Shown piece after piece: positions 1 to 64,000 of a stretch of 64,000 nt of DNA. Below the pieces are notes generated by a model. It was not told where the DNA came from. It saw nothing but the letters and a program-made list of their open reading frames with translations, and did no database searches. A program made the translations under genes and the position numbers. Positions within the stretch are counted from its first letter, which is position 1. Each line of letters starts with the position of its first letter. Where the stretch lies: positions 6,431 through 70,430 of the forward strand of contig NZ_JBBINI010000014.1 in the NCBI RefSeq assembly GCF_037443965.1, in the 5' to 3' direction. Source of the DNA: Meiothermus sp. Its GTDB lineage: Bacteria > Deinococcota > Deinococci > Deinococcales > Thermaceae.

Positions 1-211
1 CGCCTTGTTGCAATTGCTGGGGGGATAGCGAGAGCAGCTTGTTCAGGGCCCCCCGCACCTTGAAGCTTCCGGTGGGCTGAAGGTTTTCCAGCTTCAAGTG
101 CACCTCGGCCCCAGTGATGTGCGAGAGGGCCGGCGAAAGCTCCAGCGGCGTCTCGCGCAGGTAGGGCCGCAGGCGGGCGTGGGCCTGCCGGATGGCCAGG
201 GGCCAGTTCAT
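1..211 (-). CDS. Threonine/serine dehydratase family PLP enzyme (5' part; runs off the window)
   Basis: Own translation from ATG at 211: MNWPLAIRQAHARLRPYLRETPLE...HLKLENLQPTGSFKVRGALNK, the fold-type II PLP motif SFK.RGA. Not in the ORF track. Confidence 0.8.
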   Translation of the reverse strand, partial: MNWPLAIRQAHARLRPYLRETPLELSPALSHITGAEVHLKLENLQPTGSFKVRGALNKLLSLSPQQLQQG

Positions 212-218
212 GCTGGGC

Positions 219-1571
219 TCAGGCCCCCACCGCCAGGGTCTGGTAGGTCTCGCGGATGGCCCCGGCCACCACCCCCAGGGCCTCGCGCAGCATGGCCTCG
301 GGGATGTCGAGGGCGGGCAGGAAGCGGATGCAGTTGGTGTAGAGCCCGGCCCGGATCAGAATCACCCCGCGGCGGGAGGCCAGTTGGATGGTTTGCATGG
401 CGAACTCCTGCCAGGGTTCTTTGGTTGTGGGGTCTTTGACGAACTCGAGCGCCATCATGGCCCCCAGCCCGCGCACGTCGCCCAGCACCGGGATTTCTTT
501 TTGCAGGGGTGCGAAGCTCTCGCGGATGATCCGCTCGATGTGTTGGGCCTGCTCGAGGAAGCCCGGCGATGTCAGGATTCGCAGGGCCTCGAGGGCCGCC
601 GCGCAGGCCAGCGGGTTGCCGCCGTAGGTGCTGCCTACCCCGCCCAGATGGGGGCTGTCCAGAATCTCAGCCCGGCCAGTGACGGCGCTGATGGGCAGGC
701 CGGCCCCCAGACTCTTGGCGCTGATGAGCAGGTCGGGCACCACCCCGCTGTGCTCGATGGCCCAGAGCCTTCCGGTGCGGCCCGAGCCCGACTGAATCTC
801 GTCGGCGATCATCACCGCCCCGGTCTGGTCGCAGACCTCTCGAATCTTGCGCAAAAACTTGTGCGGCACCGGGATAAAGCCTCCCTCGCCGATCACCGGC
901 TCTATCACGATGGCCGCCAGGGCCGAGGGGTCAATGTGCGCGGTAAGGGCGTTTTCCAGGTTCCAGCAGGCCCAGTCTACGTACGCCTCGGGGGTCATGC
1001 CCGGCGGGGTGCGGTAGAGGTTGGGCACCGGCAGCCGGTAGACCTCGGGGGCAAAGGGGCCAAAGCCCTTCTTGAACAGGCCCCATTTGCTGGTCATGGC
1101 CATGGTCAGGTTGGTGCGCCCGTGGTAGGCCCCCTCGAAGACGATAATCCCAGGGCGTCCGGTGTAGCGGCGGGCAAACTTCACGGCGTTTTCCACCGCC
1201 TCGGCCCCGCCGTTGGCCAGAAGGGTCTTTTTGGGGAAGTCGCCAGGGGTGATGCGGTTCAGGGCCTCACAGACCGCCACATAAGGCTCGTAGTTGGCCA
1301 CGATGCTGCACATGTGCAAGAGCTCGTTTGCCTGGGCTTTGAGGGCCTCCACCACGCTTTGGGGGGTGTGCCCTACGGCCAGTGCCCCAATGCCGCCGGC
1401 CAGGTCGATGAGGGTGTTGCCGTCCACGTCTTCCACCAGCGCGCCGTGGGCTTTCTTAACCGCGATGGGGTTGGCCTGGGCCAGCGCGCTCGAGACGGCG
1501 GCGGCCCGGCGGGCCTGGAGTTCCTGGCTTCTGGGGCCAGGGATGGGGGTTTTGAGCTGGATATAGGCCAT
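219..1571 (-). CDS. gabT: Class III aminotransferase, 4-aminobutyrate aminotransferase-like
   Basis: 450 aa; DLAGGIG, EAVENAVKFAR, YHGRT, IADEIQSG, SAKSLGAGLP (PLP Lys), GSTYGGNP. Confidence 0.85.
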   Translation of the reverse strand: MAYIQLKTPIPGPRSQELQARRAAAVSSALAQANPIAVKKAHGALVEDVDGNTLIDLAGGIGALAVGHTPQSVVEALKAQANELLHMCSIVANYEPYVAVCEALNRITPGDFPKKTLLANGGAEAVENAVKFARRYTGRPGIIVFEGAYHGRTNLTMAMTSKWGLFKKGFGPFAPEVYRLPVPNLYRTPPGMTPEAYVDWACWNLENALTAHIDPSALAAIVIEPVIGEGGFIPVPHKFLRKIREVCDQTGAVMIADEIQSGSGRTGRLWAIEHSGVVPDLLISAKSLGAGLPISAVTGRAEILDSPHLGGVGSTYGGNPLACAAALEALRILTSPGFLEQAQHIERIIRESFAPLQKEIPVLGDVRGLGAMMALEFVKDPTTKEPWQEFAMQTIQLASRRGVILIRAGLYTNCIRFLPALDIPEAMLREALGVVAGAIRETYQTLAVGA

Positions 1572-1722
1572 AGATTCCTCTAATAGTTGCTAGTCGCTGG
1601 GCCGACCCCCGGCAATGCTCGAAGGGGTCGAAACAGGGCTGGTCAAAGGGTCGAAGCAGGCAGACCAGGGCTTACCAGGCCAGTGGGGGCGGGATGCACG
1701 CCTTTTGCACATCCATTTGCCT

Positions 1723-2994
1723 TTAGCTTAGCAGACCGTACAGCGCGCTTAAAACCTGCTCTTCCCAGCGGGTGTAGGCCGAGTAGAGGCCCCTATGCTG
1801 GGCGGGGTCACAGCCCTGGCCCCCCAGGATGTACACCAGCGCGTGAGCGGCCTCGAGGTCGAACAGCAGGCCGCTCAGAAGGCCATAGGCATCGCCTAAG
1901 TGGCCGAACCAGGGCCGGGGGTGGCCCTGCACCGGGCAGTCCTGGCCCGGCTGGTTGGTAAAACGCCAGACCCCCAGCCCCCAGCTTAGGGCCTGGCCGT
2001 TCATCGAATCGCCGTTGGAGCCTTCGAAGATCCATTGGGCTTCCATCATCTTTTGCAAAGTTGCCGCCTTCAAGAACGGGGTCGGCCCCACCCGGCCTTG
2101 GTGCAAAAAAAGCTGGGCTATCCGGGCCAGCTCGAGGGCCGAGGCCCGCAAGCCCCCTTGCGGCGAGAAGAAGGTAGAATTGGTTCCAGGCCGGTAGGTA
2201 TTTAGATCAACGGTAATAAAGCCATTGTCGGGCCGGTCAGGGTTTGGTGTGACGGGGCCCGCAGGAACCACCCCGCGGTGGTCGTCCACCTGCGCCACCC
2301 AGGGGCCAGCCGGGTTCCATACCCCGCCGGTTTGCTTGCGGTAGAGCACCGCTAAGTTGCCCAGGGCTTCCGGGGAAAGGCGGCTAGGGTTGAAGCCACC
2401 CCCCAGGCCCAGGGGGCGCAGCACCTCGTTCTCCATGAACAGGTCGAAGCGTTGGCCCGACGCGCACTCCAGCAGGGTGCCCAGCACGCCGGTATTAAGG
2501 TTGGCATAGCAGGCGTAGCCGCCGGGCGGGTGGGCCGGGTCGAAGTGAGCGCCCCCCTCAAAAAAACGCCCCTCTGGATGAAAAAAGTCCTGCAAGGTGT
2601 AAGGGCTGGGAATGGAGTAGCGCGAGCCGTCGCGCAACGAGGAGGTATGCGAGAGCAGGTGCCGAACCCGGATGGTCGCCTGTGGAAACGCCGGGTTGCG
2701 CAGGGGAAAGCCCAGGTACTGGCTGACATCGGCCTCGAGGTCGAGCTTTCCCTGCTCCACCAGCCGCATGGCCCCCAGCGCCACTACCAGCTTGGAGATC
2801 GAGGCCACCCGGAAGCGGGTCTGATGGTTCACGGGCAGACTTTGGCTGGGGTCGGGGTCAATGTGGCGATACCCAAACGACTGGGCATAGACGACTTCCC
2901 CGCTCCGAACCACCGCTACCTGTAGGCTGGGAACGGCACAAAAGGAGTTGCCGAGCAGCGGTAGTAGGCTTTGGCTAACCTTTTCAGGCCCCAT
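1723..2994 (-). CDS. Serine hydrolase, beta-lactamase/class C-like family
   Basis: 423 aa; SxxK (ASISK), LLSHTSSL, YAN, GHLGD.YG motifs. Confidence 0.85.
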   Translation of the reverse strand: MGPEKVSQSLLPLLGNSFCAVPSLQVAVVRSGEVVYAQSFGYRHIDPDPSQSLPVNHQTRFRVASISKLVVALGAMRLVEQGKLDLEADVSQYLGFPLRNPAFPQATIRVRHLLSHTSSLRDGSRYSIPSPYTLQDFFHPEGRFFEGGAHFDPAHPPGGYACYANLNTGVLGTLLECASGQRFDLFMENEVLRPLGLGGGFNPSRLSPEALGNLAVLYRKQTGGVWNPAGPWVAQVDDHRGVVPAGPVTPNPDRPDNGFITVDLNTYRPGTNSTFFSPQGGLRASALELARIAQLFLHQGRVGPTPFLKAATLQKMMEAQWIFEGSNGDSMNGQALSWGLGVWRFTNQPGQDCPVQGHPRPWFGHLGDAYGLLSGLLFDLEAAHALVYILGGQGCDPAQHRGLYSAYTRWEEQVLSALYGLLS

Positions 2995-3069
2995 TAGCCC
3001 AGATTGTATCGGGTGCGTGCAGAGGGCTTTTCACAAAAATGTACCAAGTATATACGGTGCCCACCCAAC

Positions 3070-3098
3070 TTGACTATAACCTCCAACCCTGCCATACT
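3070..3098 (+). promoter_or_regulatory. Sigma70-type promoter of the lipoprotein cassette
   Basis: TTGACT (3070-3075), 17 nt, CATACT (3093-3098); then an 8-bp inverted repeat (3102-3109/3120-3127), GGAGGT RBS (3133-3138) and ATG at 3149. Confidence 0.65.
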
Positions 3099-3148
3099 GA
3101 ATCAGGCTATCTCGAAATGTAGCCTGAACTATGGAGGTGTATTCAGCC

Positions 3149-4902
3149 ATGCGTGTTTCTGTCGTTGGTCGTTGGTCGTTGGTCGTTGGTCGTTGGTCGT
3201 TGGTCTAGTCCTGTTGCTGGCGGCGTGCGGGACGCAGCAGGTCAAAACTGCATATGATGCACAGCCATGGGATGGTGAACCGGTGCCGCTGGCCCTGGCC
3301 CAAGCCCTGACCCTGGGGATGAAGGTTTCTGCGGGTGGTGTGAGCCTGCAGGAAGCGAAGGGCTACAAATTTGCCCGCGAAACCGTTTATGACCTCTCCC
3401 TCAAACCTTTGCATCACCTGTTGTTGGTGGGTCCAGAAACCGCCGATTTTTGGAGCACCATCGCCAACCCCAAAGACAAAAACTACGCGCTGTACGCGAT
3501 TGGTGCAACAGATAAACGTAGCTTCTTTTCGTTCATCCTGCCTGCCGCCAGCTTCAAGAGCCTGACCGAAACACGAGCCAGGGCAGGATCGTTCAAGCGC
3601 TTCTTGAGTCCAGCGGCAGGGGTGCTGTACCTGGAAGACAACACAGGACGGGTTTGGGATGTGAATACCGCTACAGAAGTGAGCGCCGAGCAGATGCAGG
3701 TGTGGCGCCAAGCCCAGCGGGTGCTGTTCGAGCAGCGGCAGAAGGATGGGATTCTGGACAAAATTAAGGAAGACTGGGACAGACTTCGCGCTGAAGCCAG
3801 CCAGAAGGGACTGGCCCAAAGCGGGGGGCTCCCCACCCTGGACGAGGTTACCCTGCCCAACGGCCACCTCGACGTGCCCAAACTGCTAAACGCACTGGAA
3901 GCCCAGAAAGCCGCCAGGGGGGTTAGCGCCAACTACACCAACGAACGGGCCTGGTGCATGGGCTGGTTCTGTGCGGGTATGGGTTATGCCAGTGTGGTGC
4001 GCAAGAACCGCTACAATGGTGACCTGGCGAATAACAACCTCTACAACCCGGATAACCCCGAAGACTGCACCACAGCCAACAAGTGCCGGATTACAAGCGA
4101 CATTCGTAACGCGGACTTGGGCAACTGGCAATATATACCTAATTTCCGCACCGTTCCAGATGGCGGTTACTGGGGTGCTTGGGATTTTGGCCTTTCTGGG
4201 TTGCCACCGCTGGAGTATGTTGGTTGTGGGCCTATGTCCATCGTGCGCGTTTTTGCATGGTATGCCACTCAGCGGAGTGCATTTGGCAGTGGTGCGAACG
4301 TGAATTTCGTAAATGCGAACGCTACGCCCCCCAGTTCAGCACGGGATGTTGCCCACCAGATGTTTGAACCGGTTCACCTAGGTGGAAATGCGTATCAACC
4401 ACGCATAGCCCGCTACACCGATACCTGGTTCTTCATGGGAGGTGGCATGACCCGCGATACCAACATAATTCCCGGTGCCAACAACTGGATTCGAGATAAT
4501 GCCAGCATAGAGGGCAAAAACTGGGAGATGCGCGGCAGCCACAAAGCTTTTGTTAACTTTGTATATGCCGGAGCTACCCTGACCATCGTTGGGCTTCCCA
4601 TCGCCTGGATAGACTTCAGTCAACATACCTGGCGCGTGCGCGATATAGCGCGTGGCAAGATTGGTCGGGACAATGAACCGGTGATTGCGCTGTATCCCAC
4701 CGGAGGAGGTGGGGGCCTCGAGGGTCACTATGCCATGTCCCAGGCTTACATTGTGCATGAGGGCTGGTTCTCTGCAAATGTGTTGCTATGGATTACCAAT
4801 ATTCAAGAAGATTGGAAGAAAGATGCTCGGGCAGGAAGTTTTGTTAACGTGACCGATATGGCCGCTTACTACAGTGGTGCGTACGGCATGTACCGGAGGT
4901 AA
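3149..4902 (+). pseudogene. Large lipoprotein with putative papain-like Cys/His peptidase domain; frameshifted in the signal peptide (possible phase-OFF state)
   Basis: RBS-ATG 3149 hits TAG at 3206; the lipobox LLLAAC and the rest of the protein are in the frame of ORF 3004..4902. Motifs YVGCGPMS and LEGHYA. Confidence 0.65.
3161..3205 (+). repeat. Heptanucleotide tandem repeat (GTCGTTG)6 plus GTC
   Basis: Six perfect copies counted directly at 3161-3202. Confidence 0.95.
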
Positions 4903-4907
4903 CCTCA

Positions 4908-5357
4908 ATGTACAAGTGGCTTCTAACTGTGCTTGCTTTGCTATTGACAGCATGTCCTGTTTTTTCCTTCCATAATGCGCCTGCCATCCCAATTGAATAC
5001 AGAGCAGCGGGGGTGTGCCAGGGGGTGGAACTAACCAATAACAATGCTGATGGCCAATGGAGCATTCATTACATGCGGCGACCTGAACCTCATAACACCA
5101 ATCTTCCATCAGGACAGGCTGTTCGTATCCCCGATCCCAACCCCTCACCTGAGTTGACCTTATATGTGATATCGAGGGAATTAATGAGGACCGGTTCTGA
5201 GTTTGAGGTCGATCTCAGCTGGCGGTGTTTGCCGGATAAGCAGCCCGAACGGGTTCGGTTTACCTACCGCTGGTCTCGTGAGGGATTGGTAATCACAGAG
5301 GATGCCAGCCTGGCTTCTGGGCTTAGGATTGTTCAAGAGAGCCGAAACGCTTGGTGA
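4908..5357 (+). CDS. Small lipoprotein A (putative inhibitor/immunity partner)
   Basis: 149 aa; lipobox LLTAC; RBS GGAGGT overlaps the upstream stop; paralog of 5754..6200. Confidence 0.8.
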   Translation: MYKWLLTVLALLLTACPVFSFHNAPAIPIEYRAAGVCQGVELTNNNADGQWSIHYMRRPEPHNTNLPSGQAVRIPDPNPSPELTLYVISRELMRTGSEFEVDLSWRCLPDKQPERVRFTYRWSREGLVITEDASLASGLRIVQESRNAW

Positions 5358-5744
5358 GTGCGGCAACAGATACCCCCAAGCCTTGGCCCGATATTCCGCA
5401 CCCTCCTCACTCCAGGTGGCAATATGCCCGCAAGATATGGATTACCGCAGCGCTGCACATTGATAGACTTCAGTCAACACACTTGGCGGGAACGCGGCAT
5501 TGTGTGTGGAAAAATTGGTCGGGACAATGAACCGGTGATTGCGATGTATGGGCTGGGCACTTTGGGCCACTTTGCTATGTCCCAGGCCTACATTGTGCAC
5601 GAGGGCTGGTTCTCGGCGAATGTGTTTCTGTGGATCAGGAGAGAAGCAGACTACAGGAGGCAAGATATGTTGCAAGGTAGTTTTGTCAACGTTACCGACA
5701 TGGGCAGTTACTATAGCGGGGCATATGGAATGTACAGGAGGTAG
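5358..5744 (+). pseudogene. Orphan copy of the C-terminal ~95 aa of the large lipoprotein
   Basis: 5462-5744 is homologous to 4608-4902 (IDFSQHTWR, KIGRDNEPVIA, AMSQAYIVHEGWFSANV, YYSGAYGMYRR); no signal peptide or catalytic Cys. Confidence 0.8.
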
Positions 5745-5753
5745 GTGGTTGCG

Positions 5754-6200
5754 ATGAAGTTTTACTGGCTGTTTCCCCTCCTGGCCGTTGCCTTAGCAGG
5801 ATGCGTGTGTTGTTACACTGTACCTAGCACCGAAGCAGAATACACATCAAAAGGGGTATGTTCGGGGGTTGAGCTGACGACCAACAACCAAAAAATAACG
5901 GGTATTCGCTACATGTACAGTACAGAGGGTAGAACAGACTCGGTACTTCTGACACCAGGCCAGCCTGTGCGCATTCCAGACCCGAACCCTGAGCCCAGGC
6001 CAACCTACTATGGTCTTGGTTTTGATGGCCCTGTGCGCAACTCAGCGGAGGTAGACCTTACCTGGAGGTGTTTGCCGGATAAATCGCCCTTAAGGGTACA
6101 GTTTATCTATTATGTCGGCCAGTTCCCGAAAAAAGAGCTGCGGATTACGGAAAACCCGGCCTCGCCCCACGGATTTGACATCGAAGTGGTGAATCTCTAG
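5754..6200 (+). CDS. Small lipoprotein B (paralog of A)
   Basis: Lipobox LAGC; shares GVC.GVELT.NN, GQ.VRIPDPNP and EVDL.WRCLPDK with 4908..5357. Confidence 0.8.
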   Translation: MKFYWLFPLLAVALAGCVCCYTVPSTEAEYTSKGVCSGVELTTNNQKITGIRYMYSTEGRTDSVLLTPGQPVRIPDPNPEPRPTYYGLGFDGPVRNSAEVDLTWRCLPDKSPLRVQFIYYVGQFPKKELRITENPASPHGFDIEVVNL

Positions 6201-6249
6201 TGTGCGAGCACCTCAGATCAAGGACACTGCAAGGAGGGGTCAGCAGGTT

Positions 6250-7278
6250 TTACCGGCTCTTGACGGCCGTCCAGACCTCGTCGTAGAGGCGGGTGTCTTT
6301 GCCCAGATCGAGCACAAACTCGAGCTTCTGCATGGTCGTGGTATCGGGATAGATGGCCGGGTTCTTGCGGTCTTCGGCGTTGATGAAAGGCAGCGCGGCC
6401 TTGTTGGGGGTGGCGTAGCGGTTGAAGTTGGAGAGCTGGGCCCCAATTTTGGCGTCCAGAATAAAGTTGATGAACTGGTGGGCGGCCTCGGGGTTGGGGG
6501 CTTTGGCCGGAATGGCCATGTTGTCCAGGAATAGGGCAGCTCCTTCCTTGGGTACCACAAAGTTCACGTTGGGGTTCTCGGCAGCGGCCTTGAGGGCATC
6601 GCCGTTGTAGACCACCGCGTAGGTGGCTGTGCCGGCGACCAGGCGGTTCTTGGCCCCCACGCCGCCTTCAAAGCCCAGGAAGCGGGGGTTTTTCTTGGCA
6701 TTCAGAAGCACCTGGCCGGCGGCCCGCACCTCGGCGGGGTTCCGGGTGTTGATGGACTTGCCCTGGAAGCGCAGCGCCGCCCCCAGCATCTCGCGGATGG
6801 AGTCCATCAGCACGAAGGGCTTATCGGCCCCGGGCCCCAGAATCACGCTCCAACTGGTGGGGGTGGGGACGCGGTCTTTGCGGTACATGATGCCCGACAT
6901 GCCCCACTGGTAGGCCGCGCTGTAGCGGTTGCCGGGGTCGAAGGGCGGGTTGGCAAACTTGGGGTCGAGGTTTTTCAGGTTGGGGATTTTGCTTTTGTTA
7001 AGGGGCTGGATTAGCTTGAGCTGGATCAGGGTGGGGATGATGTAGTCGCCCGGTACGATGACGTCGTACTGCGAGACCCCCCCGGCCTGGAGCTTGGCCA
7101 GCATGTCCTCATTGGATTCGTAGAGGTCAATGCGTACCCGCAGGTTGAACTTTTGCTCGAAGGCTTTGATGATGGCCGGGTCCATGTACTCCGACCAGAT
7201 AAAAAGCCGCATTTCGCGTGGCTGAGCAAACGCCAGTGACAAAGCCAGCAGGGTCAATAGGGCCACAAAACCTTTCAT
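6250..7278 (-). CDS. potD: Spermidine/putrescine ABC transporter substrate-binding protein
   Basis: Signal peptide; WSEY, YESNEDM, YDVIVPGDY, YQWG, PKEG..LFLDNMAIP. Confidence 0.9.
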   Translation of the reverse strand: MKGFVALLTLLALSLAFAQPREMRLFIWSEYMDPAIIKAFEQKFNLRVRIDLYESNEDMLAKLQAGGVSQYDVIVPGDYIIPTLIQLKLIQPLNKSKIPNLKNLDPKFANPPFDPGNRYSAAYQWGMSGIMYRKDRVPTPTSWSVILGPGADKPFVLMDSIREMLGAALRFQGKSINTRNPAEVRAAGQVLLNAKKNPRFLGFEGGVGAKNRLVAGTATYAVVYNGDALKAAAENPNVNFVVPKEGAALFLDNMAIPAKAPNPEAAHQFINFILDAKIGAQLSNFNRYATPNKAALPFINAEDRKNPAIYPDTTTMQKLEFVLDLGKDTRLYDEVWTAVKSR

Positions 7279-7300
7279 CAGGGGTTCCTCCTTATACCAA

Positions 7301-7342
7301 CTCTACGCGTGAGTGACGCATATGGCATCACTCACTTGCCGC
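7301..7342. repeat. 42-bp REP-like hairpin repeat, copy 1
   Basis: 36/42 identical to 45123-45164; GTGAGTG..GC stem. Confidence 0.75.
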
Positions 7343-7588
7343 TTAGGTTCCGGCTGTGCTAGTGCTTCGCACCAGGATCGCGTAAGCGACTTTGCCTGGG
7401 CGCATCCGAGGGTCTCTTCCATAGCTTTTCGGGTCAGTCATGCGCAGAACCTGTGCTACATTTTACTGCAGTCTATCGGTGTGGGTTGAAGTAATTATTA
7501 GCGAACACTACCGATTGGCCGCGTCCTGGCAGGCCCTGTGTGGGATGGTTCCCTCAGGTGGAGCAAGCTCGCAGATCAAAAAAAGCCA

Positions 7589-8374
7589 TCAGCGACGGGT
7601 CAAACGTTCGGAGGTCAGTACCAGCAAAACGGTCGCCAGAAAGATCAGGGTCGAGAGGGCGTGAATTTCCGGCGTGACCCCCCGCCGCACCGAGGCGTAG
7701 ATGAGCAAGGGCAGGGTTTGGGAGGTAGGGCCAGCGGTGAAAAAGCTAATCACGAAGTCGTCCAGCGAAAGCGTGAAGGCCAGCATGGCCCCGGCCACAA
7801 TACCTGGGGTCAACAGGGGCAGCAGTACCCGGCGTACATAGTAGCCATAGCTGGCATAGAGGTCGCGGGCAGCCTCGTCAAGGTCGTGCCCCAGGCTCTT
7901 GAGGCGGCTTCGCACCGTGAGGGCCACAAAGGCCACCTGGAAGGTGACGTGTCCCAGAACCATGGTGGTCATGCCCAGCTCGAAAATGCTCGAGAGGGTT
8001 CGCAAGGCTCCAAAGGCGACCACCAGCGCCACAGCCAGGATGATGTCGGGCGTAACCACCGGAAGATAGAGAATATTCTCCAGAAAACCCGAGCTGCGGC
8101 GAGGCCAGGGATAGCGCTCCAGTGCAATGGCCAATAGGGTGCCCAATACGGTGGCAATGAGGGTGGAGACCACCGCCAAGAACAAGGTGTTGCGGGCGGC
8201 CTCGAGGATATCGGGGTTGTTCAGGAGCCGCACATACCAATCCCAGGTGAAGCCGCTCCACTGCATCCCGTAGCGGGTTTTGTTGAAGGACAGAACGGCC
8301 ACTGCCAACATGGGCAGATACAAGAATGCCAGGGTAGCCAGAGCAGTGAGGCTGATCCAGGGGTTCAGGCGCAC
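7589..8374 (-). CDS. potC: Polyamine ABC transporter permease PotC
   Basis: VLSFN, LGHVTF, EAARDL, FTLSLDDF; start moved to GTG 8374, which has a GGAGG RBS. Confidence 0.88.
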   Translation of the reverse strand: MRLNPWISLTALATLAFLYLPMLAVAVLSFNKTRYGMQWSGFTWDWYVRLLNNPDILEAARNTLFLAVVSTLIATVLGTLLAIALERYPWPRRSSGFLENILYLPVVTPDIILAVALVVAFGALRTLSSIFELGMTTMVLGHVTFQVAFVALTVRSRLKSLGHDLDEAARDLYASYGYYVRRVLLPLLTPGIVAGAMLAFTLSLDDFVISFFTAGPTSQTLPLLIYASVRRGVTPEIHALSTLIFLATVLLVLTSERLTRR

Positions 8375-8550
8375 GGGCCGCCTCCGATTGTGTTCAGAGT
8401 CGAGGGTCTTGGCTGTGCTGCGGCAAGGTTGACAGACGGGTGGAGAAGCGACCTTGAACCAAGCCCACCCCCGGCACCGTACTCGAGCGGCTTCTGGCCT
8501 ATGCATCGTGCAGGCATATCGTGAAACCACTGAGCGTCGAGTGCTGGCCT

Positions 8551-8585
8551 GACCCTCGACCCTTGACCCGTGGCTCTCGACCTTC
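8551..8585. repeat. Degenerate heptamer tandem (GACCCTC-like x5)
   Basis: gaccctc gaccctt gacccgt ggctctc gaccttc, just downstream of the potB stop. Confidence 0.5.
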
Positions 8586-8588
8586 GCC

Positions 8589-9494
8589 TCATACCAAATC
8601 CACATCCTTGCCCCGGCGGCGATAGATAGCCAGCCCGATCAGGGTCATGAGCATCAGGCCCAGGCTGATCGCGGCCCCATAGGGCCAGTCGCGGCTGGCG
8701 TAGAACTGCTGCTGGATCAGGTTGCCCACCAGCAGGTACTTGGCCCCGCCCAGCAGGTCGGGAATCACGAACATGCCCATGGCCGGGATAAAGGTCAGGA
8801 TGATGCCCACCGTGAGGCCCGGCAGGGTCTGGGGCCAGATGGCCTGGAAGAAGGTGCGGATGCGGCTGGCGTAGAGGTCCTGGGCGGCCTCCACCAGGCT
8901 CCAGTCCAGCCGCTCCACGCTGGAGAAGAGCGGCATCACCACAAAGGGTAGAAAAGCCGTAATCATGCCAATATAAACCGCCAGCGGGCTGGGGTAGAGG
9001 CCGGAATCGGGGGCCAGCAGGCCCAGGGCCTGGGCCAGTTTGGCGAAGGGAAGGTCGGGGGCCAGGAGCATCTGCCAGGCGTAGGCGCGGATGACCAGGT
9101 TGGTCCAGAAGGGAATAATCACCAGGGCCAGCCAGAGGTAGCGGGTGCGGGGGGGGCGGCTGGCGATGAAGAAGGCCAAGGGATAGGCCAGCACGATGCA
9201 GATGAGGGTGGTCACGAAGGCCACCCAGAGGCTTCGCAGCAGAATCAGGATGGTGTCGGGGCTCCAGCCGAAGATGCCGTAGCCCAAAAGGCGGCGGTAG
9301 TTTTCCAGGCTGAAGTTCCAGACCACCTCGCCGTACGGTCCCCGCTCGGCAAAGGAGAGGGCCACCAGCGAAAGACCGGGGATCACCAGCAGGCCCAGAA
9401 TCCAGATGGCGGCGGGCAGCAGGAACCACAGCCCCCGGCGGTAGAGCTGGGCCGGGGTGGTCAGCTCGCCGAACCAGACCACGCGCCTATTCAT
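8589..9494 (-). CDS. potB: Polyamine ABC transporter permease PotB
   Basis: IIPFWTNLVIRAYAW, EAAQDL, FIPAMGMF, DWPYGAA. Confidence 0.9.
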   Translation of the reverse strand: MNRRVVWFGELTTPAQLYRRGLWFLLPAAIWILGLLVIPGLSLVALSFAERGPYGEVVWNFSLENYRRLLGYGIFGWSPDTILILLRSLWVAFVTTLICIVLAYPLAFFIASRPPRTRYLWLALVIIPFWTNLVIRAYAWQMLLAPDLPFAKLAQALGLLAPDSGLYPSPLAVYIGMITAFLPFVVMPLFSSVERLDWSLVEAAQDLYASRIRTFFQAIWPQTLPGLTVGIILTFIPAMGMFVIPDLLGGAKYLLVGNLIQQQFYASRDWPYGAAISLGLMLMTLIGLAIYRRRGKDVDLV

Positions 9495-10593
9495 CCAGCA
9501 CCACCAAGGAATCTACAGGTAGCTCGGCCCAGAGTTCCTGCCCGGCCTGCAGGGTGGGGTGGGGGGTGGTGCGCACCCGGAGTTCGCAGGGCTCGAGCCA
9601 GACCTCCTGATAAGCCCCGCGATAGACCGCCTCGCGCACCCGCACCCGGAGGGCGTTCTGCCGGGGTTCTACCTCGGATAGGCGCACCCGCTCGGGCCGA
9701 ATGGCCACATAGCCCTCGTCCCAGGGGGGGGTCTGGCTCAGGGCCAGCTTGCCGTAGGGGGTGTCGAGGCCCAGGGGCAGCCTTTGGCCCCGAATCAGGT
9801 TGGCCGCACCCAAAAACTCGGCGGCGTAGCGGGTGCGGGGCCGCTCGTAGACCTCGTCCGGGGTACCGACCTGCTCGAGGTGGCCCATCCGCATCAGGGC
9901 GATGCGATCCGAGACCGCCATGGCCTCGTCCTGGTCGTGGGTGACCAGGATAAAGGTCAGGCCCAACTGCTGCTGGAGCCGCCGGAGCTGTACCTGTACC
10001 TCGGCCCTGAGCTTGGCGTCGAGGGCGCTCATGGGCTCGTCCAGCAAGAGCACCTGGGGCTCGTTGACCAGGGCCCGGGCCAGGGCCACCCGTTGCTTCT
10101 GGCCGCCCGAAAGCTGGTGGGGCAGCCGCTCGGCAAAGCGCTCGAGCTGCAACATCTCCAGGCCGTACCTCACCCGTCGCTCCACCTCGGCCTGGTTCAT
10201 GCGGCGGCTTTTGAGGCCAAAGGCGATGTTTTCCCGCACCGTAAGGTGTGGAAACAGGGCGTAGCTCTGAAACACCGTATTGACCGGGCGGCGGTTGGCA
10301 GGGAGGGGTGTAAGGTCTTGGCCCATCAGCACCACCCGGCCCTCGCTGGGCACCTCGAGGCCGGCAATAATCCGCAGCAGGGTGGTTTTGCCGCAGCCCG
10401 AGGGCCCCAAAAGGGTGAAGAACTGGCCCGCAGGCACCTCGAGGCTCACCCCGCCCAACGCGGTAAAATCGCCGAATTTTTTGACCACGTTCTGTATGGA
10501 GAGGGACTCCCCTGTGGCCGGAGGCCGTATGGCGGCGGTCATGGTTGGCGAACAGATTACCAGAGGGGGCCGGGGGTTGACCAGGGTGGCCAT
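9487..10593 (-). CDS. potA: Polyamine ABC transporter ATP-binding protein (start may be 10542)
   Basis: GPSGCGKT, LSGGQKQRVALARAL, LLLDEP, C-terminal TOBE-like region. Confidence 0.88.
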   Translation of the reverse strand: MATLVNPRPPLVICSPTMTAAIRPPATGESLSIQNVVKKFGDFTALGGVSLEVPAGQFFTLLGPSGCGKTTLLRIIAGLEVPSEGRVVLMGQDLTPLPANRRPVNTVFQSYALFPHLTVRENIAFGLKSRRMNQAEVERRVRYGLEMLQLERFAERLPHQLSGGQKQRVALARALVNEPQVLLLDEPMSALDAKLRAEVQVQLRRLQQQLGLTFILVTHDQDEAMAVSDRIALMRMGHLEQVGTPDEVYERPRTRYAAEFLGAANLIRGQRLPLGLDTPYGKLALSQTPPWDEGYVAIRPERVRLSEVEPRQNALRVRVREAVYRGAYQEVWLEPCELRVRTTPHPTLQAGQELWAELPVDSLVVLDE

Positions 10594-10595
10594 CG

Positions 10596-10625
10596 AAAAA
10601 ACCCGCCCCCTACAGGAGGCGGGCC
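10596..10625 (-). terminator. Rho-independent terminator after the second gabT
   Basis: Minus strand GGCCCGCCTCCTGTAGGGGGCGGGTTTTTT: GC stem plus U-tract. Confidence 0.75.
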
Positions 10626-10638
10626 TTGCACACCGGGG

Positions 10639-11943
10639 CTATTTGGCTTCGTTCAGGGCTTGCTCGAGGCTGGCCTCCAGAATCTCCAGTCCCTTGCGGG
10701 CCTCGGCCTCGCTCACCACCAGCGGCACCAAGCAGCGGATCACGTTGGCGTGCATTCCTGCCTTGAACAGCAGTAAGCCCTTCTCGCGGGCAACCTCGAG
10801 CAGCCGGTTGGTGAGCTGCGGGTCGGGGCTCTTGGAGCTGGGATCTTTGACCAGCTCCATGGCGATCATGGGCCCCAGGCCGCGCACATCCCCCACGCTT
10901 TGGGGGAAGCGGGCCTGAATTTTGCGGAAGCCCTCGTGCAATAGCTCGCCCAGCCTCTGGGCTTTTTCCAGCAGGTTTTCCTGCTCGAACACCTCCAGCA
11001 CGGCCAGCGCGGCGGCACAGGCCAGGGGGTTGCCGCCAAAGGTGCTGCCCAGCCCGCCCACCGCAGGTGCGTCCATAATCTCGGCCTTGCCCAGCACCCC
11101 CCCGATGGGCAGCCCGCCGCCGATGCTCTTGGCGAAGCAGATCAGGTCGGGCTCCACCTCGGCGTGCTCGATGGCCCAGAATTTGCCGGTACGGCCAATG
11201 CCGGTCTGTACTTCGTCGTCAATGAAGACGATGCCGTGCTTCTGGGTGAGGCTTCGCAGGGCCTTGAGGAAGGGCTTGGGGGCCGGTACAAAGCCACCCT
11301 CACCCAGTTGCGGCTCGATGATGATGGCGGCCACCCGCTCGGGCTGAATCTGGGTATCGAAGACCTCGTGCAGCCCGTCCAGGGCCTTGCGCGTGTCTAT
11401 CCCGTGGTACTCGCTGGGGTAGGGGGCGTGGTAGACCTCGGGGGCAAAGGGGCCGAAGTTCTGGCGGTAGGGGTTGGACTTGCCGGTCAGGGTCATGCCC
11501 ATCAGGGTGCGCCCGTGGAAACTGCCGCGGAAGGCGATCACGCCGGGCCGGTTGGTGAAGGAGCGGGCGATCTTGATGGCGTTCTCGGTAGCCTCCACGC
11601 CGGTATTCAGAAAGAATGCTTTCTTGTCGCCGGAGATGGGCGCGGTGGCCGAAAGCCGCTCGGCCAGCTCGATGTAGGGTTCGTAGGCCACCCCAGGAAA
11701 GCAGGTGTGCAGGTAGCGGTGCAGCTGCTTTTCCACCGCCTCCACCACCCTGGGGTGGTTGTGCCCTGCGTTCAGCACCCCAATGCCGCCAAACCAGTCC
11801 AGGTACTCGTTGCCGTCCACGTCCCAGATCTTGCCGCCCTCGGCGCGGGCGATCACGATGGGGTGTACCTGCGAGACACCGCGGGGGACAATTTTATGCC
11901 GCCGCTCGATGAGGGTTTGGTTTTTGGATGGGGTTTGGGTCAT
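10639..11943 (-). CDS. gabT: 4-aminobutyrate aminotransferase
   Basis: 434 aa; DWFGGIG, TGVEATENAIKIAR, FHGRT, DEVQTG, FAKSIGGG, GSTFGGNP. Confidence 0.88.
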   Translation of the reverse strand: MTQTPSKNQTLIERRHKIVPRGVSQVHPIVIARAEGGKIWDVDGNEYLDWFGGIGVLNAGHNHPRVVEAVEKQLHRYLHTCFPGVAYEPYIELAERLSATAPISGDKKAFFLNTGVEATENAIKIARSFTNRPGVIAFRGSFHGRTLMGMTLTGKSNPYRQNFGPFAPEVYHAPYPSEYHGIDTRKALDGLHEVFDTQIQPERVAAIIIEPQLGEGGFVPAPKPFLKALRSLTQKHGIVFIDDEVQTGIGRTGKFWAIEHAEVEPDLICFAKSIGGGLPIGGVLGKAEIMDAPAVGGLGSTFGGNPLACAAALAVLEVFEQENLLEKAQRLGELLHEGFRKIQARFPQSVGDVRGLGPMIAMELVKDPSSKSPDPQLTNRLLEVAREKGLLLFKAGMHANVIRCLVPLVVSEAEARKGLEILEASLEQALNEAK

Positions 11944-12014
11944 AGGTTTCCTCCAGCCGCTCCTAGAGTCTAAACCTCCGGGCAGGCCTTGTGTACCCCG
12001 TGTAGAATCACGCT

Positions 12015-12257
12015 ATGCTTACAAAAGCCCTGCAAACCCTGGGCCTGCTCTTTTGGACAGGTTTTCTGGTCTACTTTACGGCCTACCTCTTCTCGCTCGG
12101 CTACCGGGTGCAGAACCTGGCCCAGTGGGCCCTGATTGCCCTGATGCTCCTGGCCTGGATGGCGGTATGGGCCGGCCATGGCCGCTGGCTGGGGTTGCTG
12201 GTGGGGCTACAGCTTGGGCTGGTGGTGCTTTTGTACCTGCTGAGCCTGCGGCCTTAG
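12015..12257 (+). CDS. Small membrane protein, unknown function
   Basis: 80 aa with about three hydrophobic segments; TAGAAT 6 nt before the ATG. Confidence 0.65.
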   Translation: MLTKALQTLGLLFWTGFLVYFTAYLFSLGYRVQNLAQWALIALMLLAWMAVWAGHGRWLGLLVGLQLGLVVLLYLLSLRP

Positions 12258-12275
12258 ATTAGAGCGAGGTGCCTT

Positions 12276-12959
12276 ATGAACACATCCCCGGTGCAGTTGC
12301 TCTGGCCCACCCCCATCCTGGTTCGTAAGTTTGAAGATGCTGCAGTGGTGAACCCCGAGCTCGTCCGCCTCTTCTACCGCGAACTGGGTGAGCAGGGCTT
12401 GCAGGGAACCGTCTACAGCAGCTCGGATGACATCCTGGTGCGCTACCAGCACCCGGCCCTGCAGGCTTTGTTTAGCTTTATCTCCGACTCGGTTTTTGAA
12501 ATTGCCCGCGCCCTTAACGGGCCCATCTGGCAGCAGGCCGGGGTCAAAAACCTGCGCATGGAGGTGGTGGGGGCCTGGTTCCAGATTCAAAACCGCTTTG
12601 GCTTTCACGACATCCACAACCACGGCAACTGCTCGTGGTCGGGGGTTTACTACGTGCAGCTAGACCCCGTGCAAAAGCGCCAGCAGCACCCGGTGCTGGG
12701 AGCGCTCAACGGCATCACCCGCTTTTACGCCCAGCACCTCAATCTGTTGGGTGGGGCTCATATGGACATGGGCAACGCCTACCTCCAGCAGTCCACCTTC
12801 GACGTAACCCCCGAGGAAGGGGTGCTGGTGGTGTTTCCAAGCTGGTTGCTGCACAAGGCTATGCCCTACGACGGCGAGCGCGACCGGGTGATTGTCTCCT
12901 TCAACGCCCAGGTGCACGGCGAGCAGGGCAACAAGGCCTTCGAGTACGGCTTTCACTGA
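12276..12959 (+). CDS. Putative 2OG-Fe(II) oxygenase (TIGR02466-like)
   Basis: HNHGNCSWSGVYYV and VVFPSWLLH...RVIVSFN motifs. Confidence 0.75.
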   Translation: MNTSPVQLLWPTPILVRKFEDAAVVNPELVRLFYRELGEQGLQGTVYSSSDDILVRYQHPALQALFSFISDSVFEIARALNGPIWQQAGVKNLRMEVVGAWFQIQNRFGFHDIHNHGNCSWSGVYYVQLDPVQKRQQHPVLGALNGITRFYAQHLNLLGGAHMDMGNAYLQQSTFDVTPEEGVLVVFPSWLLHKAMPYDGERDRVIVSFNAQVHGEQGNKAFEYGFH

Positions 12960-13354
12960 AAAGTGATGGTAAAGGAGGTCGGTACACCGTAGCGGAAGGT
13001 GCAGCGATAGGGCTGCCGGATACTGGCCCCTCGGTTGTCAGTGGTATCTACAAAAGACTCGAGGCTTTGTATGCCGTTCTCAGACTTGAGTGCCCGTAGA
13101 TCGTGCCAGAAGCCAGGAAATAGAGTATTGACCGACGAACCCAGCTCCGTTTTCACCTGGGCATAACAGGTCTGGATGGCTTCGTAGCGGGGGAAGAGAA
13201 ATGCCAGAGCAACCCCCACGAACAGCACCAACACCACCCCAAACACCACCAGCGACTCGAGGCGGGCCTTTTCCCTGGCCCGCAGGCGTTCACGTTCGGC
13301 CCGGGCTTCTCGCTCGAGGCGGGCGCGCATTTCCATGGGGGTTTCTTCAGGCAC
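12953..13354 (-). CDS. Hypothetical single-pass membrane protein
   Basis: Charged N-terminus, one TM segment, two Cys in the C-terminal domain. Confidence 0.6.
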   Translation of the reverse strand: MPEETPMEMRARLEREARAERERLRAREKARLESLVVFGVVLVLFVGVALAFLFPRYEAIQTCYAQVKTELGSSVNTLFPGFWHDLRALKSENGIQSLESFVDTTDNRGASIRQPYRCTFRYGVPTSFTITFQ

Positions 13355-13503
13355 GGCTCTCTCCCAAAGTTGGGGCTGATCCGGGATTGGCAGTCTGGTT
13401 GAAAGATGCTTTATATGGGCTGATAGCTTGTCGGAGCATAATTCAGGCGTTGACCAGAGGACGTCCGGCAGCTACTTGATTATGAACTATGACCAAGATA
13501 ACG

Positions 13504-13524
13504 AAAATCCCCCCAGGCGGGGGG
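13504..13524 (-). terminator. Probable terminator after glyA
   Basis: Minus strand TCCCCC-CGCCT-GGGGGA-TTTT. Confidence 0.5.
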
Positions 13525-13545
13525 ACGGCCTTGTAACGCAGGCGT

Positions 13546-14778
<1,233 letters not shown>

Positions 14779-14830
14779 CCTTCAAGTATAGCAACATGAA
14801 ACAAGGCGCCAAATCCAGTAGACTGTAGAC

Positions 14831-15085
14831 ATGAGCGTTTTGGGGCGTATCTCCTTAATTCTAGGGCTTATCCTTCTGATCGTTGCGATTATCCTGGCCA
14901 CGTTGAATTTCATCATCATCCGCGACTACCTGGTAGCCCTCACGGCCCAGCGCAGCCGCGACTTTTACAATGTGAACCCCCGCCTCTGGATTACCTATCT
15001 GGTGATCTTCGGTTCGGGCTTGCTTCTGGGCTTGGGAATGGTCTGGAGTATGATGGCCCGCCGCCAGAGCCGGGCCACTGAGTAA
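14831..15085 (+). CDS. Small two-TM membrane protein
   Basis: 84 aa with two hydrophobic helices; TAGACT 6 nt before the ATG. Confidence 0.65.
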   Translation: MSVLGRISLILGLILLIVAIILATLNFIIIRDYLVALTAQRSRDFYNVNPRLWITYLVIFGSGLLLGLGMVWSMMARRQSRATE

Positions 15086-15089
15086 AACT

Positions 15090-15983
15090 TTGGCAGGCTA
15101 CCTCTATGTCTTGGCTGCCGCTTGCTTGTGGGGCCTGCTGGGGGTGGTGTCCAAGTGGGCTTTTGAGCAGGGGGTCAGCCCCCTCGAGGTGGCCTTCTGG
15201 CGGGCTGCTCTGGGGGCGGTGCTGTTTGGGGCGCAGGCGGCGCTGATGCAAAAAGTGCGCCTCGAGCGCGCCGATGGCTGGGCGGTGCTGGGTTTTGGGC
15301 TGGTGGGCATCTCGCTTTTTTACGGGGCCTACCAGCTTGCCATCGGGAGCGGCGGGGCGGCCCTGGCCGCGGTGCTGCTCTATACCGCCCCGGCCATCGT
15401 GGCCCTGCTCTCCTGGCTTTTTTTGCGCGAGCCCATGGACGCCCATAAGGTGGGGGCGGTGGGCCTGACCCTATTGGGCGTGGCCCTGGTCAGCCTGCAA
15501 GGGGGCGGGGTCAGGGTTACGCCGGCGGCGGTGTTCTGGGGCCTGCTCTCGGCCCTGACCTATGCCACCTACTACCTGTTTGGCAAGCTCTACCTGAACA
15601 AATACAGCACCCCCACGGTGTTTTTGTACGCGCTGCCGGTGGGGGCGCTGGGGCTGCTGCCGTTTGTGCATTTTGTGCCCAAAAACGCCGAAGCCTGGGC
15701 GGCCATCGCCTTCCTGACCGTAGCCTCCACCTTTTTCGCGGTCACGCTCTATTTTGCCGGCCTCCGGCGCCTGGAGGCCACCCGGGCCTCGGTGGTGGCC
15801 ACCATCGAGCCGGTGGTGGCGGCCTTGGTGGCCTGGCTGTGGTGGGGCGAGCGCTTTAGCCTGCTGGGCTACCTGGGGGCCGGGCTGGTGCTGGCGGGGG
15901 TGGTGTGGATGGTGCTCAGGCCGCAGACTGGCGCTACGCCTCTTCGTCCGACTGCAAAGCCTGAACGTCCTCGAGGTCTTTAG
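15090..15983 (+). CDS. EamA/DMT family transporter
   Basis: About 10 TM segments; LWG, YTAP, ATIEPVVA motifs. Confidence 0.88.
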   Translation: MAGYLYVLAAACLWGLLGVVSKWAFEQGVSPLEVAFWRAALGAVLFGAQAALMQKVRLERADGWAVLGFGLVGISLFYGAYQLAIGSGGAALAAVLLYTAPAIVALLSWLFLREPMDAHKVGAVGLTLLGVALVSLQGGGVRVTPAAVFWGLLSALTYATYYLFGKLYLNKYSTPTVFLYALPVGALGLLPFVHFVPKNAEAWAAIAFLTVASTFFAVTLYFAGLRRLEATRASVVATIEPVVAALVAWLWWGERFSLLGYLGAGLVLAGVVWMVLRPQTGATPLRPTAKPERPRGL

Positions 15984-16392
15984 GTCGCCCGGCAGCAATT
16001 TTAGAAGCGACCAGATCGTCGAGCGATACCACGTAAAAAATTTGGCCTTGATAGGTCATGGTGGTTTTGCGCTCCCAGGCGGTATCGAAGTGCAGGCCCG
16101 GTGTGTGGGTCTGCACGTCAATGCGGATGCGGTCTTTGAAAACGGTGATGTCGTTGCTCAGTATTTCTTCCGGGGAGACCAGGGCAGCGGAAGCAATCCC
16201 AGCCTCATATAGGGCATCCAGCAGTTTTGCTGCATTTTCCGGCGTTGCCTCTATCAGTAGGTCGAGGTCGAAAGTGGCCCTGGGAACGCCGTACAAAACC
16301 GCGGCGATTCCACCAATGACCACATACCCTATCGCGGCCTTCGCTATTTTTGCCGCTGCTCCCAGCGGCAAAAAACAAGCGCTAAAAAGCAC
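15934..16392 (-). CDS. Nucleotidyltransferase (DUF6036-like); N-terminus probably disrupted
   Basis: YVVIGGIAAVLYGVPRATFDLD and SKIAAGRPKDLED; 5' part is atypical hairpin-rich DNA. Confidence 0.7.
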   Translation of the reverse strand: MLFSACFLPLGAAAKIAKAAIGYVVIGGIAAVLYGVPRATFDLDLLIEATPENAAKLLDALYEAGIASAALVSPEEILSNDITVFKDRIRIDVQTHTPGLHFDTAWERKTTMTYQGQIFYVVSLDDLVASKIAAGRPKDLEDVQALQSDEEA

Positions 16393-16432
16393 ATATGACG
16401 AATGGAATTGTGCGGTTTTTTCTGAAGGCCGC
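16334..16432. other. ~100-bp element with 9-bp outer inverted repeats and an internal terminator-like hairpin
   Basis: GCGGCCTTC (16334)/GAAGGCCGC (16424); TTTTTGCCGCTG-CTCC-CAGCGGCAAAAA (16347-16374). Confidence 0.55.
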
Positions 16433-16439
16433 TCTTACG

Positions 16440-16649
16440 TCATGGGCGTTCAACGGCGCGAATACGTTTTTGAGGAGACGCAGCATCGTCCTTGGCCGCC
16501 TTCGCAAGCGCGCTGGGATTATTTTGCAGAATGAGATCGGTCATCATCACCAGGTAATCCATCCGCTCCTCGAGCGTCAGGGAACGGAACCAGCGGGCCT
16601 TGGCCTGCAGGGTTTCCTCTGCGCGGTCATGGGAAACGCTCACCCTCAC
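16440..16649 (-). CDS. Small hypothetical partner of the nucleotidyltransferase (TA-like pair)
   Basis: 69 aa, SHDRAEETLQAKARWFRSLTLEERM; directly upstream of the NTase. Confidence 0.65.
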   Translation of the reverse strand: MRVSVSHDRAEETLQAKARWFRSLTLEERMDYLVMMTDLILQNNPSALAKAAKDDAASPQKRIRAVERP

Positions 16650-16731
16650 ATTCTAGATTGTATCAAGAAGCCCTCGAGCCCAGAAACGTCTTGTAGGCTG
16701 GAGTGACGAGGGACTGGTTTGGAGGTAGACG

Positions 16732-18882
16732 ATGCAAGGACGTAAGCTCTGGGCTTTACTGTGGCTGCTGCTTCTGGGCTTCTCCTGGGCCCAGCAGCAA
16801 ATTGCCGTTACCTTCACCTACGACCCCCCCTACGGCCTCGAGGTGCGCTCGGTGAGCCTGCGCGGTAGCTTCAACAACTGGGCTGAGCTGCCCATGCAGA
16901 AAACCGAGGACGGGGTCTGGCAGGTCACGGTGGAGCTGCCGCCGGGCCCCATCCAGTACAAGTTCTTTATCAACGGGCAGTGGCCCAAAGACATGTGCGA
17001 GGACGAGACCTTCGGCACCCCGCAGGTGGACGCCGAGGCCGAGGGCTGCGCCGAGGATGGTCAGGGGGGCCAGAATGCCGTGCGGACAATCGGGCGAGCG
17101 GCAGAAAATCCTACCGATAGCAGCGGGCTGGCCTTCGAGCACGACCCCAGCCAGCCGCGCTTCATCTCGCAGGCGGCAGGCCGCCTGTCGGTGCGCTTCC
17201 AGGTGCCGGTGGATAGCATCCGCTCGGCGGAGCTGCGGGCCGACCGCGACTACCCCTTTGCCCTGCAACTGAGCACGCCTGATGGAGAAACCTGGCGGGT
17301 GGCCCTGCCGCCCGCGCTCCGGCAGTACCGCATTGTGTTGGTGGATAAAAATGACCAGGAGCACACCTTTGGCCCCTTCGAGGTGCCGGCCCAGGCCTTC
17401 CGGGCGGTGGACTGGGTGGCGGGGCGGGTGGGGTATCAGATCTTCCCCGAGCGCTTCTGGAACGGCGACCCCCGCAACGACCGCCGGGCCCTGGAGGCCA
17501 CCCAGGCCCGCTTCGACCAGACCTGGAGCGGCCAGCCCCCCTACCTCTCGCGCTGGAGCGACCCGCCCGGCGACTACCACTGCTGCCAGCAGTACTTTGG
17601 CGGCGACCTGGCCGGGGTGCTGGAGCGCCTGCCGCACCTGCGCGCGCTGGGGGTGAACCTGATCTACTTCAACCCCCTTTTCGAGGCCGGCTCGGTCCAC
17701 GGCTACGATACCCACGACTACGTGCGGGTCTCGCCCAAGTTCGGCGACAACGCCCTGCTCAAGCGCCTGCTGAACGAGGCCCGGCGCCAGGGCATCCGGG
17801 TTATCTTCGACTTCGTGCCCAACCATACCGGCCTGGGCCACTGGGCCTTTCAGGATGTGGTGAAGAAGGGGCGTGAATCGCGCTACTGGAACTGGTACTT
17901 CATCCGCCGGTGGCCCTTCACCCCCGGCGACGGCCGCGCGTATGTGGGCTGGGCCGACCTGGGCAGCCTGCCCAAGCTCAACACCGCCCACCCCGAGGTA
18001 CAAGACTACCTGATCCGGGTCTCCAAGTTCTGGCTCAACTTCGGCTTCGATGGCATCCGGGTGGATGTGGCCAACGAAATCTCCACCGAGTTTGTGCGCA
18101 AATGGCGGGCCGAACTCAAGGCCCTGAAGCCCGAGGTGTATCTGGTGGGGGAGGTCTGGGATCTGCGCCCGCAGTATGTGCAGGGCGACCAGTTCGACTC
18201 GCTGATGAACTACACCCTGGGGCGCGGGGGCTCGCCCCCGGCCCTGGGGGGTATCCTGGGGTTTGCCAAGGGGGGCCCTTTGCAGAGTGGGCGGCGCGTG
18301 CTGGGCGAGCTGGCCCGGGTCTACGCCACCTACCCCGAGGCGGTGGCCGCCATGGGCTTCAATCTGATCGGCTCCCACGACACCCCCCGCGTCCTGACCG
18401 ACCTGGGCGGGGGTGGTTTGCGCGACACCCCCGGCCCGGAAGCCCTGGCCCGGCTGCGGCTGGCCTCGGCCATGCTCTATGCCCTGCCGGGGGCCTCGGT
18501 GATCTTCCAGGGTGAGGAGTGCGGTTTTACCGGCGAGCGCGGGGTGTGGCCCATCAACGAGCTGTACCGCTACCCGTTGCAGTGGGACCAGTGCCGTGCC
18601 GACGTCCTCGAGCACTACCGCTCGCTGGGCCGCTTCAAGGGCCAGCTCAAAGCCTTCCAGAGCCCGCTTTTCCGCACCTACCTGGGCGAGGGCACGCGCC
18701 TGGCTTTTTTGCGGGGGGAGCCGGGGCCGGGCGAGGTGCTGGCGGCCTTCAACAGTGGCCTCGAGGCCGCTCCGCTGCCCCTGCCCCCCGGCCGGTGGCG
18801 CGACGTGGTGGAGGGGCGGATCTACCAGGGACAGGTGCTTTTAGCCGGGCTGGGGTGGCGCTACCTCGAGCACACCCCGTAA
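16732..18882 (+). CDS. Secreted GH13 alpha-amylase/neopullulanase-like enzyme with N-terminal CBM48-like domain
   Basis: Signal peptide; GSFNNW..LPM and YKFFINGQW; HGYDT; catalytic DGIRVDVANE, VGEVW, SHDT. Confidence 0.9.
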   Translation: MQGRKLWALLWLLLLGFSWAQQQIAVTFTYDPPYGLEVRSVSLRGSFNNWAELPMQKTEDGVWQVTVELPPGPIQYKFFINGQWPKDMCEDETFGTPQVDAEAEGCAEDGQGGQNAVRTIGRAAENPTDSSGLAFEHDPSQPRFISQAAGRLSVRFQVPVDSIRSAELRADRDYPFALQLSTPDGETWRVALPPALRQYRIVLVDKNDQEHTFGPFEVPAQAFRAVDWVAGRVGYQIFPERFWNGDPRNDRRALEATQARFDQTWSGQPPYLSRWSDPPGDYHCCQQYFGGDLAGVLERLPHLRALGVNLIYFNPLFEAGSVHGYDTHDYVRVSPKFGDNALLKRLLNEARRQGIRVIFDFVPNHTGLGHWAFQDVVKKGRESRYWNWYFIRRWPFTPGDGRAYVGWADLGSLPKLNTAHPEVQDYLIRVSKFWLNFGFDGIRVDVANEISTEFVRKWRAELKALKPEVYLVGEVWDLRPQYVQGDQFDSLMNYTLGRGGSPPALGGILGFAKGGPLQSGRRVLGELARVYATYPEAVAAMGFNLIGSHDTPRVLTDLGGGGLRDTPGPEALARLRLASAMLYALPGASVIFQGEECGFTGERGVWPINELYRYPLQWDQCRADVLEHYRSLGRFKGQLKAFQSPLFRTYLGEGTRLAFLRGEPGPGEVLAAFNSGLEAAPLPLPPGRWRDVVEGRIYQGQVLLAGLGWRYLEHTP

Positions 18883-19824
18883 CTACCAGGAGCCCTGGAC
18901 GCTCAGATTGAGCAACAGCCGCCAGGCTTGCGCACCGAACTGGGCTACCAGGCGGATGTCCAGGTCTTGCTCGGCCAGGCTGTGGAGGTAGCCGGCGCTG
19001 AGCTGAATCTGCCAGGGGCTGGAAAGCAGAAGGTCAGCGGCCAGGTTCCAGCTAGCCTCTTCTTGGGGAAGAAGCCACTGCCCGGCTAGAAAAAAGCCCG
19101 CAGGCTGGAGTGGCGGAAGGCCTGCGTAGCCGCCCTCGAGGGTCCACACCCCCTGGCCCAGGCGGCCGCTCAGGCCCAGGGCGTAGCGGGCCTCGAGGGG
19201 CTCGAGCAAAAGCCAGCCCTCCCCGTAGATCACCAGCTCCGCCACGGTGCCGCTGCCGCCCAGGCCCAGCACCCAGCGGGCGGGGTAGAGGGCGTGGGCC
19301 TCGAGCTCGAAGTGGCCGAACTCCCGCCGCAGGCTGAGCACCGGCAGCCACCGGCCCGCCTCTTCCAGCACCGCCAGGCGCAGCCGGCTGGCCTCGGGGT
19401 TCCAGCTCACCCGGGCCCCCCAGCGGCCCTGGCGGTTGCCCAGCGGGCTGAGGGGCTCGAGGCTAAAGGGCAGGCGCAGGCGGGCGACCTCGAGGGGCAG
19501 GCGCTCGAGGCCCGCGCTCAGATCCAGTTCGCCCTCACGGTAGAGCGCGTACAGCTCGGTGAGGCCGGCCTCGGCGGTCACCGCACGGGAAAAGTTCACC
19601 CCCGGATCGAGCACCAGTTGAAAGCGCAATGGGTTCAGGTCGTAACGGGCCTCGAGGTGGGCCCCCAGGCCCCAGCTTGCCTCCAGCGGCAGGTGGCTGA
19701 AGACCAGAGCGCTGCTGAAGCGGAGCTCGAGCCGGGTCTCCAGGTTCTGGGCCAGCCCGGGCTGGCAGCCGCAGGCCAGCCACAACCCCAGCAACCACGC
19801 ATGGCTAGGCCGCAATCTGCCCAT
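18883..19824 (-). CDS. Hypothetical exported/outer-membrane beta-rich protein
   Basis: Signal-like N-terminus, alternating hydrophobic strands, C-terminal Trp; last gene of the exporter operon. Confidence 0.6.
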   Translation of the reverse strand: MGRLRPSHAWLLGLWLACGCQPGLAQNLETRLELRFSSALVFSHLPLEASWGLGAHLEARYDLNPLRFQLVLDPGVNFSRAVTAEAGLTELYALYREGELDLSAGLERLPLEVARLRLPFSLEPLSPLGNRQGRWGARVSWNPEASRLRLAVLEEAGRWLPVLSLRREFGHFELEAHALYPARWVLGLGGSGTVAELVIYGEGWLLLEPLEARYALGLSGRLGQGVWTLEGGYAGLPPLQPAGFFLAGQWLLPQEEASWNLAADLLLSSPWQIQLSAGYLHSLAEQDLDIRLVAQFGAQAWRLLLNLSVQGSW

Positions 19825-20479
19825 CCTCGAGCCGCACAATCCGGTCTACCCGCTCCAGCAAGCGGGGATCGTGGGTACTGAACAGGAATGTGATCCCCTG
19901 TTGGTGGTTGAGTTGGCGCATGTGTTCGATCAGGGCCAGGCCGGTCTTGGAGTCGAGGTTGGCGGTGGGCTCGTCGGCCAGGATGATTTTGGGCTGGGCG
20001 GCCAGGGCCCGGGCCACCGCCACGCGCTGCTGCTGCCCCCCGGAAAGCTGGTTGGGCCGGCGATGGGCAAAGTCTTTCATGCCCAGGGTCTCGAGCGCTT
20101 GGAGGGCTTTCCCCTCGCGGGCTTCCTTAGCTTCGCCGCGCAGCTCGAGCACAAAGGCCGCGTTCTCCAGCGCCGTCAGTACTGGAATCAGGTTGTAGGC
20201 CTGAAACACAAAGCCCACGTTCCACAACCGCAGATCGGACAGTTGGGTTTTGGAAAGGCCATCAATGCGCCGGCCCCCCAACCAGACCTCGCCCGAACTG
20301 GGCTTGTCGAGACCGCCCATCAGGTGCAAGAGGGTGCTCTTCCCACTGCCCGATGGCCCAGCCAGCGCGGTAAATTCACCCGGATGAACCTCTAGGCTGA
20401 CGCCGCGCAGCGCGGGGGTTTCGATGGCATCCACCTTGTAGACTTTGGTCAGATCCTTAACCTGCAAAACGGGTTTCAT
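19805..20479 (-). CDS. LolD/MacB-type ABC ATP-binding protein
   Basis: GPSGSGKST, LSGGQQQRVAVARAL, ADEPTANLD, STHD. Confidence 0.92.
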   Translation of the reverse strand: MKPVLQVKDLTKVYKVDAIETPALRGVSLEVHPGEFTALAGPSGSGKSTLLHLMGGLDKPSSGEVWLGGRRIDGLSKTQLSDLRLWNVGFVFQAYNLIPVLTALENAAFVLELRGEAKEAREGKALQALETLGMKDFAHRRPNQLSGGQQQRVAVARALAAQPKIILADEPTANLDSKTGLALIEHMRQLNHQQGITFLFSTHDPRLLERVDRIVRLEDGQIAA

Positions 20480-20490
20480 TCGCTACCTTT

Positions 20491-21726
20491 CTACGCGGTA
20501 AAACGCATGGCTTCTACCGGTTCTAGGCTGGCCGCGACCCTAGCGGGCCACCAGGCGGCCAGCAGGCCAGTGGCCAGGACAAAGCCCAGGGTGATGGAGA
20601 TGTCCCAGGCCCGCAGGCTCAGATAGACCATCGAGGGCAGGCCAAATTCACCGCCAACTTCTCCATATAGCGCCTCGAGCGAGAATCCCCCCGAGAGGGC
20701 CGCAATGGTGAGCAATCCCAGGACCCCACCTACCAAAGCCCCGCTCAAACATAGGAGCAGGCTTTCCAGTACCACCATCCGGGTTACTTTGCTTGGGCCT
20801 GCACCCAGCGCCACGATCACGCCGAACTCGCGGGTGCGTTCCAGCAAGCCCAGGTAAATGGTGTTGACCACCAGCAGCCCAGCCAGCCCGAAAAAAATCG
20901 CGGCAAAAATTAGCACCAGCGGCTCGAGCAGGTTGAAGATTTGTGCGATGGCCGGACTGGCCTGCCGCCAGCTTTCTAGGCTCAGGCCTGGCTCCAGGCT
21001 GGCGGCGAGTTGGGGCTGGAGGGTGGCCAGCCTGGCATCCTGGCTAAAGCGGGTGAAGGGAAAATGCAACTCGATGCGGGTGGCGCTGCCCGGTGCGGCT
21101 AGCTCCTGCGCGGCGGCCAGCGAGATGAATGCACTGCGGGTTTCGCTGGCGGCATCGGGAAAGCGTAGCAGCCCTACCAGCTTGTAAGCCCCAGCGCCCC
21201 GTCCCAAGGTGCCAGGGGCATAGACATAGACCGGATCGCCCAGCCCTACCTTGAGCGCTCTTGCCAGCGATGCGCCCAGGGCAATGCCGAGGGGATCGCC
21301 TGTTGCCGGCAGTTGCCCCTCGGCCAGGTACTGTTTTACAAAGCGTTCGCGTAGTTCGGGGGGCTGCTCGTCGCCAATCAGCAAGACCCCCCTCGAGCGG
21401 GTCTCGCCGGCGATGAGGGCGGGAATCTCGAGGGCCACCACCCGCTGCGCCTGGGTCTGGGTTGCCAGCCGGGCCTCCACCTGTGCCACGTTGGGAATGA
21501 GCAGGTCGCGGAACTCGCGCTTTTCACGGTAATCGGATACCCGCACTTGCAGATGCCCTACCGAGGCAGTGAGGTTATTGTAAATACCGTTTTCCATTGC
21601 ACCCAAAAAGCTCAGGTAGACCAGGGTGAAGAACACCGCGAGGCCTACCGCCCCCGCTGTCATCAGGCTGCGTCCCTTATGCCGCCAGATATTGCGCCAA
21701 GAAAGGCTGAACAGGTTGAACATCAT
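20491..21726 (-). CDS. FtsX/LolE-like ABC permease
   Basis: SWRNIWRHKGRS, large periplasmic loop, ERTREFG. Confidence 0.88.
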   Translation of the reverse strand: MMFNLFSLSWRNIWRHKGRSLMTAGAVGLAVFFTLVYLSFLGAMENGIYNNLTASVGHLQVRVSDYREKREFRDLLIPNVAQVEARLATQTQAQRVVALEIPALIAGETRSRGVLLIGDEQPPELRERFVKQYLAEGQLPATGDPLGIALGASLARALKVGLGDPVYVYAPGTLGRGAGAYKLVGLLRFPDAASETRSAFISLAAAQELAAPGSATRIELHFPFTRFSQDARLATLQPQLAASLEPGLSLESWRQASPAIAQIFNLLEPLVLIFAAIFFGLAGLLVVNTIYLGLLERTREFGVIVALGAGPSKVTRMVVLESLLLCLSGALVGGVLGLLTIAALSGGFSLEALYGEVGGEFGLPSMVYLSLRAWDISITLGFVLATGLLAAWWPARVAASLEPVEAMRFTA

Positions 21727-21772
21727 GACCTCGTTTCTGCTCTTTATCGCGGTATTCTTTCTGAAAACCGCT

Positions 21773-22504
21773 CTAGCAGCCGGCCTCGAGCGCCCGCACC
21801 GTAAAGCAGCTTTCGGGGATGTTCACCCCAAATTGGTAGTCGCTATAGACCACACTGGTGCGGTGGCCTGGACGTAGCAAATCTTCCACCGTGGTTTGCA
21901 CCGGGAAACTGCGCCCGCTTACCTCCACATACTGGGCAAAGCTAATTTTGCGTACGGCCTGGCCTCGCTGGTCGAAGAACAGCACTTCGCGCGGCACAAA
22001 ACCAGGTTTGCGGGCCTGCAAGACCACCTTGCCATAAGGGGTAGGGGCCTGGGGCCGGGGCGTGAGCTCGAGGGTGATGCTATCGGCGGTTTCGGCACTG
22101 ATCCGAGCGGTGAAGTCCTGCTCGAGGTCGCGCCCCGCCAGGTCGCTGTAGGAGAGGTCGGAACCCAGGAAGCTATCGCTGCGCCCGCTGGGGGGCAGCC
22201 GCAACACCCGTTTGAGGGTGGGGTTGTAAATCTGGATGTTGTCCCCCACCCGCAAGAAGGCTTGCCCGGCCTCGCGGGCTGGGGCTTTGACCCAGGTGAT
22301 GGCCCGCTGATTGCCGTCCGAGACCACCTCGAGCACGTACTGGGTTTGTCGGTCAGGGCGGGTTACGCTCAGGGTCAGGGTGGCCCGCACGCTCCCCCCA
22401 CGCTGGTTGTCCACAATGGCTTTCAAGACCGCCTGTGGGTCGGTGGCTGCACTGCCCAGGCTGCACAAGCCCAAGATCAAAAGCAACCAGAGTCGTACCT
22501 TCAT
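21773..22504 (-). CDS. LolA-like outer-membrane lipoprotein-sorting protein
   Basis: Signal peptide; APAREAG, FLGSDLSYSD. Confidence 0.8.
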   Translation of the reverse strand: MKVRLWLLLILGLCSLGSAATDPQAVLKAIVDNQRGGSVRATLTLSVTRPDRQTQYVLEVVSDGNQRAITWVKAPAREAGQAFLRVGDNIQIYNPTLKRVLRLPPSGRSDSFLGSDLSYSDLAGRDLEQDFTARISAETADSITLELTPRPQAPTPYGKVVLQARKPGFVPREVLFFDQRGQAVRKISFAQYVEVSGRSFPVQTTVEDLLRPGHRTSVVYSDYQFGVNIPESCFTVRALEAGC

Positions 22505-22551
22505 AGAGTTCCTCCCCTAAAAGTTGAGGGTGATGGTGCGGCGTTGGTGGC

Positions 22552-23787
22552 CTACTCTGTGCGCATGGCCTCCGCTGGATTGAGCCGCTGCACCCGCCGG
22601 GCTGGGATCAGAATCGAGAAGAACGCAGCCAGCACGATGGTGAGGGCGGCATAGAGGGCATAGACCGGGCTTTGGGCGGTGTAGATTTCGCTGCCGGTGC
22701 CCAGGATTTCAAAAGCGCCGCCATAGCTGGCAAAAACCGGGCCCAGCACGTTTTGGGTCGCCATCCAGAAGTTGAGTGCGTAGCCCAAAATCAGCCCCAC
22801 CACCCAGCCGATGCTGGTGGCAAACACCGTCTCGAGTGTGATCATCTGCGCTAGGCGATGGGGATTCATGCCGATGGCCCCCATCATGCCAAACTCGCGG
22901 GTGCGTTCAAGCACGCTCACCAGCACCGTGCTGGTCACGGCAAGTGCCGCGAACAGGGAAAAAATCATCCCGATAAAGAAGGTAGAACTCTGCTTGGTGC
23001 CAATCGCCGAGGAGAGTCCGCCCAGCAACTGGGTCAGGTCGTAGGCCCGCAGGTTTTGCGGCAGCACCGGTTGTAGAGCCTCGGCAATGCGGGCTTCCTG
23101 ACCACGGGTCACATCGAGCGCCACCCCGGTCGCGGTTTGCAGGCCGGTGAGTACCCGAGCATCCTGAATATGCACCAACACCGTCCCCCGGTCTACCGGG
23201 GCAATGCCCGATTTCACCAGCCCCACCACCTGCAACCCCAGGGCTTGCGGCCCGGCCAGCGCCGAGGTATCTAGCACTACCCGTTCACCTAGCCGCGCAT
23301 CCAGCCGCTCGGCTAGGTGCTGCCCCAACACCACTTCACCAGATTTTTCCAGCATGCGCCCCTGGGCAATGGCGGTGGGGATGTTGCTCACCTTGGCCTC
23401 GAGCGCGGGGTCTACCCCCCGGGCTCGGGCCGCGTCGGCGGTGTAGGCCGAGCGGATCAGGGTGGGGAACTCAAGCCGGGGCGCAGCGGCATTCACGCCG
23501 GGCTGCGTTTGTACCTGGGCTAGAAAGTCCAGGCTGGGCAAGCCTTGTTCGGGGTCGGGGTCTTCGAAATATTGTGGGGTGGTGATGAGGGCTGGAGCAC
23601 TCAAAAAGCGGGCATTGCCAATCTGCACCGACTGGGTAAAGCCATCCTGTACTCCCCAGAACAACACAGTGGTGATGGTGGCATAGGCCACCACCAGTAC
23701 CAGCAGCAAGGTGCGCCGCCGATGCCGCCAGAGGTTGCGCCAGGCCAGCCGGGGTAGGGCCATCAGGCTTGCACTGGGTTGGTTCAT
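22552..23787 (-). CDS. FtsX/LolE-like ABC permease
   Basis: AWRNLWRHRRRT, ERTREFGMMGAIG. Confidence 0.88.
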   Translation of the reverse strand: MNQPSASLMALPRLAWRNLWRHRRRTLLLVLVVAYATITTVLFWGVQDGFTQSVQIGNARFLSAPALITTPQYFEDPDPEQGLPSLDFLAQVQTQPGVNAAAPRLEFPTLIRSAYTADAARARGVDPALEAKVSNIPTAIAQGRMLEKSGEVVLGQHLAERLDARLGERVVLDTSALAGPQALGLQVVGLVKSGIAPVDRGTVLVHIQDARVLTGLQTATGVALDVTRGQEARIAEALQPVLPQNLRAYDLTQLLGGLSSAIGTKQSSTFFIGMIFSLFAALAVTSTVLVSVLERTREFGMMGAIGMNPHRLAQMITLETVFATSIGWVVGLILGYALNFWMATQNVLGPVFASYGGAFEILGTGSEIYTAQSPVYALYAALTIVLAAFFSILIPARRVQRLNPAEAMRTE

Positions 23788-23850
23788 CTCTACCTCCTAT
23801 AAAACTTCAAGCAGCAATTGGGCCTGGGTTGGGTTAAGCCGCCGGGCGGC

Positions 23851-24339
23851 CTATATTGATGCTCCAACCTTCGTCTTGGTTTTGGACGGCTGTTTTCGCT
23901 CCAAACGTTCGACCACCCCACGCAATTCCAACTCGAAGAATCTGAATAGATCACGCATCTCCTCGAGGCGTACGCGCTGTTCGGGCGGGGCGGTTTTCAT
24001 CAGCATAAGGCCCTTCTCGGCCAGTTGGGTATAGATCGAAAGAGCGGATAATCGCTTTATGGTTAAGTCTGTCCAGGCTCCGGGGCGAATGCGGTAGAAG
24101 TCTTGCCGACTGCCCCGCTTGGGCACCCGCTCAATCAACATGCCCTGAGCTAGAACCCGGGTCATGGTGCTGATGGAAGCCTTGCTAGCCCCAAGTGCCT
24201 GCGCCAGCTGGGTTGCGCTCTGTTCAGGTGGGTCGCAAACCATCAACCAACCTAAAATGCGCCCGGCGATGCGTGGCGTGCCAGTTGACTCGAAAACCAA
24301 CGCAAACTCTTCTACAAAATCGTGCAAGGCGTCGGACAT
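23851..24339 (-). CDS. GbsR/MarR family transcriptional regulator
   Basis: PRIAGRILGWLMV, LAQALGASKASIST, R.DFYR; start placed at ATG 24339. Confidence 0.85.
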   Translation of the reverse strand: MSDALHDFVEEFALVFESTGTPRIAGRILGWLMVCDPPEQSATQLAQALGASKASISTMTRVLAQGMLIERVPKRGSRQDFYRIRPGAWTDLTIKRLSALSIYTQLAEKGLMLMKTAPPEQRVRLEEMRDLFRFFELELRGVVERLERKQPSKTKTKVGASI

Positions 24340-24346
24340 ACCCCCG

Positions 24347-24381
24347 AGTTTAGCTAGTTTTGTAAGTTTAGTCAATACTGA
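24347..24381 (-). promoter_or_regulatory. Leaderless sigma70 promoter with overlapping near-palindrome (possible GbsR operator)
   Basis: TTGACT (24375-24370), 17 nt, TAAACT (24352-24347), 7 nt, ATG; TTCAGT-ATTG-ACTAAA overlaps the -35. Confidence 0.6.
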
Positions 24382-24429
24382 ACAAAGCTAACGACAGGCT
24401 TTGTGAATGCCGATTCGACGAAGCATGTA

Positions 24430-24461
24430 GAAACGGGGCGAAATCAAGCTCACCCCGTTTC
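24430..24461. terminator. Hairpin ending the USP-hsp20-DUF4383 unit
   Basis: GAAACGGGG-N14-CCCCGTTTC. Confidence 0.4.
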
Positions 24462-24479
24462 GGACGATGGGTTTGCAGG

Positions 24480-24836
24480 TCAGGTAGCCGTTCTGGGGGT
24501 TCCCAGCCAGTCGTAGATCAGCACCACCGCAGCAATCAGGTTGACCACGATGTTCCAGCCGCCGGTGGGCAGGCCCAAAAAGCTGCTGCTGAAGAATCCG
24601 ATGAGGGCCAGGGCGGCATAGACCAGACCAATCACTGCGGCCATCATGTGGGCCAGCCGATCACCGGTAAAGTAGCCATACAGCAGGGCTACGGCGGTAA
24701 TCAGGTAGACGATGGCCAGGCTGGTGTTGCTGGGAATAAATCCCAGGATCAGGCCGTTGGGTGCGAAAAACAGACCCAGGGCGGCCAGCAGAGCAAACAC
24801 CAGTCCCATGAAAAGGTCAATTCTTTGCGCCGTCAT
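24480..24836 (-). CDS. DUF4383-like membrane protein
   Basis: 118 aa with four TM segments. Confidence 0.6.
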   Translation of the reverse strand: MTAQRIDLFMGLVFALLAALGLFFAPNGLILGFIPSNTSLAIVYLITAVALLYGYFTGDRLAHMMAAVIGLVYAALALIGFFSSSFLGLPTGGWNIVVNLIAAVVLIYDWLGTPRTAT

Positions 24837-24845
24837 ATGTCCTCC

Positions 24846-25295
24846 TTACACCTTGGCAGGGGTCTTGATGGGGATGGGTTTGGCCTTGGCCACCTCACTC
24901 TTGGGCAGGGTGAGGGTGAGTACCCCATCCTCGAACACCGCCTCGGCTTGATCGGTCAGCACCTCGCTGGGCAGGGTTACCGAGCGCTCAAAGCGGGTGT
25001 AGCGGTGCTCGCGCAGGTGGTAGTTGCGTTCTTTCTTTTCTTCCTCCTTCTTGGCCTCACCGTAGATCCGCAGCACGTCGCCGCGTACTTCAATCTTGAT
25101 GTGCTCGGGTTTGAGGCCGGGAATCGAGGCTTTCACCACGATGTTGTTTCCTTCTTCGTAGATGTCGAGCGGCATGGCCGCCACCTCTTTGTCGAGGAAC
25201 GGAAACTCACGACGGAACAGGCTTTCGTCAAACAAGCGCTCGATTTCCCTCCGCATGTTATCCATTTCGCGCCAAGGGTCGAAACGAGCCAACAT
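24846..25295 (-). CDS. Hsp20/alpha-crystallin small heat-shock protein
   Basis: DIYEE, ASIPG, FERSVTLP, A.FEDGVLTLTLPK; RBS spacing favours ATG 25295. Confidence 0.93.
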   Translation of the reverse strand: MLARFDPWREMDNMRREIERLFDESLFRREFPFLDKEVAAMPLDIYEEGNNIVVKASIPGLKPEHIKIEVRGDVLRIYGEAKKEEEKKERNYHLREHRYTRFERSVTLPSEVLTDQAEAVFEDGVLTLTLPKSEVAKAKPIPIKTPAKV

Positions 25296-25404
25296 ACACA
25301 TGCCTCCTTTGGTCTTTTTGGCGTGGGTGGCTGCACGCCAGATTGGGACTTGGGCCTACCCTCTGGTGTTCCGAGCTGCCACCTAACCCGAAACCCAGAG
25401 GTAT

Positions 25405-26352
25405 TTACCGTCCAGCATGGGCTTCTTCAGCCACAGCCTGATCCACATTGGGCGCTGCCGGAACGGGACGAACCAGCAGCACCGGCACCGGGGCGTGATG
25501 TGACACCCCCTCGGCTACACTGCCCAGGAGCAGGCGTTCCAGCCCGGTGCGCCCGTGGGTGCCCATCACGATCAGATCGCTCTGGTTATCACGGGCAAAG
25601 TCTACAATCACCTCGGCTTCCCGCCGGGTCTGGGCCTTGAGCAGGGCCATTTTGACCTTCGGGGTTCTGGCCAGTTTGCGGGCGTTCTCCACAAGGGCCA
25701 CCCCCTCCTCCTCCATTGCCCGCAGGGTGTTTTCCCAGTTGAAGGCGTTCATGCTGGTACCGTAGGGGCCTACAACCGGAGCGGGCAGTGGGGGAATCAC
25801 GTGCAAGATTTGTAGTTCTGCCTCGAGCTCTTCTGCCAGTCGGTCGGCTAGCTCAAAGGCTGGGCGGCCTGCTTCGCTGCCGTCTATGGGGGCCAGGATA
25901 CGCTGGAACAGGCCGGTGCTGGGTTCTACCTGCCCATCTCCCCGCACCAACATTACCGGTATTTTGGCCAGCCGGCTGACCCGCTCGGCCACGCTGCCCA
26001 AAAGCATCCGACTGACCCCTTCGCGCCCATGGGTTCCCATCACAATCAGATCGCACTGGCTGCGGTTGGCCAGATAGACGATGCCCTCGGCAATGTCGTC
26101 GTCGTGCATGGGTTCGGTGCGCAGGTCGAGCTGCATCTGCCGGCCCAGCTCCTCCCAGGGTTCCAGAATTGCCCGAGCATGCCGCTGCATGGTTTCGGAT
26201 GGAGCGGACAGCCCCCAGTAGGCTGGTGGAACCTTCAAGACATGCGTAACCACCGCTGTGGCCCCCAGCTTCTTGGCAAAAGCCAGACCTACCCGTCCGG
26301 CCCGCTCGCTGCAGGATGAACCATCCACCGCAATTAGGATTTTGCGGAACAT
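25405..26352 (-). CDS. Universal stress protein (tandem USP domains)
   Basis: ILIAVDGS and two copies of DLIVMGTHGR.G..R.LLGSVAE. Confidence 0.93.
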   Translation of the reverse strand: MFRKILIAVDGSSCSERAGRVGLAFAKKLGATAVVTHVLKVPPAYWGLSAPSETMQRHARAILEPWEELGRQMQLDLRTEPMHDDDIAEGIVYLANRSQCDLIVMGTHGREGVSRMLLGSVAERVSRLAKIPVMLVRGDGQVEPSTGLFQRILAPIDGSEAGRPAFELADRLAEELEAELQILHVIPPLPAPVVGPYGTSMNAFNWENTLRAMEEEGVALVENARKLARTPKVKMALLKAQTRREAEVIVDFARDNQSDLIVMGTHGRTGLERLLLGSVAEGVSHHAPVPVLLVRPVPAAPNVDQAVAEEAHAGR

Positions 26353-26386
26353 GGCACCCTCCTTTCTCTATCTATAGCCAGCCCCC

Positions 26387-26403
26387 GTTACCAAACCATT
26401 ACC
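26387..26403 (-). promoter_or_regulatory. GGTAAY-N5-GGTAAY box 1
   Basis: GGTAAT GGTTT GGTAAC upstream of USP 26352; the first half overlaps the upstream Trp-stop codons. Confidence 0.6.
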
Positions 26404-27535
26404 AGCGGGGCAGCCCGCCCAGACCGCCAAAGGCCTTGAGCAGACGGGCCTCGGCAGGCCCCTGCACAAACTCGAGCCGGGTTCCATAGGCAGCGGCCAG
26501 CTCGGGAAGTACCTGCTTGAGGTCAATATCCTCGATGCGCCCGGCCCCGTGGGCCACCGCGCCCTCCATGCTGCCTCCCACCCAGCCATCCGGGGCGCGG
26601 TAGACCTTGTCCTCGGGGTTCCAGGGGGCCACCAGCAGATACAGGCGGCCCTGCTGCAAGAGCTCAAGGGTCTGATCCAGCCCGGCCACCCCCCGTTCGG
26701 CCAGCTCGTCCAGGAGCTTGTTTTCCCGTTCGCGCTCGAGGGGCTCCAGCACCTCCTGCACCCGCTTCAGCACCTCACCGGCCTGGGCGCTGGGGGTAGG
26801 CAGGGAGGGGAGGGTGGCAATGACCCGCTCACGCAGCCGGCGGGGAAGCAGTTCTTTGAATACCTGCACATCGGCTTTAGGGCCCATCAGCACCAGCCGT
26901 TGAACGTTGCGCTCGTTTAAGGTCTGCTCGAGCAGCCCGGCTAGGCGTTTGTAGAAGCGGTGGGTCCAGGCCTCGAGCCGGCGTTCGAAGCGGTCGGTGT
27001 TGGCGGCGGCCCGGTGGATGCCGCCCTGGCCGTAGCGCCGACCCTGGCTGTCTTCGGTGAGCTGCTTCCACTCTTGAGCCCCTACAGCCCTGAAGGCGCC
27101 CGGCAACTCCTCAATCTCGCCCAAGTACACCTCGAACATGCGCCACTTCTCGCTATCGAGGAAAATCACTCCAATCCGCTCGTACTCATCCAGTAGGTAC
27201 AGAATTGGGGTCAAGTAGGGCTCACCCCAACGGGCTTCTACCCCTTGCACCAACGGCAAATCCACCTGCAGGTCGTAGATTTCTATCCAGCCACTAGCAG
27301 CAAAGATAACCCGGCTGCGGGCTTGGGGTGCGTCGTGCTCGAGCGCCTCCAGCACCTTCTTACTTACCTCCGATGGAGTTCGTATAGCCTCGAGCACAGC
27401 CCTGGTTCTTAGCACATAGGCTTTACCCTGGTTGTCGGGGTTGGCCGGGTTCACGTCCAGATACAACGACAATACCGGAGCCACCCTCGGAGCCACAAAC
27501 TCGCGGATGTAGCGAGTACCTTCTTGGGTCAACAT
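26399..27535 (-). CDS. aeRF1-like (baeRF/VLRF1) protein, Balon/Rv2629-like, copy 1
   Basis: LSLYLDVNPANPDN, WGEPYLTP, RLVLMGP, L7Ae-like C-terminus; no GGQ. Confidence 0.75.
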   Translation of the reverse strand: MLTQEGTRYIREFVAPRVAPVLSLYLDVNPANPDNQGKAYVLRTRAVLEAIRTPSEVSKKVLEALEHDAPQARSRVIFAASGWIEIYDLQVDLPLVQGVEARWGEPYLTPILYLLDEYERIGVIFLDSEKWRMFEVYLGEIEELPGAFRAVGAQEWKQLTEDSQGRRYGQGGIHRAAANTDRFERRLEAWTHRFYKRLAGLLEQTLNERNVQRLVLMGPKADVQVFKELLPRRLRERVIATLPSLPTPSAQAGEVLKRVQEVLEPLERERENKLLDELAERGVAGLDQTLELLQQGRLYLLVAPWNPEDKVYRAPDGWVGGSMEGAVAHGAGRIEDIDLKQVLPELAAAYGTRLEFVQGPAEARLLKAFGGLGGLPRW

Positions 27536-27618
27536 GATAACCTCCTTGCTTTGTCGTAGTCGTTACCTATATCGAAGAGATACTTATACCCTCCCCAAGC
27601 TGATTGAACTCCAGACCA

Positions 27619-27635
27619 ATTACCCATCCATTACC
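27619..27635 (-). promoter_or_regulatory. GGTAAY-N5-GGTAAY box 2
   Basis: GGTAAT GGATG GGTAAT upstream of 27535. Confidence 0.7.
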
Positions 27636-27732
27636 GAACTAGGTTCGGCTTACGCTGTGGCTCGAGGTCGTATGCGTTGCCCACAACCGTCAAATTTGAA
27701 TGTTTCTAGCCTGCCCAACGTACCTTGATGCA

Positions 27733-28551
27733 TCAAGCCTGTGGGCTTTTAGCGCTTAGGCCACGCGCCTCGTGATAAGGGAGGATGGGACTGCCCTGTT
27801 TGATGTGTTCGGCCAGCTCGTGGGTTTCGGGCATGGGTGTGTCGCCTAATTCTTCGTGTAGAAATTTTACAAAGCGGCGATAATGCTCGATGGCTTTGTA
27901 GCGATCTCCTAAGGCAGCTAGGCACCACATCAGACGCTGGTGATAGTTCTCCCCAATATAGGGATCAGCTTTCAAGGCCCGCTCGAGATAATCGCTGGTG
28001 GCTCGCCAGTCTTCCTGGTCGTAATAAATCAGGGCAACCTCCAGCAGCGCTTGTACGTAGGCCGTTTTGTGCTCTTCGCGGGCTTGTGAAACCCAGTTGG
28101 TTGCGAAACCCGGCAGATAATCGCCCCGGTAGAGCGAGATGGCCTTGTTGTAGGCTTTCAGGCGGGCTGTTTCACAGGCGGTGTGGTGTCCTTCGCTGAG
28201 GGCCTGGTAGAAACCAAACAGATCGGTGCTCTGCAAAACGGCTTCAGCTAGGCGATAGCGCCCGTGCTCTTCCAGGATGGCCTCGGGGTTACCCAGCGCA
28301 GTACGAATGCGAAAAATGGTTACCCGAAAGCGGTTGTTGGCCACCGGGTCGGGGTCGAGGCCCCATAGGGTCTCGAGGATTTCCCCCTTGCTGCGGCCTT
28401 CGGGATAAGAGAGTAGATAGAAGAAGAGTTCCTCGGCGGTCTGGGCATGCCACTGCGCGGGATGCCCCGCCACCAGCACCTCCACCTGGCCCAGGGTGCG
28501 TACCCGGAGCGCAGGCACTGCCTGTTCTGAACGGGACTGCAACCTTTTCAT
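27733..28551 (-). CDS. SARP-family regulator (OmpR-type wHTH plus BTAD), no sensor domain
   Basis: LRVRTLG, LFFYLL, LETLW, RIRTALG, LYRGDYLPG, DPYIGE.YHQRLM. Confidence 0.88.
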   Translation of the reverse strand: MKRLQSRSEQAVPALRVRTLGQVEVLVAGHPAQWHAQTAEELFFYLLSYPEGRSKGEILETLWGLDPDPVANNRFRVTIFRIRTALGNPEAILEEHGRYRLAEAVLQSTDLFGFYQALSEGHHTACETARLKAYNKAISLYRGDYLPGFATNWVSQAREEHKTAYVQALLEVALIYYDQEDWRATSDYLERALKADPYIGENYHQRLMWCLAALGDRYKAIEHYRRFVKFLHEELGDTPMPETHELAEHIKQGSPILPYHEARGLSAKSPQA

Positions 28552-28562
28552 GGCTTAAGTCT

Positions 28563-28579
28563 GTTACAAATCCATTACC
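28563..28579 (-). promoter_or_regulatory. GGTAAY-N5-GGTAAY box 3 (autoregulatory position)
   Basis: GGTAAT GGATT TGTAAC, 11 nt before the SARP ATG. Confidence 0.6.
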
Positions 28580-28759
28580 GCTTCATCCGCCAAAGGGAGT
28601 AGAAGTGTCTGAGGCAATGTTTGGAAGGCTATCAAAAGAGGTGAAATTTTGTTCGTAAAAGGTTCGGATGGCAAGTGTCTCCTGCTGTGGGTTTGCCCCC
28701 TTGTGGTGTCCTTGAAGAGAAGGTTGCCATAACCCCCAACACCCAGCCCTGCAACCAGC

Positions 28760-28776
28760 GGTAACACCTTGGTAAT
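28760..28776 (+). promoter_or_regulatory. GGTAAY-N5-GGTAAY box 4
   Basis: GGTAAC ACCTT GGTAAT, 10 nt, CATTTT; upstream of USP 28829. Confidence 0.7.
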
Positions 28777-28828
28777 GCCCTGGATGCATTTTGGACTCAG
28801 GTAGGTATTGAACCAACAGGAGGTGCTT

Positions 28829-29266
28829 GTGTTTCGTCACATCTTGGTACCTGTGGGTCTGGGAGCGGGCAGCCAGGCTGCCGTTCAACACGCTCTCAAT
28901 CTTTCCCGTTGGCTGGGCTGCAAGGTGACGCTGCTGCATGTGCTCGAGAACGCCGATGATTCGGTTTCCGAGACCTTCGCTAAGATGGCCCAGGGGGCGC
29001 GTCGAAAGCCTACCGTGTTGCTGGTGGAGCCCCAGAGCCAGAGCATTGGCGAGGTGGTAGCCCAGACAGCCCAGCAGACCCATGCCGACCTGATCGTTAT
29101 TGGCTGCCATGACACACCCCGGCAGACTTCGGAGGTGCTGGGGGCAGCGGCCCAGAGTATTGTGGCAGGCTCTAGAGTACCGGTTCAGGTGGTTCCCGGT
29201 GCAGAGTTGCTACAGGGCAAAACCTGGCCACAACGCTTTGCAGTCGGTGAAGTGCATGAGATATAG
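28829..29266 (+). CDS. Universal stress protein (single, degenerate domain)
   Basis: FRHILVPV, ADLIVIG; GTG start with AGGAGG RBS. Confidence 0.8.
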   Translation: MFRHILVPVGLGAGSQAAVQHALNLSRWLGCKVTLLHVLENADDSVSETFAKMAQGARRKPTVLLVEPQSQSIGEVVAQTAQQTHADLIVIGCHDTPRQTSEVLGAAAQSIVAGSRVPVQVVPGAELLQGKTWPQRFAVGEVHEI

Positions 29267-29510
29267 CTCACAGAGCGGTCTTGCAGCGCTACCTAGTTTT
29301 ATCCGGTGCAGGAGGACGCTGAACCCGTTAAGCCGACCCCCTCCAGTGTGCCTGTTATTTCCGATGACGCCCATCAGAGCGGTTCCCACGAATGCCCAGT
29401 ACAACGGTTTTTTGCATAACCACATCTTTTTTGAATTCGGTAGTAAATTACCCTGCGTCGCGTAGGGAAGTGGTTGTGGTAAACGCGAAGAGTGGCACTT
29501 TATGCATCCC

Positions 29511-29969
29511 TCACGCTCCATACCCCTGCTGCATCACCTTCAGCAGGTCGAAGCGGGAGATGATGCCCACCACCCTGCCCCGCCGTACCACCGGGATGCG
29601 GTTGATGTCGTGTTTGAGCATCAGGGCCAGCACCCGCTCCAGCGAAGCCTCGGGCGAGACCGTGACCACCGGACTGTGCATGATGTCCTGGGCCCGCAGG
29701 TTACGTGCCGCCTTGTAGACCTTCTCGACCTGGTCGGGGTAGAGCCAGTTGCTGAGCACATTGGGGCTCTCGAAAAGGGAGAAAGGAACCATTCGCCCTG
29801 GGTGACGGCAAAAATCACCCTGGGTGATAATGCCAGCTAGCCGGCCTTTCTCATCCACCACTACCACGGAGCCGACGCGGTGCTCGAGCATCTTCTGGGC
29901 TACCTCGGTGAGTGGGGTCTGTGACGAGACGGTGACAATCGGCTTGACCAGGATATCTTTGGCTTTCAT
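29511..29969 (-). CDS. CBS-domain protein (Hrp1/Rv2626c-like)
   Basis: Two CBS repeats: KAKDIL..V, LAGIIT, RAQDIM, VVGIISRFD. Confidence 0.88.
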   Translation of the reverse strand: MKAKDILVKPIVTVSSQTPLTEVAQKMLEHRVGSVVVVDEKGRLAGIITQGDFCRHPGRMVPFSLFESPNVLSNWLYPDQVEKVYKAARNLRAQDIMHSPVVTVSPEASLERVLALMLKHDINRIPVVRRGRVVGIISRFDLLKVMQQGYGA

Positions 29970-29979
29970 AGCCAACCCT

Positions 29980-30429
29980 TTAAGGGTGGTGTGGTTCGCG
30001 CATGCGCACCACCAACACCGGCTTGGGGCTCCGCTGCAAAACTTTTTGTGTCACCGAGCCCAGCAAGAGCCGATCCAGCCCGCTGCGCCCGTGGGTGCCC
30101 ATCACCACCAGGTCGTGCTCGGCAGCCTCCTCCACAATCACCTGGGCGGCATTGCCCTGCTTGAGTTCGGCCTTGGCCGGAACCTCCAGGTACTGGGCGA
30201 AGCCCTCGGCCCGCTCGAGGGCCTGCTTGCCAGCTATCTCGAGGTCACGGGTGAGGTCGGGGTAGTAAGGGATGGTCTCGGGGCCAATCAGGATGCGCGG
30301 TATCACCGGCTCCACCACATACAGCAAGGTGGCCTCGGCCCCCAGGCTTTTGGCCAGCTCGAGGCCTGCCTTAACAGCGGTTTCGCTAGGGGCACTGCCA
30401 TCGGTCGGAATCAGAATTTGTTTGTACAT
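29980..30429 (-). CDS. Universal stress protein
   Basis: YKQILIPTDGS, DLVVMGTHGRSG, LLGSV. Confidence 0.93.
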   Translation of the reverse strand: MYKQILIPTDGSAPSETAVKAGLELAKSLGAEATLLYVVEPVIPRILIGPETIPYYPDLTRDLEIAGKQALERAEGFAQYLEVPAKAELKQGNAAQVIVEEAAEHDLVVMGTHGRSGLDRLLLGSVTQKVLQRSPKPVLVVRMREPHHP

Positions 30430-30443
30430 GGTTCCTCCTTGCT

Positions 30444-31421
30444 TTAGCGCTCCCCAGGCGGGGGGAGGTGTCGTTCTTCGGGGTGGGTCAGGGCGGCAGG
30501 GTTGCGTACCAGCAAAATGGGCTGGCGGGCCTCCTGGGCTACATCCTCGGCCACGCTACCCAGCAAGAATTTACGCAGGCCGGTACGCCCTTGGGTGCCC
30601 ATCACGATCAGGTCGGCTTTTTCCTCGTTGGCCACTTCGCAGATGCGCTCCCCAATCAGGCTCCGTCCGGCCTCCCGCAGTATGGTGTGCACTTGCGTGC
30701 AGTGTTCGCAGCGCTTTGTGGCTTCTTTCAAGATGAACTCGCCTTGCTCGCGCAGGCGGGCTTGCTCCTGGGATAGTTGGGCCTGTAGTTGGGCCTGGTC
30801 GGCAAACATCCAAGCCCGCCCTGCACTCAGGTATAGCTGGGTCAGATCGGGTACCACGTACACCACCGAGAGCTTGGCCTTCAGGGCCCCGGCCAGTGCA
30901 TCGGCGTGTTGCAGGGCCAGCTCGCTATAGACGCTGCCGTCAAAGGCTACCAAGATGCGCTTGAACAAGGTGGGCTTGGTATCGTCCCCACGCACCAGCA
31001 AGAGCGGTGTGGGGGCCAGGCGGGCCATGCGTTCGGCCACGCTGCCCAGCAGCACCCTGGGCAGGCCGGTGCGCCCGTGGGTGCCCATTACCACCAGGTC
31101 GCAGCCATGGGCAACCCCAGCATCCACCAGAGCTTCTGCAACGCCTGGGCGGCTTTCCGGCTGGGTACTGGTGAGCTGGGTGGCGCAGGCAACCTTGAGA
31201 TACTGGGCTTTGCGCTCCCACTGCTCCAACAAGGCCCGCCCCACCGTGCGGGCTCGCTCGAGCGCTTCCTGGTAGTCGTGTAGCTCGCGGTAGCGCTGCG
31301 GCTCAATGACGTGCACAAACACCACCGAAGCCCCCAGCCGCTTGGCAAGGGCCAGGCCCACGGCTGCGGCATACTCACTTGGAGGTGAGCCATCAATCGG
31401 AAGGAGAAAGCGTTTGTACAT
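30444..31421 (-). CDS. Universal stress protein (tandem)
   Basis: YKRFLLPIDGS; two MGT.GR.G..LLGSVAE motifs. Confidence 0.93.
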   Translation of the reverse strand: MYKRFLLPIDGSPPSEYAAAVGLALAKRLGASVVFVHVIEPQRYRELHDYQEALERARTVGRALLEQWERKAQYLKVACATQLTSTQPESRPGVAEALVDAGVAHGCDLVVMGTHGRTGLPRVLLGSVAERMARLAPTPLLLVRGDDTKPTLFKRILVAFDGSVYSELALQHADALAGALKAKLSVVYVVPDLTQLYLSAGRAWMFADQAQLQAQLSQEQARLREQGEFILKEATKRCEHCTQVHTILREAGRSLIGERICEVANEEKADLIVMGTQGRTGLRKFLLGSVAEDVAQEARQPILLVRNPAALTHPEERHLPPPGER

Positions 31422-31700
31422 TCCTGCCTCCAAAGATCGCCTGCAAAACCCTGCTTCTGAGCCTAGAGTACGGTAGGCAGCCCACTACTGCATCTTTACC
31501 TTAGCCTGCAGAGCGGTGTGTGCCAAGGGTTATCAGTCCTCGGGGTGACAAGGGGTGCCAGCTTGGTTCTGTGTTGGCATCGGGCCATTTTACAAAACGT
31601 TCTGCCCTGCACCTATCACGGTGATTCCTATTTTTCGCCGGTTCTGGCAACATAAAACGCGTTCAGCACGTTTTTTGGGCTTTTGAGGATTGCTGGCGTA

Positions 31701-33428
31701 TTACCCCCGCACCTCCCGAAGCCAGTCCAGGAGGGCCGCCAGCGGGTGGGTGTTGAGAACCTGGGCCGGCCCCAGCCAGGCCCGCTGGGCGGTGCCCACG
31801 GCCAGCTCCATAAAGCGCAGGTGGTCGAGCTGGTGAGCATCGGTGGAGAGGGCAAAGCGCACGCCCATCCCCCCGGCCTGCCGGGCCAGGGTGTCGGGCA
31901 GGTCCATGCGGTCGTAGTAGCCGTTGATCTCGAGGGCCTTTCCCAGGGCTTTGGCCCGGTGAAAAATCTTCTCCCAGTCGGCCTCCAGGCCCTTGCGTAC
32001 CCCCAGCATCCGGGCGGTGGGGTGGGCCAGGATGTGCACACAGGGGTGCTCCAACGCCCGCAGGAGGCGCCGGGTCTGCTGGGCACGGCTCAGGTTGAAA
32101 TGGGAGTGAACCGCCACCAGCACCACCTCGAGCTCCCGCAGCACCGGCTCCGGGTAGTCCAGGGTGCCATCGGCGGCCACCTCCACCTCGGCCCCGGCCA
32201 ACAGGTAGGGCTTGCCGCCGGTTTTTTCGTTTACCTTGCGAATTTCCCTCAGGCGGGCCTGCACCTTCTCCAGCGGCACCCCGTGGGCCACCTTGAGGCT
32301 CTGGGAATGGTCGGTGATGGCCAGGTAGGCATAGCCCAGCTTCTGGGCGGCCTGGGCCAGCTCGAGCAGGGTGGCTTTGCCATCCGACCAGCGCGAATGC
32401 ACCTGAAGGTCGCCCCGAACCTCCTCGAGCTGCACCAGCCGGGGTAGCTGTCCGGCCTGGGCGGCTTCAATTTCGCCGCTGTCCTCCCGCAGAGGGGGCG
32501 GAATCCAGGGCAGGCCCATCGCCCGGTAGACCCCGGCCTCGTCCTCACCTGCCAGGCGCGCCTCCCCCCGCCAGACCCCATACTCGTTGAGCTTAAGGCC
32601 CTGCTTCTGGGCGAGGGTGCGCAGCTTGATGCTGTGGGCTTTGGAGCCAGTCAGGTACTGCAGGCCGCTGCCCCACGCCGCAGGGGGCACGGTCTTGAAG
32701 TCCACCTGCAGGCCCCCCTGCAAAAAGACCGTGGCCCGGTTCTCGCCCACTGCTTCCACGTCGGCAATGCCCGGCAGCCGCACCAGGGCCTCGAGCACCT
32801 GGGCTGGGGTCAGGGTGGCAATCAGGAAGTCCAGGTCGCCCACCGTCTCGCGGTAGCGGCGGAATGAGCCGCAGATCTCGGCTTGCTGCACCCCCGGCTG
32901 GGCGCGCACCTGCTCGAGCAGGGCTCGAGCCTGTCCAAGCACCGCCCCCAGGGGTCTTCGCTGGGTGGCCGTCTCGGCCAGGGCCAGGTTTTCCAGCAAA
33001 TGCTGGCGCTTCTTCTCGCCGAAGCCCGGCAGGCCCAGCACCTGCTTGGAGGCCAGCGCGGCCTGGAGTTTTGCCAGCGAGTCTACCCCCAGCCGCTCCC
33101 ATAGGAGCCGGGCGGTTTTGGGCCCCACCCCCGGCACCCGCAGCACCTCCAGTACCCCCGCAGGCACCTGCTGGGCCAGCTTGCTGTGGGCCTGAAGGGT
33201 GCCCGTGCGCAGATACTCCTGAATCTTGGCGGCCAGGTCGGGGCCGATGGAGGGAAGGGCCTGCAGGGCTTCTTCTCCCTGGGCGGCAATGGCCTCGATG
33301 GGGGTCTCGAGGTCGGCCAGGGTGCGGGCAGCCTGGGTGTAGGCCCGCACCCGGAAGGGGTTCTCGCCTAGGAAGGCCAGCATCTCGGCCATCTCCTGAA
33401 ACCGTTGGGCAATCTCGGCGTTTTTCAT
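31701..33428 (-). CDS. polX: DNA polymerase X with C-terminal PHP domain
   Basis: ENPFRVRAY, GSFRR..ETVGDLD, YLTGSKAH, DLQVHS.WSDG, TDHS, STDAH. Confidence 0.95.
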   Translation of the reverse strand: MKNAEIAQRFQEMAEMLAFLGENPFRVRAYTQAARTLADLETPIEAIAAQGEEALQALPSIGPDLAAKIQEYLRTGTLQAHSKLAQQVPAGVLEVLRVPGVGPKTARLLWERLGVDSLAKLQAALASKQVLGLPGFGEKKRQHLLENLALAETATQRRPLGAVLGQARALLEQVRAQPGVQQAEICGSFRRYRETVGDLDFLIATLTPAQVLEALVRLPGIADVEAVGENRATVFLQGGLQVDFKTVPPAAWGSGLQYLTGSKAHSIKLRTLAQKQGLKLNEYGVWRGEARLAGEDEAGVYRAMGLPWIPPPLREDSGEIEAAQAGQLPRLVQLEEVRGDLQVHSRWSDGKATLLELAQAAQKLGYAYLAITDHSQSLKVAHGVPLEKVQARLREIRKVNEKTGGKPYLLAGAEVEVAADGTLDYPEPVLRELEVVLVAVHSHFNLSRAQQTRRLLRALEHPCVHILAHPTARMLGVRKGLEADWEKIFHRAKALGKALEINGYYDRMDLPDTLARQAGGMGVRFALSTDAHQLDHLRFMELAVGTAQRAWLGPAQVLNTHPLAALLDWLREVRG

Positions 33429-34231
33429 CGCACCACCAGCAGCGGCGCCGGCAGGCGGGCCAGCAGGCGTTCCAGCCCCTCCCCGGCCAGCAGGGGCAGG
33501 CTGGCCCCTACCACCAGCCCATCGCAGCCGGTGCGGGTAAAGACCTGGAGCAGTTGTTCCAGGTCAACCTCCCGCAGGTGCACGGGCTGAACCAGGGCAC
33601 CCCGCTGGACCTGCCAGGCCTGCAGTGTGGAGGCCAGGCTGTTTTCACCCAGCATCACCACCGTCAGGGGTTGGGAGGGGTTTTCCATGAAGGCCCAGGC
33701 CGCCTCCAGTAGGGCTTCGGGGTTGTGGGCCTGGGAGTGCAGTACCACCATCGGATGCCGAAACGGCGCCCCCCGCGGCTGCAACAAGACCCAGCGCGCC
33801 CCCTGGGGCAGCACCAGCCGCAGCGCGGCGGGGGTCGGTACGGCCAGGCCCATCACCTGGCCTGCCGTACCAATCACCCACAAATCCTCCTGGGCTGCCC
33901 ACTCATTCAGGGCCCGCTCGAGCTCCCCCCGCAACACCTGGGCCTGCCAGGCCACCCCCAGCCGCCGGGCGGCCTGCTCGAGCTCGGCCTGGGCCTGGGC
34001 CGCGAGGGCTTGGAGCTGGGCTTCCAACCGCGCCAGGTCTACCCCGCTGCCCCAGGGGCTTACCTGGCGGGCCACCGGCAGGCGGGCCCAGCGCAGCAGG
34101 CGGGGGTCTTCCAGGAACAGCCCCTGCACCTCGGCCCCCAGCCGGGCGGCCAGTTCCACCGCCGCCGCGATGCTCTGGGCGTCACGGGCCGCCACATCCA
34201 GGGCCAGGATGACCCGGCGAATCCGGTTCAT
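33425..34231 (-). CDS. USP-like protein
   Basis: Start at ATG 34231 (MNRIRRVILALD) overlapping the Lon stop; degenerate tandem USP fold. Confidence 0.65.
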   Translation of the reverse strand: MNRIRRVILALDVAARDAQSIAAAVELAARLGAEVQGLFLEDPRLLRWARLPVARQVSPWGSGVDLARLEAQLQALAAQAQAELEQAARRLGVAWQAQVLRGELERALNEWAAQEDLWVIGTAGQVMGLAVPTPAALRLVLPQGARWVLLQPRGAPFRHPMVVLHSQAHNPEALLEAAWAFMENPSQPLTVVMLGENSLASTLQAWQVQRGALVQPVHLREVDLEQLLQVFTRTGCDGLVVGASLPLLAGEGLERLLARLPAPLLVVR

Positions 34232-36663
34232 GTGCTCCCTCCCGTCGTGGGTGCAGCAAAAGCCCGTATCTGCTCGGCAAAGGCCATCAGTTGCGCCTCT
34301 ATCCGGGCATTCAGGCTGCCCTCGGGGAAGCGCCCGTCTTCCCCCCGTTCCCCGGCCTCGAGGCCGGTCAGAATTTCCAGGGCTGCATCTACCGTGTCCA
34401 CCGCCCAGACTTTGAACTGCCCCTGCGCCACGGCCTCCACCACCTCGGGGTTGAGCATCAGGTGCTGGACGTTGGCCCTGGGGATAATCACCCCTTGCTC
34501 GCCGGTCAGGCCCGCCTCGCGGCAAACCTCGAAGAAGCCCTCGATTTTCTCGTTGACCCCCCCGATGGGCTGGGCCTGGCCGTGCTGGTTGACCGAGCCG
34601 GTAATGGCAATCCCCTGGCGGATGGGTACCTGGGCCAGGGCCGACAGAATCGCGCACAGCTCGGCCATGGAGGCGCTGTCGCCCTCCACCCCACTGTACG
34701 ACTGCTCGAAGACCAGGCTGGCCGAGAGCGAGAGGGGCCGCTCGCGGGCGTAGCGCTCGCCCAAAAACCCGGCCAGTATCAGCACCCCCTTGGAGTGCAG
34801 GGGGCCACCCAAGGCCACCTCGCGCTCGATATCCACCACCTCGCCCTTGCCCAGCCGCACCCGTGCGGTGATGCGGGTGGGGTGCCCAAAGCTATAACCC
34901 CCCAGGTTAAGCACGCTCAGCCCGTTAATCTGCCCCACCCTGGCCCCGCGGGTGTCCACCAGCAGGATGCCGCGCCGCACCGACTCCTGCAGGCGTTCCT
35001 TGAGGCGGCTGGCCCGGTAGACCTGCTGGTCTATGGCTTGCTGCACATCCTGGGCCGCAATGACCGGGCGTCCGGCCTGGGCGGCCCAGTAGTCGGCCTC
35101 GCGCAGCAGGTCGAGGAGGGCCTCGAGCGCGGTCGAGAGCTTGTGGGCATCGGAAGCCAGGCGTGAACCGTGCTCGATCACCCGCGCCACCGCCTCTCTT
35201 TCCAGGGGCCGCAACTGCTCGCGCTGGGCCAGCGAAGCAATCAGCCGCGCATAGGCCTCCTCCCCCTGGGGGGTGCGGTCCTGGGCATCCTCGAAGTCGG
35301 CGGCCACCTTGAACAGCTCGAGGAAGTCGGGGTCGTAGGCCGAGAGCAGGTAATACAGCAGCCGATCCCCCACCAGAATCACCTTGACCTGCAGGGGAAT
35401 GGGGGCCGGTTGCAGGGTAACGGTGCTGGTCAGGCCCAGTACATCGCTCACCGAGCGAATCTGGATTTCTTTGGCCCGCAGGGCCCGCTTGAGCTCCTCC
35501 CAGGCATACGGCTGCAACAGCACCCGCCGGGCATCCAGAATCAGATAGCCCCCGTTGGCGCGGTGCAGGGCCCCCGGACGAATCAGGGTAAAGTCGGTGA
35601 CCAGGTTGCCGAACTGGGCGCGGTACTCGATGCGCCCCAGCAGGTTGGCCAGCGAGGGGTAGTCCTCCTCCACCACCGGGGCCCCCCGGCTGCCGGCGTT
35701 GTCCACCAGCAGGTTCACCCGGTAGCGGTCGAAGCTGCGGCTGTCGGCGAGCATCTTGCCCAGGGCGGCCTCGAGGGGGTTCTCCGAGTCGCTGGGGTTC
35801 GCCAGGAACTGCCCGGCGTTCTCGATCAGGTCTTGCTCGACCACTTCCAGATACCCCAGCACCTCGGGCAGGTCGAGGTAGGAGGCCCGCACCCCGCCCA
35901 GTAGATGGGCGATGGCATGACGGGTCACCTCGCGGTTGAGTTCACGGATTTTGGCCCGCCGCTCGCTCTCCCACTGCGGGGCTTGTTGCAGGATGGCCTC
36001 GAGCTTCTGGTGCAGGGTCTCCATAGCAGCCTGGATGCGCCTTTGTTCCTCCTCGGGCAGCTTCTCGAACTCCTCGGGGGTGATGATTTCGCGGTCGCGC
36101 ACCGGGGCCAGCCCCATGCCCATAGGGGTGCGGATGATGGCGATGCCCTGCTGGTTGGCCTCGGCCTGGAGGGCATCGAAGCTAGCCTGTTGTTTTTGCT
36201 TGAGCTCCTCTTCGATAATCTGCCGCCGGGTGCGGTAGTCCTCACTCTCGAAAGCCGCCGGGATGGTCACCCGTAGCTCGTCTACCAGGCGCTCCATGCT
36301 TGCTTTGAGATGGGCCCCTCGTCCGGCGGGAAGGCGCAGGGTTTGGGGTTTGTGGGACTCTAGGAAATTATGCACGTAGACCCAGTCCTGGGCGGGGGGC
36401 TCTTGCTGAGCCTGGGCCTGGGTAAAGTGCCGCACCAGACTGAGCTTGCCAATTCCCACTGGCCCCAGCGCGTACAGGTTGTAGCCCTCGTGTGGAACCT
36501 TTAGACCAAACTGGATGGCCTGGGCAGCCCGCTGCTGACCCGTTAACTGCGCAAGAGGCTCGAGTTCGGCGGTGGTACGAAAGTTGAGATGGCGTACGTC
36601 GCAACGGTTTCGTAGCAGCTCCACCGGTAGCAAGTTTGCCTGCAAGACCCCTGGTTCAGGCAT
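34228..36663 (-). CDS. Lon-like protease (LonC/AAA_32 type, S16 domain)
   Basis: GQQRA, GPVGIGK, PGALHRANGGYL, FEQSY..EGDSAS (Ser), EKIEGFF (Lys). Confidence 0.92.
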   Translation of the reverse strand: MPEPGVLQANLLPVELLRNRCDVRHLNFRTTAELEPLAQLTGQQRAAQAIQFGLKVPHEGYNLYALGPVGIGKLSLVRHFTQAQAQQEPPAQDWVYVHNFLESHKPQTLRLPAGRGAHLKASMERLVDELRVTIPAAFESEDYRTRRQIIEEELKQKQQASFDALQAEANQQGIAIIRTPMGMGLAPVRDREIITPEEFEKLPEEEQRRIQAAMETLHQKLEAILQQAPQWESERRAKIRELNREVTRHAIAHLLGGVRASYLDLPEVLGYLEVVEQDLIENAGQFLANPSDSENPLEAALGKMLADSRSFDRYRVNLLVDNAGSRGAPVVEEDYPSLANLLGRIEYRAQFGNLVTDFTLIRPGALHRANGGYLILDARRVLLQPYAWEELKRALRAKEIQIRSVSDVLGLTSTVTLQPAPIPLQVKVILVGDRLLYYLLSAYDPDFLELFKVAADFEDAQDRTPQGEEAYARLIASLAQREQLRPLEREAVARVIEHGSRLASDAHKLSTALEALLDLLREADYWAAQAGRPVIAAQDVQQAIDQQVYRASRLKERLQESVRRGILLVDTRGARVGQINGLSVLNLGGYSFGHPTRITARVRLGKGEVVDIEREVALGGPLHSKGVLILAGFLGERYARERPLSLSASLVFEQSYSGVEGDSASMAELCAILSALAQVPIRQGIAITGSVNQHGQAQPIGGVNEKIEGFFEVCREAGLTGEQGVIIPRANVQHLMLNPEVVEAVAQGQFKVWAVDTVDAALEILTGLEAGERGEDGRFPEGSLNARIEAQLMAFAEQIRAFAAPTTGGST

Positions 36664-37348
36664 ACCTCTCACCCCTTGCGGTGTTATTCAGGTGATGGGA
36701 AAACCAGTCACAAGCCAGTCGGGCCACTTCCTCGAGCTTCCCCGGCTCCTCAAAGAGGTGGGTGGCCCCCGGTACGACCACCAGTTTTTTCTCACAGGTG
36801 AGATGCGCGAAGGCCTGTTGGTTGAGCCCGAGTACCTCCCCATCCCACCCACCCACAATGAGCAGCGTAGGGGCCTTGACCCTTTCCAGAGCATCCCCCG
36901 CCAGGTCGGGCCGCCCCCCACGGGAAACCACCGCCCGAATCCGGTCGGGAAGCCGCGCTGCCGCCACCAGGGCCGCCGCCGCCCCGGTGCTGGCTCCAAA
37001 ATAGGCTTGCTTGAGGTGCTGGGTTGAGGGATTCAGGGCCAGCCAGTCCGTCGCGGCTACCAGCCGCTCGGCCAACAAGCCAATGTCGAAGCGGTACTGC
37101 CGAGTGCAATCGTCTAGTTGTTCTTCTTCATAAGTTAGCAAATCGAATAATAAGGTCGCCAGCCCTGCTTGCTGTAATTCCTCAGCGATGTAGCGGTTGC
37201 GCGGGCTATGCCGACTGCTACCGCTACCGTGTGCAAAAATTACCATCCCGCCTGCCCTTGCGGGAATACCCAGATTGCCTTGAAGCACGGCTTCGGAATC
37301 GAGTGGGATCAGGATGGGTTCGGACTGAATCTGTTGGGTTCTACGCAT
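36656..37348 (-). CDS. Dienelactone hydrolase-like alpha/beta hydrolase
   Basis: FAHGSGSSRHSPRN, YFGASTG, SRGGRPD, GATHLFEE. Confidence 0.88.
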   Translation of the reverse strand: MRRTQQIQSEPILIPLDSEAVLQGNLGIPARAGGMVIFAHGSGSSRHSPRNRYIAEELQQAGLATLLFDLLTYEEEQLDDCTRQYRFDIGLLAERLVAATDWLALNPSTQHLKQAYFGASTGAAAALVAAARLPDRIRAVVSRGGRPDLAGDALERVKAPTLLIVGGWDGEVLGLNQQAFAHLTCEKKLVVVPGATHLFEEPGKLEEVARLACDWFSHHLNNTARGERYA

Positions 37349-37410
37349 AACTCACCTCATCTCCATAAAACTGCGCCCCTCCAACCCTGAAGCCAGTCTG
37401 GAGCGGGGGA

Positions 37411-37427
37411 ATTACCAAGGCGTTACC
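37411..37427 (-). promoter_or_regulatory. GGTAAY-N5-GGTAAY box 5
   Basis: GGTAAC GCCTT GGTAAT, 10 nt, CAGACT; heads the hydrolase-Lon-USP-polX operon. Confidence 0.75.
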
Positions 37428-37533
37428 AGGCTTTTGTCGAATATCTCAAACACCACTTGTGAGATGGCATCACGCCAGGTTCTATACTTGGATTGGGGCT
37501 CGTACAGGACAAGCCTATAAAGCGTGGAAATCT

Positions 37534-38343
37534 ATGGCAGGCCGATCTGAAATCAAAAACATGGCGCTCTTTTGCGATTTCGAGAATATTGCGTTGGGAG
37601 TACGGGAAGCCAAGTATCCCCAGTTCGACATTCAGAAAATCCTCGAGCGGCTTTTGCTCAAGGGCAATATTGTGGTTCGCAAGGCCTATTGCGACTGGGA
37701 ACGCTATAAGGAATTCAAAGCTGACATGCACGAGGCCGGTTTTGAACTGATCGAGATTCCCCACACCCGCCTCTCGGGCAAAAACTCCGCCGATATAAGG
37801 CTGGTGGTAGACGCCCTCGACCTCTGTTATACCAAGTCCCACGTAGACACTTTTGTGGTGATTAGCGGCGACTCCGATTTCTCCCCGTTGGTTTCCAAGC
37901 TGCGGGAAAACAACCGGCTGGTGATCGGGGTAGGGGTCAAGAAGTCAACCTCGGACTTGCTGACCGCGGCCTGCGACGAGTTCATCTTCTACGACGACCT
38001 GGTGCAAGAAGAGGCTGCCAAAAAGCGAGTTGCTCGGCCTAGTAAGCAAGAGCCCAAGGTCAAAGCAGCCGATCAGAAACTCGAGCGCGACAAGCAACAA
38101 CAAGCCATCGAACTAGTGCTCGAGACCCTCCTAGCCCTGCAAGCCGAGCGTGGCGAGGAGGAACGGATACTCAGTTCGTTGGTCAAACAAACCCTCAAGC
38201 GCCGCAAACCGGGCTTTAACGAGGCCTCTTACGGCTTCCGCTCGTTTAGTGCCCTGTTGGAGGAAGCCCAGCGCCGGGGGCTGCTACGCCTGGAGCGCGA
38301 CGAGCGCTCCGGGGGCTACATCGTGCATCCTCGAGGCGAGTAG
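37534..38343 (+). CDS. NYN-domain protein with C-terminal OST-HTH/LOTUS
   Basis: LFCDFEN, GKNSADIRL.VDA, SGDSDF, ACDEFIFY, YGFRSFSALL. Confidence 0.88.
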   Translation: MAGRSEIKNMALFCDFENIALGVREAKYPQFDIQKILERLLLKGNIVVRKAYCDWERYKEFKADMHEAGFELIEIPHTRLSGKNSADIRLVVDALDLCYTKSHVDTFVVISGDSDFSPLVSKLRENNRLVIGVGVKKSTSDLLTAACDEFIFYDDLVQEEAAKKRVARPSKQEPKVKAADQKLERDKQQQAIELVLETLLALQAERGEEERILSSLVKQTLKRRKPGFNEASYGFRSFSALLEEAQRRGLLRLERDERSGGYIVHPRGE

Positions 38344-38369
38344 TAAGTGTCTCCATAGTTGAAATGCGA
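38343..38369 (+). repeat. 21-bp exact (27-bp near-exact) direct repeat, copy 1
   Basis: GTAAGTGTCTCCATAGTTGAA, also at 42266-42286. Confidence 0.85.
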
Positions 38370-38473
38370 GATCCGATCCCCAAAGATCAGTGGAGAATTG
38401 CGTCAGGTACGCCTTGCCGATTCCACTGTTTTGCCAATCTACCCTGGCGCAACCTATTCCTCTACAGATCTAC

Positions 38474-38780
38474 TCAGGGGTTGCGTGCGCCGTTGATGCC
38501 CCACTTGGCCTGGAAAGCAGTCCAGTTCATGGCAAAGTAGTCACGATTTTTTTCAATGTAACCTCGCCACTGAGCCGGTACATCCTGCTCAATAAAAATT
38601 GCCGCAACAGGGCACGCAGGAACACAGGCGCCGCAGTCTATGCACTCGTCGGGGTGGATAAAAAGCATCACCTCGCCTTTGTCTTCTTCGAGGGTAGGAT
38701 GAATACACTCTACCGGGCAGACCGCTATGCAGTCGCGGTGTTTGGCACCCACAGAGGGTTCACAGATTACATGGGGCATG
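38474..38780 (-). CDS. 7Fe-type (FdxA-like) ferredoxin with one Cys-to-Ser change
   Basis: MPHVICEPS...DCIAVCPVECI, CIDCGACVPACP; RBS AAGGAGG. Confidence 0.88.
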
Positions 38781-38790
38781 TGTACCTCCT

Positions 38791-38821
38791 TTGCGATCAA
38801 GCCTGTAAATTGATCGCAAAA
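38791..38821. promoter_or_regulatory. Perfect 11-bp inverted repeat touching the ferredoxin RBS
   Basis: TTTGCGATCAA-GCCTGTAAA-TTGATCGCAAA. Confidence 0.55.
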
Positions 38822-38856
38822 ACTCTCTGTTTAGGTATAAATACCTCTTGAAATGC

Positions 38857-39141
38857 TCACTTTGAGCGCCTCCGGCTGCCCGCAAAGACCCCGCCCGAGA
38901 ATCCGCTGATGCCCAGCATGAAGCCGAAGTCATACCACAGACCGGCGTTGGGGTAGGCGTAGATCCGCAGGTCGTTGGGGAAGAGACTGATGATGAAGGT
39001 GATGGGGGCGATGAAGCCGTGCCACAGCCCTAGCCAGAATCCGGGGCCACCCGGCTGCGGGGGCGTGGACTGGGTGGCGGTGCAGGCGACCAACAGCAAC
39101 ACTATCAGCCCGTACAACAAGATTTGTCGGGTTTTATGCAT
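38857..39141 (-). CDS. Small lipoprotein/membrane protein
   Basis: Lipobox LLVAC, GFW.GLWHG, WYDFGF. Confidence 0.75.
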   Translation of the reverse strand: MHKTRQILLYGLIVLLLVACTATQSTPPQPGGPGFWLGLWHGFIAPITFIISLFPNDLRIYAYPNAGLWYDFGFMLGISGFSGGVFAGSRRRSK

Positions 39142-39253
39142 ATTTCCCTCCTTTGCTACTCGAGCGCAATCACGATCCGCTCGTTCTTAGCGTGCTCCTC
39201 AATCTCGACCAGAGTGCCCTGCATGTCAGGCCGCTCGGCTCCATTTGCACCCC

Positions 39254-40429
39254 CTATGGCTGGGTTTCTTCGATATCGTCGGTCTGGGGCGCTGGTTGCT
39301 TGCTGGTGTGGGCCACTCGAGCGAAGATGCTCCCCACCTCCCACTCGGCACTGGCGGCTTCGTTGAGCCAGGCGGCGACCTGGTTGGCCTCGGCCTGCGA
39401 ACGAAGGCCTTTCTGAATGGTTTTCTGTACCGAGCGGTACAGTTGAGCGGCCCGCTCGAGCAGGTTCGCCGCTTGCAAAATCCCCTCTTCTTCGGCGAAG
39501 TGTACTCGCAGGAAATCGGCATTATCGCGGCGGGTGTAAGCTGCCGAATCAAGGAATAAGCACATCTCCTGGGGGTTGATGCTGCGCCAGTGCTTCTGGA
39601 TTTGGGTGGCGGTCTGGGCGATGGCGTCGGCCCCCTGCTTGGGGCCGTATTTCTCGCCCCCCATCAAGAGCCGGGCGTTGCGCCGCCAGACCGGCTTGAG
39701 GTCGGACTGCGTGGGCCAAGGCTCGAAGAGCGCGAAGGCATAGCGCCAGGGCTGCTTGAAATGCCTGGACTGACTGAGGGCGGCCTCGAGCAGCTTCTCG
39801 TCCGAGACCCACAAGCCCTGTTCCCCTGGGGCACGGAAGCCGGGCTCGAGAGAACTTCCCTGCATCGCCACGGTTTCGTAGTAGTAGAAGCCGTTCTGAT
39901 CGTAGCCCACCAGCAAATTGCTATGCGGGATGAAACCTCTCACGCCATACAGCACAGCGTAGTCGAGCGGGACATGCAGCGGGTGACCTCTGGAGAGGTA
40001 GAAGCGCAGCGCCCGCAGATACAGCTTGGGGTCGCGGGTCACGTAGTAGTGGCGCACCAGCCCCAAGTAGGGCGCGGCTACCGCGTGGCCGGGCTCGGGG
40101 TCGGTAAAGGGCGAGAAACCGATTTTGGGTAGAGCGCTGGCCCCGTAGGTGAATCCCATCAGGAAATTGATCTCGTCCCTCGAAGCCGTTCTCCCTTGCT
40201 GATGCGTGATCATCTGTAAGGTGTTGGCTTGGCAGTAGGTCTCGCGGGTGGAGCACCAGGGTACATCTTGCAGATGGTGATCAGGAGGGAAATACCCCAG
40301 TTGAGATTCGCTGAGCTGGATAGGTGCGTAGTTCTTGGTGAAATACTGCCGAACAAACGAGCGTAGCAGCAGCCTCCAGCCGACCCACAGGCTCAAAACA
40401 GCCAAGAGCACAACCCATACCCACACCAT
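39254..40429 (-). CDS. BtrH N-terminal/DUF4872-like papain-fold protein with N-terminal TM anchor
   Basis: TYCQAN (Cys) and PHSNLLVGYD (His-x-LxGYD). Confidence 0.6.
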   Translation of the reverse strand: MVWVWVVLLAVLSLWVGWRLLLRSFVRQYFTKNYAPIQLSESQLGYFPPDHHLQDVPWCSTRETYCQANTLQMITHQQGRTASRDEINFLMGFTYGASALPKIGFSPFTDPEPGHAVAAPYLGLVRHYYVTRDPKLYLRALRFYLSRGHPLHVPLDYAVLYGVRGFIPHSNLLVGYDQNGFYYYETVAMQGSSLEPGFRAPGEQGLWVSDEKLLEAALSQSRHFKQPWRYAFALFEPWPTQSDLKPVWRRNARLLMGGEKYGPKQGADAIAQTATQIQKHWRSINPQEMCLFLDSAAYTRRDNADFLRVHFAEEEGILQAANLLERAAQLYRSVQKTIQKGLRSQAEANQVAAWLNEAASAEWEVGSIFARVAHTSKQPAPQTDDIEETQP

Positions 40430-40474
40430 AACGACCTCCTTGGACGGTCACCGGTTCCAGGATGGTGCCGGGCG

Positions 40475-40491
40475 ATTACCAGGACATTACC
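40475..40491 (-). promoter_or_regulatory. GGTAAY-N5-GGTAAY box 6
   Basis: GGTAAT GTCCT GGTAAT, 10 nt, CATCCT; upstream of 40429. Confidence 0.75.
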
Positions 40492-40600
40492 AGTCCATGC
40501 AATACCAGGTTCTGAACAGGGGTTGACCTATCATGCAGGGGCCCTTCAGTGTAAGCGGGCCGGGTGGTATGGCCTCCCAGAATCGCCCCATAATAAAACC

Positions 40601-41233
40601 ATGCTCCGTGATCTTCGAAGCGACTATACCTACGGAACCCTCAGCGAGCAGGAGGCCGACCCCAACCCCTTCCGGCAGCTCGAGCGCTGGCTGGCCGAGG
40701 CCCTCGAGACCCACCTCTACGAGCCCCACGGTATGACCCTCTCCACGGTGGGCCTGAACGGGCGGCCCAGCAGCCGGATGGTCTTGCTGCGGGGGCTGGA
40801 TGAAAGGGGGTTGGTGTTTTTCAGCAACTACCAAAGCCGCAAGGGACGGGAGCTCGAGGCCAACCCCTGGGCCTGTGCCAACTTCTGGTGGCCGCCCCTG
40901 GAACGCCAGGTGCGCGTCGAAGGGCAGGTCGAGAAGGTCGAGCCCGAGCTTTCCGATGCCTATTTCGCCAGCCGCCCCTACGACAGCCAGATTGGGTCGG
41001 CGGCCAGCCCGCAAAGCGAGGTGATTGCCAGCCGGGAGGCGCTCGAGCAGCGCATCGCAGAGCTCAAGGCCCGCTACCCCGAGACCGTGCCTCGCCCGGC
41101 CCACTGGGGAGGATACCGCCTGAAGCCCGACACCTTCGAGTTCTGGCAGGGTCGCCCCAGCCGCCTGCACGACCGGCTGGTCTACCGCCTCCAGCTCGAT
41201 GGGAAGTGGAACATAGATCGGCTGGCCCCCTGA
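40601..41233 (+). CDS. pdxH: Pyridoxamine 5'-phosphate oxidase
   Basis: PSSRMVLL, FSNYQSRKG, RQVRVEG, SQIGSAAS.QS, EFWQGRPSRLHDR. Confidence 0.95.
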   Translation: MLRDLRSDYTYGTLSEQEADPNPFRQLERWLAEALETHLYEPHGMTLSTVGLNGRPSSRMVLLRGLDERGLVFFSNYQSRKGRELEANPWACANFWWPPLERQVRVEGQVEKVEPELSDAYFASRPYDSQIGSAASPQSEVIASREALEQRIAELKARYPETVPRPAHWGGYRLKPDTFEFWQGRPSRLHDRLVYRLQLDGKWNIDRLAP

Positions 41234-41250
41234 AAGCGGTGCTCACGAGC

Positions 41251-41284
41251 GCTTGCTCCAGAGCTTGCTCCAGAGCTTGCTCCA
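41251..41284 (+). repeat. 12-bp tandem repeat (GCTTGCTCCAGA), about 3 copies
   Basis: Read directly just after the pdxH stop. Confidence 0.8.
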
Positions 41285-41453
41285 AGTGCCCTGCTAACTG
41301 GCAAAGGGTGTATGAGAAGCGTGATGAGACGAAACATTAAGGGTTATGTTATGTAAAAACAATAATAACACACATACAAATAGCCATTTGATTAATTTTG
41401 CAAGCCCTCATCTCACCATTTGATTTGCGCGTTCTGGATAGGATAAAGCCCGG

Positions 41454-42269
41454 ATGCCAGACACAGAAAAAGCCACCCTGTACTACCAGAACAAAACCAT
41501 CCGCTATACCATCCGCCGCAGTGCCCGCCGCCGGACGGTGGGAATTACTATTGATACGCAGGGGGTACGGGTTGCTGCACCTAGGCGTATGCCCCTCGAG
41601 CAAGTGATCGCTTTGGTCAACACCAAAGCCCGTTGGATCGCCGACAAACACACCGAGTTTAAGAGCCGCCTGGAGCCGCGCAAGCGCTTTGTGAGCGGGG
41701 AGGAGTTTCTGTATCTGGGCCGCCGGGTTAGCCTTCAGGTACAGTCCGAGGATTCGCCCCCTCGCCACCGGCGGGGTCGCAGCAAGCCCAACTCCTCGAT
41801 TCAGCCCGAGTTATTTGATTTCAACTTTTTGCCTACCAAACCCCGACCCAAAGCGGCAGTGGCCCTTAAGGGTAACGTGTTGCATGTACAGGCCGATGTT
41901 TCCTCAATGCAAGGTACTAAAGAGGTGCGCAAAATTCTGGAGGACTGGTACAAAGCCCGTGCCGAAGAAGTAATTGCCCGCCGGGTGCAACACCATGCCG
42001 ATCAACTGGGATGGCGCATGCCCAAGGTGCTGATCCGCAACCAAAAAAAGCGTTGGGGGAGTTGCAACGCCAAGGGTGAGTTGCGCTTCAACTGGCGGTT
42101 GGTGATGCTGCCCCTGTCGGTACTGGACTATGTGGTGGTGCACGAGATGGCACACCTCAAGGTTCTCAACCACAGCCCCCGCTTCTGGGCCCTGGTCGAG
42201 CAGATCATGCCCGACTACAGGGCGCGTCACCAGGCCCTGCACGAGTTGGGAATGGGTCTGTACTGGTAA
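41454..42269 (+). CDS. M48/SprT-like zinc metalloprotein (YgjP/DUF45)
   Basis: IRRSARR.T, RWGSC, LRFNWRL, YVVVHEMAH, NHSPRFW. Confidence 0.88.
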   Translation: MPDTEKATLYYQNKTIRYTIRRSARRRTVGITIDTQGVRVAAPRRMPLEQVIALVNTKARWIADKHTEFKSRLEPRKRFVSGEEFLYLGRRVSLQVQSEDSPPRHRRGRSKPNSSIQPELFDFNFLPTKPRPKAAVALKGNVLHVQADVSSMQGTKEVRKILEDWYKARAEEVIARRVQHHADQLGWRMPKVLIRNQKKRWGSCNAKGELRFNWRLVMLPLSVLDYVVVHEMAHLKVLNHSPRFWALVEQIMPDYRARHQALHELGMGLYW

Positions 42270-42292
42270 GTGTCTCCATAGTTGAAGTGTGA
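42266..42292 (+). repeat. 21-bp direct repeat, copy 2
   Basis: Same sequence as 38343-38363; includes the TAA stop. Confidence 0.85.
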
Positions 42293-42429
42293 TACCGTTT
42301 CCGCTTGAATCCTTCACCTTTGAGTGAAATCAAGGGTGAGGTTCCGAGCCGACCGAAGGGAGTAGGAGTGTATTCCGGCAGTATCGTTTAGACTTCTAAA
42401 GGTGAACGATGCTGCCGGAATGCGTATGA
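42290..42429 (+). repeat. ~140-bp palindromic non-coding repeat (Deinococcales SRE/MITE-like)
   Basis: Ends ATACCG..TTCCG / CGGAA..CGTAT; two internal hairpins around CCGACCGAAGGGAG; related to 56191-56264 and 49008-49064. Confidence 0.75.
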
Positions 42430-44474
42430 GACCTTCATATCCCCCCGCCCCCACCGCAAAGGTGGTCGAGGAACTGCACGGGGTGCAGATTCCCGACCCC
42501 TACCGCCCCCTCGAGGACCCCCAGGCCCCCCAGACCCGGGCCTGGATCGAGGCCCAGAACCGCCTGACCTTTGGCTACCTCGAGCGAATCCCTTTGCGGG
42601 AAACCCTCAGGCGGCGGCTCGAGGAACTCTGGAACTACCCCCGCGTGCTCAGTTTCTTTAAGCGTGGGGGCCGCTACTTTAGCCTGCGCAACGACGGCCT
42701 GCAGAACCAGAACGTGCTGTATGTGCAGGAACACCTGGAGGCCACCCCCCGCGTTCTGCTCGACCCCAACACCCTCTCCGAGGACGGCACGGTGGCCCTC
42801 AGCAACTATGCTATCAGCCGGGATGGGCGCTACCTGGCCTACGCCCTGAGCAAAAGCGGCTCGGACTGGCTCACCTGGAAGGTGCGCGAGGTGGAAACGG
42901 CCCAGGACCTGCCCGACGAGATCCGCTGGAGCAAGTTCAGCGGCGCGGCCTGGCTGCCCGATGGCAGCGGGTTCTTCTACAGCCGCTACGAACAACCCGC
43001 CGAGGGCACCGACCACACCGGGGCCAACTACTTCCAGAAGGTCTATCTGCACCGCTTGGGCACCCCCCAGCAGCAGGACGTGCTGGTCTACGAGCGGCCC
43101 GACCAGAAGGAGTGGGGTTTTCAGGCCTTCGTGACCCACGATGGGCGCTACGAGTGCCTGCACGTGTGGCGGGGCACCCACCGCGAGAACCTGTTTTTCT
43201 ACCGGCCCCATGGCTCGGAGGAGCCCTTTGTTGAGCTGGTGGGCGAGTTTGTGGCCTCGTTCGAGTTCATCCGCAACCAGGGCTCCCGCTTCTACTTCAA
43301 AACCAACCTGGAGGCCCCCCGGGGCCGGGTGGTGGTGGTGGATGTGGCCCAGGGGGGGCTGGAGACCCTGGAGACCCTGGTGCCCGAGGGCGAGGACCCC
43401 CTGAGCTTTGCAGAGCCCGCGGGGGACGGGCTGGTGCTGGGCTACCTGCACCACGCCAGCCACCGGCTGGAGCTGGTGGACCTCGAGGGCCGTTCCCGGG
43501 GCCGCCTGCCCTTGCCCACGCTGGGCATGGTGCCGCTGGTGGCCGGCGAGGAGGACGAACCCGAGCTTTTTTACGGCTTCACCTCCTTTTTGTACCCCCT
43601 CACCCTCTACCACCACCACCTGACCACTGGCCAGACCCGTCCCCTGTTCACACCGCCCTTGCAGTTCGACCCCAGCCTGTACGAAACCCACCAGGTGTTT
43701 GTGCCCAGCCGGGACGGTACCCGGGTACCCCTGTTCCTGGTGCACAAAAAGGGGCTCCAGCTCGACGGACAGAACCCCACCTTGCTGTACGGCTACGGGG
43801 GCTTCAACATCCCCATGACCCCCGCCTTCAACCCAGGGCGGCTGGTCTGGCTCGAGCAGGGTGGGGTGTTTGCCCAGGCCTGCCTGCGCGGGGGCGGCGA
43901 GTACGGCGAAGACTGGTACCGGGCCGGCGCTTTGGAGTACAAGCAGAACGTCTTCGACGACTTTATCGCCTGTGCCGAGTGGCTCATCGCCCAGGGCTAT
44001 GCAAAGCCCCAGCGGCTGGCCATCCAGGGGGGCTCCAACGGGGGGCTTTTGGTAGGCGTGGCCCTCACCCAGCGCCCGGAGCTGTTTGGGGTGGCGCTGC
44101 CGGCAGTGGGGGTGCTGGACATGCTGCGTTTCCACAAGTTCACCATCGGCTGGGCCTGGGTCTCGGATTACGGCTCGCCCGACAACCCCGAGCACTTCCG
44201 CTACCTGCGGGCCTACTCACCCCTGCACAACCTAAAGCCCGGCACCCACTACCCGGCCACCCTGATCACCACCGCCGACCACGACGACCGGGTGGTGCCC
44301 GCGCACTCCTTCAAGTTTGCGGCGGCCCTGCAGGCGGCCCAGGGCGGCCCGGCCCCCATCCTCATTCGCATCCAGACCAAGGCCGGGCATGGGCTGGGCA
44401 AGCCCACCCGCATGCTGATCGAAGAACAGGCCGACATCTACGTCTTTACCCTGCATCAGATGGGCCTGGCCTAG
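42426..44474 (+). CDS. Prolyl oligopeptidase (S9A)
   Basis: DPYRPLED, LLDPN, GGSNGGLL (Ser), TADHDDRV (Asp), AGHG (His). Confidence 0.95.
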   Translation: MRPSYPPAPTAKVVEELHGVQIPDPYRPLEDPQAPQTRAWIEAQNRLTFGYLERIPLRETLRRRLEELWNYPRVLSFFKRGGRYFSLRNDGLQNQNVLYVQEHLEATPRVLLDPNTLSEDGTVALSNYAISRDGRYLAYALSKSGSDWLTWKVREVETAQDLPDEIRWSKFSGAAWLPDGSGFFYSRYEQPAEGTDHTGANYFQKVYLHRLGTPQQQDVLVYERPDQKEWGFQAFVTHDGRYECLHVWRGTHRENLFFYRPHGSEEPFVELVGEFVASFEFIRNQGSRFYFKTNLEAPRGRVVVVDVAQGGLETLETLVPEGEDPLSFAEPAGDGLVLGYLHHASHRLELVDLEGRSRGRLPLPTLGMVPLVAGEEDEPELFYGFTSFLYPLTLYHHHLTTGQTRPLFTPPLQFDPSLYETHQVFVPSRDGTRVPLFLVHKKGLQLDGQNPTLLYGYGGFNIPMTPAFNPGRLVWLEQGGVFAQACLRGGGEYGEDWYRAGALEYKQNVFDDFIACAEWLIAQGYAKPQRLAIQGGSNGGLLVGVALTQRPELFGVALPAVGVLDMLRFHKFTIGWAWVSDYGSPDNPEHFRYLRAYSPLHNLKPGTHYPATLITTADHDDRVVPAHSFKFAAALQAAQGGPAPILIRIQTKAGHGLGKPTRMLIEEQADIYVFTLHQMGLA

Positions 44475-45117
44475 CCGAGGCGGCCTGCAGCAGGGCCAGT
44501 ACCTCCTCATCCGAGGTCTGGGGAAAATGCTCGTACCACAGGCCAACCGCCTGAAAGAAAGCCGGGGTTTCCAGGCAGACCACCTCATCTACCAGGGCTT
44601 GCAATTCCGCCACCGTGTCGGGCGGGGCCACCGGCACCGCCACCACCAGCCGGGCGGGATTATGCTGTCGGGCTGCGGCAATGGCGGCCTTCATGGTGGC
44701 CCCGGTGGCCAGCCCATCGTCCACCAGCAGAACGGTTCTGCCCTTCAGGTCGGGGAAAGGCCGGTTGCCGCGGTACAACCGCTCACGGCGCTGTAGCTCG
44801 GCTCGCTGCTGTTGCTCGACGGCGGCCAGGGTGTCGGCCGAAACCTGCAAACTGTCCACAATCTCCTGGTTGAGCACCCGCCCCCCGCCCGAGGCGATGG
44901 CCCCCATGGCCAGCTCCTCGTGGCCGGGGGTGCCCAGCTTGCGCACCACCCAGACCTCCAGGGGTGCGCCAAGCCGCCGGGCTACCTGAAAGGCCACCGG
45001 CACACCCCCTCGAGGTAAACCAAACACCAGCAGGTTGGGCTGCCGGTCGTAGCCCAGCGCCACCAGCCGCTCGGCCAGCAGCGCACCGGCCTGGTTGCGG
45101 TCTTTGAAGGGTTTCAT
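44446..45117 (-). CDS. Phosphoribosyltransferase (Rv0571c/Rv2030c N-domain-like)
   Basis: FKDRNQAG, GLPRGGVPVA, VRKLG.PGHEELAMGA, LVDDGLATG. Confidence 0.9.
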   Translation of the reverse strand: MKPFKDRNQAGALLAERLVALGYDRQPNLLVFGLPRGGVPVAFQVARRLGAPLEVWVVRKLGTPGHEELAMGAIASGGGRVLNQEIVDSLQVSADTLAAVEQQQRAELQRRERLYRGNRPFPDLKGRTVLLVDDGLATGATMKAAIAAARQHNPARLVVAVPVAPPDTVAELQALVDEVVCLETPAFFQAVGLWYEHFPQTSDEEVLALLQAASARPGPSDAG

Positions 45118-45122
45118 ATCAC

Positions 45123-45164
45123 CTCTGCGCGTGAGTGGCGCATAAAGCGCCACTCACTTGCCGC
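45123..45164. repeat. 42-bp REP-like hairpin repeat, copy 2
   Basis: Perfect 11-bp stem GTGAGTGGCGC-ATAAA-GCGCCACTCAC. Confidence 0.75.
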
Positions 45165-45280
45165 GCCACGAGGCGCGTCCGGGGGGTCTCTTCAGTTGTT
45201 TTTTGGTCGGTTATAAGCAGAATCGGTCTCATTGCGGCCTCCTTGGGATACCCTGTTCATTCATAACCTTACACACGGAC

Positions 45281-45297
45281 GTTACCAGAGGATTACA
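45281..45297 (-). promoter_or_regulatory. GGTAAY-N5-GGTAAY box 7
   Basis: TGTAAT CCTCT GGTAAC, 9 nt, TAAGGT; upstream of the PRTase. Confidence 0.65.
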
Positions 45298-45337
45298 CCC
45301 CGGATTCGCACTGCCCTAACGGGCTATACTGCTTCAG

Positions 45338-46330
45338 GTGAGCCAGATTCGGGCCGAACACCTCTCCAAGTTCTATCCGGTGGCCCTCAAAGAGCCCGGT
45401 TTTGTGGGCACCCTCCGGCACTTCCTCAAGCGCAGATACCGACAGGTCGAAGCGGTCAAAGACATCTCTTTCCAGATCGAGCCGGGGGAGGTGGTGGGCT
45501 TTCTGGGGCCCAACGGGGCCGGCAAAACCACCACCCTCAAGCTTCTCTCGGGCCTGATTCACCCCAGCGCGGGGCGGCTCGAGGTTGCCGGGCACCAGCC
45601 CTTCAAGCGGGAGCACGCCTTCTTGCGCCAAATTACCCTGGTGATGGGCAACAAGCAGCAGCTTATCTGGGATCTGCCGGCAGCCGATAGCTTCCGGGTC
45701 AACGCCGCGGTGTACGAGATTCCCGAGGGCGAGTTTAAGAAGCGGGTGGCCGAACTGAGCGAGATGCTCGCGCTCGAGGGCAAGCTGAACCAGCCGGTGC
45801 GCAAGCTCAGCCTGGGCGAGCGCATGAAGGCCGAGCTGCTGGCCGCCCTGCTGCACCGGCCCCAGGTTTTATTTCTGGACGAGCCCACGCTGGGGCTGGA
45901 CGTGAACGCCCAGGTGGCGGTGCGGGAGTTTTTGCTCGAGTACAACCGGCGCTACCGGGCCACCATACTGCTCACCAGCCACTACATGGCCGATATCACC
46001 GCGCTGTGCGAGCGGGTGTTGATGATTCACCAGGGCCGGCTCATCTACGACGGGGGGCTGGAGGGCTTACTCGGGCGCTTCGCTCCCTACCGCGAGGTGC
46101 ACATTCAGCTTGGCAAGCCCATCGAAAAAGACCGCCTGGAACAGTTTGGCGAGGTGCGGGCCTGGGAGGGGCTCGAGGCCCGGCTGCTGGTGCGGCGGGA
46201 AGACCTGGTCACCCGCGTGAGCCGGCTGCTCAACGAACTGCCCGTAGACGACCTGGAGGTGCGGGAGCCGGCCATCGAGGAGGTGATCGGACGGGTTTTT
46301 GCCGATACCCGGCTGGTGAGCGATGGCTAG
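45338..46330 (+). CDS. ABC-2 type exporter ATP-binding protein (no adjacent permease)
   Basis: GPNGAGKTT, LSLGERMK, FLDEPTLGLD, TSHYM. Confidence 0.9.
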   Translation: MSQIRAEHLSKFYPVALKEPGFVGTLRHFLKRRYRQVEAVKDISFQIEPGEVVGFLGPNGAGKTTTLKLLSGLIHPSAGRLEVAGHQPFKREHAFLRQITLVMGNKQQLIWDLPAADSFRVNAAVYEIPEGEFKKRVAELSEMLALEGKLNQPVRKLSLGERMKAELLAALLHRPQVLFLDEPTLGLDVNAQVAVREFLLEYNRRYRATILLTSHYMADITALCERVLMIHQGRLIYDGGLEGLLGRFAPYREVHIQLGKPIEKDRLEQFGEVRAWEGLEARLLVRREDLVTRVSRLLNELPVDDLEVREPAIEEVIGRVFADTRLVSDG

Positions 46331-46391
46331 GAGGCTCACCCCCCTGGGGCGTTGGCCCAGCCTTCGGGGTCTGGGTTAGTCTGGTGGTGCT

Positions 46392-47990
46392 ATGGAGCGC
46401 ACCCAACTGCTGGAGAAACTCGCCTCGGAAACCTTCGACGTGCTGGTGATTGGGGGTGGGGCGACCGGGGCCGGGGTGGCCCTGGAAGCGGCCAGCCGGG
46501 GCCTCAAAACCGCCCTGGTCGAACGCTACGACTTTGCCGAGGGCACCTCGAGCCGAAGTACCAAGCTGATTCACGGGGGGGTGCGCTACCTGGAAATAGC
46601 GGTCAAAACCTTCGACCGGGTGCAGCTCAATCTGGTACGGGACGCATTGCATGAACGATCCATCATGCTACGAAATGCGCCCCACCTCTCGCGCCCGCTG
46701 TGGCTTTTGACCCCGCTGTACAAGTTCTGGGAAGCGCCCTACTACTACACCGGACTAAAGCTATACGACCTCCTGGCAGGCAATGCCCGCTTGCAACCCG
46801 CCCAGTACATCAGCGCCAAAGGAACCCTCGAGCGTTTCCCTTCCGTTAATCCCAAAGGCCTCAAGGGTGCGGTGGCCTATCAGGACGGACAGTTCGACGA
46901 TGCCCGCTTCAATGTGGAACTGGCCCTGACCGCAGCGCAGCAGGGTGCAGTGGTGCTCAACAACCTGGAAGTAACCGGGTTGCTCAAACGAAACGGCAGA
47001 CTATCGGGCGCAGCCGTCAAAGACCGCCTGTCCGGGAAGGAAATCGAAGTTTCGGCCCAAGTGATAGTTAATACCACCGGCCCTTTTTCAGACAATATCC
47101 GGCGTATGGACGACCCCGAGGCCCCGCCTTTGCTCAAGGCCAGCTCGGGTATTCATATTGTGCTGGACAAAAAATACAGCCCTCCCAATACCGGCTTGTT
47201 GATCCCTAAAACCGAGGATGGGCGGGTGGTGTTTGTGTTGCCCTGGCTGGGGGGCACCTTGGTGGGTACCACCGACGACCCGGCCCCGATTGTGGATCAT
47301 CCCAGGGTGACGGAAGAAGAAATTGCCTACGTGTTGCGACAGGTGAGGCCCTACCTGGGGGATATCCCACGGGGGGCGGTGCGCGCAAGCTGGTCGGGCC
47401 TGCGCCCCCTGGTTTCGCGTCCCGATGCCGACACGGCCAAGCTGGCCCGTGACCACCTGATCCAGCAGAGCGCCTCGGGCCTCCTGACCCTGACCGGCGG
47501 CAAGTGGACCACCTACCGCAAAATGGCGCTGGACCTGGTGAACTACGCGGTCAAGAAATTTGGTTTGACCGCAGGTGAGTCGCGCACTGAGCAGATCCCG
47601 CTCCTGGGAGGGCAAGGTTTCAGCGCTGACGGGGCGAAAGAGCTCGAGCAACAGGGCTTTTCCCTCGATGAAGCCGAGCGCCTGCACCATGCCTATGGCG
47701 CCCGTGCCGCCGCCGTGGCTCAGATTGCCGCCGAGGGCTATGGGAATCGGCTGGCAGTGGAGTGGCCTATCCTCGAGGCCGAAGTGGTCTACGCGGTGCG
47801 CCACGAGATGGCCTGTACTCCCCTGGACGTGCTGGCCCGTCGTACCCGGCTGGCCTTTCTGGACACGCTGGCAGCGCTGGGTGCTCTGCCCAGGGTAGCG
47901 GAGTTGATGGGTCGGGAGCTTGGCTGGAACAGCGAACGCATCGCACTGGAAGCAGAAAAAGCCAAGGTGCAAATTCTGAGTGCAATTTGA
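46392..47990 (+). CDS. glpD: FAD-dependent glycerol-3-phosphate dehydrogenase/oxidase
   Basis: DVLVIGGGATG, GTSSRSTKLIHGGVRYL, GGKWTTYRKMA. Confidence 0.93.
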   Translation: MERTQLLEKLASETFDVLVIGGGATGAGVALEAASRGLKTALVERYDFAEGTSSRSTKLIHGGVRYLEIAVKTFDRVQLNLVRDALHERSIMLRNAPHLSRPLWLLTPLYKFWEAPYYYTGLKLYDLLAGNARLQPAQYISAKGTLERFPSVNPKGLKGAVAYQDGQFDDARFNVELALTAAQQGAVVLNNLEVTGLLKRNGRLSGAAVKDRLSGKEIEVSAQVIVNTTGPFSDNIRRMDDPEAPPLLKASSGIHIVLDKKYSPPNTGLLIPKTEDGRVVFVLPWLGGTLVGTTDDPAPIVDHPRVTEEEIAYVLRQVRPYLGDIPRGAVRASWSGLRPLVSRPDADTAKLARDHLIQQSASGLLTLTGGKWTTYRKMALDLVNYAVKKFGLTAGESRTEQIPLLGGQGFSADGAKELEQQGFSLDEAERLHHAYGARAAAVAQIAAEGYGNRLAVEWPILEAEVVYAVRHEMACTPLDVLARRTRLAFLDTLAALGALPRVAELMGRELGWNSERIALEAEKAKVQILSAI

Positions 47991-48019
47991 ATGATGCCCA
48001 CCTTTACAACGTGTGTGCC

Positions 48020-48679
48020 CTAACCAGGGACTACCTGCGACCACACCGCCACGAAGTGAAAGCTGCTGCCCATCAGCACAAAAAGATGCCAGATGAAATG
48101 GGCATAGGGCAGGCGCTTATTCAGGAAAAAGTAGGTTCCCATCGTATAGGCCAGTCCCCCGGCCACCAACCAGAACAAGCCCCAGCCGGACATGGCTTGC
48201 ATCAAGGGCTGAATAGCCACCACAATCAGCCAGCCCATTGCCAAATACAGCAGGGTCGAGATCAGCTCGAAGCGCCCGGTAAAAAAAATTTTGAACCCAA
48301 TGCCCAGTACCGCCAGACCCCACACCACCCCAAACAGGCTCCAACCCCAAGGGCCGTGGATGGTCACAAGGGTAAAAGGGGTGTAGGTTCCGGCAATCAG
48401 CACGTAGATGGCACAGTGGTCGAGGATTTCCAGACGGGCCTTGGCTTTGGGGCTCAGGGCCCCGTGGTATACGGTGGAAGCCAGGTACATCAGAATCAGC
48501 GCCGCGCTAAAAACACAAGCCCCCACAACCTGCCATACATTGCCGTGCAGCGCAGTAAAGGTGATGAGCACCGCGCAGGCCGCCACGCTCGCTACCACCC
48601 CCAGGCCGTGGGTGAGGGTGTTGAGCCGCTCTTCTCTGCTGCGTATCAGACGATGGGTTGTCGGATCTACCTGGGCCAT
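48020..48679 (-). CDS. Hemolysin III/PAQR family membrane protein
   Basis: EERLNTLTHG, STVYH, LDHCAIY.LIAGTYTP, HFIWHLFVL.GS..H. Confidence 0.92.
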   Translation of the reverse strand: MAQVDPTTHRLIRSREERLNTLTHGLGVVASVAACAVLITFTALHGNVWQVVGACVFSAALILMYLASTVYHGALSPKAKARLEILDHCAIYVLIAGTYTPFTLVTIHGPWGWSLFGVVWGLAVLGIGFKIFFTGRFELISTLLYLAMGWLIVVAIQPLMQAMSGWGLFWLVAGGLAYTMGTYFFLNKRLPYAHFIWHLFVLMGSSFHFVAVWSQVVPG

Positions 48680-48786
48680 ATACCTACCCCTGGGCCAGCA
48701 TACGCGATAGAAGCCGAGGGTATGCAAGCAGCGAACTGCCTCGAGCCTTCCGCAGCCGCCGGATGTTGCTGAACTTGGGATTTTGG

Positions 48787-49064
48787 GTATCCGGTTTCAT
48801 AGAGATACTCATTAAATCTCAACGAGGCACATCTTTGTGAAGCTAAGCGGGCTTCCTTCCAAGGGGCGGTATCGCCCTCCGCTACGCGGATAACTTCCAA
48901 GGGGCGGTATCGCCCTCCGCTACGCGGATAACTTCCAAGGGGCGGTATCGCCCTCCGCTACGCGGATAACTTCCAAGGGGCGGTATCGCCCTCCGCTACG
49001 CGGATAACTTCGGTCGGGGTGAACCATCTTTGTTCATGAGACGGTTCACCCAAACTCGGTATGA
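48787..49064. repeat. Composite palindromic repeat of the 42290 family carrying a tandem expansion
   Basis: Left hairpin (ttcatagagat..atctttgtgaa), 4 x 38 bp, then TTCGGTCGG hinge, GGTGAACC..GGTTCACC hairpin and CGGTATGA end. Confidence 0.6.
48856..49007. repeat. Four perfect 38-bp tandem copies
   Basis: CTTCCAAGGGGCGGTATCGCCCTCCGCTACGCGGATAA at 48856, 48894, 48932, 48970; no spacers. Confidence 0.97.
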
Positions 49065-49130
49065 AAAGCCTAAAGACGTATGACCTCGACTCTCACCTGC
49101 CATGCGTTCGTGGAGTCGTAGGGTGGGAAC

Positions 49131-50537
49131 ATGAGGCTCCTAGCACTGGGTGTTGTTTCGCTGACCCTAGGATGGACAGGTTGCGACTCGGCGCAGGTGC
49201 AGCCGCCGGCGCCACCGGCCGGCGATATCTTTCAGCTCAACCGCGCGTTGGGCCGAGGGGTGAACTTTGGCAACGCCCTCGAGGCCCCCAAAGAAGGGGA
49301 GTGGGGCCTAACCCTGGAGGAAGGTTTTTTCGATCTGGTCAAGCAAGGCGGCTTCAAGACCATCCGCTTGCCCATCAGTTGGACCCATCACGCCAGCAAG
49401 GCCGCCCCTTACACCATCAACCCGGCTTTCTTCGAGCGCGTGGATTGGGCCATCGCGCAGGCCACCCGGCGCGGCCTCAACCTCATCGTCAACGTGCACC
49501 ACTACGACGAGCTCAACGCCAACCCCCAGGCCGAAGAAGCCCGCTACCTGACCATCTGGAAGCAGATCGCCGAGCGCTACCAAAACCAACCCCACAGCGT
49601 GTACTTCGAACTGCTCAACGAACCCCACGGCCGGTTCAACGACAACCCCGAACTGTGGAACGATCTACTGGCCAAAGCCCTGCGGGTGGTGCGGGAGAGC
49701 AACCCCAGCCGGGCCGTGATTGTGGGGCCGGTGGGTTGGAACGCGCTGTGGCGACTGCCTGAACTGCGCCTGCCTGCCGACCGCCATCTGATTGTGACCG
49801 TTCACTACTACGAGCCCTTCGCCTTCACCCACCAGGGGGCCGAATGGGTTAGCCCCTCGCCCCCAACCGGCGTAACCTGGACGCCAACCCAAGGTACGTT
49901 CGCTGCAGGCTGGCAAGACTGGTCGTGGGACAGCCAAATTGGTTTTGTGGGTCAGGCTTTGGAGGTCACCTACCAAAAAGGCTGGGCTGGGTTCTATTTG
50001 CATTCGGACTTTGGAGCGGACGGGTACGATAGCCTCGCCTTCAAGACCGGCGCACCGGTGAGCCTGCAGGTGTCGTGCCGCCGCGATACCCCCGCCAAAG
50101 CCGTCACGACCGCGGGTGACGGGGCGGAAACGCGGGTGCGTTTGACGGAGTGTGGCAACCCCAGCAAGCTTACAGATCTGATTCTGCAGAACAACACCCC
50201 CAACGCCCAGCCCACCTTTCGCTTGGAAGAATTGGAGTTGCGGGGCCCCGGACACGCCTTATCTTTGCTCTCCAACCAACAAAACGCCATCGCTCAAGCC
50301 CTGGAGTTTGCCCAGCGGTGGGCTTTGCAAAACCAGCGTCCCATCTTTGTGGGGGAGTTTGGGGCCTACGAAAAGGGCGACCTGGACTCGAGGGTGCGCT
50401 GGACAAGGGCGGTGCGTTCCGAAATCGAGAAGCGCGAGTTTAGCTGGGCCTACTGGGAGTTCGGCGCCGGTTTCGGCCTCTACGACCGCGCGGCGCACCA
50501 GTGGCGGGAACCCTTGCTGAAAGCGCTGCTGCCGTGA
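49131..50537 (+). CDS. GH5 endoglucanase (Cel5A-like) with inserted beta-rich module
   Basis: RGVNFGNALEAP, ELLNEP (acid/base), HYYEP, FVGEFG (nucleophile), WAYWEF; lipobox-like WTGC. Confidence 0.92.
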   Translation: MRLLALGVVSLTLGWTGCDSAQVQPPAPPAGDIFQLNRALGRGVNFGNALEAPKEGEWGLTLEEGFFDLVKQGGFKTIRLPISWTHHASKAAPYTINPAFFERVDWAIAQATRRGLNLIVNVHHYDELNANPQAEEARYLTIWKQIAERYQNQPHSVYFELLNEPHGRFNDNPELWNDLLAKALRVVRESNPSRAVIVGPVGWNALWRLPELRLPADRHLIVTVHYYEPFAFTHQGAEWVSPSPPTGVTWTPTQGTFAAGWQDWSWDSQIGFVGQALEVTYQKGWAGFYLHSDFGADGYDSLAFKTGAPVSLQVSCRRDTPAKAVTTAGDGAETRVRLTECGNPSKLTDLILQNNTPNAQPTFRLEELELRGPGHALSLLSNQQNAIAQALEFAQRWALQNQRPIFVGEFGAYEKGDLDSRVRWTRAVRSEIEKREFSWAYWEFGAGFGLYDRAAHQWREPLLKALLP

Positions 50538-50573
50538 AATGCCTGGCACCCATTCGACCGCCGATACCTGGTT

Positions 50574-51443
50574 TTAGCCTGTATCGGGTGTAATCTGCTC
50601 GGGGTGGGGCTTCTCGCTTTTGAGCTGGCTGATCAGGGTGGCGGCCACAATAAAACCCGCGCCCACCCAGCCCTGGAGGCCCAGGCGCTCGTCCAGCAAG
50701 AAGAAGGCGAAGGCCGTGGCATACACGGGCTCGAGGGTAAAAATGACCGCTGCCTGCGGCGCGGGAACCAGGCGCTGACCCAGGGCCTGCAACCAGACAC
50801 ACAGCGCCGAAGCCACCAAACCCAAGTACAGCAGGGAAAAGTAGGGAAAGTTGGCGGCATTCCAGGTAGGCTCCTCCCCGAGCATCCAGGCCAGCGAACC
50901 CAGCGCGACCGCCAGCATCTGGATACCCGTCAGGGGCAGGGCCGCAAAGCGCCGGGCAAAGCGCTCCAACCGCCAGATATAAACCGCATACGAAAGCGCG
51001 GTGCCCAGCGTCCACAAATCGCCCAGGTTGGGGGGCGAACCATCGTACGAGAGAAGCCCCACCCCCCCAATGGCCAGCCCAGCTGCCAACCAGATGGGCC
51101 AGCCCAGGCGGTGTCCTAGCATTCCCAGCAGCATCGGCAGGGCCACCACATACAGCGTGGTAATGAAGGCGCTGCGGCTGGCCGTGGTGTATTGCAGGCC
51201 CACGGTCTGGGTGAGGTAGGCCACAAAAAGCAGTGCGCCCAGCTCGAGGCCGGCCCGCCATAGCCTCGCGTCGCGCTGGAGCAAAAACGGTGCAAACAAC
51301 AGAGTGGCGATTGCAAAACGCACAAAATTGATCTGCCCTGGCTCCAGGGTTTGCAGGCTGTCCTTGACCAGCACAAAGGTGCTGCCCCAAAAAAGGGTGG
51401 CCAGGTTGAGATAGAGCAATCCTAGAAGCTGGCTCCGACGCAC
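50574..51443 (-). CDS. EamA/DMT family transporter
   Basis: FWGSTF, TTASRSAFIT, FTLEPVYA. Confidence 0.88.
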   Translation of the reverse strand: MRRSQLLGLLYLNLATLFWGSTFVLVKDSLQTLEPGQINFVRFAIATLLFAPFLLQRDARLWRAGLELGALLFVAYLTQTVGLQYTTASRSAFITTLYVVALPMLLGMLGHRLGWPIWLAAGLAIGGVGLLSYDGSPPNLGDLWTLGTALSYAVYIWRLERFARRFAALPLTGIQMLAVALGSLAWMLGEEPTWNAANFPYFSLLYLGLVASALCVWLQALGQRLVPAPQAAVIFTLEPVYATAFAFFLLDERLGLQGWVGAGFIVAATLISQLKSEKPHPEQITPDTG

Positions 51444-51679
51444 AAAGAAGAGTCTACGTACAAGGCAGCCGCAAATCCAGGCTGTTCAAAGCAAAGCCCC
51501 ATTGTGAATCTCGGACGCGTCCCTTGGTGTACGGGGATCGCCCCTAATAAATGCCGCCAGAATGCGATTTCTCATTGAATATGGGGCGATAAATAGCGGG
51601 GAAAGCAGTATAATTTCATGATGGCCCATCATCTATACGGTCTGCGCTGCTACAGCGTCGCAGGAGGTGAGCTATCCCC

Positions 51680-52843
51680 ATGTTGAGCAAAACGCAAATC
51701 CAGCAGCTACACCAAAACATCGCCCAACACCCAGCGCCGGTATTGTCGCTGTACCTGAGCGTAAACCCCGCCAACCCCGACAACAATGGTAAAGCCTATG
51801 TGCTGCGGGCCAAGGAAGCTTTGGAGCGCCTCGAGGTTCCGGCAGCCCTCCGCAAGAAGGTCTCGCAACAACTGCAACACTACATTCCCCAAGGCCGTAC
51901 CCGTGCTCTTTTTGTCGCAGAGAACCTGTTTGAAGACTATCACCTGCAAGTCGAACTGCCCTTGCTCGATCCGCGCGCGGGGGTGGAGGCGCACTGGGGT
52001 ACCCCCTACCTGACACCGCTGCTATTTGCCCTCGATGAGCACCAGCGCTACGGCGTGGTGCACATGGATCAGGAACGCCTGCGCCTGTTCGAGGTATTTC
52101 TGGGTGAGATCGAAGAAATAGCGGACGCCTTTCGCCTGCTGGACACCCACAACTGGCGCTACCTGGGCGAAGACCGCACCGGTACACCCGGTCGCAGTGC
52201 CTCGCCCGCAGTCGGCCCGGTGGGGGTGGCGGCTCGAGGAGGCTCGGGCAAAGATAAGTTCCAACGGCGGGTGGACGAGTGGAGCCAGCGCTTCTTCCGC
52301 GAGGCTGGAACCATCTTGCAGCATCAGATGCTCGAGCGCGGCATGGAGCGGCTCATTCTGTTGGGTGTACCCGAGGAAGCCAAACCCCTACTGCCGGGGC
52401 CGGTAGCCGAGAAAGTGGGGGCGATCTTGCCCGCCCTGCACACCCCGGTGCCCAGCGCTGCCGAGGTGCTCAAAGCCGTATCCGAGGTGATCGAGCGGGT
52501 CGAGCGCAGCGAGGAGGAAGCCCTGCTGGAGCAGGTGCGACAAAAAGGGGTGGGTGGCCTCGAGCAGGTGCTAAGCTTGCTGCAAGAAGGTCGCTTGCAG
52601 TATGTGCTGGTGCCCTGGCATCTTCAGGAGAAAGCCTGGCGCTGCGCTGATGGTTGGGTGGGTAGCAGCCCTCAGGCTGCGCAGGCCCACAGCCCCGGCC
52701 AGCCTGTGGAGGAGGTAGAGCTCAAGCAGGCGCTGCCTGAGCTGGCGGCCAGGTACGGCACCGAACTCGAGTTTGTACACGGTGCAGTAGAGGAGCGCCT
52801 GCGGCGTGAGCTGGGGGGTCTGGCCGGCATGGTGCGATGGTAA
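51680..52843 (+). CDS. aeRF1-like (baeRF/VLRF1) protein, Balon/Rv2629-like, copy 2
   Basis: Paralog of 26399..27535 (LSLYL.VNPANPDN.GKAYVLR, WG.PYLTP, GLAGMVRW); no GGQ. Confidence 0.75.
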   Translation: MLSKTQIQQLHQNIAQHPAPVLSLYLSVNPANPDNNGKAYVLRAKEALERLEVPAALRKKVSQQLQHYIPQGRTRALFVAENLFEDYHLQVELPLLDPRAGVEAHWGTPYLTPLLFALDEHQRYGVVHMDQERLRLFEVFLGEIEEIADAFRLLDTHNWRYLGEDRTGTPGRSASPAVGPVGVAARGGSGKDKFQRRVDEWSQRFFREAGTILQHQMLERGMERLILLGVPEEAKPLLPGPVAEKVGAILPALHTPVPSAAEVLKAVSEVIERVERSEEEALLEQVRQKGVGGLEQVLSLLQEGRLQYVLVPWHLQEKAWRCADGWVGSSPQAAQAHSPGQPVEEVELKQALPELAARYGTELEFVHGAVEERLRRELGGLAGMVRW

Positions 52844-53043
52844 TCCGTGGTGATGGCTGGAGGTTTTTTGGCTAGTGCCGACCTCGGCCAAACCGTGGCC
52901 TTTCCGGGTTGCATCCTGGTGTTGTACGAAGGGTAGATGCTGAATCAGTGGGTTGCTGGAGAGGCCACCGAAGGAAAACTGGGTTTGCTACTGGCCGGTG
53001 TGAAAGCCAGATACCGCCGGCCTGGGCGAGGTTGTGAATGATG

Positions 53044-53844
53044 TTATCCAAGAGCTACATCCAGGGCCATCATCACCACAAAACCCAGCATCAAAGCCAG
53101 GGTGGCCAGGTCGGCGTTGCCGCTGTGGAACATCTCCGGAACGACTTCCTCCACCACTACAAAAATCATGGCTCCAGCCGCAAAGCTCAGCGCGTAGGGC
53201 AGTAGGGGCTGAGCGATCAACACAAAGGCTGCTCCCAGCACCCCGGCTGGAACTTCAACGGTGGCCGATAGCTGGCCAAACCAAAAACTCTTCAAAGGGG
53301 ATAACCCCTCCCGTCGCAGCGGCATAGCCACCGCCAAGCCTTCGGGAAAATTCTGCAGCCCAATTCCAAGGGCCAGCGCGATGGCGCCTCCCAGGGTGGC
53401 CTCGGGGATGCCGTAGGCCATCGCCCCAAAGGCTACCCCCACAGCCAGACCTTCGGGGATGTTGTGCAGGGTGATGGCCAGTACCAGCAAAATGCTGCGT
53501 TGCCAATTGGTTTTGGGGCCTTCGGCGGACTCGAGGGGCTGTTTGAGGTGCAGGTGTGGCAGGATTTTGTCCGCGCTCCACACGAAAGCTCCACCCAGCA
53601 AAAAACCTGTTGCTACCGGAATCCACTGGCCTTGGGTCATTTCCAGGGCAGGCGCCAGCAGCGACCAGTAGCTAGCCGCCAGCATCACCCCTCCTGCGAA
53701 GCCCAGTAGGGCATCGAGCAGGCGGGGGTTGACCTCTCGGGTCGCCAAGACGGTGGCGGCTCCCAGCGCAGTGACACCCCAGGTGAAGCCAGTAGCCAGC
53801 AGGGTCTGGTAAAGGGGAGGTAGGGTTTCCAGCCAGTGCCACAT
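53044..53844 (-). CDS. ZIP family (GufA/ZupT-like) metal transporter
   Basis: [32 protein letters not shown]. Confidence 0.92.
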
Positions 53845-53852
53845 GTCATCCC

Positions 53853-54920
53853 TCAGCGTCTGGTACCCACCAGATACACTGCTCCCCAGGGTTTGTAGCG
53901 GCTCTCGAGCACGTCCTGCCGAACCTCCCCATTTTGCATCCGAACCGTGCGGTAAACCCGCACCAGCGCCCCCTCGGCGGCGAAGTCAATTTGTCGGCGG
54001 TATCCGGCGGGTAGGGAGGCATCGTAGATGTAGCGGGTGGGCAGGGGAGGGGTGCGCCACAGAACGACCGGCCCTTGCCAGGTGACGTCGCGGTCTTTGC
54101 GGCCGAAAAAGCGAAAAATCAGGTCGTTTCCCTGGATGGAGGTCTGGATGAGCAGGTGGCCGGGGGTATCGTTTTTGAAGCGCAGGTCCTTGGGAGGGGC
54201 GGTGGTGGCGTCCAGGCCGGTGGGTTTGTAGTAGCCCACCTGGTAGCTGTGGGGGTGGCGTTCGACAATAGGCAAGCCACTGAAATAAGCCGCACGAAAA
54301 AGTGTGGTACAGACTTGGCAGACCCCACCCCCTACATCCCACACGGTCTGATCGCCCCGAATGACCCAGGCCTTCTGGTAGCCGGCCGCCTCGGTGACCG
54401 GCCCCAGGGTGCGGTTGAAGGAAAATACCGTGCCGGGGGGTATCTGAACGCCATCAAACCTGGAGGAGGCCAGCCGGATGTTGTGAATCCGGCTGGGGGG
54501 TGAGCCAGCGAAGTTGGTGCGTCCTTCGCCCACCAGGCTCACAATGCCGCGCTGCCAGAGGTCGTGGACGCTTGGTTTGGGCAGCTCGAGGGTTACCGGC
54601 AGCACAAACTCGCGTTTACCGGCCTCGAGGGCCGCTCGATAAGCCGTTAGAACAGCCTTTGCATCAAAGCGATAACCCAGTTTCTGCACCGCAATCCAGC
54701 CCCGGCTCTGGTCGAAGACAAAATGCGCGGGGCGGGGGGCGCGGCTCTGTTGCTGAAGCAACTGCTGCAGCCCTTCTTCGTTCTGGATAGGGTAACGCTG
54801 GGTTCCGATGTACTCCACCACGTTCCCCTTCTCCAGCACTTGTTCACGAACCACCAAAACCGCATCGGGCCCTGCCAAGGCCATCGAGAGCAGGCTGAGT
54901 AGTGTGACCAGCGCACGCAT
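53853..54920 (-). CDS. VanW family protein
   Basis: [43 protein letters not shown]. Confidence 0.9.
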
Positions 54921-54971
54921 GACCCCCTCCAATCAACCCCACATTTCCCATATTCAAGCTAGGTTCCAAAG

Positions 54972-54988
54972 ATTACCAAGGCATTACC
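54972..54988 (-). promoter_or_regulatory. GGTAAY-N5-GGTAAY box 8
   Basis: GGTAAT GCCTT GGTAAT, 10 nt, TAGCTT; upstream of the VanW gene. Confidence 0.75.
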
Positions 54989-54999
54989 CACGACCAGGC

Positions 55000-55016
55000 G
55001 GTAATCGTCTGGTAAT
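55000..55016 (+). promoter_or_regulatory. GGTAAY-N5-GGTAAY box 9
   Basis: GGTAAT CGTCT GGTAAT, 10 nt, TAGGGT; upstream of the MalK-like gene. Confidence 0.75.
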
Positions 55017-55046
55017 GCCCAACGACTAGGGTGAAAGCTGAAAGGA

Positions 55047-56156
<1,110 letters not shown>

Positions 56157-56190
56157 GGTAGGGAAACGGGTGGTGTGTCTTGGGTTCTAG

Positions 56191-56264
56191 CTCCCTTTGG
56201 TCGGCTCGAACCCTTCACCTTTGATCACACCCACAGGTGAAGGGTTCAAGCGGAATCGGTATTA
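56191..56264 (-). repeat. Half copy of the 42290 palindromic repeat
   Basis: Reverse complement matches the first ~75 nt of 42290-42429. Confidence 0.8.
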
Positions 56265-56281
56265 GCCCCTGCCGGATGCTG

Positions 56282-56298
56282 GGTAATGCCCTGGTAAT
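56282..56298 (+). promoter_or_regulatory. GGTAAY-N5-GGTAAY box 10
   Basis: GGTAAT GCCCT GGTAAT, 10 nt, TACGTT; upstream of USP 56403. Confidence 0.75.
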
Positions 56299-56402
56299 AA
56301 CCTCGGTTTACGTTCGAATAAAGCGGTGCCGGGAATGCTCAATCTACCTGAGACCACCAGGCACCCCGGCTCGTAAAGGGCAGTTTGAAGGCAGGTGAGC
56401 TT

Positions 56403-57311
56403 ATGGAACCCTTCTTCAAGCACTTTCTGATTGCGACCGATGGCAGCGAGTCCAGCGATAAGGCGGTGCGGGTGGGCCTCGAGCTGGCGGCCCGCCTGGG
56501 GGCCGATGCCGAGATTCTCAACGTGCTCGAGTATGGCGAAGAACCTGCCGACCCCGGCTTGCGAACCCGCTTGACCATGTTGCGCGACATAGACCGGCAC
56601 CACGGCAAGCTGGCCCTCGAGCAGGCCGCGGAACTGGCCAGAAAGTTGGGGGTTGGGTGCAGAACCCTTCAGCCCACCGGCCTTCCTGAGCAGGTGATCG
56701 TGCAGAAAGCCCCGGACTTCGACCTGATTGTCCTGGGTACCCACGGGCGCAGTGGCGTGAAACGTTGGGTGATGGGCTCCGTGGCTGAAGCGGTGCTATC
56801 GCGCAGCCCCAAGCCCGTGCTGGTGGTACATGAGTCCTATACGCCCCCAATTTTGGAACCTGAGGCGGCGCCCTACCAGAACTTGCTAATTGCGACCGAT
56901 GGCAGTGATTGTAGCCAGCAAGCCACCGAGTACGGTCTGCGGCTGGCGAAAGCCCTGGGAGCCGAGGTCACTTTTTTGTCTGTAGTAAGTATGCTCACCC
57001 GTCCTCAAGGGGCAGGCCTGGCGCTGTCGCAGGCCCTGAGCTTGGTGGAGGAAGAGGCGCAAACCCAGGCCGAGGCCATGCTGGAACAAGCACGGGCCAA
57101 AGCGCAGCAAGCTGGTGTGAGCGCAAGGGTCAAGCTGATGCAGGGCCGACCCGTAGACGCCATCGTCAAGCAAGCTTTGCTGCACGACCTGCTGTTGATG
57201 GGCACCCACGGGCGCACCGGGCTGGACAAGCTGATGATGGGTTCGGTGGCGGAAGGGGTGGTGCGCCGCAGCCAGACGCCGGTGTTGGTGGTTCCCTGCC
57301 CTGAAGCCTAG
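56403..57311 (+). CDS. Universal stress protein (tandem)
   Basis: FLIATDGS and LLIATDGS; two GTHGR.G..MGSVAE motifs. Confidence 0.93.
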   Translation: MEPFFKHFLIATDGSESSDKAVRVGLELAARLGADAEILNVLEYGEEPADPGLRTRLTMLRDIDRHHGKLALEQAAELARKLGVGCRTLQPTGLPEQVIVQKAPDFDLIVLGTHGRSGVKRWVMGSVAEAVLSRSPKPVLVVHESYTPPILEPEAAPYQNLLIATDGSDCSQQATEYGLRLAKALGAEVTFLSVVSMLTRPQGAGLALSQALSLVEEEAQTQAEAMLEQARAKAQQAGVSARVKLMQGRPVDAIVKQALLHDLLLMGTHGRTGLDKLMMGSVAEGVVRRSQTPVLVVPCPEA

Positions 57312-57407
57312 TGCGGTTCTCGGAGAAAATCCAGCGATCCTCTGGGGCTAGCGGCAAAATAGAGGGAGCCGCGACAGAACAGTGCTTCCTAGCCCATTCG
57401 AAGGAGG

Positions 57408-57683
57408 TCAGTGTCTGAGCAGGCGCACGGCCTCTACGATGGCCTTGGTGTCCCCCTGGCCTTTGGCCAGGTCGGCCCGGCACTCTTCCAGGTAGGTTTC
57501 AAAGATGAGGTCGCCGGTGGCTTCCAGGGCGCTTCTGATGCCAGCCAGCAGCGTTAAGATCTCGCGGCAGTCGCGGTCTTCTTCCACCATCTTTTGCAGG
57601 CCCCGAACCTGTCCCTCCAGCCGCTTGAGCCGGTTTAGGACGCGGGTACGGGCCTCGAGGTCGTGTTTCTTGACAGTGCGCAT
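57408..57683 (-). CDS. CsoR/RcnR family repressor
   Basis: RLKRLEGQVRGLQKM, DC, LEEC; start at ATG 57683. Confidence 0.9.
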   Translation of the reverse strand: MRTVKKHDLEARTRVLNRLKRLEGQVRGLQKMVEEDRDCREILTLLAGIRSALEATGDLIFETYLEECRADLAKGQGDTKAIVEAVRLLRH

Positions 57684-57686
57684 AGC

Positions 57687-57704
57687 GTATCCCCAGGGGG
57701 TATC
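57687..57704. promoter_or_regulatory. CsoR-type C/G-tract operator 1
   Basis: GTATCCCCAGGGGGTATC immediately before the repressor ATG. Confidence 0.7.
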
Positions 57705-57750
57705 GTACCCCAAGGTGCCTGCTCCTTCCAACAGCGGAGCTCGAGCCACG

Positions 57751-58563
57751 CTATTCCAACTGCCGCAGAAGCTCTTCAAGCTGGGCCCGGTTCACCGGCC
57801 CTAAGTGGCGGGCCCGCACCTTGCCGTCGGGGCCGATGAGCAGGGTGGTGGGCAGCCCGCTTACCTGGAAGGCCTGTTGCAAGCCGGCGCTGTCCAGGAA
57901 AACCCGTGCCGAAAGCCCGGTCTGGGCTAAAAAGCCCTGGATGGCCCCTACGTCCTCGCCGGCGTTGAGCAGCACGATGGGGTAGCCCTTCTGCTGGTAC
58001 TCCACCAAAAGGGGCATCTCGGCCCGGCAGGGGGGGCACCAGGTGGCCCAGAAGTTGAGCAGCATGGGTTTGGGGAGTTCGGCAAAGCGCACTTCCAGAG
58101 GGCGGGTTTGGGCGGGCTCGAGGTACTGCAGAACGCGGCTGGCATACTCGGGCGGGGTGGAGGGCTGGGCAGGCCGGGTCAGGCTAAACTGCACCCCCAG
58201 GGGCAGCAAGGCCAGCGCCAGCGCCGCGCCGCCCGGTAACAGGAGCCTGGGGCTTTCCCGGCGCACGATGAGCGCCGCCGCCAAGGCCCCCACCGGAACC
58301 CCTACCCACCAGTTCCAGCCGCCGCTGCGGATGTCCACAAGGCCCAGAAGGGCGGCCCCCAGGCTGGGCCAGGTGGAGAGGTGGGCCACCACATAGCCCA
58401 TCCGGGCGGCCAGGAGCGTAGCCAGCAGTACCCACCAGGCTTTGCTTTCCAGGCCTTGCCGGGCAGCCAGCCAGGTAAAGGCCAGAATGCCCACCAGCAG
58501 GGCCAGGTTGGGCCAGCTCAGGGCCAGGGGGCCCAGCAAAAGGGCGTCCGGGGTGAGTTTCAT
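57751..58563 (-). CDS. TlpA-like thiol-disulfide oxidoreductase with N-terminal membrane (Lgt-like) domain
   Basis: LLAARMGYV; NFWATWCPPCRAEMP; GLPTT. Confidence 0.88.
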   Translation of the reverse strand: MKLTPDALLLGPLALSWPNLALLVGILAFTWLAARQGLESKAWWVLLATLLAARMGYVVAHLSTWPSLGAALLGLVDIRSGGWNWWVGVPVGALAAALIVRRESPRLLLPGGAALALALLPLGVQFSLTRPAQPSTPPEYASRVLQYLEPAQTRPLEVRFAELPKPMLLNFWATWCPPCRAEMPLLVEYQQKGYPIVLLNAGEDVGAIQGFLAQTGLSARVFLDSAGLQQAFQVSGLPTTLLIGPDGKVRARHLGPVNRAQLEELLRQLE

Positions 58564-58694
58564 CGGCTATACACCACCCATCCCAGCGCCAGCAGCGCGA
58601 TCCAGGGGGCTACCCGGCATAATGAAAACCCACGTAAACGGCAGGCCAGCCCGCTGCGCAGGCGCTCCACCCCAACTTTTATAAACCGCGTCAT
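58560..58694 (-). CDS. Unlisted 44-aa small membrane protein coupled to TlpA
   Basis: MTRFIKVGVERLRSGLACRLRGFSLCRVAPWIALLALGWVVYSR; its TGA overlaps the TlpA ATG (ATGA). Confidence 0.45.
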   Translation of the reverse strand: MTRFIKVGVERLRSGLACRLRGFSLCRVAPWIALLALGWVVYSR

Positions 58695-58705
58695 ATCCAG
58701 GGTCA

Positions 58706-58726
58706 TTATACCCCAGGGGGATATAA
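58706..58726. promoter_or_regulatory. CsoR-type operator 2 overlapping TATAAT
   Basis: TTATACCCCAGGGGGATATAA. Confidence 0.7.
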
Positions 58727-58785
58727 TCTGCAAAAGTTAGGGAAATTCCCATGCACAACACACAGGAATAGCGCATACGTTGGGA

Positions 58786-59214
58786 TTACTGTGCTTTGAC
58801 GGGGGCTTCCACCAGCAGGGTGCTGCCCCCCTCGAGCCGCAGGGTGATCCGAACGATCTTGCCTTCCTGCAGGGGTTCCTTAAGCATCATCAGCATGATG
58901 TGATACCCCCCTGGTTTGAGCTCGACCTTGCCCTTGGCCGGGATTTCCAGAAACTGAATGGGGCGCATCTGCATAACGTCTGTGCCCCCTGCACCCTTAA
59001 CGATGGTGGTTTGGTGGATTTCTACCTTACCAGCGATGGGGCTTTCGGCGGCAATCACCCGAATGGCCCTGTCGCTGGGGTTGGAAAGGGTCATGAAGGC
59101 CCCGCTCACCGGGCCAGGTACCAGGCGAACCCAGGGATTTTCGGCTTTCAGAGAGGTTTGGGCAAAGGCCATCAGGCCTGCCATGCCCAACAAAACCAAC
59201 AGTGTGCGTCTCAT
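58786..59214 (-). CDS. Copper chaperone PCu(A)C
   Basis: Signal peptide; W.R..PG..SGAFM; EIH...MQM...LKPGGYHIML. Confidence 0.9.
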   Translation of the reverse strand: MRRTLLVLLGMAGLMAFAQTSLKAENPWVRLVPGPVSGAFMTLSNPSDRAIRVIAAESPIAGKVEIHQTTIVKGAGGTDVMQMRPIQFLEIPAKGKVELKPGGYHIMLMMLKEPLQEGKIVRITLRLEGGSTLLVEAPVKAQ

Positions 59215-59325
59215 ACGTTGCTCCAGCTCGAGGCCGCTATGGCCTCCAAAGAAAGACAGCTCAGGGTCGTGGATGTTTATATCCATCCTTGAAGGTTTTT
59301 GTGTACGTTAACAGGTACTACCTGC

Positions 59326-59709
59326 TCAAGCCCACAACGGCGGCCCTCGATAAGGGGTGTGTTCCCAGAAGCTATATCGGATGTACACCGGTTCCGGTGG
59401 TGTGGCTTGTAGCAGCCCTATCTGTATATAGGGCCGCACCTCTGTCGCAAACGCGGTTAATGCTATGGCAAACGCAGAGTTCACGCAGAGGGGGCAGTGG
59501 GGTTGGTGGGTATGGGTGGGGGAGGGGGTGGGCTGGGTGTGGGAAGTCCCTGTAGAAAAGGTACAGACGTCGGCACCCGCCAAAAAACTCACTGGCAGCA
59601 CTTGGCTGCGCGGGTCGCGAAGCGCGTACTGGCTCGAGACCAAGAGCACCAGCCCCGCCAGGAAGAAAACCCAGAGGGCGCGGTGGACTCGAGTCGGAGC
59701 CGCCGACAT
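59326..59709 (-). CDS. DUF2946-like membrane peptide with CxxC and C-terminal RGPP (CruR-like)
   Basis: N-terminal TM, His-rich linker, HCPLC, ends YRGPPLWA. Confidence 0.7.
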   Translation of the reverse strand: MSAAPTRVHRALWVFFLAGLVLLVSSQYALRDPRSQVLPVSFLAGADVCTFSTGTSHTQPTPSPTHTHQPHCPLCVNSAFAIALTAFATEVRPYIQIGLLQATPPEPVYIRYSFWEHTPYRGPPLWA

Positions 59710-59761
59710 ACTTAAAAACCATTATAGCCAGGCCCCCCCTAGGGGCAAACGTCCCACGACA

Positions 59762-59780
59762 CATATCCCCCAGGGGTATG
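59762..59780. promoter_or_regulatory. CsoR-type operator 3 between DUF2946 and trxB
   Basis: CATATCCCCCAGGGGTATG, next to TATACT. Confidence 0.7.
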
Positions 59781-59832
59781 TTATACTGGCCCATGAAGGG
59801 CCGGCATTATGCTGGTCTTAGGAGACTTTACC

Positions 59833-60771
59833 ATGAGCCAACTCTACGACGTGGTGATTATCGGGGGCGGCCCCGCCGGGCTGACCGCAGGCATCTACAC
59901 CGGACGGGCCAGCCTCAAAACCCTCATCCTGGAAAAAGGCCTGCCGGGGGGCCAGATCGCCCAAACCGAGGAGGTGGAGAACTACCCCGGCTTCCCCGAG
60001 CCCATCAGCGGGGCCGAGCTGTCCGAGCGCATGGTGCAGCAGGCCAAGCGCTTTGGGGCCGAGATCGTGATGGACGAGGCCCAGGCCGTGGAAAAAACCC
60101 CGGAGGGCTTTGTGGTGCGGGGCTACGAGCAGGACTACCGCGCCCGCACGGTAATTCTGGCCACCGGGGCCAACCCCAAGAAGCTGGGCGTGCCCGGCGA
60201 AGAGAAGTTTTATGGCCGGGGTGTGAGCACCTGTGCCACCTGCGACGGCTTCTTTTACCGGGGCAAGCAAGTGGTGGTGGTGGGCGGGGGTGACGCCGCA
60301 GTGGAGGAGGGCCTGTTCCTGACCAAGTTTGTCTCCAAGGTGACCCTGGTGCACCGCCGCGACACCCTGCGGGCCAACAAGACCGCCCAGGCCCGGGCCT
60401 TGGCCCACCCCAAGATGCAGTTCATCTGGGATACGGTGGTGGAGGAGGTGCTGGGCGAGGAGACTGTGACCGGGGTGCGTCTCAGGAACCTCAAGACCGG
60501 CGAGGTCTACGACCACCCTACCGATGGGGTCTTTGTTTTCATCGGGCATGAGCCCAATACCGGCTTTTTAGGGGGAGTGGTGGAGCTCCGGCCGGACGGC
60601 TACGTGGCGGTGCGGGACGAGATCTTCACCTCGGTGCCGGGGCTGTTTGCCGCGGGGGATGTGGCCGACCCCATCTACCGCCAGCTTTCCACCAGCGTGG
60701 GGGCCGGCACCCGGGCGGCCATGATGGCCGAGCGCTACCTGGCCGAGCAGGAACACGCCGCCGTGCACTAG
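59833..60771 (+). CDS. trxB: Thioredoxin-disulfide reductase
   Basis: [38 protein letters not shown]. Confidence 0.96.
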
Positions 60772-60780
60772 GGGGTTCTT

Positions 60781-61848
60781 GTGGAAGCGGCTGTTCCAGC
60801 AGCACCCAGCGTGCGCTACCTGAACCCGGCCTGGTTTGCGGCAGTGATGGGTACGGGGGTGCTGGCCCTGGCCCTGGCCCAGTTCGGCCTGGTGGGGCTG
60901 GCCCTGCCGGTCTATGGGCTGGCCCTGGTGTTTATGGCGGTGTTGCTGGGGCTTTATCTGGCCAAGCTCCTGCGCTACCCTCAGGCCGCCCTGGCCGATT
61001 TACAGCATCCTTTGCTGTCCCAGATGCTCCCCACGCTACCTATTGCCCTTCTGGTGTTGAGCCTGGCGACCCGGGTACTGCCCTTGGGGCCCTGGGCAGT
61101 TCCGCTGGGACAGGGGCTTTTTTTGCTGGGGATGTTGCTTATTTTTGGGGTAGGCCTGTTGGTGGTGTACACGGTACACACCCGGCTCAGGCTGCCCATC
61201 GAGGCCGCCAGTGGGGCCTGGTTTATCCCGCCGGTCTCGGCCCTGCTGGTGCCCATGGCCGGGGGGCTCTGGCTTTCCAGTTTTCCCAAAGTCTGGCAAA
61301 AGGAGCTTTGGGTGGTGAGCGGCCTGTTCCTGGGGATTGGGCTTTTCCTGTTCTTGTTCGTGCTGCCGGTGTTTTTGCAGCGGTTGTATGGGTATGGCCG
61401 CCTCGAGCCCCACTTCCTGCCCTCGGTCTTCATCGGGCTGGCCCCGGTGGGTCTGCTGGTGCTGGCCCCCTGGCGCTGGCTCGAGGGCGGGGTGTTGGCC
61501 GGGCTCGTCCCGGAGGGCCTGGTGGCGGCCTGGCCGGTGATCGGGCTGGCGGTCTGGGGGCTGGGCCTGTGGTGGCTGGCCTATAGCCTGCTGCTGCTGC
61601 TGGATACCCTGCTGGTGGAGTGCCGCCGAATGCAGTTCCGCTTTGCCCCGGGCTGGTGGGGGTTTGTGTTTCCCTTGGGGGCTTTTACCCTGGCCACGCT
61701 GGCGCTGGCTCGGGCCCTGGACTCGGCCTTCCTGGGCGGGCTGGCCTGGGGGCTGCTCGGGCTGTTGGGGGTGTTCTGGCTCTGGGTGATGTTCTACTCC
61801 TTTAGGGCCTGGGCCAGCCTGGGGGCCTTGCGGCCGCCCAAGGGCTAG
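60781..61848 (+). CDS. TDT/SLAC1 family anion transporter
   Basis: PAWFAAVMGTG, WFIPPV, WWGFVFPLG. Confidence 0.88.
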   Translation: MEAAVPAAPSVRYLNPAWFAAVMGTGVLALALAQFGLVGLALPVYGLALVFMAVLLGLYLAKLLRYPQAALADLQHPLLSQMLPTLPIALLVLSLATRVLPLGPWAVPLGQGLFLLGMLLIFGVGLLVVYTVHTRLRLPIEAASGAWFIPPVSALLVPMAGGLWLSSFPKVWQKELWVVSGLFLGIGLFLFLFVLPVFLQRLYGYGRLEPHFLPSVFIGLAPVGLLVLAPWRWLEGGVLAGLVPEGLVAAWPVIGLAVWGLGLWWLAYSLLLLLDTLLVECRRMQFRFAPGWWGFVFPLGAFTLATLALARALDSAFLGGLAWGLLGLLGVFWLWVMFYSFRAWASLGALRPPKG

Positions 61849-62078
61849 TGGGCGATTGGGGCGCAATCGGAACAAAGCTCTGGTAAACCATCGGCCTATG
61901 CGCCGTTGACGCGCCAAATTCCTGGGCTTGTCCTCGACTCTGGGTGGAGGATGGCCCCTTATCGGTTGCGGCTCGAGGTTCAATAAGAATTATTTATCAA
62001 AAAAACCAAAACTATGCTTGATGGTTTTAGTTTGCTGTGTCTAAACTACCGTTAAGGCCACCTTGTGAAAGGAGACAC

Positions 62079-64000
62079 ATGGCAAGCACCCTCAGCGCAA
62101 TCGAGACCCAGGCCATCACGGCCATCCGGATGCTGGCAGCCGACGCGGTAGAGCAGGCCAAAAGCGGGCATCCGGGCATGCCCCTGGGCATGGCACCGGC
62201 GGCCTATGTACTTTGGAGCGACTTCCTCAAGCACAACCCCACCCACCCCCACTGGCCCGATCGCGACCGGTTCGTGCTGTCGGCGGGGCACGGCTCCATG
62301 CTTCTGTATGCCCTGCTGCACCTTACTGGCTACGACCTTCCACTCGATGAACTCCGGCGTTTTCGCCAGTGGGGCTCCAAGACCCCCGGCCACCCCGAGT
62401 ACGGCCACACCCCAGGGGTGGAGGTGACCACCGGGCCTCTGGGCCAGGGCATCAGCACCGCGGTGGGGCTGGCCCTGGCCGAGCGCAAGCTGGCCGCCGA
62501 GTTCAACCGTGAGGGGCACACCCTCATAGACCACTACACCTATGTGCTGGCTTCGGACGGCGACCTGATGGAGGGGGTTTCGGGCGAGGCCAGCAGCCTG
62601 GCCGGGCACTGGGGGCTGGGGAAGCTGATTGTGCTGTGGGACGACAACCACATCTCCATTGACGGCGACACGGCGCTCTCCTTCGGCGAGGACGTGCTCG
62701 AGCGCTACCGGGCCTATGGCTGGCACATCCAGCGGGTGGATGGGGAAGACCTGGCCCTCCTACGCCAGGCCATCCGGGCTGCCCAGGTAGACGCCCGCCC
62801 CTCGCTGATTGCGGTACGTACGGTGATTGGGGCCGGCTCGCCCAAGGCCGGTAGCCACAAGGTACACGGTGAGCCCCTGGGCCCGGAGGCCCTCGAGGCC
62901 ACCCGTCACAACCTTAACTGGCCCCACCCACCCTTCGAGATTCCCCGCGAGATCTACGAGCACTTCCGGGCCGCCGTAGCCCGGGGACAGCGGCTCGAGG
63001 CCGACTGGAACGCCCGCCTCCAGCGGTACGCCGAGGCCTACCCCGAAGCGGCAAGGGAACTACTGCGCCGCCTCAAAGGGGAGCTACCCCCGCTGGACTG
63101 GGAGGCCCTTCTCCCTAGCTTCAGCGGCAAGCTGGCTACGCGGGCCGCCAGCGGCAAGGTGCTGGACGCGCTGGCCCCCCATCTCCCCGAACTGCTGGGC
63201 GGTAGCGCCGACCTGACCCCCTCCAACAACACCCAGGCCGCCGGGATGCAGCCCTTCTCCCGCGAGAACCCCCGCGGGCGCTACCTGCACTACGGGGTGC
63301 GGGAACACGCCATGGGGGCCATCCTGAACGGCCTCAACCTGCACGGGGGCTACCGCGCCTATGGGGGGACCTTCTTCGTTTTCTCCGACTACATGCGCCC
63401 GGCCATCCGCCTGGCCGCCCTGATGGGCACGCCCAGCATCTTCGTGCTGACCCACGACTCCATCGCCATCGGCGAGGATGGCCCCACCCACCAGCCCATC
63501 GAGCACCTGGCCAGCCTGCGGGCCATGCCCAACCTCTATGTGGTGCGGCCGGCCGATGCCCTCGAGACCGCCTACGCCTGGCGCCTGGCCCTGGAGCGCC
63601 GCCAGGGGCCCACCGCCCTGGTGCTCACCCGGCAGGCCCTGCCGGTGCTGGAGCGCGAGGCCCTGGCAGGCGCCGAAGGTACCCTGAAGGGCGGCTATGT
63701 GATCGCCGAGCGGCCCCATGCCAAAGCGGCCATCGTGGCCACGGGTAGCGAGGTGGCCCTGGCCCTGGAAGCCCAGAAGCAGCTCGAGGCCGAGGGAATT
63801 CCGGTGCGGGTGGTAAGCCTGCCCTGCTGGGAGGCCTTCGAGGCCCAGCCTGAAGCGTACCGCGAGGCCGTGCTGCCCAGGGGGCTGCCCACCCTGGCGG
63901 TGGAAGCCGGGGCCAGCCTGGGCTGGGAGCGCTACGCCGATGCGGTGCTGGGCCTCGATCACTTTGGCGCGAGCGCCCCTTACCCCGCCGTCTACGAGAA
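62079..64000 (+). CDS. tkt: Transketolase (3'-truncated by the window end)
   Basis: Own translation: [61 protein letters not shown]. Not in the ORF track. Confidence 0.97.

Follow-up and report, generated by a model that had tools for sequence, protein, structure and literature searches.

Slipped-strand contingency loci are textbook features of host-adapted pathogens and have rarely been documented in free-living extremophiles. In the lic1 locus (licA) of Haemophilus influenzae, reportedly described by Weiser et al. in 1989, CAAT repeats are said to follow start codons lying in different frames, so that the unit number determines strong, weak or no expression. The opa genes of Neisseria carry CTCTT pentamers in the coding region of the leader peptide, where a slipped-strand change in unit number shifts the reading frame (PMC3960869). 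In Gardnerella, length variation of a poly-C stretch within populations switches nanH3 between a full-length extracellular enzyme and truncated peptides (bioRxiv 10.1101/2020.09.16.300947). Full-text literature searches returned nothing relevant on phase variation in either Meiothermus or Thermus, and no report of phase variation by simple sequence repeats (SSR) in Deinococcota was found in the literature. Here, a heptamer tract in a Meiothermus lipoprotein gene is described, which may represent the first case of SSR phase variation in Deinococcota.

Results

A heptamer tract places a lipoprotein gene out of frame

The window, i.e. the whole stretch of 64,000 nucleotides (64 kb) that was analysed, contains a perfect tandem repeat of the heptamer GTCGTTG on the forward strand. 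Tandem Repeats Finder reported it as 6.4 copies with a period of 7, 100% matches and a score of 90, and it was the top-scoring short-period array of the window. A two-unit pattern matched five times, always within the tract and never elsewhere in the window (0.32 matches expected), and at least five matches were obtained in 0 of 100 shuffles. The tract lies in the 5' coding region, downstream of ATG 3149 and upstream of the Cys codon at 3226, and the length of its unit is not divisible by three. This six-unit tract sits in the signal-peptide coding region of a conserved Meiothermus surface lipoprotein gene, which is out of frame, just as an initial annotation of the same DNA had described. All features are collected in Table 1.

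Reading from ATG 3149 gives MRVSVVGRWSLVVGRWSLV up to the stop codon TAG 3206. The long open reading frame (ORF) reads ...RWSLVVGRWSLVVGLVLLLAAC(3226)G, followed by 557 more codons and a stop at 4900-4902. The lipobox is carried by most family members that possess the N-terminus. Translation thus bore out two statements of the initial annotation, namely that a ribosome-binding site and ATG 3149 lead to the stop at TAG 3206, and that the lipobox and the long ORF lie in another frame; the mature ORF was counted as 558 codons.

Since 7 mod 3 = 1, every unit gained or lost displaces the reading frame by a single base. In a computation covering tracts of 1 to 10 units, ATG 3149 was in frame with the lipobox at 1, 4, 7 or 10 units; the first three of these numbers had been given before, and the fourth is an addition. 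GTG 3153 was in frame at 2, 5 or 8 units, and at 3, 6 or 9 units both starts were out of frame. The frame of GTG 3153 had been overlooked in the initial annotation. As 7 and 3 have no common factor, the tract encodes the same cyclic heptapeptide, RWSLVVG, in each of its three frames, and three units encode RWSLVVG exactly.

Upstream of the gene, what had been called a consensus promoter is promoter-like and carries a TG extension, but with a scan score of 9/12 it is not a consensus site. Both TTGAC and the start ATG were invariant in nine aligned leaders, out-of-frame alleles included. The 5'-UTR motif A-A-x-T-G-T-A-G-C-C was likewise invariant in 9/9 leaders of orthologues and paralogues, and the Shine-Dalgarno (SD) sequence GGAGGTG was present in eight of the nine, the remaining one having GAAGGTG. 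The leader can be written as GGAGGTGNATTCAGCTATG with a repeat downstream.

Pairing with the 16S 3' end was calculated at -13.6 kcal/mol for ATG 3149, compared with -8.0 for TTG 3193 and -2.7 for TTG 3172, the background mean being -4.6. ATG 3149 is the sole start with a strong SD. The previous assertion that the in-frame TTGs within the repeat lack a ribosome-binding site was correct for TTG 3172 but not for TTG 3193, where the pairing is moderate. Because the only strong-SD start is out of frame and its product terminates after 19 codons, the gene is read as OFF in this assembly, in agreement with the initial annotation.

Table 1 Features of the heptamer locus and its surroundings, in window coordinates
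Feature	Position	Strand	Basis
Promoter-like site: -35 TTGACT, 17-nt spacer, TG-extended -10 (TGC CATACT)	3070..3098	+	Scan 9/12, predicted
Conserved 5'-UTR motif AAATGTAGCC	3115..3124	+	Leader alignment
Shine-Dalgarno GGAGGTG	3133..3139	+	Duplex with 16S 3' end -13.6 kcal/mol, top 1% of window positions
ATG 3149 and 19-codon truncated frame to TAG 3206 (OFF product)	3149..3208	+	Translation; ATG invariant across leaders
Alternative start GTG	3153..3155	+	Frame simulation; lipobox frame at 2, 5, 8 units
Simple sequence repeat (GTCGTTG)x6.4, perfect	3161..3205	+	Repeat finder, shuffles, translation
In-frame TTG within repeat, would yield MVVGRWSLVVGLVLLLAAC	3172..3174	+	Translation; SD pairing -2.7 kcal/mol, no SD
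In-frame TTG within repeat, would yield MVVGLVLLLAAC, n-region without charge	3193..3195	+	Translation; moderate SD-like pairing, -8.0 kcal/mol
Lipobox L-A-A-C; Cys codon 3226-3228	3217..3228	+	Translation
Mature lipoprotein ORF, 558 codons and stop; putative papain-like cysteine protease with N-terminal pro-like domain	3226..4902	+	Intact ORF, model
Candidate catalytic Cys334 (VGCGPMS, helix start)	4225..4227	+	Invariant in 35-sequence alignment; helix 334-348 in model
Candidate catalytic His501 (EGHYAMSQ)	4726..4728	+	Invariant in 35-sequence alignment
Small lipoprotein gene (MYKWLLTVLALLLTAC..., 149 aa)	4908..5357	+	Translation; 5 nt after large-gene stop
C-terminal remnant of a second large-lipoprotein paralogue (IDFSQHTW...GKIGRDNEPVIAMY...YGMYRR)	5358..5744	+	Translation compared with family consensus
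Second small lipoprotein gene (...LAVALAGC...), partner of remnant module	5745..6200	+	Translation; SD pairing -11.2 kcal/mol

Unit number varies between otherwise matching orthologues

At orthologous loci, the tract differed in length between alleles whose flanks were the same or nearly the same. In a lineage other than the M. ruber type, three loci with 15, 14 and 13 units (L127, L128 and L129, respectively) matched at every position over 439-462 nt upstream and 3355-3552 nt downstream (about 3.8 kb); these unit counts could partly be assembly noise because tracts of 91-105 nt approach the limit of what short reads can assemble. This objection does not touch the alleles with two, three or four units, in which the Meiothermus ruber-type orthologue is known. 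Its four-unit allele (L143) and three-unit alleles (L131-138) had 0 mismatches in 190 + 1800 nt. The two-unit alleles of M. ruber DSM 1279 (L139) and L140-141 showed 3 mismatches in 1800 nt downstream, a comparison that covers the downstream flank only, since the 190 nt upstream failed to align in the ungapped comparison. The DSM 1279 locus is Mrub_0155 (P0026), also listed as K649_00385. Unit changes moved the main start into or out of frame with the ORF otherwise intact, and natural alleles of both kinds were present. The proposal of the initial annotation that the gene is switchable is thereby supported by the orthologous loci, whose alleles differ in unit number and in little or nothing else.

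In-frame alleles encoding MRVSSFGRWSLVVGLVLLLAAC, a normal lipoprotein signal peptide, were found in eight contigs. A related lineage with the window-type leader carries a four-unit, in-frame allele encoding MCSAVVGRWSLVVGLGLLLAAC, also a normal signal peptide, and thereby the ON form that had been foreseen for four units. Both peptides have a charged n-region, a hydrophobic h-region and a lipobox ([LVI][ASTVI][GAS]C), and their lipidation is predicted. An in-frame paralogue was also present in the window's own metagenome run. The frame of the GTG 3153 type occurred in the four-unit M. ruber-type allele L143, whose gene had been called from GTG, and in the 13-unit allele L129. Most sampled alleles were out of frame. 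The frame served by neither ATG nor GTG was the commonest, with about 9/16 alleles; this was not significant (chi-square estimate, p about 0.1) and could reflect unrecognised expression, for example a start at an internal TTG or re-initiation at the TAG.

Several paralogous copies (L001, L126 and run X1) each carried a tract of their own. Gene callers disagreed on the starts of the family (MPLALAQ, MKVSAGG, MLAACG, MVVGLV...), as expected for frame-shifted 5' ends. The orthologue of Thermus arciformis reads GRWWLVVG and has no repeat, which indicates that the repeat arose from signal peptide sequence. A distant homologue from an organism of 49% GC (L142) contains a perfect repeat of an 8-base unit, (GTCAATCC)x11.5, directly after the ATG and before the lipobox; it is also out of frame, and it is cut by an insertion sequence. 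In a metagenome scan for three exact units, no Meiothermus locus was among the matches listed, which were unrelated DNA (soil, marine and other), including an unrelated multi-copy element. When a 44-aa signal peptide encoded by the repeat served as query, the only homology hits were short spurious ORFs overlying GTCGTTG tracts of unrelated organisms.

The large lipoprotein and the small lipoprotein gene downstream

ORFs of 558-565 codons were intact in all eight loci compared, with dN/dS values of 0.07-0.19. Judging from these ratios, purifying selection acts on the mature ORF even though the majority of the alleles sampled are out of frame. An AlphaFold2 model based on a 35-sequence alignment reached a pLDDT of 88 and a pTM of 0.91, and replaced an earlier, poor prediction from a 10-sequence alignment (pLDDT 48). 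The top eight PDB fold matches of this model were clan CA cysteine proteases (SpeB, prostaphopain B, TDE_0362 and IdeS), all weak (E 0.04-0.7, probability <=0.69, TM 0.18-0.36). In addition to the two candidate catalytic residues, Gln302 was invariant in the 35 sequences. Searches of Pfam and NCBIfam gave no family at E <= 0.1, a profile search gave no sequence relatives in the PDB, and by sequence the protein did not fall into a curated peptidase family. From these data, a papain-like cysteine protease lipoprotein, anchored in the membrane, is the probable product.

The SD of the small lipoprotein gene (GGAGGT) falls in the last codons of the large gene, and the two genes are probably co-transcribed. 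L127-L145 likewise have a gene of 148-151 aa behind the large one. This arrangement recalls the staphopain-staphostatin operons, which also have a small downstream gene, and is taken as a lead only. An Rfam search of the window gave no match.

A probable translational switch and its alternatives

We consider it about 70% probable that the tract is a simple-sequence contingency locus, at which slipped-strand changes switch translation of the surface lipoprotein gene on and off. That slippage is the cause, that the change is reversible within a clone, that it affects the protein level and that the product is a protease are points that we infer. Slipped-strand mispairing at replication would add or remove whole GTCGTTG units. 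With a tract that brings ATG 3149 into frame, the lipobox and the 558-codon mature protein would be translated; output from GTG 3153 would presumably be low because its SD spacing is poorer. With the six units of the assembly, ribosomes starting at ATG 3149 would stop at TAG 3206, and the lipoprotein would be off, or very weakly made at most. Because RWSLVVG is encoded in all frames, every in-frame allele would give an Arg-containing hydrophobic signal peptide, only its length varying. The switched product, a probable cysteine protease, would be made together with the small downstream lipoprotein. Through the use of both ATG and GTG 3153, a three-state switch is possible. A search for expression, reporter or proteomic data gave no result.

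An alternative that we regard as unlikely is that a real OFF state does not exist, an in-frame TTG within the repeat (3172 or 3193) starting translation so that the protein is always made and the repeat varies only the length of the signal peptide or adjusts the protein level. Tracts of at least three units supply such TTGs in every frame, annotators have used internal TTG starts (P0002, P0025, P0032 and P0053), and the peptide beginning at TTG 3172 would be an acceptable lipoprotein signal peptide. The moderate SD-like pairing at TTG 3193 and the prevalence of the neither-start frame among the sampled alleles point in the same direction. However, TTG 3172 has no SD and pairs worse than background, and two-unit alleles would yield from TTG only the peptide listed for TTG 3193, which lacks a charged n-region. 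Moreover, the out-of-frame allele L126B has no canonical start (ATG, GTG or TTG) in the lipobox frame upstream of the Cys, and the retention of SD and ATG across the leaders would be pointless if the ATG were unused.

It is also quite improbable that the six units are an assembly miscount or the consensus of a mixed population, most cells having seven (or four) units and the gene being ON. Fourteen public runs were examined in the form of Logan contigs (k=31), which are interrupted within the tract: they end at 3190 and resume at 3176, the tract being reduced to two unitigs of 31 nt and 36 nt. In run X1, the repeat-only unitigs gave a depth ratio of 85/60.8 = 1.40, which lies between the values expected for six units (1.5) and seven units (1.33) and fits both about equally, the absolute depths being below both predictions. 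The collapse of the tract and this intermediate value leave room for a miscount. Nevertheless, the ratio excludes a majority of four or five units in this run, no contig bridging the flanks with <=3 units was found among the k=31 contigs, and a tract of 45 nt lies well within the reach of ordinary reads and of assembly k-mers of at least 55. Even a miscount would leave the locus a length-variable switch.

Recoding, in which translation from ATG 3149 would continue by a -1 shift at the TAG or by re-initiation near it, making the OFF frame a regulated low-level ON state, appears very improbable. In most alleles of this frame, the TAG or TAA comes from a conserved CTA(G/A) Leu codon directly after the tract, and the stop is flanked by in-frame TTGs, 13 nt ahead of it and 8 nt behind it; yet L128 lacks a stop there, and the P-site codons GTC and GGC are poorly suited to re-pairing after a -1 shift. 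As no slippery site of the form X XXY YYZ is present, we consider programmed frameshifting unlikely. Finally, an ordinary frameshifted pseudogene with a functionless repeat, a reading suggested by the many out-of-frame alleles, by the adjoining paralogue remnant and by the interrupted homologue L142, is hardly credible and was rejected on the intact ORFs and dN/dS values. Whole repeat units account for every frameshift, alleles that are in frame occur alongside others with the same flanks, and the leader is conserved.

Discussion

If the tract does act as a translational switch, hot-spring Deinococcota would use stochastic switching of a surface enzyme, and the system would be testable in culture because M. 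ruber DSM 1279 carries a two-unit OFF allele. The switch would also explain at least five different, mostly truncated, annotated starts; on its confirmation, these truncated starts would account for the family having been missed as a lipoprotein. A heptamer that encodes the same peptide in three frames shows how a signal peptide tolerates a repeat.

A wider picture can be drawn only tentatively, and we hold it to be somewhat less probable than its opposite. In it, Meiothermus, a free-living thermophile of hot springs and the subsurface, would possess a small multigene contingency set, in which a mobile promoter-leader-heptamer cassette is common to divergent cysteine-protease lipoprotein paralogues, each with a small partner. 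Each switch would have three states (ATG high, GTG low, the third frame off), and the 8-nt repeat would have been acquired independently in the unrelated 49% GC organism. Stochastic display of the surface protease would then be a trait selected for in environmental biofilms, perhaps driven by phages or predators rather than by host immunity.

The predicted protein, as modelled, would resemble the clan CA zymogens, i.e. streptopain (SpeB, C10), staphopain (C47), IdeS (C66) and Treponema TDE_0362, in having a Cys at the N-terminus of a helix, an invariant His (GHY) and Gln and a pro-like N-terminal domain. Unlike in clan CA proteases, the Gln precedes the Cys by 32 residues and not by about 6.

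As in nanH3, the length of an intragenic repeat would switch an extracellular enzyme, which is predicted here. The repeat of nanH3 is a homopolymer, in contrast to the heptamer of Meiothermus, and its product is a cell-wall-anchored sialidase of a Gram-positive bacterium. The locus shares with licA the placement of ATG 3149 and GTG 3153 in two frames, use of the GTG being presumed; it differs in that the unit of licA has 4 nt and that licA encodes a choline kinase of the cytoplasm that serves LOS decoration.

In repeat placement the locus resembles opa: in both, a unit whose length is not a multiple of three lies in the signal-peptide coding region, between the start and the mature protein, and encodes hydrophobic residues, and several paralogous copies each have their own tract. 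The unit has 7 nt here and 5 nt in opa, and the product is a lipobox-bearing lipoprotein of the signal peptidase II type, in place of a beta-barrel adhesin of the outer membrane. The Meiothermus host, in which switching is proposed from sequence comparison, is a thermophilic, free-living member of the Deinococcota and not a host-restricted pathogen. By analogy, the Meiothermus locus would belong to the known opa-type contingency loci.

A heptamer tract separates the start codon from the lipobox frame

The leader segment of the window reads GGAGGTG-tattcagcc-ATG CGT GTT TCT (GTCGTTG)x6 GTC TAG TCC TGT TGC TGG CGG CGT GCG GG. Tandem Repeats Finder returned the array with period 7, 6.4 copies, 100% matches and zero indels, as the top short-period array of the 64 kb. 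All five matches to the two-unit pattern fell at the tract and none elsewhere in the window, with 0.32 expected by shuffling. Translation from the ATG gives MRVSVVGRWSLVVGRWSLV and stops at the TAG, whereas the long ORF is read as ...CFCRWSLVVGRWSLVVGLVLLLAACGTQQ... and runs for 558 codons from the lipobox Cys codon, so the repeat and frame break claimed in the initial annotation were borne out. When the leader was rebuilt with 1 to 10 units, the ATG was in frame at 1, 4, 7 or 10, in agreement with the arithmetic proposed earlier (1, 4 or 7). A point overlooked there is that the GTG within ATGCGTG is in frame at 2, 5 or 8 units; at 3, 6 or 9 both starts are out of frame. Because 7 and 3 are coprime, the same cyclic heptapeptide is encoded in all three tract frames, and in-frame alleles all keep an Arg-containing hydrophobic signal peptide that varies in length alone.

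Positions of features in the window
Feature	Position	Remark
Promoter region	2938-3114	177 nt
5'-UTR motif AAnTGTAGCC	3115-3124	~10 nt upstream of the SD
Leader and tract segment	3133-3230
ATG	3149
GTG	3153
Heptamer array	3161-3205
In-repeat TTG codons	3172, 3193
TAG ending the ATG frame	3206
Cys codon	3226
Stop of the long ORF	4900-4902
C-terminal remnant of second large-lipoprotein paralogue	5358-5744	fused behind first small lipoprotein gene
Second small lipoprotein gene	5745-6200	next after paralogue remnant
38-nt tandem repeat	48856-49011	perfect, 4.1 copies

The promoter and start codon are conserved across leaders

The promoter, initially described as consensus, is present and consensus-like (TTGACT, 17 nt, TGcCATACT; score 9/12). 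The 16S 3' end pairs with the 18 nt preceding the ATG at -13.6 kcal/mol, in the top 1% of window positions. In-repeat TTGs had been said to lack a ribosome-binding site, which held for TTG 3172 (-2.7 kcal/mol, below the background mean strength of -4.6), whereas TTG 3193 paired at -8.0 kcal/mol. Across nine aligned leaders of orthologous and paralogous genes, TTGAC was invariant, GGAGGTG had one exception (GAAGGTG), and an ATG at fixed spacing was invariant, out-of-frame loci included. Since these elements are kept even where the ATG is out of frame, the ATG is the predicted conserved initiation site.

The 5'-UTR motif AAnTGTAGCC was likewise invariant in the nine leaders (those of the window and of L001, L002, L126, L127, L131 and L139). 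Hot-spring relatives from runs X2-X4 were close to the window from ~3115 on, with 3 differences in 525 nt after the repeat, and in them another sequence, of 157 nt, stands where the window has its promoter region, which suggests a promoter or leader exchange. At L001, which carries paralogous copies, ~170 nt of promoter and leader were near-identical ahead of two paralogues (60-300 and 2790-2990) whose mature parts differ strongly; the leader cassette appears to have been homogenised or copied between them.

Tract length varies at orthologous loci

Among M. ruber-type loci, eight metagenome contigs carried 3 units and read in frame from the ATG as MRVSSFGRWSLVVGLVLLLAACG; M. ruber DSM 1279 (CP005385) and two more contigs carried 2, the ATG frame ending after 12 codons; and one contig carried 4, with the GTG in frame. 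The 3- and 4-unit contigs were identical (0 mismatches) over flanks of 190 nt on the upstream side and 1800 nt on the downstream side. The allele with 2 units differed by 3 mismatches over 1800 nt downstream and by 47 in an ungapped comparison of the upstream 190 nt, which we take to be a misalignment from an indel or insertion sequence upstream in L131, a 3-unit allele; this flank was therefore left out of the identity claim. A lineage 93% identical to the window protein carried 15, 14 and 13 perfect units in three samples of one project (ATG, third and GTG frame, respectively), with flanks of 439-462 nt (upstream) and 3355-3552 nt (downstream) showing 0 mismatches, a series given less weight than the 2-, 3- and 4-unit one because such long tracts lie near the limit of short-read assembly. 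Tract length, proposed to be switchable, thus varies at orthologous loci with near-identical flanks (2/3/4; 13/14/15). The predicted 4-unit ON form also exists, in frame, in a lineage whose leader is arranged as in the window (ATG, 9 nt, tract).

Further, paralogous loci came from three sources. A Deinococcota MAG has two tandem modules whose promoter and leader are a near-identical duplication; with 7.7 and 3.0 units, neither module is in frame. The two modules of the complete Meiothermus sp. BPIM01 genome, which have 5 and 2 units that are partly degenerate, are likewise out of frame. A second locus from the same metagenome run as the window shares its leader and, at 3 units, is in frame. 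In that run, k=31 contigs of the window locus ended at 3190 and restarted at 3176, the tract having collapsed into two unitigs. The repeat unitig depth ratio of 1.40 rules out a majority of 4 or 5 units and fits 6 (1.5) and 7 (1.33), the absolute depths being below the values expected for either.

A distant homologue from a 49% GC organism (L142) carried a perfect (GTCAATCC)x11.5 at 579-670, right after the ATG and before the lipobox; the lipobox lies in another frame than this ATG, and a DDE transposase insertion cuts the gene short. That a homologue has another repeat at the corresponding position suggests that selection favours a switch at this site.

Another (GTCGTTG)3 context was an unrelated multi-copy element, ...gaggcgcttattgagataggctgtgtcgtgac-(GTCGTTG)3-(TGGT)n-tgtcacgcgcgtgcactgtggccaaacggtgcatcctaggc, seen among the matches listed in L007, L009, L017-L023, L028 and others (Ga0209149, Ga0209339, Ga0209338 and Ga0209637 contigs), with short-unit number varying from copy to copy.

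Out-of-frame alleles encode intact genes

The majority of sampled alleles were out of frame with the ATG, and the frame with neither start was commonest (about 9/16 alleles, not significant). An excess of this third frame could reflect selection for OFF; alternatively, translation of third-frame alleles could begin at an internal TTG, or ribosomes could re-initiate at the conserved CTA-G/TAG junction. In L126B, an out-of-frame allele, the lipobox frame contains no ATG, GTG or TTG from the upstream stop to the Cys, so at least some OFF states are predicted to be truly off. Gene decay is made unlikely by intact ORFs of 558-565 codons in 8/8 full-length loci, pairwise dN/dS of 0.07-0.19 (pairs with measurable dS) and frame changes between alleles in whole repeat units only. 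Judged from the sequences, intact ORFs combined with whole-unit frame changes are the signature of a reversible switch.

For the M. ruber orthologue (P0018, P0019, P0020, P0025 and P0026), at least five annotated starts give proteins of 532, 544, 567, 574 and 584 aa; as a consequence of the repeat, most lack the signal peptide.

Neighbouring genes

A 149-aa lipoprotein gene begins 5 nt past the large-gene stop, with its own SD within the last codons of the large gene, and the large and small gene pair recurs in related loci. The paralogue remnant downstream has the look of a scar left by deletion or recombination within an array of tandem modules. Elsewhere in the window, the 38-nt repeat (CTTCCAAGGGGCGGTATCGCCCTCCGCTACGCGGATAA) is intergenic, between an ORF end at 48772 and ORF starts at 49061 and 49131, and every unit holds a small GGGCG-GTAT-CGCCC hairpin.

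Origin of the repeat and predicted product

Three heptamer units encode exactly RWSLVVG. The Thermus arciformis orthologue encodes GRWWLVVGFSGLVASC from non-repetitive DNA, and other relatives have HRWWLVAGLALLLASC or KRWSLVLGMVAGLAAC; the repeat thus probably developed from the n/h-region of what was an ordinary signal peptide.

The protein has ~15 close relatives, the named ones from Meiothermus plus one Thermus arciformis; the window itself (62% GC) is of subsurface metagenome origin, and hot-spring metagenomes contain DNA nearly identical to it. An exhaustive profile search gave ~70 clusters at the 50% identity level, and most of those that include the N-terminus start with a signal peptide of the lipoprotein type and a lipobox. 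Sequence searches of Pfam, NCBIfam and PDB with the protein returned zero matches. A confident AlphaFold2 model (pLDDT 88, pTM 0.91; 35-sequence alignment) had as its best eight PDB fold matches clan CA cysteine proteases or their zymogens (SpeB, prostaphopain B, Treponema TDE_0362 and IdeS), although each match was weak (E 0.04-0.7, TM 0.18-0.36). Gln302, Cys334 (VGCGPMS, at a helix start) and His501 (GHY) were invariant across the family. The product is probably a papain-like protease that is lipid-anchored and has a pro-like domain at its N-terminus.

Comparison with known phase-variable systems

To the limit of sequence comparison, the differing unit numbers at orthologous loci support the slipped-strand ON/OFF interpretation and the locus as a repeat-length frame switch of a surface lipoprotein. 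A literature search for phase variation in Meiothermus or Thermus, and for Mrub_0155, the M. ruber DSM 1279 orthologue, found no paper. The proposed mechanism is of a known kind; the host and gene family are new. A switch of surface proteases that is multigene, three-state and carried on a cassette, and that evolved convergently in another lineage, is a tentative extension to which we give rather less than even odds.

The two-start, three-level logic of the ATG and GTG resembles that of H. influenzae lic1. Nearest to the window locus is the Neisseria opa family, where slipped-strand mispairing at CTCTT units within the leader-peptide coding region alters the reading frame and several paralogues each switch independently (PMC3960869). 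Gardnerella nanH3 is similar in that intragenic repeat variation switches an extracellular enzyme (bioRxiv 10.1101/2020.09.16.300947). Unlike all three, the window locus has a 7-nt unit, a lipoprotein (lipobox) target and a probable protease cargo, and its host is a free-living thermophile of the Deinococcota.

Follow-up and report, generated by a model that had tools for sequence, protein, structure and literature searches.

Orphan C-terminus/immunity cassettes are already well known for Rhs, CDI, MafB, and T6SS effectors. In the staphopain-staphostatin and SpeB-Spi operons, a gene for a papain-like cysteine protease is followed by a small gene for its specific inhibitor, and we know of no cassette polymorphism or orphans among these pairs. 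The opa genes of Neisseria carry CTCTT repeats in the region encoding the signal peptide. The SitA toxins of Myxococcus move by outer-membrane exchange, and their delivery needs TraA/TraB (PMC5562445). A 2012 survey of polymorphic toxin systems included only one family of lipoprotein immunity proteins, and in the literature on polymorphic toxin loci we found no description for the phylum Deinococcota and no mention of Meiothermus. Here we describe a locus from Meiothermus, contained in a window of 64,000 nucleotides (the whole stretch of DNA that was analyzed), which probably encodes a polymorphic pair of protease and inhibitor (effector/immunity-like) and diversifies by C-terminal displacement. 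All features described below are on the plus strand except for the gene at the right flank.

Anatomy of the locus

By the list of open reading frames (ORFs) and the sequence, the large lipoprotein gene, here called BIG, covers 3149 to 4902, with an ATG at 3149 that follows a GGAGGTG ribosome-binding site. Its body frame runs from 3208 to 4902 and encodes 564 amino acids, with the lipobox Cys codon at 3226 to 3228, and frame analysis places the ATG of the window out of frame with that body (phase OFF). In the signal-peptide coding region, at 3161 to 3205, TRF found a heptanucleotide tandem repeat, (GTCGTTG) × 6.4, with 100% matches. The number of units ranges from 2.4 to 6.4 across loci, and the start codon is out of frame in most of the BIG alleles sampled. 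The clearest pair is L007, with 3.6 units and the ATG in frame (ON), and L008, with 2.6 units and the ATG out of frame (OFF), the two being otherwise ∼99% identical. The repeat has the properties by which simple-sequence-repeat contingency loci are recognized, a unit that is not a multiple of three, a varying copy number, and a shifting frame, and it is a candidate slipped-strand ON/OFF switch of BIG. The repeat switch of the original prediction stands to the extent that one 7-nt unit moves the ATG in or out of frame between strains.

The expressed tail of BIG, CT-A, extends from 4608 to 4902 and contains the codon for His507 (4726 to 4728) and two variable patches (patch 1 at 4696 to 4722 and patch 2 at 4795 to 4833). 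Its last codons include GGAGG at 4895 to 4899, the ribosome-binding site for lipoA (4908 to 5357), which was recognized from its ORF and lipobox and encodes a 149-amino-acid lipoprotein with the Cys codon at 4953 to 4955. LipoA is the partner of CT-A and its putative cognate inhibitor or immunity protein. The transferable unit, cassette A, covers 4579 to 5375 and comprises ∼300 nt from the 3′ end of BIG, the lipoA gene, and the next 18 nt. A unique 82-nt junction filler (5376 to 5457), with no match in 26 related loci, lies between cassette A and the orphan tail fragment dCT-B (5458 to 5744), which has 93 in-frame codons without a stop, a His codon at 5568 to 5570, and both type-B patches. An AGGAGG at 5736 to 5741 serves lipoB (5754 to 6200), an intact orphan partner gene for a 148-amino-acid lipoprotein with the Cys codon at 5802 to 5804. 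The conserved right flank is an ORF on the minus strand (6250 to 7278) for a PotD-like ABC substrate-binding protein of the spermidine/putrescine type, and Pfam SBP_bac_1/8/11 matches were obtained on the syntenic genes of L004, L016, L021, and L024. The GC content of the locus is 51 to 56%, versus 63 to 67% in the flanks. A promoter and terminator scan gave counts near the shuffled expectation, with a weak promoter-like site at 3070 to 3098; lipoA and the orphan have no convincing terminator between them. An Rfam scan of 2900 to 6500 gave no match.

The original prediction had described 4608 to 4902 as repeated at 5462 to 5744, with two divergent patches between the copies, each copy followed by its own diverged lipoprotein, and the second copy without an N-terminus, and each of these observations proved correct. 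A repeat search within the window aligned 4608 to 4695 with 5462 to 5549 (88 nt, 85% identity) and 4722 to 4793 with 5564 to 5635 (72 nt, 88% identity). Exact blocks of 18 nt (4608/5462) and 30 nt (4660/5514) are shared by the copies, and the 30-nt block also fits both sides of the joint (30 letters) in the comparison with strain contigs. At the protein level, the two tails are 69% identical over 105 amino acids (E = 2e-44), and the divergent patches read PTGGGGGLEG versus GLGTLG (patch 1) and TNIQEDWKKDARA versus RREADYRRQDMLQ (patch 2). The proteins from the 4908 to 5357 and 5754 to 6200 ORFs, with lipoboxes LLTAC and LAGC, respectively, are 41% identical (E = 2e-30). The second copy is taken to lack an N-terminus because homology to full-length genes begins only at 5458 to 5462 and the preceding 5376 to 5457 has no counterpart in the related loci. 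Homology with X5, X7, and L024 stops at 5375, and homology with type-B genes begins at 5458.

The window derives from a metagenome-assembled genome whose assembly graph breaks at the 7-nt repeat, and two strain alleles might have been stitched together in tandem by the assembler. Against this, a single Logan contig from the same run spans 3176 to 6500 at uniform depth and with no differences, the 5376 to 5457 junction is unique sequence, and independent assemblies from other samples and pipelines (L012, L015, L016, and L021 to L024) have tandem cassettes with their own junctions. An assembly chimera is exceedingly improbable in view of the contig, the junction, and the independent assemblies, and was rejected.

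Cassette exchange between strains

Cassettes are exchanged between strains. Cassette A is 95.4% identical to positions 2243 to 3039 of L024, where it is placed after lipoB, and the segment 4627 to 5375 is 97% identical in the X5, X6, and X9 contigs, whose upstream gene is 91% identical. LipoA is 98% identical in amino acid sequence to the orphan-position lipoprotein of L024, has a dN/dS of 0.15, and falls in a 90% cluster of 10 members. The orphan tail dCT-B shows amino acid identities of 87%, 85%, and 83% to the main tails of L007, L008, and L002, respectively, and 70% to the cassette A tail of the window. For lipoB, the amino acid identities are 81% to the lipoproteins that follow the expressed type-B genes of L007, L008, and L024, 98% to its counterpart in L016, and 41% to lipoA. 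The orphan cassette thus matches cassettes that are expressed in other strains, as is characteristic of polymorphic toxins.

The number and order of cassettes, for which the original prediction had proposed a comparison across strains, vary. L024 and run X7 have the reverse order, that is, BIG with CT-B, lipoB, dCT-A (111 codons, 94%), lipoA (98%), and potD. X5, X6, and X9 have cassette A alone, and L007, L008, and L002 express cassette B with no cassette A remnant detected downstream. L016 is nearly identical to the window in the N-terminal region (97 to 100% over 3208 to 4060) and in lipoB, and it has a different first cassette, with a lipoprotein 40% identical to lipoA, a 55-codon B remnant, and another orphan breakpoint. 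The segments of lower identity between the window and L016 are patch 1 (71%), patch 2 (81%), and the tail (76%), a conserved N-terminal part being followed by a variable C-terminal part as in polymorphic toxins.

The arrangement bears on a local tandem duplication of the 3′ end of the gene with its lipoprotein gene, in which the second copy is decaying neutrally. The copies are indeed adjacent, direct, and in the same order, and three 5′ positions that are conserved elsewhere have changed in the orphan (V>E, D>G, and R>C), among 9 synonymous and 10 nonsynonymous changes on its own branch, a pattern that suggests somewhat relaxed constraint. However, its frame is intact over 93 codons and its dN/dS is 0.09 to 0.13 against main-gene counterparts (that of lipoB is 0.24 to 0.30), and the orphan tail and lipoB resemble the cassettes that other strains express (87% and 81%) much more closely than they resemble their neighbors (70% and 41%). 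Moreover, the order is reversed in L024 and X7, single-cassette strains exist, and breakpoints differ among nearly identical strains. We consider this explanation very improbable and reject a simple tandem duplication, which the cross-strain identities, order, and breakpoints contradict. The outcome that the original prediction had set against itself, a fixed arrangement from simple duplication, is not what is found, as the arrangement varies and the orphan does not originate as a local duplicate. To judge from its sequence, the orphan could in principle be translated, since the lipoA stop is immediately followed by a GTG (5358) that opens a 128-amino-acid ORF.

At least seven other loci have orphan remnants of 13 to 111 codons in front of lipoprotein genes, and all lipoprotein genes examined follow a GMYRR-stop motif with GGAGG. 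A lipoprotein gene begins 4 to 20 nt after every tail or tail remnant, which is the adjacent, cotraveling partner that a polymorphic toxin would have. In L021 to L023, BIG is cut to 88 codons, and a tail remnant stands before each of the four lipoprotein genes that persist; a premature stop may be present in the copy that most resembles lipoB, and in L021, patch 2 of the orphan preceding lipoA is of type B. In L004, BIG is intact, and the only lipoprotein behind it belongs to a second family. The pairing is kept at a distance by the L001 paralog with its lipoprotein and by P0045 with two tandem lipoproteins. Distances between tails correlate modestly with those between lipoproteins (Mantel r = 0.35, P = 0.03), and covariation is imperfect, the L016 tail being 88% identical to that of the window and its lipoprotein 44%. 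Since the correlation is only modest, we do not claim strict one-to-one specificity between tail and lipoprotein. Synonymous divergence differs by part (lipoA, 0.06; potB/potD, 0.12 to 0.27; BIG N-terminus, 0.46; and cassette B, 0.47 to 0.66), and the sequences fit a mosaic history of the locus.

Exchange of C-terminus and partner by recombination, as had been predicted, is observed between strains over evolutionary time. Under C-terminal displacement, an incoming cassette, consisting of the last ∼100 protease codons and the partner lipoprotein gene, would recombine at one of several conserved blocks, and the old tail would be pushed downstream as a truncated, promoterless remnant whose lipoprotein gene remains intact. 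Positions 5458 to 6200 would then be a displaced type-B cassette, and 4579 to 5375 the type-A cassette now in the expression site. The remnant would persist because the lipoprotein gene has its Shine-Dalgarno sequence within the GMYRR-stop codons and because the remnant offers homology for further exchange (the 30-nt and 18-nt exact blocks, and 85 to 88% over 72 to 88 nt). A deletion between the repeats would equip the expressed gene with the patches of type B and with lipoB.

In a programmed, high-frequency switch within a clone, like pilE/pilS or vlsE, the silent cassette might be frequently copied or loaded into the expression site, in combination with the 7-nt ON/OFF repeat. The expressed and silent copies do share the exact 30-nt and 18-nt blocks, the repeat number toggles between 99%-identical strains, and the X2 contig joins an A′-type tail to a type-B patch 2 exactly at a conserved block. 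An assembly chimera at k = 31 is unlikely for the X2 joint because the longest exact match between main gene and orphan in the L016 background is 20 nt. Nevertheless, the single silent copy is truncated, the blocks of homology are short, the immediate locus (3000 to 6250) has no evident recombinase gene, deletion-type loading is irreversible and loses lipoA, and HV1, a part of the variable region, lies outside the cassette. The deletion joint that the original prediction had proposed as a check did not appear, no variant joint being present in the contigs of the window's own sample, from which rare variants are dropped. We judge programmed switching within a clone to be quite unlikely.

A predicted protease and its lipoprotein partner

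The close BIG family consists of 17 proteins, named only from Meiothermus, plus one genomic locus of Thermus arciformis, as found by a profile search that did not reach the distant BIG paralogs; the wider family has 68 representatives. BIG and both lipoproteins had no match in Pfam, NCBIfam, PADLOC, or PHROGs, and the orphan ORF had none in Pfam or NCBIfam. For BIG, there was no Pfam or NCBIfam match at E ≤ 1, and 10 distant relatives had no Pfam match at E ≤ 0.1. Exact look-ups of P0013, P0003, and P0048 matched no contig. Searches of PDB sequences gave chance matches only with the BIG profile and nothing relevant with the lipoprotein profile.

An AF2 model of BIG from 11 close homologs was unusable (pLDDT, 51), and distant representatives were then added; the model from 28 sequences had a pLDDT of 86 and a pTM of 0.90. 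In this model, Cys340 starts a helix (340 to 354) and His507 lies in a strand (506 to 511), and Q308, G339, C340, G423, and H507 do not vary among 28 family members, some only ∼20% identical to the query. A conserved nucleophile Cys at a helix N-terminus with a conserved His on a β-strand of the second lobe is the arrangement of clan CA. Clan CA cysteine proteases make up 7 of the 10 best fold matches, including SpeB, TDE0362, IdeS, falcipain-2, and staphopain (in its staphostatin complex), and SpvD is also among the best matches. The best match, SpeB, is weak (E = 0.011, probability 0.54, TM ∼0.3), and TM is ∼0.2 to 0.4 across the top matches, with the full-length multidomain model as the query. 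Together, the model, the invariant residues, and these weak matches point to a papain-like cysteine protease with Cys340/His507 in the C-terminal half of BIG, although neither a sequence family nor a solved relative lends support to this assignment.

CT-A residues 468 to 564 form the β-sheet half of the predicted papain-like domain. By the model, the exchanged piece carries the putative catalytic His flanked by the two variable patches, and it would be a subdomain of a single catalytic domain rather than a separate toxin domain. Variation also occurs in the other half: hypervariable region 1 (HV1; 4061 to 4400) surrounds the putative catalytic Cys340 (codon at 4225 to 4227), outside the duplicated cassette, with 64 to 84% nucleotide identity to L016 between flanks of 97 to 100%. 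The window dS against L016 is 1.21 in HV1 and 0.04 in the N-terminus.

We infer that BIG is a membrane-anchored lipoprotein whose C-terminal half has protease activity and that the small downstream lipoprotein most likely binds and blocks it, in the manner of an inhibitor or immunity protein, with some specificity, and the pair would act in conflict between strains. Alternatively, the pair might have no role in antagonism. A protease of the surface or periplasm that is accompanied by a self-protecting inhibitor, like staphopain and staphostatin, or a phage-receptor lipoprotein complex could be diversified by phage or environmental pressure, the orphans being by-products of recombination. This explanation fits the presence of both lipoproteins in the envelope of the producer itself, with no delivery domain found, and the staphopain (from the staphostatin complex) among the fold matches. 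Phage receptors and surface antigens, too, typically show patchy hypervariability and phase variation. On the other hand, cassettes move horizontally as tail-plus-partner units, and intact partner genes are kept as arrays even in L021, in which the protease gene is destroyed; such arrays are typical of immunity-gene collections and unexpected for a housekeeping inhibitor. We regard a nonantagonistic role as unlikely.

The effector/immunity-like reading may be carried further, tentatively and with considerable doubt, to a previously undescribed antagonism or kin-discrimination system of the Thermales (Meiothermus, Thermus, and Oceanithermus). A lipid-anchored, papain-like protease toxin might reach neighbors by envelope contact or vesicles and be blocked by allele-specific lipoprotein immunity. 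Two diversity generators would be stacked in one gene, the 7-nt leader repeat setting ON/OFF and exchange of the His-bearing catalytic half with the immunity gene setting specificity. No delivery apparatus or trafficking domain is evident.

Comparison with known systems

The locus carries orphan-cassette logic into an unannotated protein family (no Pfam or NCBIfam match) of a thermophilic phylum, and that both partners are lipoproteins is one of four extensions of this logic. As the exchanged unit would be half of one catalytic domain, the putative His lobe, it offers a natural experiment on protease/inhibitor specificity encoded in two short loops. The combination of a frame-toggling 7-nt repeat and cassette exchange in one gene makes a convenient model for how both combine, and ∼70 representative "hypothetical" proteins and their partner lipoproteins gain a testable annotation. 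The original prediction had cited Rhs, CDI, and MafB loci as known cases of orphan cassettes; only the orphan-cassette logic is alike, and membership was rejected since no TPS/FHA with VENN, RHS/YD with PxxxxDPxGL, or MafB-N domain was found.

The orphan cdiA-CT/cdiI modules of CDI (Poole et al. 2011, PMC3150448) are likewise a start-less, truncated 3′ fragment with an intact partner downstream of the full gene, and the fragment retains a conserved stretch in common with that gene. There, too, the orphan matches the expressed module of other strains, module positions vary by strain, and a deletion could fuse the orphan to the main gene while removing the first immunity gene. Unlike CDI, the Meiothermus locus has no two-partner-secretion domain, FHA region, or VENN motif by Pfam, both partners are lipoproteins, and the phylum is Deinococcota. 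What is exchanged would be the His-bearing half of a conserved catalytic domain plus two patches and not an unrelated toxin domain.

In the C-terminal displacement of Rhs (Jackson et al. 2009, as cited in PMC5361080) and in Vibrio cholerae, whose T6SS effector-immunity modules are displaced sequentially (Kirchberger et al. 2017, PMC5361080), an incoming module is described as replacing the expressed 3′ end, as proposed here, and the old remnant and its immunity gene shift downstream and build arrays. These arrays are, as here, heterogeneous and horizontally acquired rather than duplicated, and one junction lies in shared homology while the other is illegitimate. The Meiothermus locus differs in having no RHS/YD repeats, PAAR, VgrG, or T6SS context, in its cassettes of ∼0.8 kb, and in a remnant that always keeps the terminal codons doubling as the ribosome-binding site of the partner.

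The staphopain-staphostatin (PDB 1pxv and 1y4h) and SpeB-Spi pairs share the order of a protease gene and then a small partner gene, and their proteases are among the best fold matches, but their inhibitors are cytoplasmic, whereas the partners here are lipoproteins. Myxococcus SitA/SitI (Vassallo et al. 2017, PMC5562445) are alike as polymorphic toxins with an N-terminal lipobox and an adjacent immunity gene; in contrast, SitA C-termini are nucleases acting in the cytoplasm, and SitI is cytoplasmic. Neisseria MafB/MafI (Zhang et al. 2012, PMC3482391) similarly has silent 3′ cassettes with immunity genes behind the expressed gene. The leader-peptide coding repeat of Neisseria opa, with a unit that is not a multiple of three, sets ON/OFF in the way suggested for BIG. 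The Meiothermus locus differs from those of Neisseria in that it has no MafB-N domain and in that repeat and cassettes, which in Neisseria belong to different gene families, are found in one gene.

Repeated tail and partner genes

The whole locus (window 3001-6500) is a low-GC island, with 51-56% GC versus 63-67% in its flanks, where aminotransferase, beta-lactamase-fold, and ABC-transporter genes are found. There are four ORFs on the + strand in this region: the large gene, which ends at 4902 and whose body from 3208 encodes 564 aa with the lipobox LLLAAC; lipoA (4908-5357), encoding a 149-aa lipoprotein; an orphan ORF (5358-5744), of which the last 93 codons are a copy of the last 97 codons of the large gene; and lipoB (5754-6200), encoding a 148-aa lipoprotein. 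A repeat search aligned 4608-4695 with 5462-5549 (85% identity) and 4722-4793 with 5564-5635 (88% identity), with exact shared blocks of 18 nt at 4608/5462 and 30 nt at 4660/5514. At the protein level, the two tail copies are 69% identical (E=2e-44), and LipoA and LipoB are 41% identical (E=2e-30). The repeat search and protein comparison thus bore out every detail of the original prediction's description of this repeat, including its coordinates, its exact blocks, and a separate lipoprotein following each copy. The second copy indeed has no N-terminus, as had been claimed; its homology to any full-length gene starts at 5458-5462, and the preceding 82 nt (5376-5457) matched nothing in 26 related loci. 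A promoter and terminator scan found no convincing terminator between lipoA and the orphan, and read-through transcription from lipoA into the orphan cassette is therefore a plausible prediction.

The large protein and its leader

The large protein had no match in Pfam, NCBIfam, PADLOC, or PHROGs, and no solved relative was found by sequence. Its close relatives are 17 proteins, among which Meiothermus is the sole organism name given, and a genomic locus of this close family was also found in Thermus arciformis. An exhaustive profile search extended the family to 68 representatives of 500-620 aa; lipoboxes are present in most of the full-length ones examined, and the only named distant representative is from Oceanithermus profundus. 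In an alignment of 28 members, some with as little as ~20% identity to the query, the invariant residues are limited to Q308, G339, C340, G423, and H507. AlphaFold with these 28 sequences gave a model with a pLDDT of 86 and a pTM of 0.90; 11 sequences had given an unusable model (pLDDT 51). In the model, Cys340 begins a helix (340-354) and His507 sits in an antiparallel sheet at the C-terminus, on strand 506-511; this modeled layout is the papain-fold arrangement. Clan-CA cysteine proteases made up 7 of the 10 best Foldseek matches, at weak scores (best E=0.011, probability 0.54), among them SpeB as an inhibitor complex and as a zymogen, TDE0362, IdeS, falcipain-2, and staphopain from its staphostatin complex; SpvD appeared further down the list. 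The large protein is a probable papain-like cysteine protease, and we base this on geometry and residue conservation, not on a significant database match.

The large gene has a conserved N-terminus and patchily variable C-terminal regions. In the model, the duplicated piece corresponds to residues 468-564 and comprises a helix (467-487) and every strand of the sheet lobe, His507 included. The first variable patch (residues 497-505) is the loop leading into His507, the second (residues 530-542), of low pLDDT, is the long loop that comes next, and the strands are the conserved blocks between the two. A further hypervariable stretch, HV1 (4061-4400), surrounds Cys340 and lies outside the cassette.

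The signal-peptide coding region, between the ATG at 3149 and the lipobox (Cys codon 3226-3228), contains a (GTCGTTG)n tract at 3161-3205. All three of its frames encode a cyclic permutation of one peptide, VVGRWSL, so that only the downstream frame matters. Between 2.4 and 6.4 units were counted across loci, and the window has 6.4, with the ATG out of frame. Among the 10 loci with a readable ATG, 8 are out of frame (the window, L001, L002, L004, L008, L010, L018, and L021) and L007 and L009 are in frame. Exactly one unit separates L007 (5944-5990, 3.6 units, in frame) from L008 (5951-5990, 2.6 units, out of frame), two loci with ~99% identity elsewhere, which supports a slipped-strand ON/OFF switch. 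The earlier proposal of the repeat as a second layer of variation is thus supported at the population level. The same leader (similar upstream sequence, heptamer repeat with ...RWSLV(V/A)G..., and lipobox) also precedes other, unrelated lipoprotein genes: one for a 242-aa lipoprotein (L004 6177-6905), a 25%-identical paralogue (L001 3242-4948), and a further gene of the organism that the window comes from (a contig from run X1 versus window 3179-3236). This suggests a phase-variable leader cassette shared among lipoprotein genes.

Cassettes in related strains

The large protein, the tail fragment, and all lipoprotein types were mapped onto the 26 related loci. Identity of the orphan tail to expressed tails is 87% for L007, 85% for L008, and 83% for L002, against 70% for the neighboring cassette A (expressed tail plus lipoA, 4579-5375). 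Likewise, LipoB is 81% identical to the lipoprotein of those three loci, versus 41% to LipoA. Cassette B (orphan tail plus lipoB, 5458-6200) is therefore the counterpart of the cassettes expressed in other strains, and a local duplication decaying in place, the alternative origin of the orphan, is rejected. Indeed, cassette B occupies the expressed position in L007, L008, and L002, with no cassette-A remnant detected downstream of it. The reverse order is found in L024 (a 6.5-kb Logan contig), with the same structure in run X7: a large gene with a type-B tail, a lipoB-type gene, ~60 nt, a truncated type-A tail (111 codons, 94% aa identity), lipoA (98% aa identity), and potD. The first 2244 nt of L024 are 98.4-98.7% identical to L007 and L008. 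Contigs from runs X5, X6, and X9 carry cassette A alone, 97% identical to window 4627-5375 and joined to potD via 108 nt. In L016, a near-identical strain, identity to the window is 97-100% for 3208-4060 and 98% for 5574-6600. The first lipoprotein there has 167 aa and is only ~40% identical to LipoA, and the type-B remnant begins later and is thus 55 codons long. Tail and lipoprotein cassettes change position, number, and identity between strains, which supports the predicted swappable module of tail and partner gene.

A probable natural chimera occurs in a contig from run X2, in which the switch from an A'-type tail to type-B patch 2 falls precisely at the conserved block that follows 4793. 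Since main and orphan tails in the L016 background share no exact match longer than 20 nt, a chimera of k=31 assembly is an unlikely source of this joint.

Remnants of 19-86 codons precede extra lipoprotein genes in L001, L005, L012, L015, and L020. In L021 to L023 the large gene is cut to 88 codons (the first 83 post-lipobox codons plus a short 3' remnant ending ...GMFRR), and four lipoprotein genes are kept, each after a tail remnant of 13-53 codons. The four (L021 4519-7173, also L022 and L023; GCA_037440185.1) represent three types; gene calling gave the copy closest to lipoB a length of just 103 aa, and a premature stop may be present in it. The tail-to-lipoprotein junctions matched by motif search (42/42) all fit ...G-M/L/I-Y/F-R/Q/K-R/K-stop, typically GGCATGTACCGGAGGTAG, with GGAGG or AGGAGG 4-20 nt ahead of the lipoprotein start codon. 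Because this motif lies in the terminal codons of the protease gene, these codons are the predicted ribosome-binding site of the partner gene, and the smallest viable cassette must contain them; this predicted role would be why remnants always persist.

The junction motif is also retained by a second partner-lipoprotein family (184-187 aa, the L004 type), unrelated to LipoA and LipoB, which follows a paralogous protease in L001 (3242-5521) and lies at the distal end of several arrays (L001 8822-9376; L011, L012, and L015). In L004 (9629-10192) an intact large gene stands immediately ahead of it, an arrangement that seems to have arisen through deletion between near-identical signal-peptide starts. 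The genome of L004 has a second, internally deleted large-gene copy on the same 3.27-Mb contig as its family protein P0004: P0013 (311 aa) consists of ~100 N-terminal and ~210 C-terminal type-B residues, and the main locus is of type A2. The large gene of L014 (90-530 and 498-1690) has an internal deletion that fuses the leader to about residue 442. Its tail is broken after ...GTFVN by ~1.2 kb of GC-rich DNA, whose minus-strand ORFs are transposase-like by eye, and the last 19 codons resume at 1690. The L006 gene (2822-4372, P0011) starts with ~105 residues from the N-terminus of an ABC-transporter ATPase and continues as the large protein, beginning at about its residue 163; either a genuine rearrangement or chimeric metagenome assembly could explain this fusion. 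L005 (3138-3545, 5770-7753) has, near the divergent member P0012, a free-standing C-terminal Peptidase_C39 fragment together with a set of SdpA/HTTM/bPH_5 genes; such elements are frequently associated with antagonism of the bacteriocin type. In L025 (5001-8163), from a low-GC organism, a distant member (25% identical) precedes a tandem pair of paralogous lipoproteins (204 and 208 aa) that are not separated by any tail remnant; duplication of the partner thus also occurs far from Meiothermus.

Synonymous divergence varies among the parts of the locus. When the window was compared with the L024/L007 lineage, dS was 0.06 for lipoA, 0.12 for potB, 0.27 for potD, 0.46 for the large-gene N-terminus, 0.47 for lipoB, and 0.66 for the type-B tail; against L016, where the picture was similar, it was 0.04 for the N-terminus, 0.00 for lipoB, and 1.21 for HV1. 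The locus is a recombination mosaic, with cassette A recently shared between lineages. The orphan tail has 93 codons in frame with no stop, and its dN/dS versus expressed counterparts (0.09-0.13) is comparable to that among expressed genes (0.04-0.08). Of the changes found only in the orphan, 9 are synonymous and 10 non-synonymous; among the latter, V>E, D>G, and R>C fall within WRVRDI(A/V)RGKIG, a stretch that is conserved elsewhere. In our reading, the orphan is a remnant of fairly recent origin whose constraint has been partly relaxed. The orphan lipoproteins are intact; lipoB, with a dN/dS of 0.24-0.30 and an intact lipobox, looks functional.

Proposed exchange and known systems

In our proposed mechanism, the lipoprotein would bind the His-side loops and block the protease. 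The pair may act in conflict between strains, with kept orphans protecting against the alleles of neighbors. Covariation between tail and lipoprotein is modest (Mantel r=0.35, p=0.03), with L016, L004, and L021 as exceptions, and no delivery route is evident. An incoming cassette would be joined at one end by a crossover within a conserved block and at the other by an illegitimate or microhomology junction; at the left junction of L024, the bases common to donor and recipient are few and lie around GCT. If the 30-nt blocks recombined and the DNA between them was deleted, the expressed gene would gain both type-B patches together with lipoB, and lipoA would be lost.

Within a Deinococcota family that lacks annotation, the locus adds a new variation on the theme of polymorphic effectors and immunity proteins, with putative enzymatic activity and binding specificity. 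The process of exchange matches that of CDI orphan modules (PMC3150448), Rhs C-terminal displacement, and the sequential displacement of Vibrio cholerae T6SS effector-immunity modules (PMC5361080). The suggested likeness to Rhs/CDI loci thus stands for the displacement process. It fails for family membership, and the CDI, Rhs, and T6SS-effector families were all rejected because none of their defining domains was present in Pfam and NCBIfam searches, or in Pfam searches of distant relatives. The layout of a protease with an adjacent inhibitor resembles staphopain and staphostatin, pairs that to our knowledge are not cassette-polymorphic. In Myxococcus, the SitA lipoprotein toxins have adjacent immunity genes, and the toxins and their immunity proteins work in the cytoplasm (PMC5562445). 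Distinctive of the Meiothermus locus are that both partners are lipoproteins, that the exchanged unit is half of one predicted catalytic domain, that a predicted ribosome-binding site lies within the tail remnant, and that a frame-shifting repeat is in the same gene as the exchanged cassette.

Follow-up and report, generated by a model that had tools for sequence, protein, structure and literature searches.

The main result of this analysis is an operator common to ten promoters in a 64-kb window of Meiothermus sp. DNA (the whole stretch that was analysed). The region is probably the core of a Meiothermus regulon in which a small SARP-family protein would bind the operator and direct a dormancy-like programme analogous to that governed by DosR in M. 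tuberculosis. Co-regulation through a regulator family other than that of DosR is supported by the common operator and by the co-occurrence of regulator and operator in relatives. The original prediction had proposed, from gene content, a convergent hypoxia/dormancy module under a different type of regulator, and its interpretation as a whole is partly supported. Many of the genes share the operator, but a USP-USP-CBS operon and a second Balon gene carry no site, and the pdxH, YgjP, prolyl oligopeptidase, and NYN genes inside the span it took as one module are not tied to the module.

The common operator

The common form of the operator is GTAAY-N6-GTAAY, i.e., two GTAAY repeats 11 bp apart, with the consensus TGGTAAT-N4-TGGTAAT. 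The pattern KGTAAY-N5-KGTAAY occurs ten times in the window compared to 0.03 expected from shuffles, a relaxed form occurs ten times compared to 0.04, and a position weight matrix (PWM) scan scores the ten sites at 26.6–31.2 bits with the next-best score at 10.9. Because ten promoters share an operator at these expectations, the grouping of the genes goes beyond chance. All ten sites are intergenic and oriented toward the downstream gene, with the start codon 11 to 163 nt away, and each copy is followed after 10 nt by a -10-like hexamer. A yAnnnT hexamer stands at a constant spacing behind the 67 distinct sites compared (its A kept in 56, its T in 54), and no sigma-70-like match, of six detected between 24000 and 41000, coincides with an operator site of that span. 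A phylogenetic footprint of the region upstream of Balon1 across Meiothermus limits conservation to the operator site and the -10-like hexamer. In 430 kb of loci from SARP-bearing lineages there are 70 operator sites, compared to 1 in the 1.2 Mb of Balon loci that come from taxa outside these lineages.

Genes behind the operator and their neighbours

Pfam recovered the Hsp20, CBS-pair, 7Fe ferredoxin, PRTase, alpha/beta hydrolase, and aeRF1-like genes at or near the positions originally claimed, along with five USP or USP-like genes and a sixth USP, the fifth through a profile match. Site 1 (GGTAATGGTTTGGTAAC, 26387–26403, minus strand) overlaps the Balon1 stop codon, is conserved in loci L007–L013, and serves as the promoter site of a tandem USP (25405–26352, minus; Pfam Usp, E = 4e-64) with the ATP motif G-2x-G-9x-G[ST] in both domains. 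The same unit continues with an Hsp20/alpha-crystallin small heat-shock protein (24846–25301, minus; PF00011, E = 1e-21) and ends with a small DUF4383 membrane protein (24480–24836, minus; PF14325), an arrangement of the latter two that is conserved in Meiothermus. The DUF4383 gene has its own operator in Calidithermus (L087), and the operator stands immediately before Hsp20 in M. cerbereus (L006) and a M. ruber-like locus (L086), both of which are without the tandem USP.

Site 2 (GGTAATGGATGGGTAAT, 27619–27635, minus) is the Balon1 promoter site, and the footprint across Meiothermus comprises this site and TTSAAT. Balon1 (26399–27535, minus; Pfam baeRF_family10, E = 5e-34) is aeRF1-like, adjoins Hsp20, and lacks GGQ and NIKS, all of which it shares with Balon as described by Helena-Bueno et al. 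2024 (PMC10901736). Its sole PDB match is Balon MSMEG_1130 (8v9j, E = 7e-6), and its 24 to 76 bits against NCBIfam models fall far under the cut-offs of 320 and 480, placing the window Balons at a distance from those studied experimentally; judged by sequence, Balon1 is a distant Balon-type ribosome hibernation factor. Balon2 (51680–52843, plus), a second baeRF_family10 paralog 47% identical to Balon1, has no operator upstream in the PWM scan. Balon homologues, Rv2629 among them, are established hibernation factors often found in stress operons, Deinococcus-Thermus included, with one mycobacterial copy beside Hrp1, and the genomes of many species carry two to four copies (two in this window); neither a regulator nor an operator is described for Balon there (PMC10901736).

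Site 4 (GGTAACACCTTGGTAAT, 28760–28776, plus) is the promoter site of a single-domain USP without the ATP motif (28808–29266, plus; Pfam Usp, E = 3e-16), which is divergent from the SARP gene and likely starts at the GTG at 28828. The USP-USP-CBS operon is headed by a tandem USP with ATP motifs (30444–31433, minus; Pfam Usp, E = 1e-62), followed by a single USP with the motif (29980–30429, minus; E = 1e-33) and a CBS-pair protein (29511–29975, minus; Pfam CBS, E = 7e-35) that matches Rv2626c distantly (E = 4e-10). The PWM scan found no operator within 31434–31700 for this operon, which adjoins Balon2 in L022, L024, and L137. In D. roseus and D. cellulosilyticus, CBS genes do have the operator in front of them.

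Site 5 (GGTAACGCCTTGGTAAT, 37411–37427, minus; conserved in L006) is the promoter site of a four-gene unit, which begins with a dienelactone-hydrolase-like alpha/beta hydrolase (36656–37348, minus; Pfam Abhydrolase_1 and DLH) and continues with a LonC-type Lon-like protease (34228–36672, minus; Pfam AAA_32, LonC_helical, and Lon_C). The best PDB match of the protease is 4fwd (TTC1975 peptidase/endopeptidase La, E = 9e-98), which we take to be Meiothermus taiwanensis LonC. The ATG of the next gene, a divergent USP-like protein (33425–34231, minus), overlaps the LonC stop, and this start codon was checked; the protein has no Pfam match, and its N-terminal half matches the USP-domain profile of the window with 94.9% probability in hhalign. 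The unit ends with a PolX DNA polymerase (31701–33428, minus; pol beta-like plus PHP; Pfam HHH_8, DNA_pol_B_thumb, and PHP). Related linkages occur in Truepera (L074), where an alpha/beta hydrolase adjoins PRTase and Balon, and in Trueperaceae (L048), where LonC, USP-like, USP, and Balon genes are linked.

Site 6 (GGTAATGTCCTGGTAAT, 40475–40491, minus) lies 45 nt upstream of the gene for a 391-aa protein with an N-terminal membrane helix (39254–40429, minus) and neither a Pfam nor an NCBIfam match. Two genes downstream of this site is an FdxA-like 7Fe ferredoxin (38474–38779, minus) with the Cys pattern C-x10-C-x3-C-P plus CxxCxxCxxxCP, which matches NCBIfam FdxA models at E = 4e-26, yet under the model cut-offs. 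The region upstream of the ferredoxin gene holds a 10-bp inverted repeat, the gene may have its own promoter, and its membership in the regulon is uncertain. Site 7 (TGTAATCCTCTGGTAAC, 45281–45297, minus) belongs to the PRTase unit and has an equivalent before PRTase in L006. The PRTase stands alone (44446–45117, minus; Pfam Pribosyltran), with T. thermophilus TT1426 (1wd5, E = 6e-46) as the best PDB match and no fusions among the top 120 of more than 8000 homologues; between site and start codon, a 37-codon ORF with a strong RBS (45119–45232, minus) is possibly a leader or coupled peptide. Sites 8 to 10 lie before a VanW-like gene at 53853–54932 (site 8, 54972–54988, minus; conserved in L022, L023, and L113), a MalK-like ABC ATPase at 55047–56156 (site 9, 55000–55016, plus; conserved in L022 and L023), and the sixth USP, a tandem protein with ATP motifs at 56385–57311, plus (Pfam Usp, E = 6e-60; site 10, 56282–56298, plus; conserved in L113).

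The candidate regulator

The regulators encoded in the window are a MarR-like protein (23851–24375), a CsoR (57408–57779), and a small SARP-family activator with an OmpR-type winged helix and a BTAD domain (27733–28551, minus; Pfam BTAD), the candidate regulator of the module. Pfam scans of about 80 ORFs detected no response regulator, histidine kinase, CRP/FNR, or NarL gene in the whole window; a HisKA_3 match inside the MarR-like ORF is sub-threshold (17.5 bits compared to a cut-off of 24). The stated absence of two-component genes, a DosR/DosS pair included, holds. The DosR-box core GGGAC-N4-6-GTCCC has zero occurrences in the window, and the one FNR-like match (TTGA-N6-TCAA, at 42320) falls between the YgjP-like and prolyl-oligopeptidase genes, distant from all listed stress genes.

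Residues 10–257 of the SARP protein align to the AfsR SARP domain (PDB 8hvr, E = 2e-9), and the NCBIfam AfsR model matches at E = 6e-11. The protein has no sensor domain; one homologue (P0225, 42% identity) has added GAF domains. Site 3 (GGTAATGGATTTGTAAC, 28563–28579, minus) lies upstream of the SARP gene and is conserved in all Meiothermus orthologues. The SARP genes of D. roseus, D. cellulosilyticus, and D. sonorensis have equivalent upstream sites, and we propose that site 3 mediates autoregulation. It lies just 11 nt from the first in-frame ATG, which would mean either a true SARP start located farther into the gene or a repressing role for the site. The divergent USP-SARP pairing is retained in M. 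ruber-like, D. roseus, and D. cellulosilyticus loci, and in Calidithermus, as in the M. ruber-like locus, SARP and Balon adjoin each other. SARP orthologues are present across Deinococcota, and the comparison of relatives suggested by the original prediction found orthologue and operator together in Meiothermus, Calidithermus, and Deinococcus. The Thermus Balon gene lies in a dnaK-clpB heat-shock cluster without USPs and without this operator, so the module is lineage-specific.

The operator most likely belongs to the SARP encoded in the cluster. Actinomycete SARPs (AfsR, ActII-ORF4, DnrI) share the winged helix and BTAD architecture, as well as short direct repeats in an 11-bp register that overlap -35 at a fixed short distance to -10, in promoters without a recognisable -35 element. 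The repeat itself differs, TGGTAAT in Meiothermus compared to the TCGAGXX type of actinomycete SARPs. Those proteins belong to Actinomycetota and one antibiotic biosynthesis cluster, whereas the Meiothermus SARP belongs to Deinococcota and its predicted targets are stress, hibernation, and respiratory genes over many loci. From the same bacterial family, the BTAD-containing activator DnrS of Thermus thermophilus (GAF plus BTAD) responds to oxygen, activates nitrate respiration, and governs the anoxia response (PMC5748679). Compared by description only, DnrS is encoded on the nitrate-respiration element, while the Meiothermus SARP is chromosomal, without GAF and without adjoining nar genes.

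Alternative explanations and the predicted programme

The families found correspond to those of the DosR (DevR) regulon, as originally noted (gene list per PMC5309233): Hsp20 (hspX), the CBS pair (Rv2626c), 7Fe ferredoxin (fdxA), Balon (Rv2629), several ATP-motif USPs including tandem ones (Rv2623 type), and PRTase (Rv0571c, and Rv2030c as the prediction named). The match is wider than first seen, with an Acg-family FMN oxidoreductase (Rv2032/Rv3131; 274.7 bits compared to a cut-off of 199) and archease-RtcB-USP (RtcB, Rv2631) behind the operator in sister Meiothermus genomes. Both systems disperse their genes over several promoters with a common operator, that of the regulator included. DosR is a NarL-type response regulator with heme kinases, in contrast to a candidate one-component SARP, and the DosR palindrome is replaced by a direct repeat overlapping -35. 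LonC, PolX, VanW, and the MalK-like ATPase have no DosR counterpart, and of the DosR hallmarks, narK2/narX, tgs1, nrdZ, and pfkB did not turn up behind the operator described here.

A general stress, heat-shock, or stationary-phase island, its likeness to DosR due to the common families USP, Hsp20, and CBS, is the strongest competitor, though a less likely one. Stress operons that combine Balon with partners such as Hsp20 and DnaK are widespread; in Thermus oshimai Balon is within a dnaK-grpE-dnaJ-clpB-Hsp20 cluster, and common neighbours among 85 Balon loci are Hsp20 (31), CBS (16), and USP (15). The USP and CBS proteins also have best solved-structure matches other than M. tuberculosis proteins, and the likeness to the latter is at the family level only. 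However, the overlap reaches uncommon families (Acg-type FMN oxidoreductase, RtcB with archease, PRTase with alpha/beta hydrolase, and Balon), and in relatives the operator precedes further genes: LDH, PEPCK, and CBS in D. roseus, CBS-cytochrome c-ba3 oxidase in D. cellulosilyticus, and, in a Thermaceae MAG, ba3 subunit II, PEP synthase, and a P-type ATPase. A limitation of respiration or energy is what the ba3 oxidase, LDH, and PEP synthase suggest, together with a pyruvate:ferredoxin oxidoreductase cluster beside the Calidithermus SARP-Balon locus; the first three are also indirect hints of a link to hypoxia.

It is less probable still that the operator is bound by a protein encoded outside the window, e.g., an OmpR/PhoB-family response regulator, with the SARP as one more target and the module thereby under two-component control. 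OmpR-type winged helices, the DNA-binding domain of the SARP included, typically bind direct repeats about 11 bp apart, and such a response regulator could bind repeats of this kind; the SARP is sensorless, and the window represents 64 kb in a roughly 3-Mb genome. Against this, genomes ranging from Meiothermus to Deinococcus have operator and SARP orthologue together, the SARP gene is never without a site and is usually among the targets, and repeats that overlap -35 with a constant spacing to the -10-like hexamer are the SARP arrangement. A chance build-up of abundant families in a rearrangement-prone region, free of common control, is already disfavoured and can be given very little weight. 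Gene order around the core does vary among Meiothermus species: M. cerbereus (L006) has its hydrolase-LonC and PRTase blocks in a different arrangement, and in L022 and L024 the USP-USP-CBS operon is beside Balon2, but the sites are far in excess of expectation, are all promoter-positioned, and are kept at orthologous genes despite the rearrangements.

Under the preferred reading, a SARP-controlled regulon, the SARP would bind the two GTAAY repeats, which would lie at about -39 to -23 if yAnnnT is the -10 element, replacing the -35 element, and would recruit RNA polymerase there as actinomycete SARPs do, probably activating rather than repressing. Its predicted targets, presumably co-induced, are its own gene, the divergent USP, Balon1, the tandem USP-Hsp20-DUF4383 unit, the hydrolase-LonC-USP-like-PolX unit, PRTase, the 391-aa gene together with the small membrane protein gene behind it and possibly the ferredoxin, the VanW-like gene, the MalK-like ATPase, and the further tandem USP. 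The predicted roles of their products are the shutdown and protection of ribosomes, the holding and degradation of damaged proteins, nucleotide binding, and DNA repair, with RNA repair added in sister genomes. With energy or oxygen limitation as the presumed trigger, the outcome would be a growth-arrest or dormancy programme in Meiothermus that is functionally analogous to the DosR regulon and run by an unrelated regulator.

Gene content and a shared upstream repeat

Pfam scans located every family named by the original prediction, which had likened the genes between 24480 and 45117 to the mycobacterial DosR dormancy regulon, where it had placed them or close by. Along the window these scans identified a DUF4383 protein (24480-24836), Hsp20 (24846-25301), a tandem USP (25405-26352), an aeRF1-like protein of baeRF_family10 (Balon1; 26399-27535, minus strand), a BTAD regulator (SARP; 27733-28551, minus strand), a plus-strand USP (28808-29266, with a likely GTG start at 28828 preceded by AGGAGG), a CBS pair (29511-29975, minus strand), a USP (29980-30429), a second tandem USP (30444-31433), PolX (31701-33428), a LonC-type protease (34228-36672; top PDB match 4fwd, E = 9e-98), an alpha/beta hydrolase (36656-37348), a PRTase (44446-45117; closest structure T. 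thermophilus TT1426) and a sixth, tandem USP (56385-57311). A 7Fe ferredoxin lies at 38474-38779. The fifth 'USP-like' gene (33425-34231), the ATG of which overlaps the LonC stop, has no match in Pfam and, when aligned to a profile built from the USP domains of the window, scores a 94.9% probability. The DNA derives from a Meiothermus species: the nearest homologues of the aeRF1-like protein, the SARP and the PRTase are Meiothermus proteins (86-97% identity). The window sequence was matched by subsurface and hot-spring metagenome DNA runs and by none of the RNA runs searched.

The absence of two-component genes from the window, also predicted, was borne out by Pfam: Response_reg, HATPase_c, GerE and above-threshold HisKA are all missing from the ~80 ORFs of the 64 kb. 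CRP/FNR and NarL-type genes were likewise lacking among the ORFs scanned, and the sole regulators found were a MarR-like protein, the BTAD protein and CsoR. Apart from these genes, a low-GC island at 3004-6200 (GC 0.52 vs ~0.62) carries, on the plus strand, four ORFs without Pfam matches (632, 149, 128 and 151 aa) and may be a horizontally acquired block.

Reading of the upstream regions revealed paired GGTAAT-like hexamers, 11 bp apart, that recur before the stress genes. The window contains 10 copies of KGTAAY-N5-KGTAAY where shuffled sequence would give 0.03, and the relaxed form GTAAY-N6-GTAAY, here termed the operator, returns the identical ten sites against 0.04 expected; in a weight matrix these score 26.6-31.2 bits and everything else 10.9 bits or less. 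All ten sites are intergenic and each faces its downstream gene. They precede the tandem USP at 25405-26352 (where the site overlaps the Balon1 stop), Balon1, the BTAD regulator's own gene, the divergent USP, the string of alpha/beta hydrolase, LonC, USP-like and PolX genes, a 391-aa gene of no assigned family (with genes for a small membrane protein and the ferredoxin behind it), the PRTase, the genes of a VanW-like protein and a MalK-like ABC ATPase, and the tandem USP at 56385. No weaker sites were detected by the weight matrix upstream of the USP-USP-CBS operon, Hsp20, the ferredoxin or a second Balon gene (Balon2). Divergent from the hydrolase-LonC operon is a protein with NYN and OST-HTH/LOTUS domains (37459-38343, plus strand), a putative RNase or RNA-binding protein, from which the operator faces away.

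The sites share a fixed, promoter-like geometry. In all ten, the second repeat is followed by 10 nt and then a -10-like hexamer, which over 67 distinct sites from the window and related loci reads yAnnnT (A in 56/67, T in 54/67); taking this hexamer as the -10 element would put the repeats at about -39 to -23, replacing the -35 element. When the region upstream of Balon1 was aligned for 14 Meiothermus sequences, only the two repeats and the hexamer after them, TTSAAT, were conserved and the flanks were free to vary.

Two of the upstream regions have further features. Between the operator and the PRTase start is a 37-codon minus-strand ORF (45119-45232; MRPILLITDQKTTEETPRTRLVARQVSGALCATHAQR) with an AAGGAGG ribosome binding site; its stop and the PRTase ATG are 2 nt apart, a position that would suit a leader or translationally coupled peptide. 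Just 5' of the ferredoxin ribosome binding site is a perfect 10-bp inverted repeat, TTGCGATCAA-N9-TTGATCGCAA (38791-38819), which could be the site of a separate regulator or an mRNA hairpin and suggests that the ferredoxin has its own control.

A SARP as the likely regulator

SARPs combine an OmpR-type winged helix with a following BTAD domain, and this architecture is found in the product of 27733-28551. The BTAD Pfam domain spans residues 110-250, residues 10-257 align to the AfsR SARP domain of PDB 8hvr (E = 2e-9), which was solved within RNA polymerase complexes, and the NCBIfam AfsR model matches positions 24-273 (E = 6e-11); Pfam Trans_reg_C gave no match to the protein. SARPs bind short direct repeats in an 11-bp register that overlap the -35 region, and recruit RNA polymerase. 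This general geometry matches that of the window's sites, which are direct repeats in the same register, would overlap the -35 position and keep a fixed distance to the -10-like hexamer. The start codon of the SARP is uncertain because the operator sits 11 nt from the first in-frame ATG.

Several other forms of control could be proposed for these genes. Promoters of the sigma-54 or ECF type were rejected as an explanation of the repeat, because it consists of two identical copies in an 11-bp register upstream of a -10-like TAnnnT. Consensus scans of 24000-41000 for sigma-70 promoters and for terminators did not rise above chance, and no sigma-70-like match fell on an operator site of that span. 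Control by a DosR-type regulator would predict its box, and the core GGGAC-N4-6-GTCCC does not occur in the window, where loose matches fall mostly within coding regions. One FNR-like match was found in the window, at 42320 in the gap between the YgjP and prolyl-oligopeptidase genes, and eight matches to the CRP-type GTG-N10-CAC, most of them inside genes. The MarR-like gene (23851-24375), which lies next to the module, was rejected as its regulator because a hairpin divides it from the DUF4383 gene and because it heads a MacB/LolA-like ABC exporter operon; further, MarR proteins bind palindromes and not direct repeats. The hairpin (AAACGGGG...CCCCGTTT, 24440-24470) probably terminates the USP-Hsp20-DUF4383 unit, and the MacB/FtsX, LolA-like and ABC exporter genes headed by the MarR-like gene are kept together in an M. 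ruber-like locus.

The SARP is instead favored by the joint distribution of gene and site. Orthologues occur in M. ruber (75% identity), Calidithermus (55%) and several Deinococcus species (45-55%). The M. ruber-like locus is arranged as a USP divergent from SARP, Balon, Hsp20 and DUF4383, with sites before the USP and Hsp20. In Calidithermus chliarophilus, SARP and Balon are followed by PEP synthase and adjoin a pyruvate:ferredoxin oxidoreductase cluster, and sites precede Balon, Hsp20, DUF4383 and one more small gene. The divergent USP-SARP pair recurs in D. roseus and D. cellulosilyticus. In the former, each gene of the pair has its site, and further sites lie before lactate dehydrogenase, a CBS protein and PEP carboxykinase; in the latter, variant sites precede both members of the pair and also a CBS-cytochrome c-ba3 oxidase operon. 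In D. sonorensis and D. aestuarii a site lies either 5' of the SARP gene or just behind it. In aggregate, loci from lineages with a SARP orthologue contain 70 sites in 430 kb, compared to 1 in 1.2 Mb for the Balon loci of Thermus, Chloroflexus, Acidobacteriota and other taxa. On this co-occurrence the operator is putatively assigned to the SARP protein, in keeping with the original prediction of a different regulator family: the assigned regulator is SARP-type and its operator a direct repeat, neither being of the DosR type.

The USP divergent from the SARP (28808-29266, plus strand) is without the ATP-binding motif present in all four canonical USPs of the window. Its pairing with the SARP is kept from Meiothermus to Deinococcus, and it may serve the regulator as partner or co-factor.

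The sites in relatives add further genes to those of the window. In a sister Meiothermus MAG it lies upstream of a 355-aa FMN-binding oxidoreductase of the Acg family (NCBIfam, 274.7 bits vs a cut-off of 199), which includes Rv2032 and Rv3131, and in another Meiothermus genome upstream of archease, RtcB and a tandem USP; the window was searched for the Acg-family oxidoreductase, archease and RtcB, and all three are absent from it. A metagenome scan for the operator plus the -10 hexamer returned many low-GC single-site contigs, probably chance matches, and the analysis was confined to contigs that had several sites or encoded window homologues. Among these, Thermaceae MAG contigs have the operator before ba3 oxidase subunit II, before PEP synthase (with a divergent Fer4_20 oxidoreductase alongside) and before a P-type ATPase. 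The kinetics of ba3 oxidase have been interpreted as a fit to microaerobic conditions (PMC8509429). Separately, five metagenome contigs of GC ~0.68 (L097, L101, L108, L124 and L136) carry four tandem GTAAT repeats in the 11-bp register, 5' of the gene for a 1361-aa protein that has a FecR domain and weakly matches a collagen repeat. Two of them (L101 and L136) also encode a BTAD protein, distantly related at 28% identity. These contigs appear to represent a separate SARP regulon, from another organism, with a similar repeat.

Balon paralogs and their neighborhoods

The window encodes two Balon-like paralogs, Balon1 and Balon2 (51680-52843, plus strand), which share 47% identity and match baeRF_family10 in Pfam at E = 5e-34 and 7e-28; Balon2 has no operator upstream. 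Motif searches found neither GGQ nor NIKS in either paralog, and an aeRF1-like fold that lacks both the catalytic GGQ and the decoding NIKS is characteristic of Balon. The one solved-structure relative of Balon1 is the ribosome hibernation factor Balon of M. smegmatis (8v9j, E = 7e-6). [quoted passage not shown] Scores against the NCBIfam models MSMEG_1130_fam (75.6 bits vs a cut-off of 480) and Rv2629_fam (23.7 bits vs 320) indicate that the window's Balons are, by sequence, distant relatives outside these experimentally characterized subfamilies; close homologues are named 'VLRF1 family aeRF1-type release factor' by NCBI. Two to four Balon copies occur in many genomes, and Balon genes lie mostly within stress operons, with Hsp20 among the neighbors and Deinococcus-Thermus included (Helena-Bueno et al. 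2024, PMC10901736).

Common neighbors across the 85 Balon loci compared are Hsp20 (in 31), CBS (in 16) and USP (in 15). The full gene combination was found only in Meiothermus and close relatives, and universal synteny is rejected, as Chloroflexus, Bryobacteraceae and other taxa have none of the combination's neighbors. Partial linkages do recur, which supports a functional connection: a Trueperaceae MAG links LonC, USP-like, USP, Balon and USP genes, Truepera links the PRTase, alpha/beta hydrolase and Balon, and the USP-USP-CBS operon adjoins Balon2 in other Meiothermus genomes, lying directly 5' of it in three loci (L022, L024 and L137). Meiothermus species vary in gene order around the core, and the sites remain with their genes. 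The Balon of Thermus oshimai is in a dnaK-grpE-dnaJ-clpB-Hsp20 cluster from which USPs and the operator are absent. A serine protease of the SDH_protease/NfeD-like type occurs near Balon in three phyla (Thermus oshimai, Binataceae and Bryobacterales), joined in Thermus and Bryobacterales by a rhomboid protease, and this neighborhood is distinct from that of Meiothermus.

The second-best solved structure for the CBS-pair protein (29511-29975) is Dri (9e6q, E = 1e-23), a CBS-domain ribosome hibernation factor of Pyrobaculum. The match may be generic CBS similarity, and raises the question of whether Balon-linked CBS proteins associate with ribosomes.

Comparison with the DosR regulon and the proposed role

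The list of DosR-regulon genes on which the original prediction drew agrees with a published review (PMC5309233). At the family level in Pfam and NCBIfam, counterparts were found for hspX, the USPs, Rv2626c, fdxA, Rv0571c/Rv2030c, Rv2629, the acg family and rtcB, the last two from relatives and not the window; M. tuberculosis proteins other than Rv0571c and Rv2030c were compared via solved-structure entries and family models. Rv0571c and Rv2030c have a hydrolase-PRTase fusion architecture, and no hydrolase fusion of the Rv0571c type was present among the best 120 of more than 8000 PRTase homologues, all of these 120 being stand-alone proteins of ~220 aa. The module resembles the DosR regulon in gene content, in its many dispersed promoters and in an apparently autoregulated regulator. 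The DosR regulon, which responds to hypoxia, NO or CO, is however governed by a NarL/LuxR-type response regulator, DosR, with the kinases DosS and DosT, and has the palindromic box GGGAC-N-GTCCC upstream of its members, whereas neither such proteins nor such boxes were found in the 64 kb scanned. As regulator family and operator differ, the module falls outside the DosR system.

The best-supported reading is a SARP-activated growth-arrest regulon. Balon would act in ribosome hibernation, Hsp20 as a holdase chaperone, LonC in a Lon-like protease function, PolX in DNA repair and, in relatives, RtcB in RNA repair; the ATP-motif USPs would form part of the regulon, as would the PRTase and alpha/beta hydrolase, enzymes to which no role is assigned. 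We infer that the SARP binds the sites, that it activates and does not repress, and that the genes are induced together; the trigger is likewise inferred. Oxygen or energy limitation is a reasonable guess at that trigger and no more, based on the genes of respiration and fermentation that the operator precedes in relatives and on DnrS, a Thermus BTAD protein that is an oxygen-responsive activator (PMC5748679).

A broader reading would place this regulon within a cross-phylum dormancy toolkit that came, independently in each case, under the control of master regulators unrelated to one another: the DosRST two-component system in Actinobacteria and a small, sensor-less SARP in Deinococcota. The toolkit would consist of Balon, Hsp20, ATP-binding USPs, CBS proteins, an Acg-type flavoprotein, RtcB with archease, and PRTase with alpha/beta hydrolase. 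The SARP's divergent USP without an ATP motif would then be a sensor or co-factor, and positive autoregulation of the SARP would make growth arrest switch-like at low oxygen or energy. Taken whole, this reading is rather unlikely.

That Balon occurs in stress operons is already known, as are the DosR families. In the literature searched, neither a SARP regulon nor this operator is described for Deinococcota, and no master regulator of growth arrest or ribosome hibernation is reported for that phylum. The apparent co-regulation of the same uncommon families (Balon, Acg, RtcB, PRTase and hydrolase, USPs and Hsp20) in two distant phyla by unrelated regulators argues that they form one functional unit. 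SARPs are best known as switches of actinomycete antibiotic gene clusters; if the proposed regulon is correct, SARP activators can also run a dispersed stress regulon in another phylum, and growth arrest and ribosome hibernation in Deinococcota would have a defined master regulator with its operator. The operator would then serve as a simple predictor of regulon members across Deinococcota genomes, and the Meiothermus module would offer a non-pathogenic, thermophilic system for those DosR-regulon proteins that are still uncharacterized.
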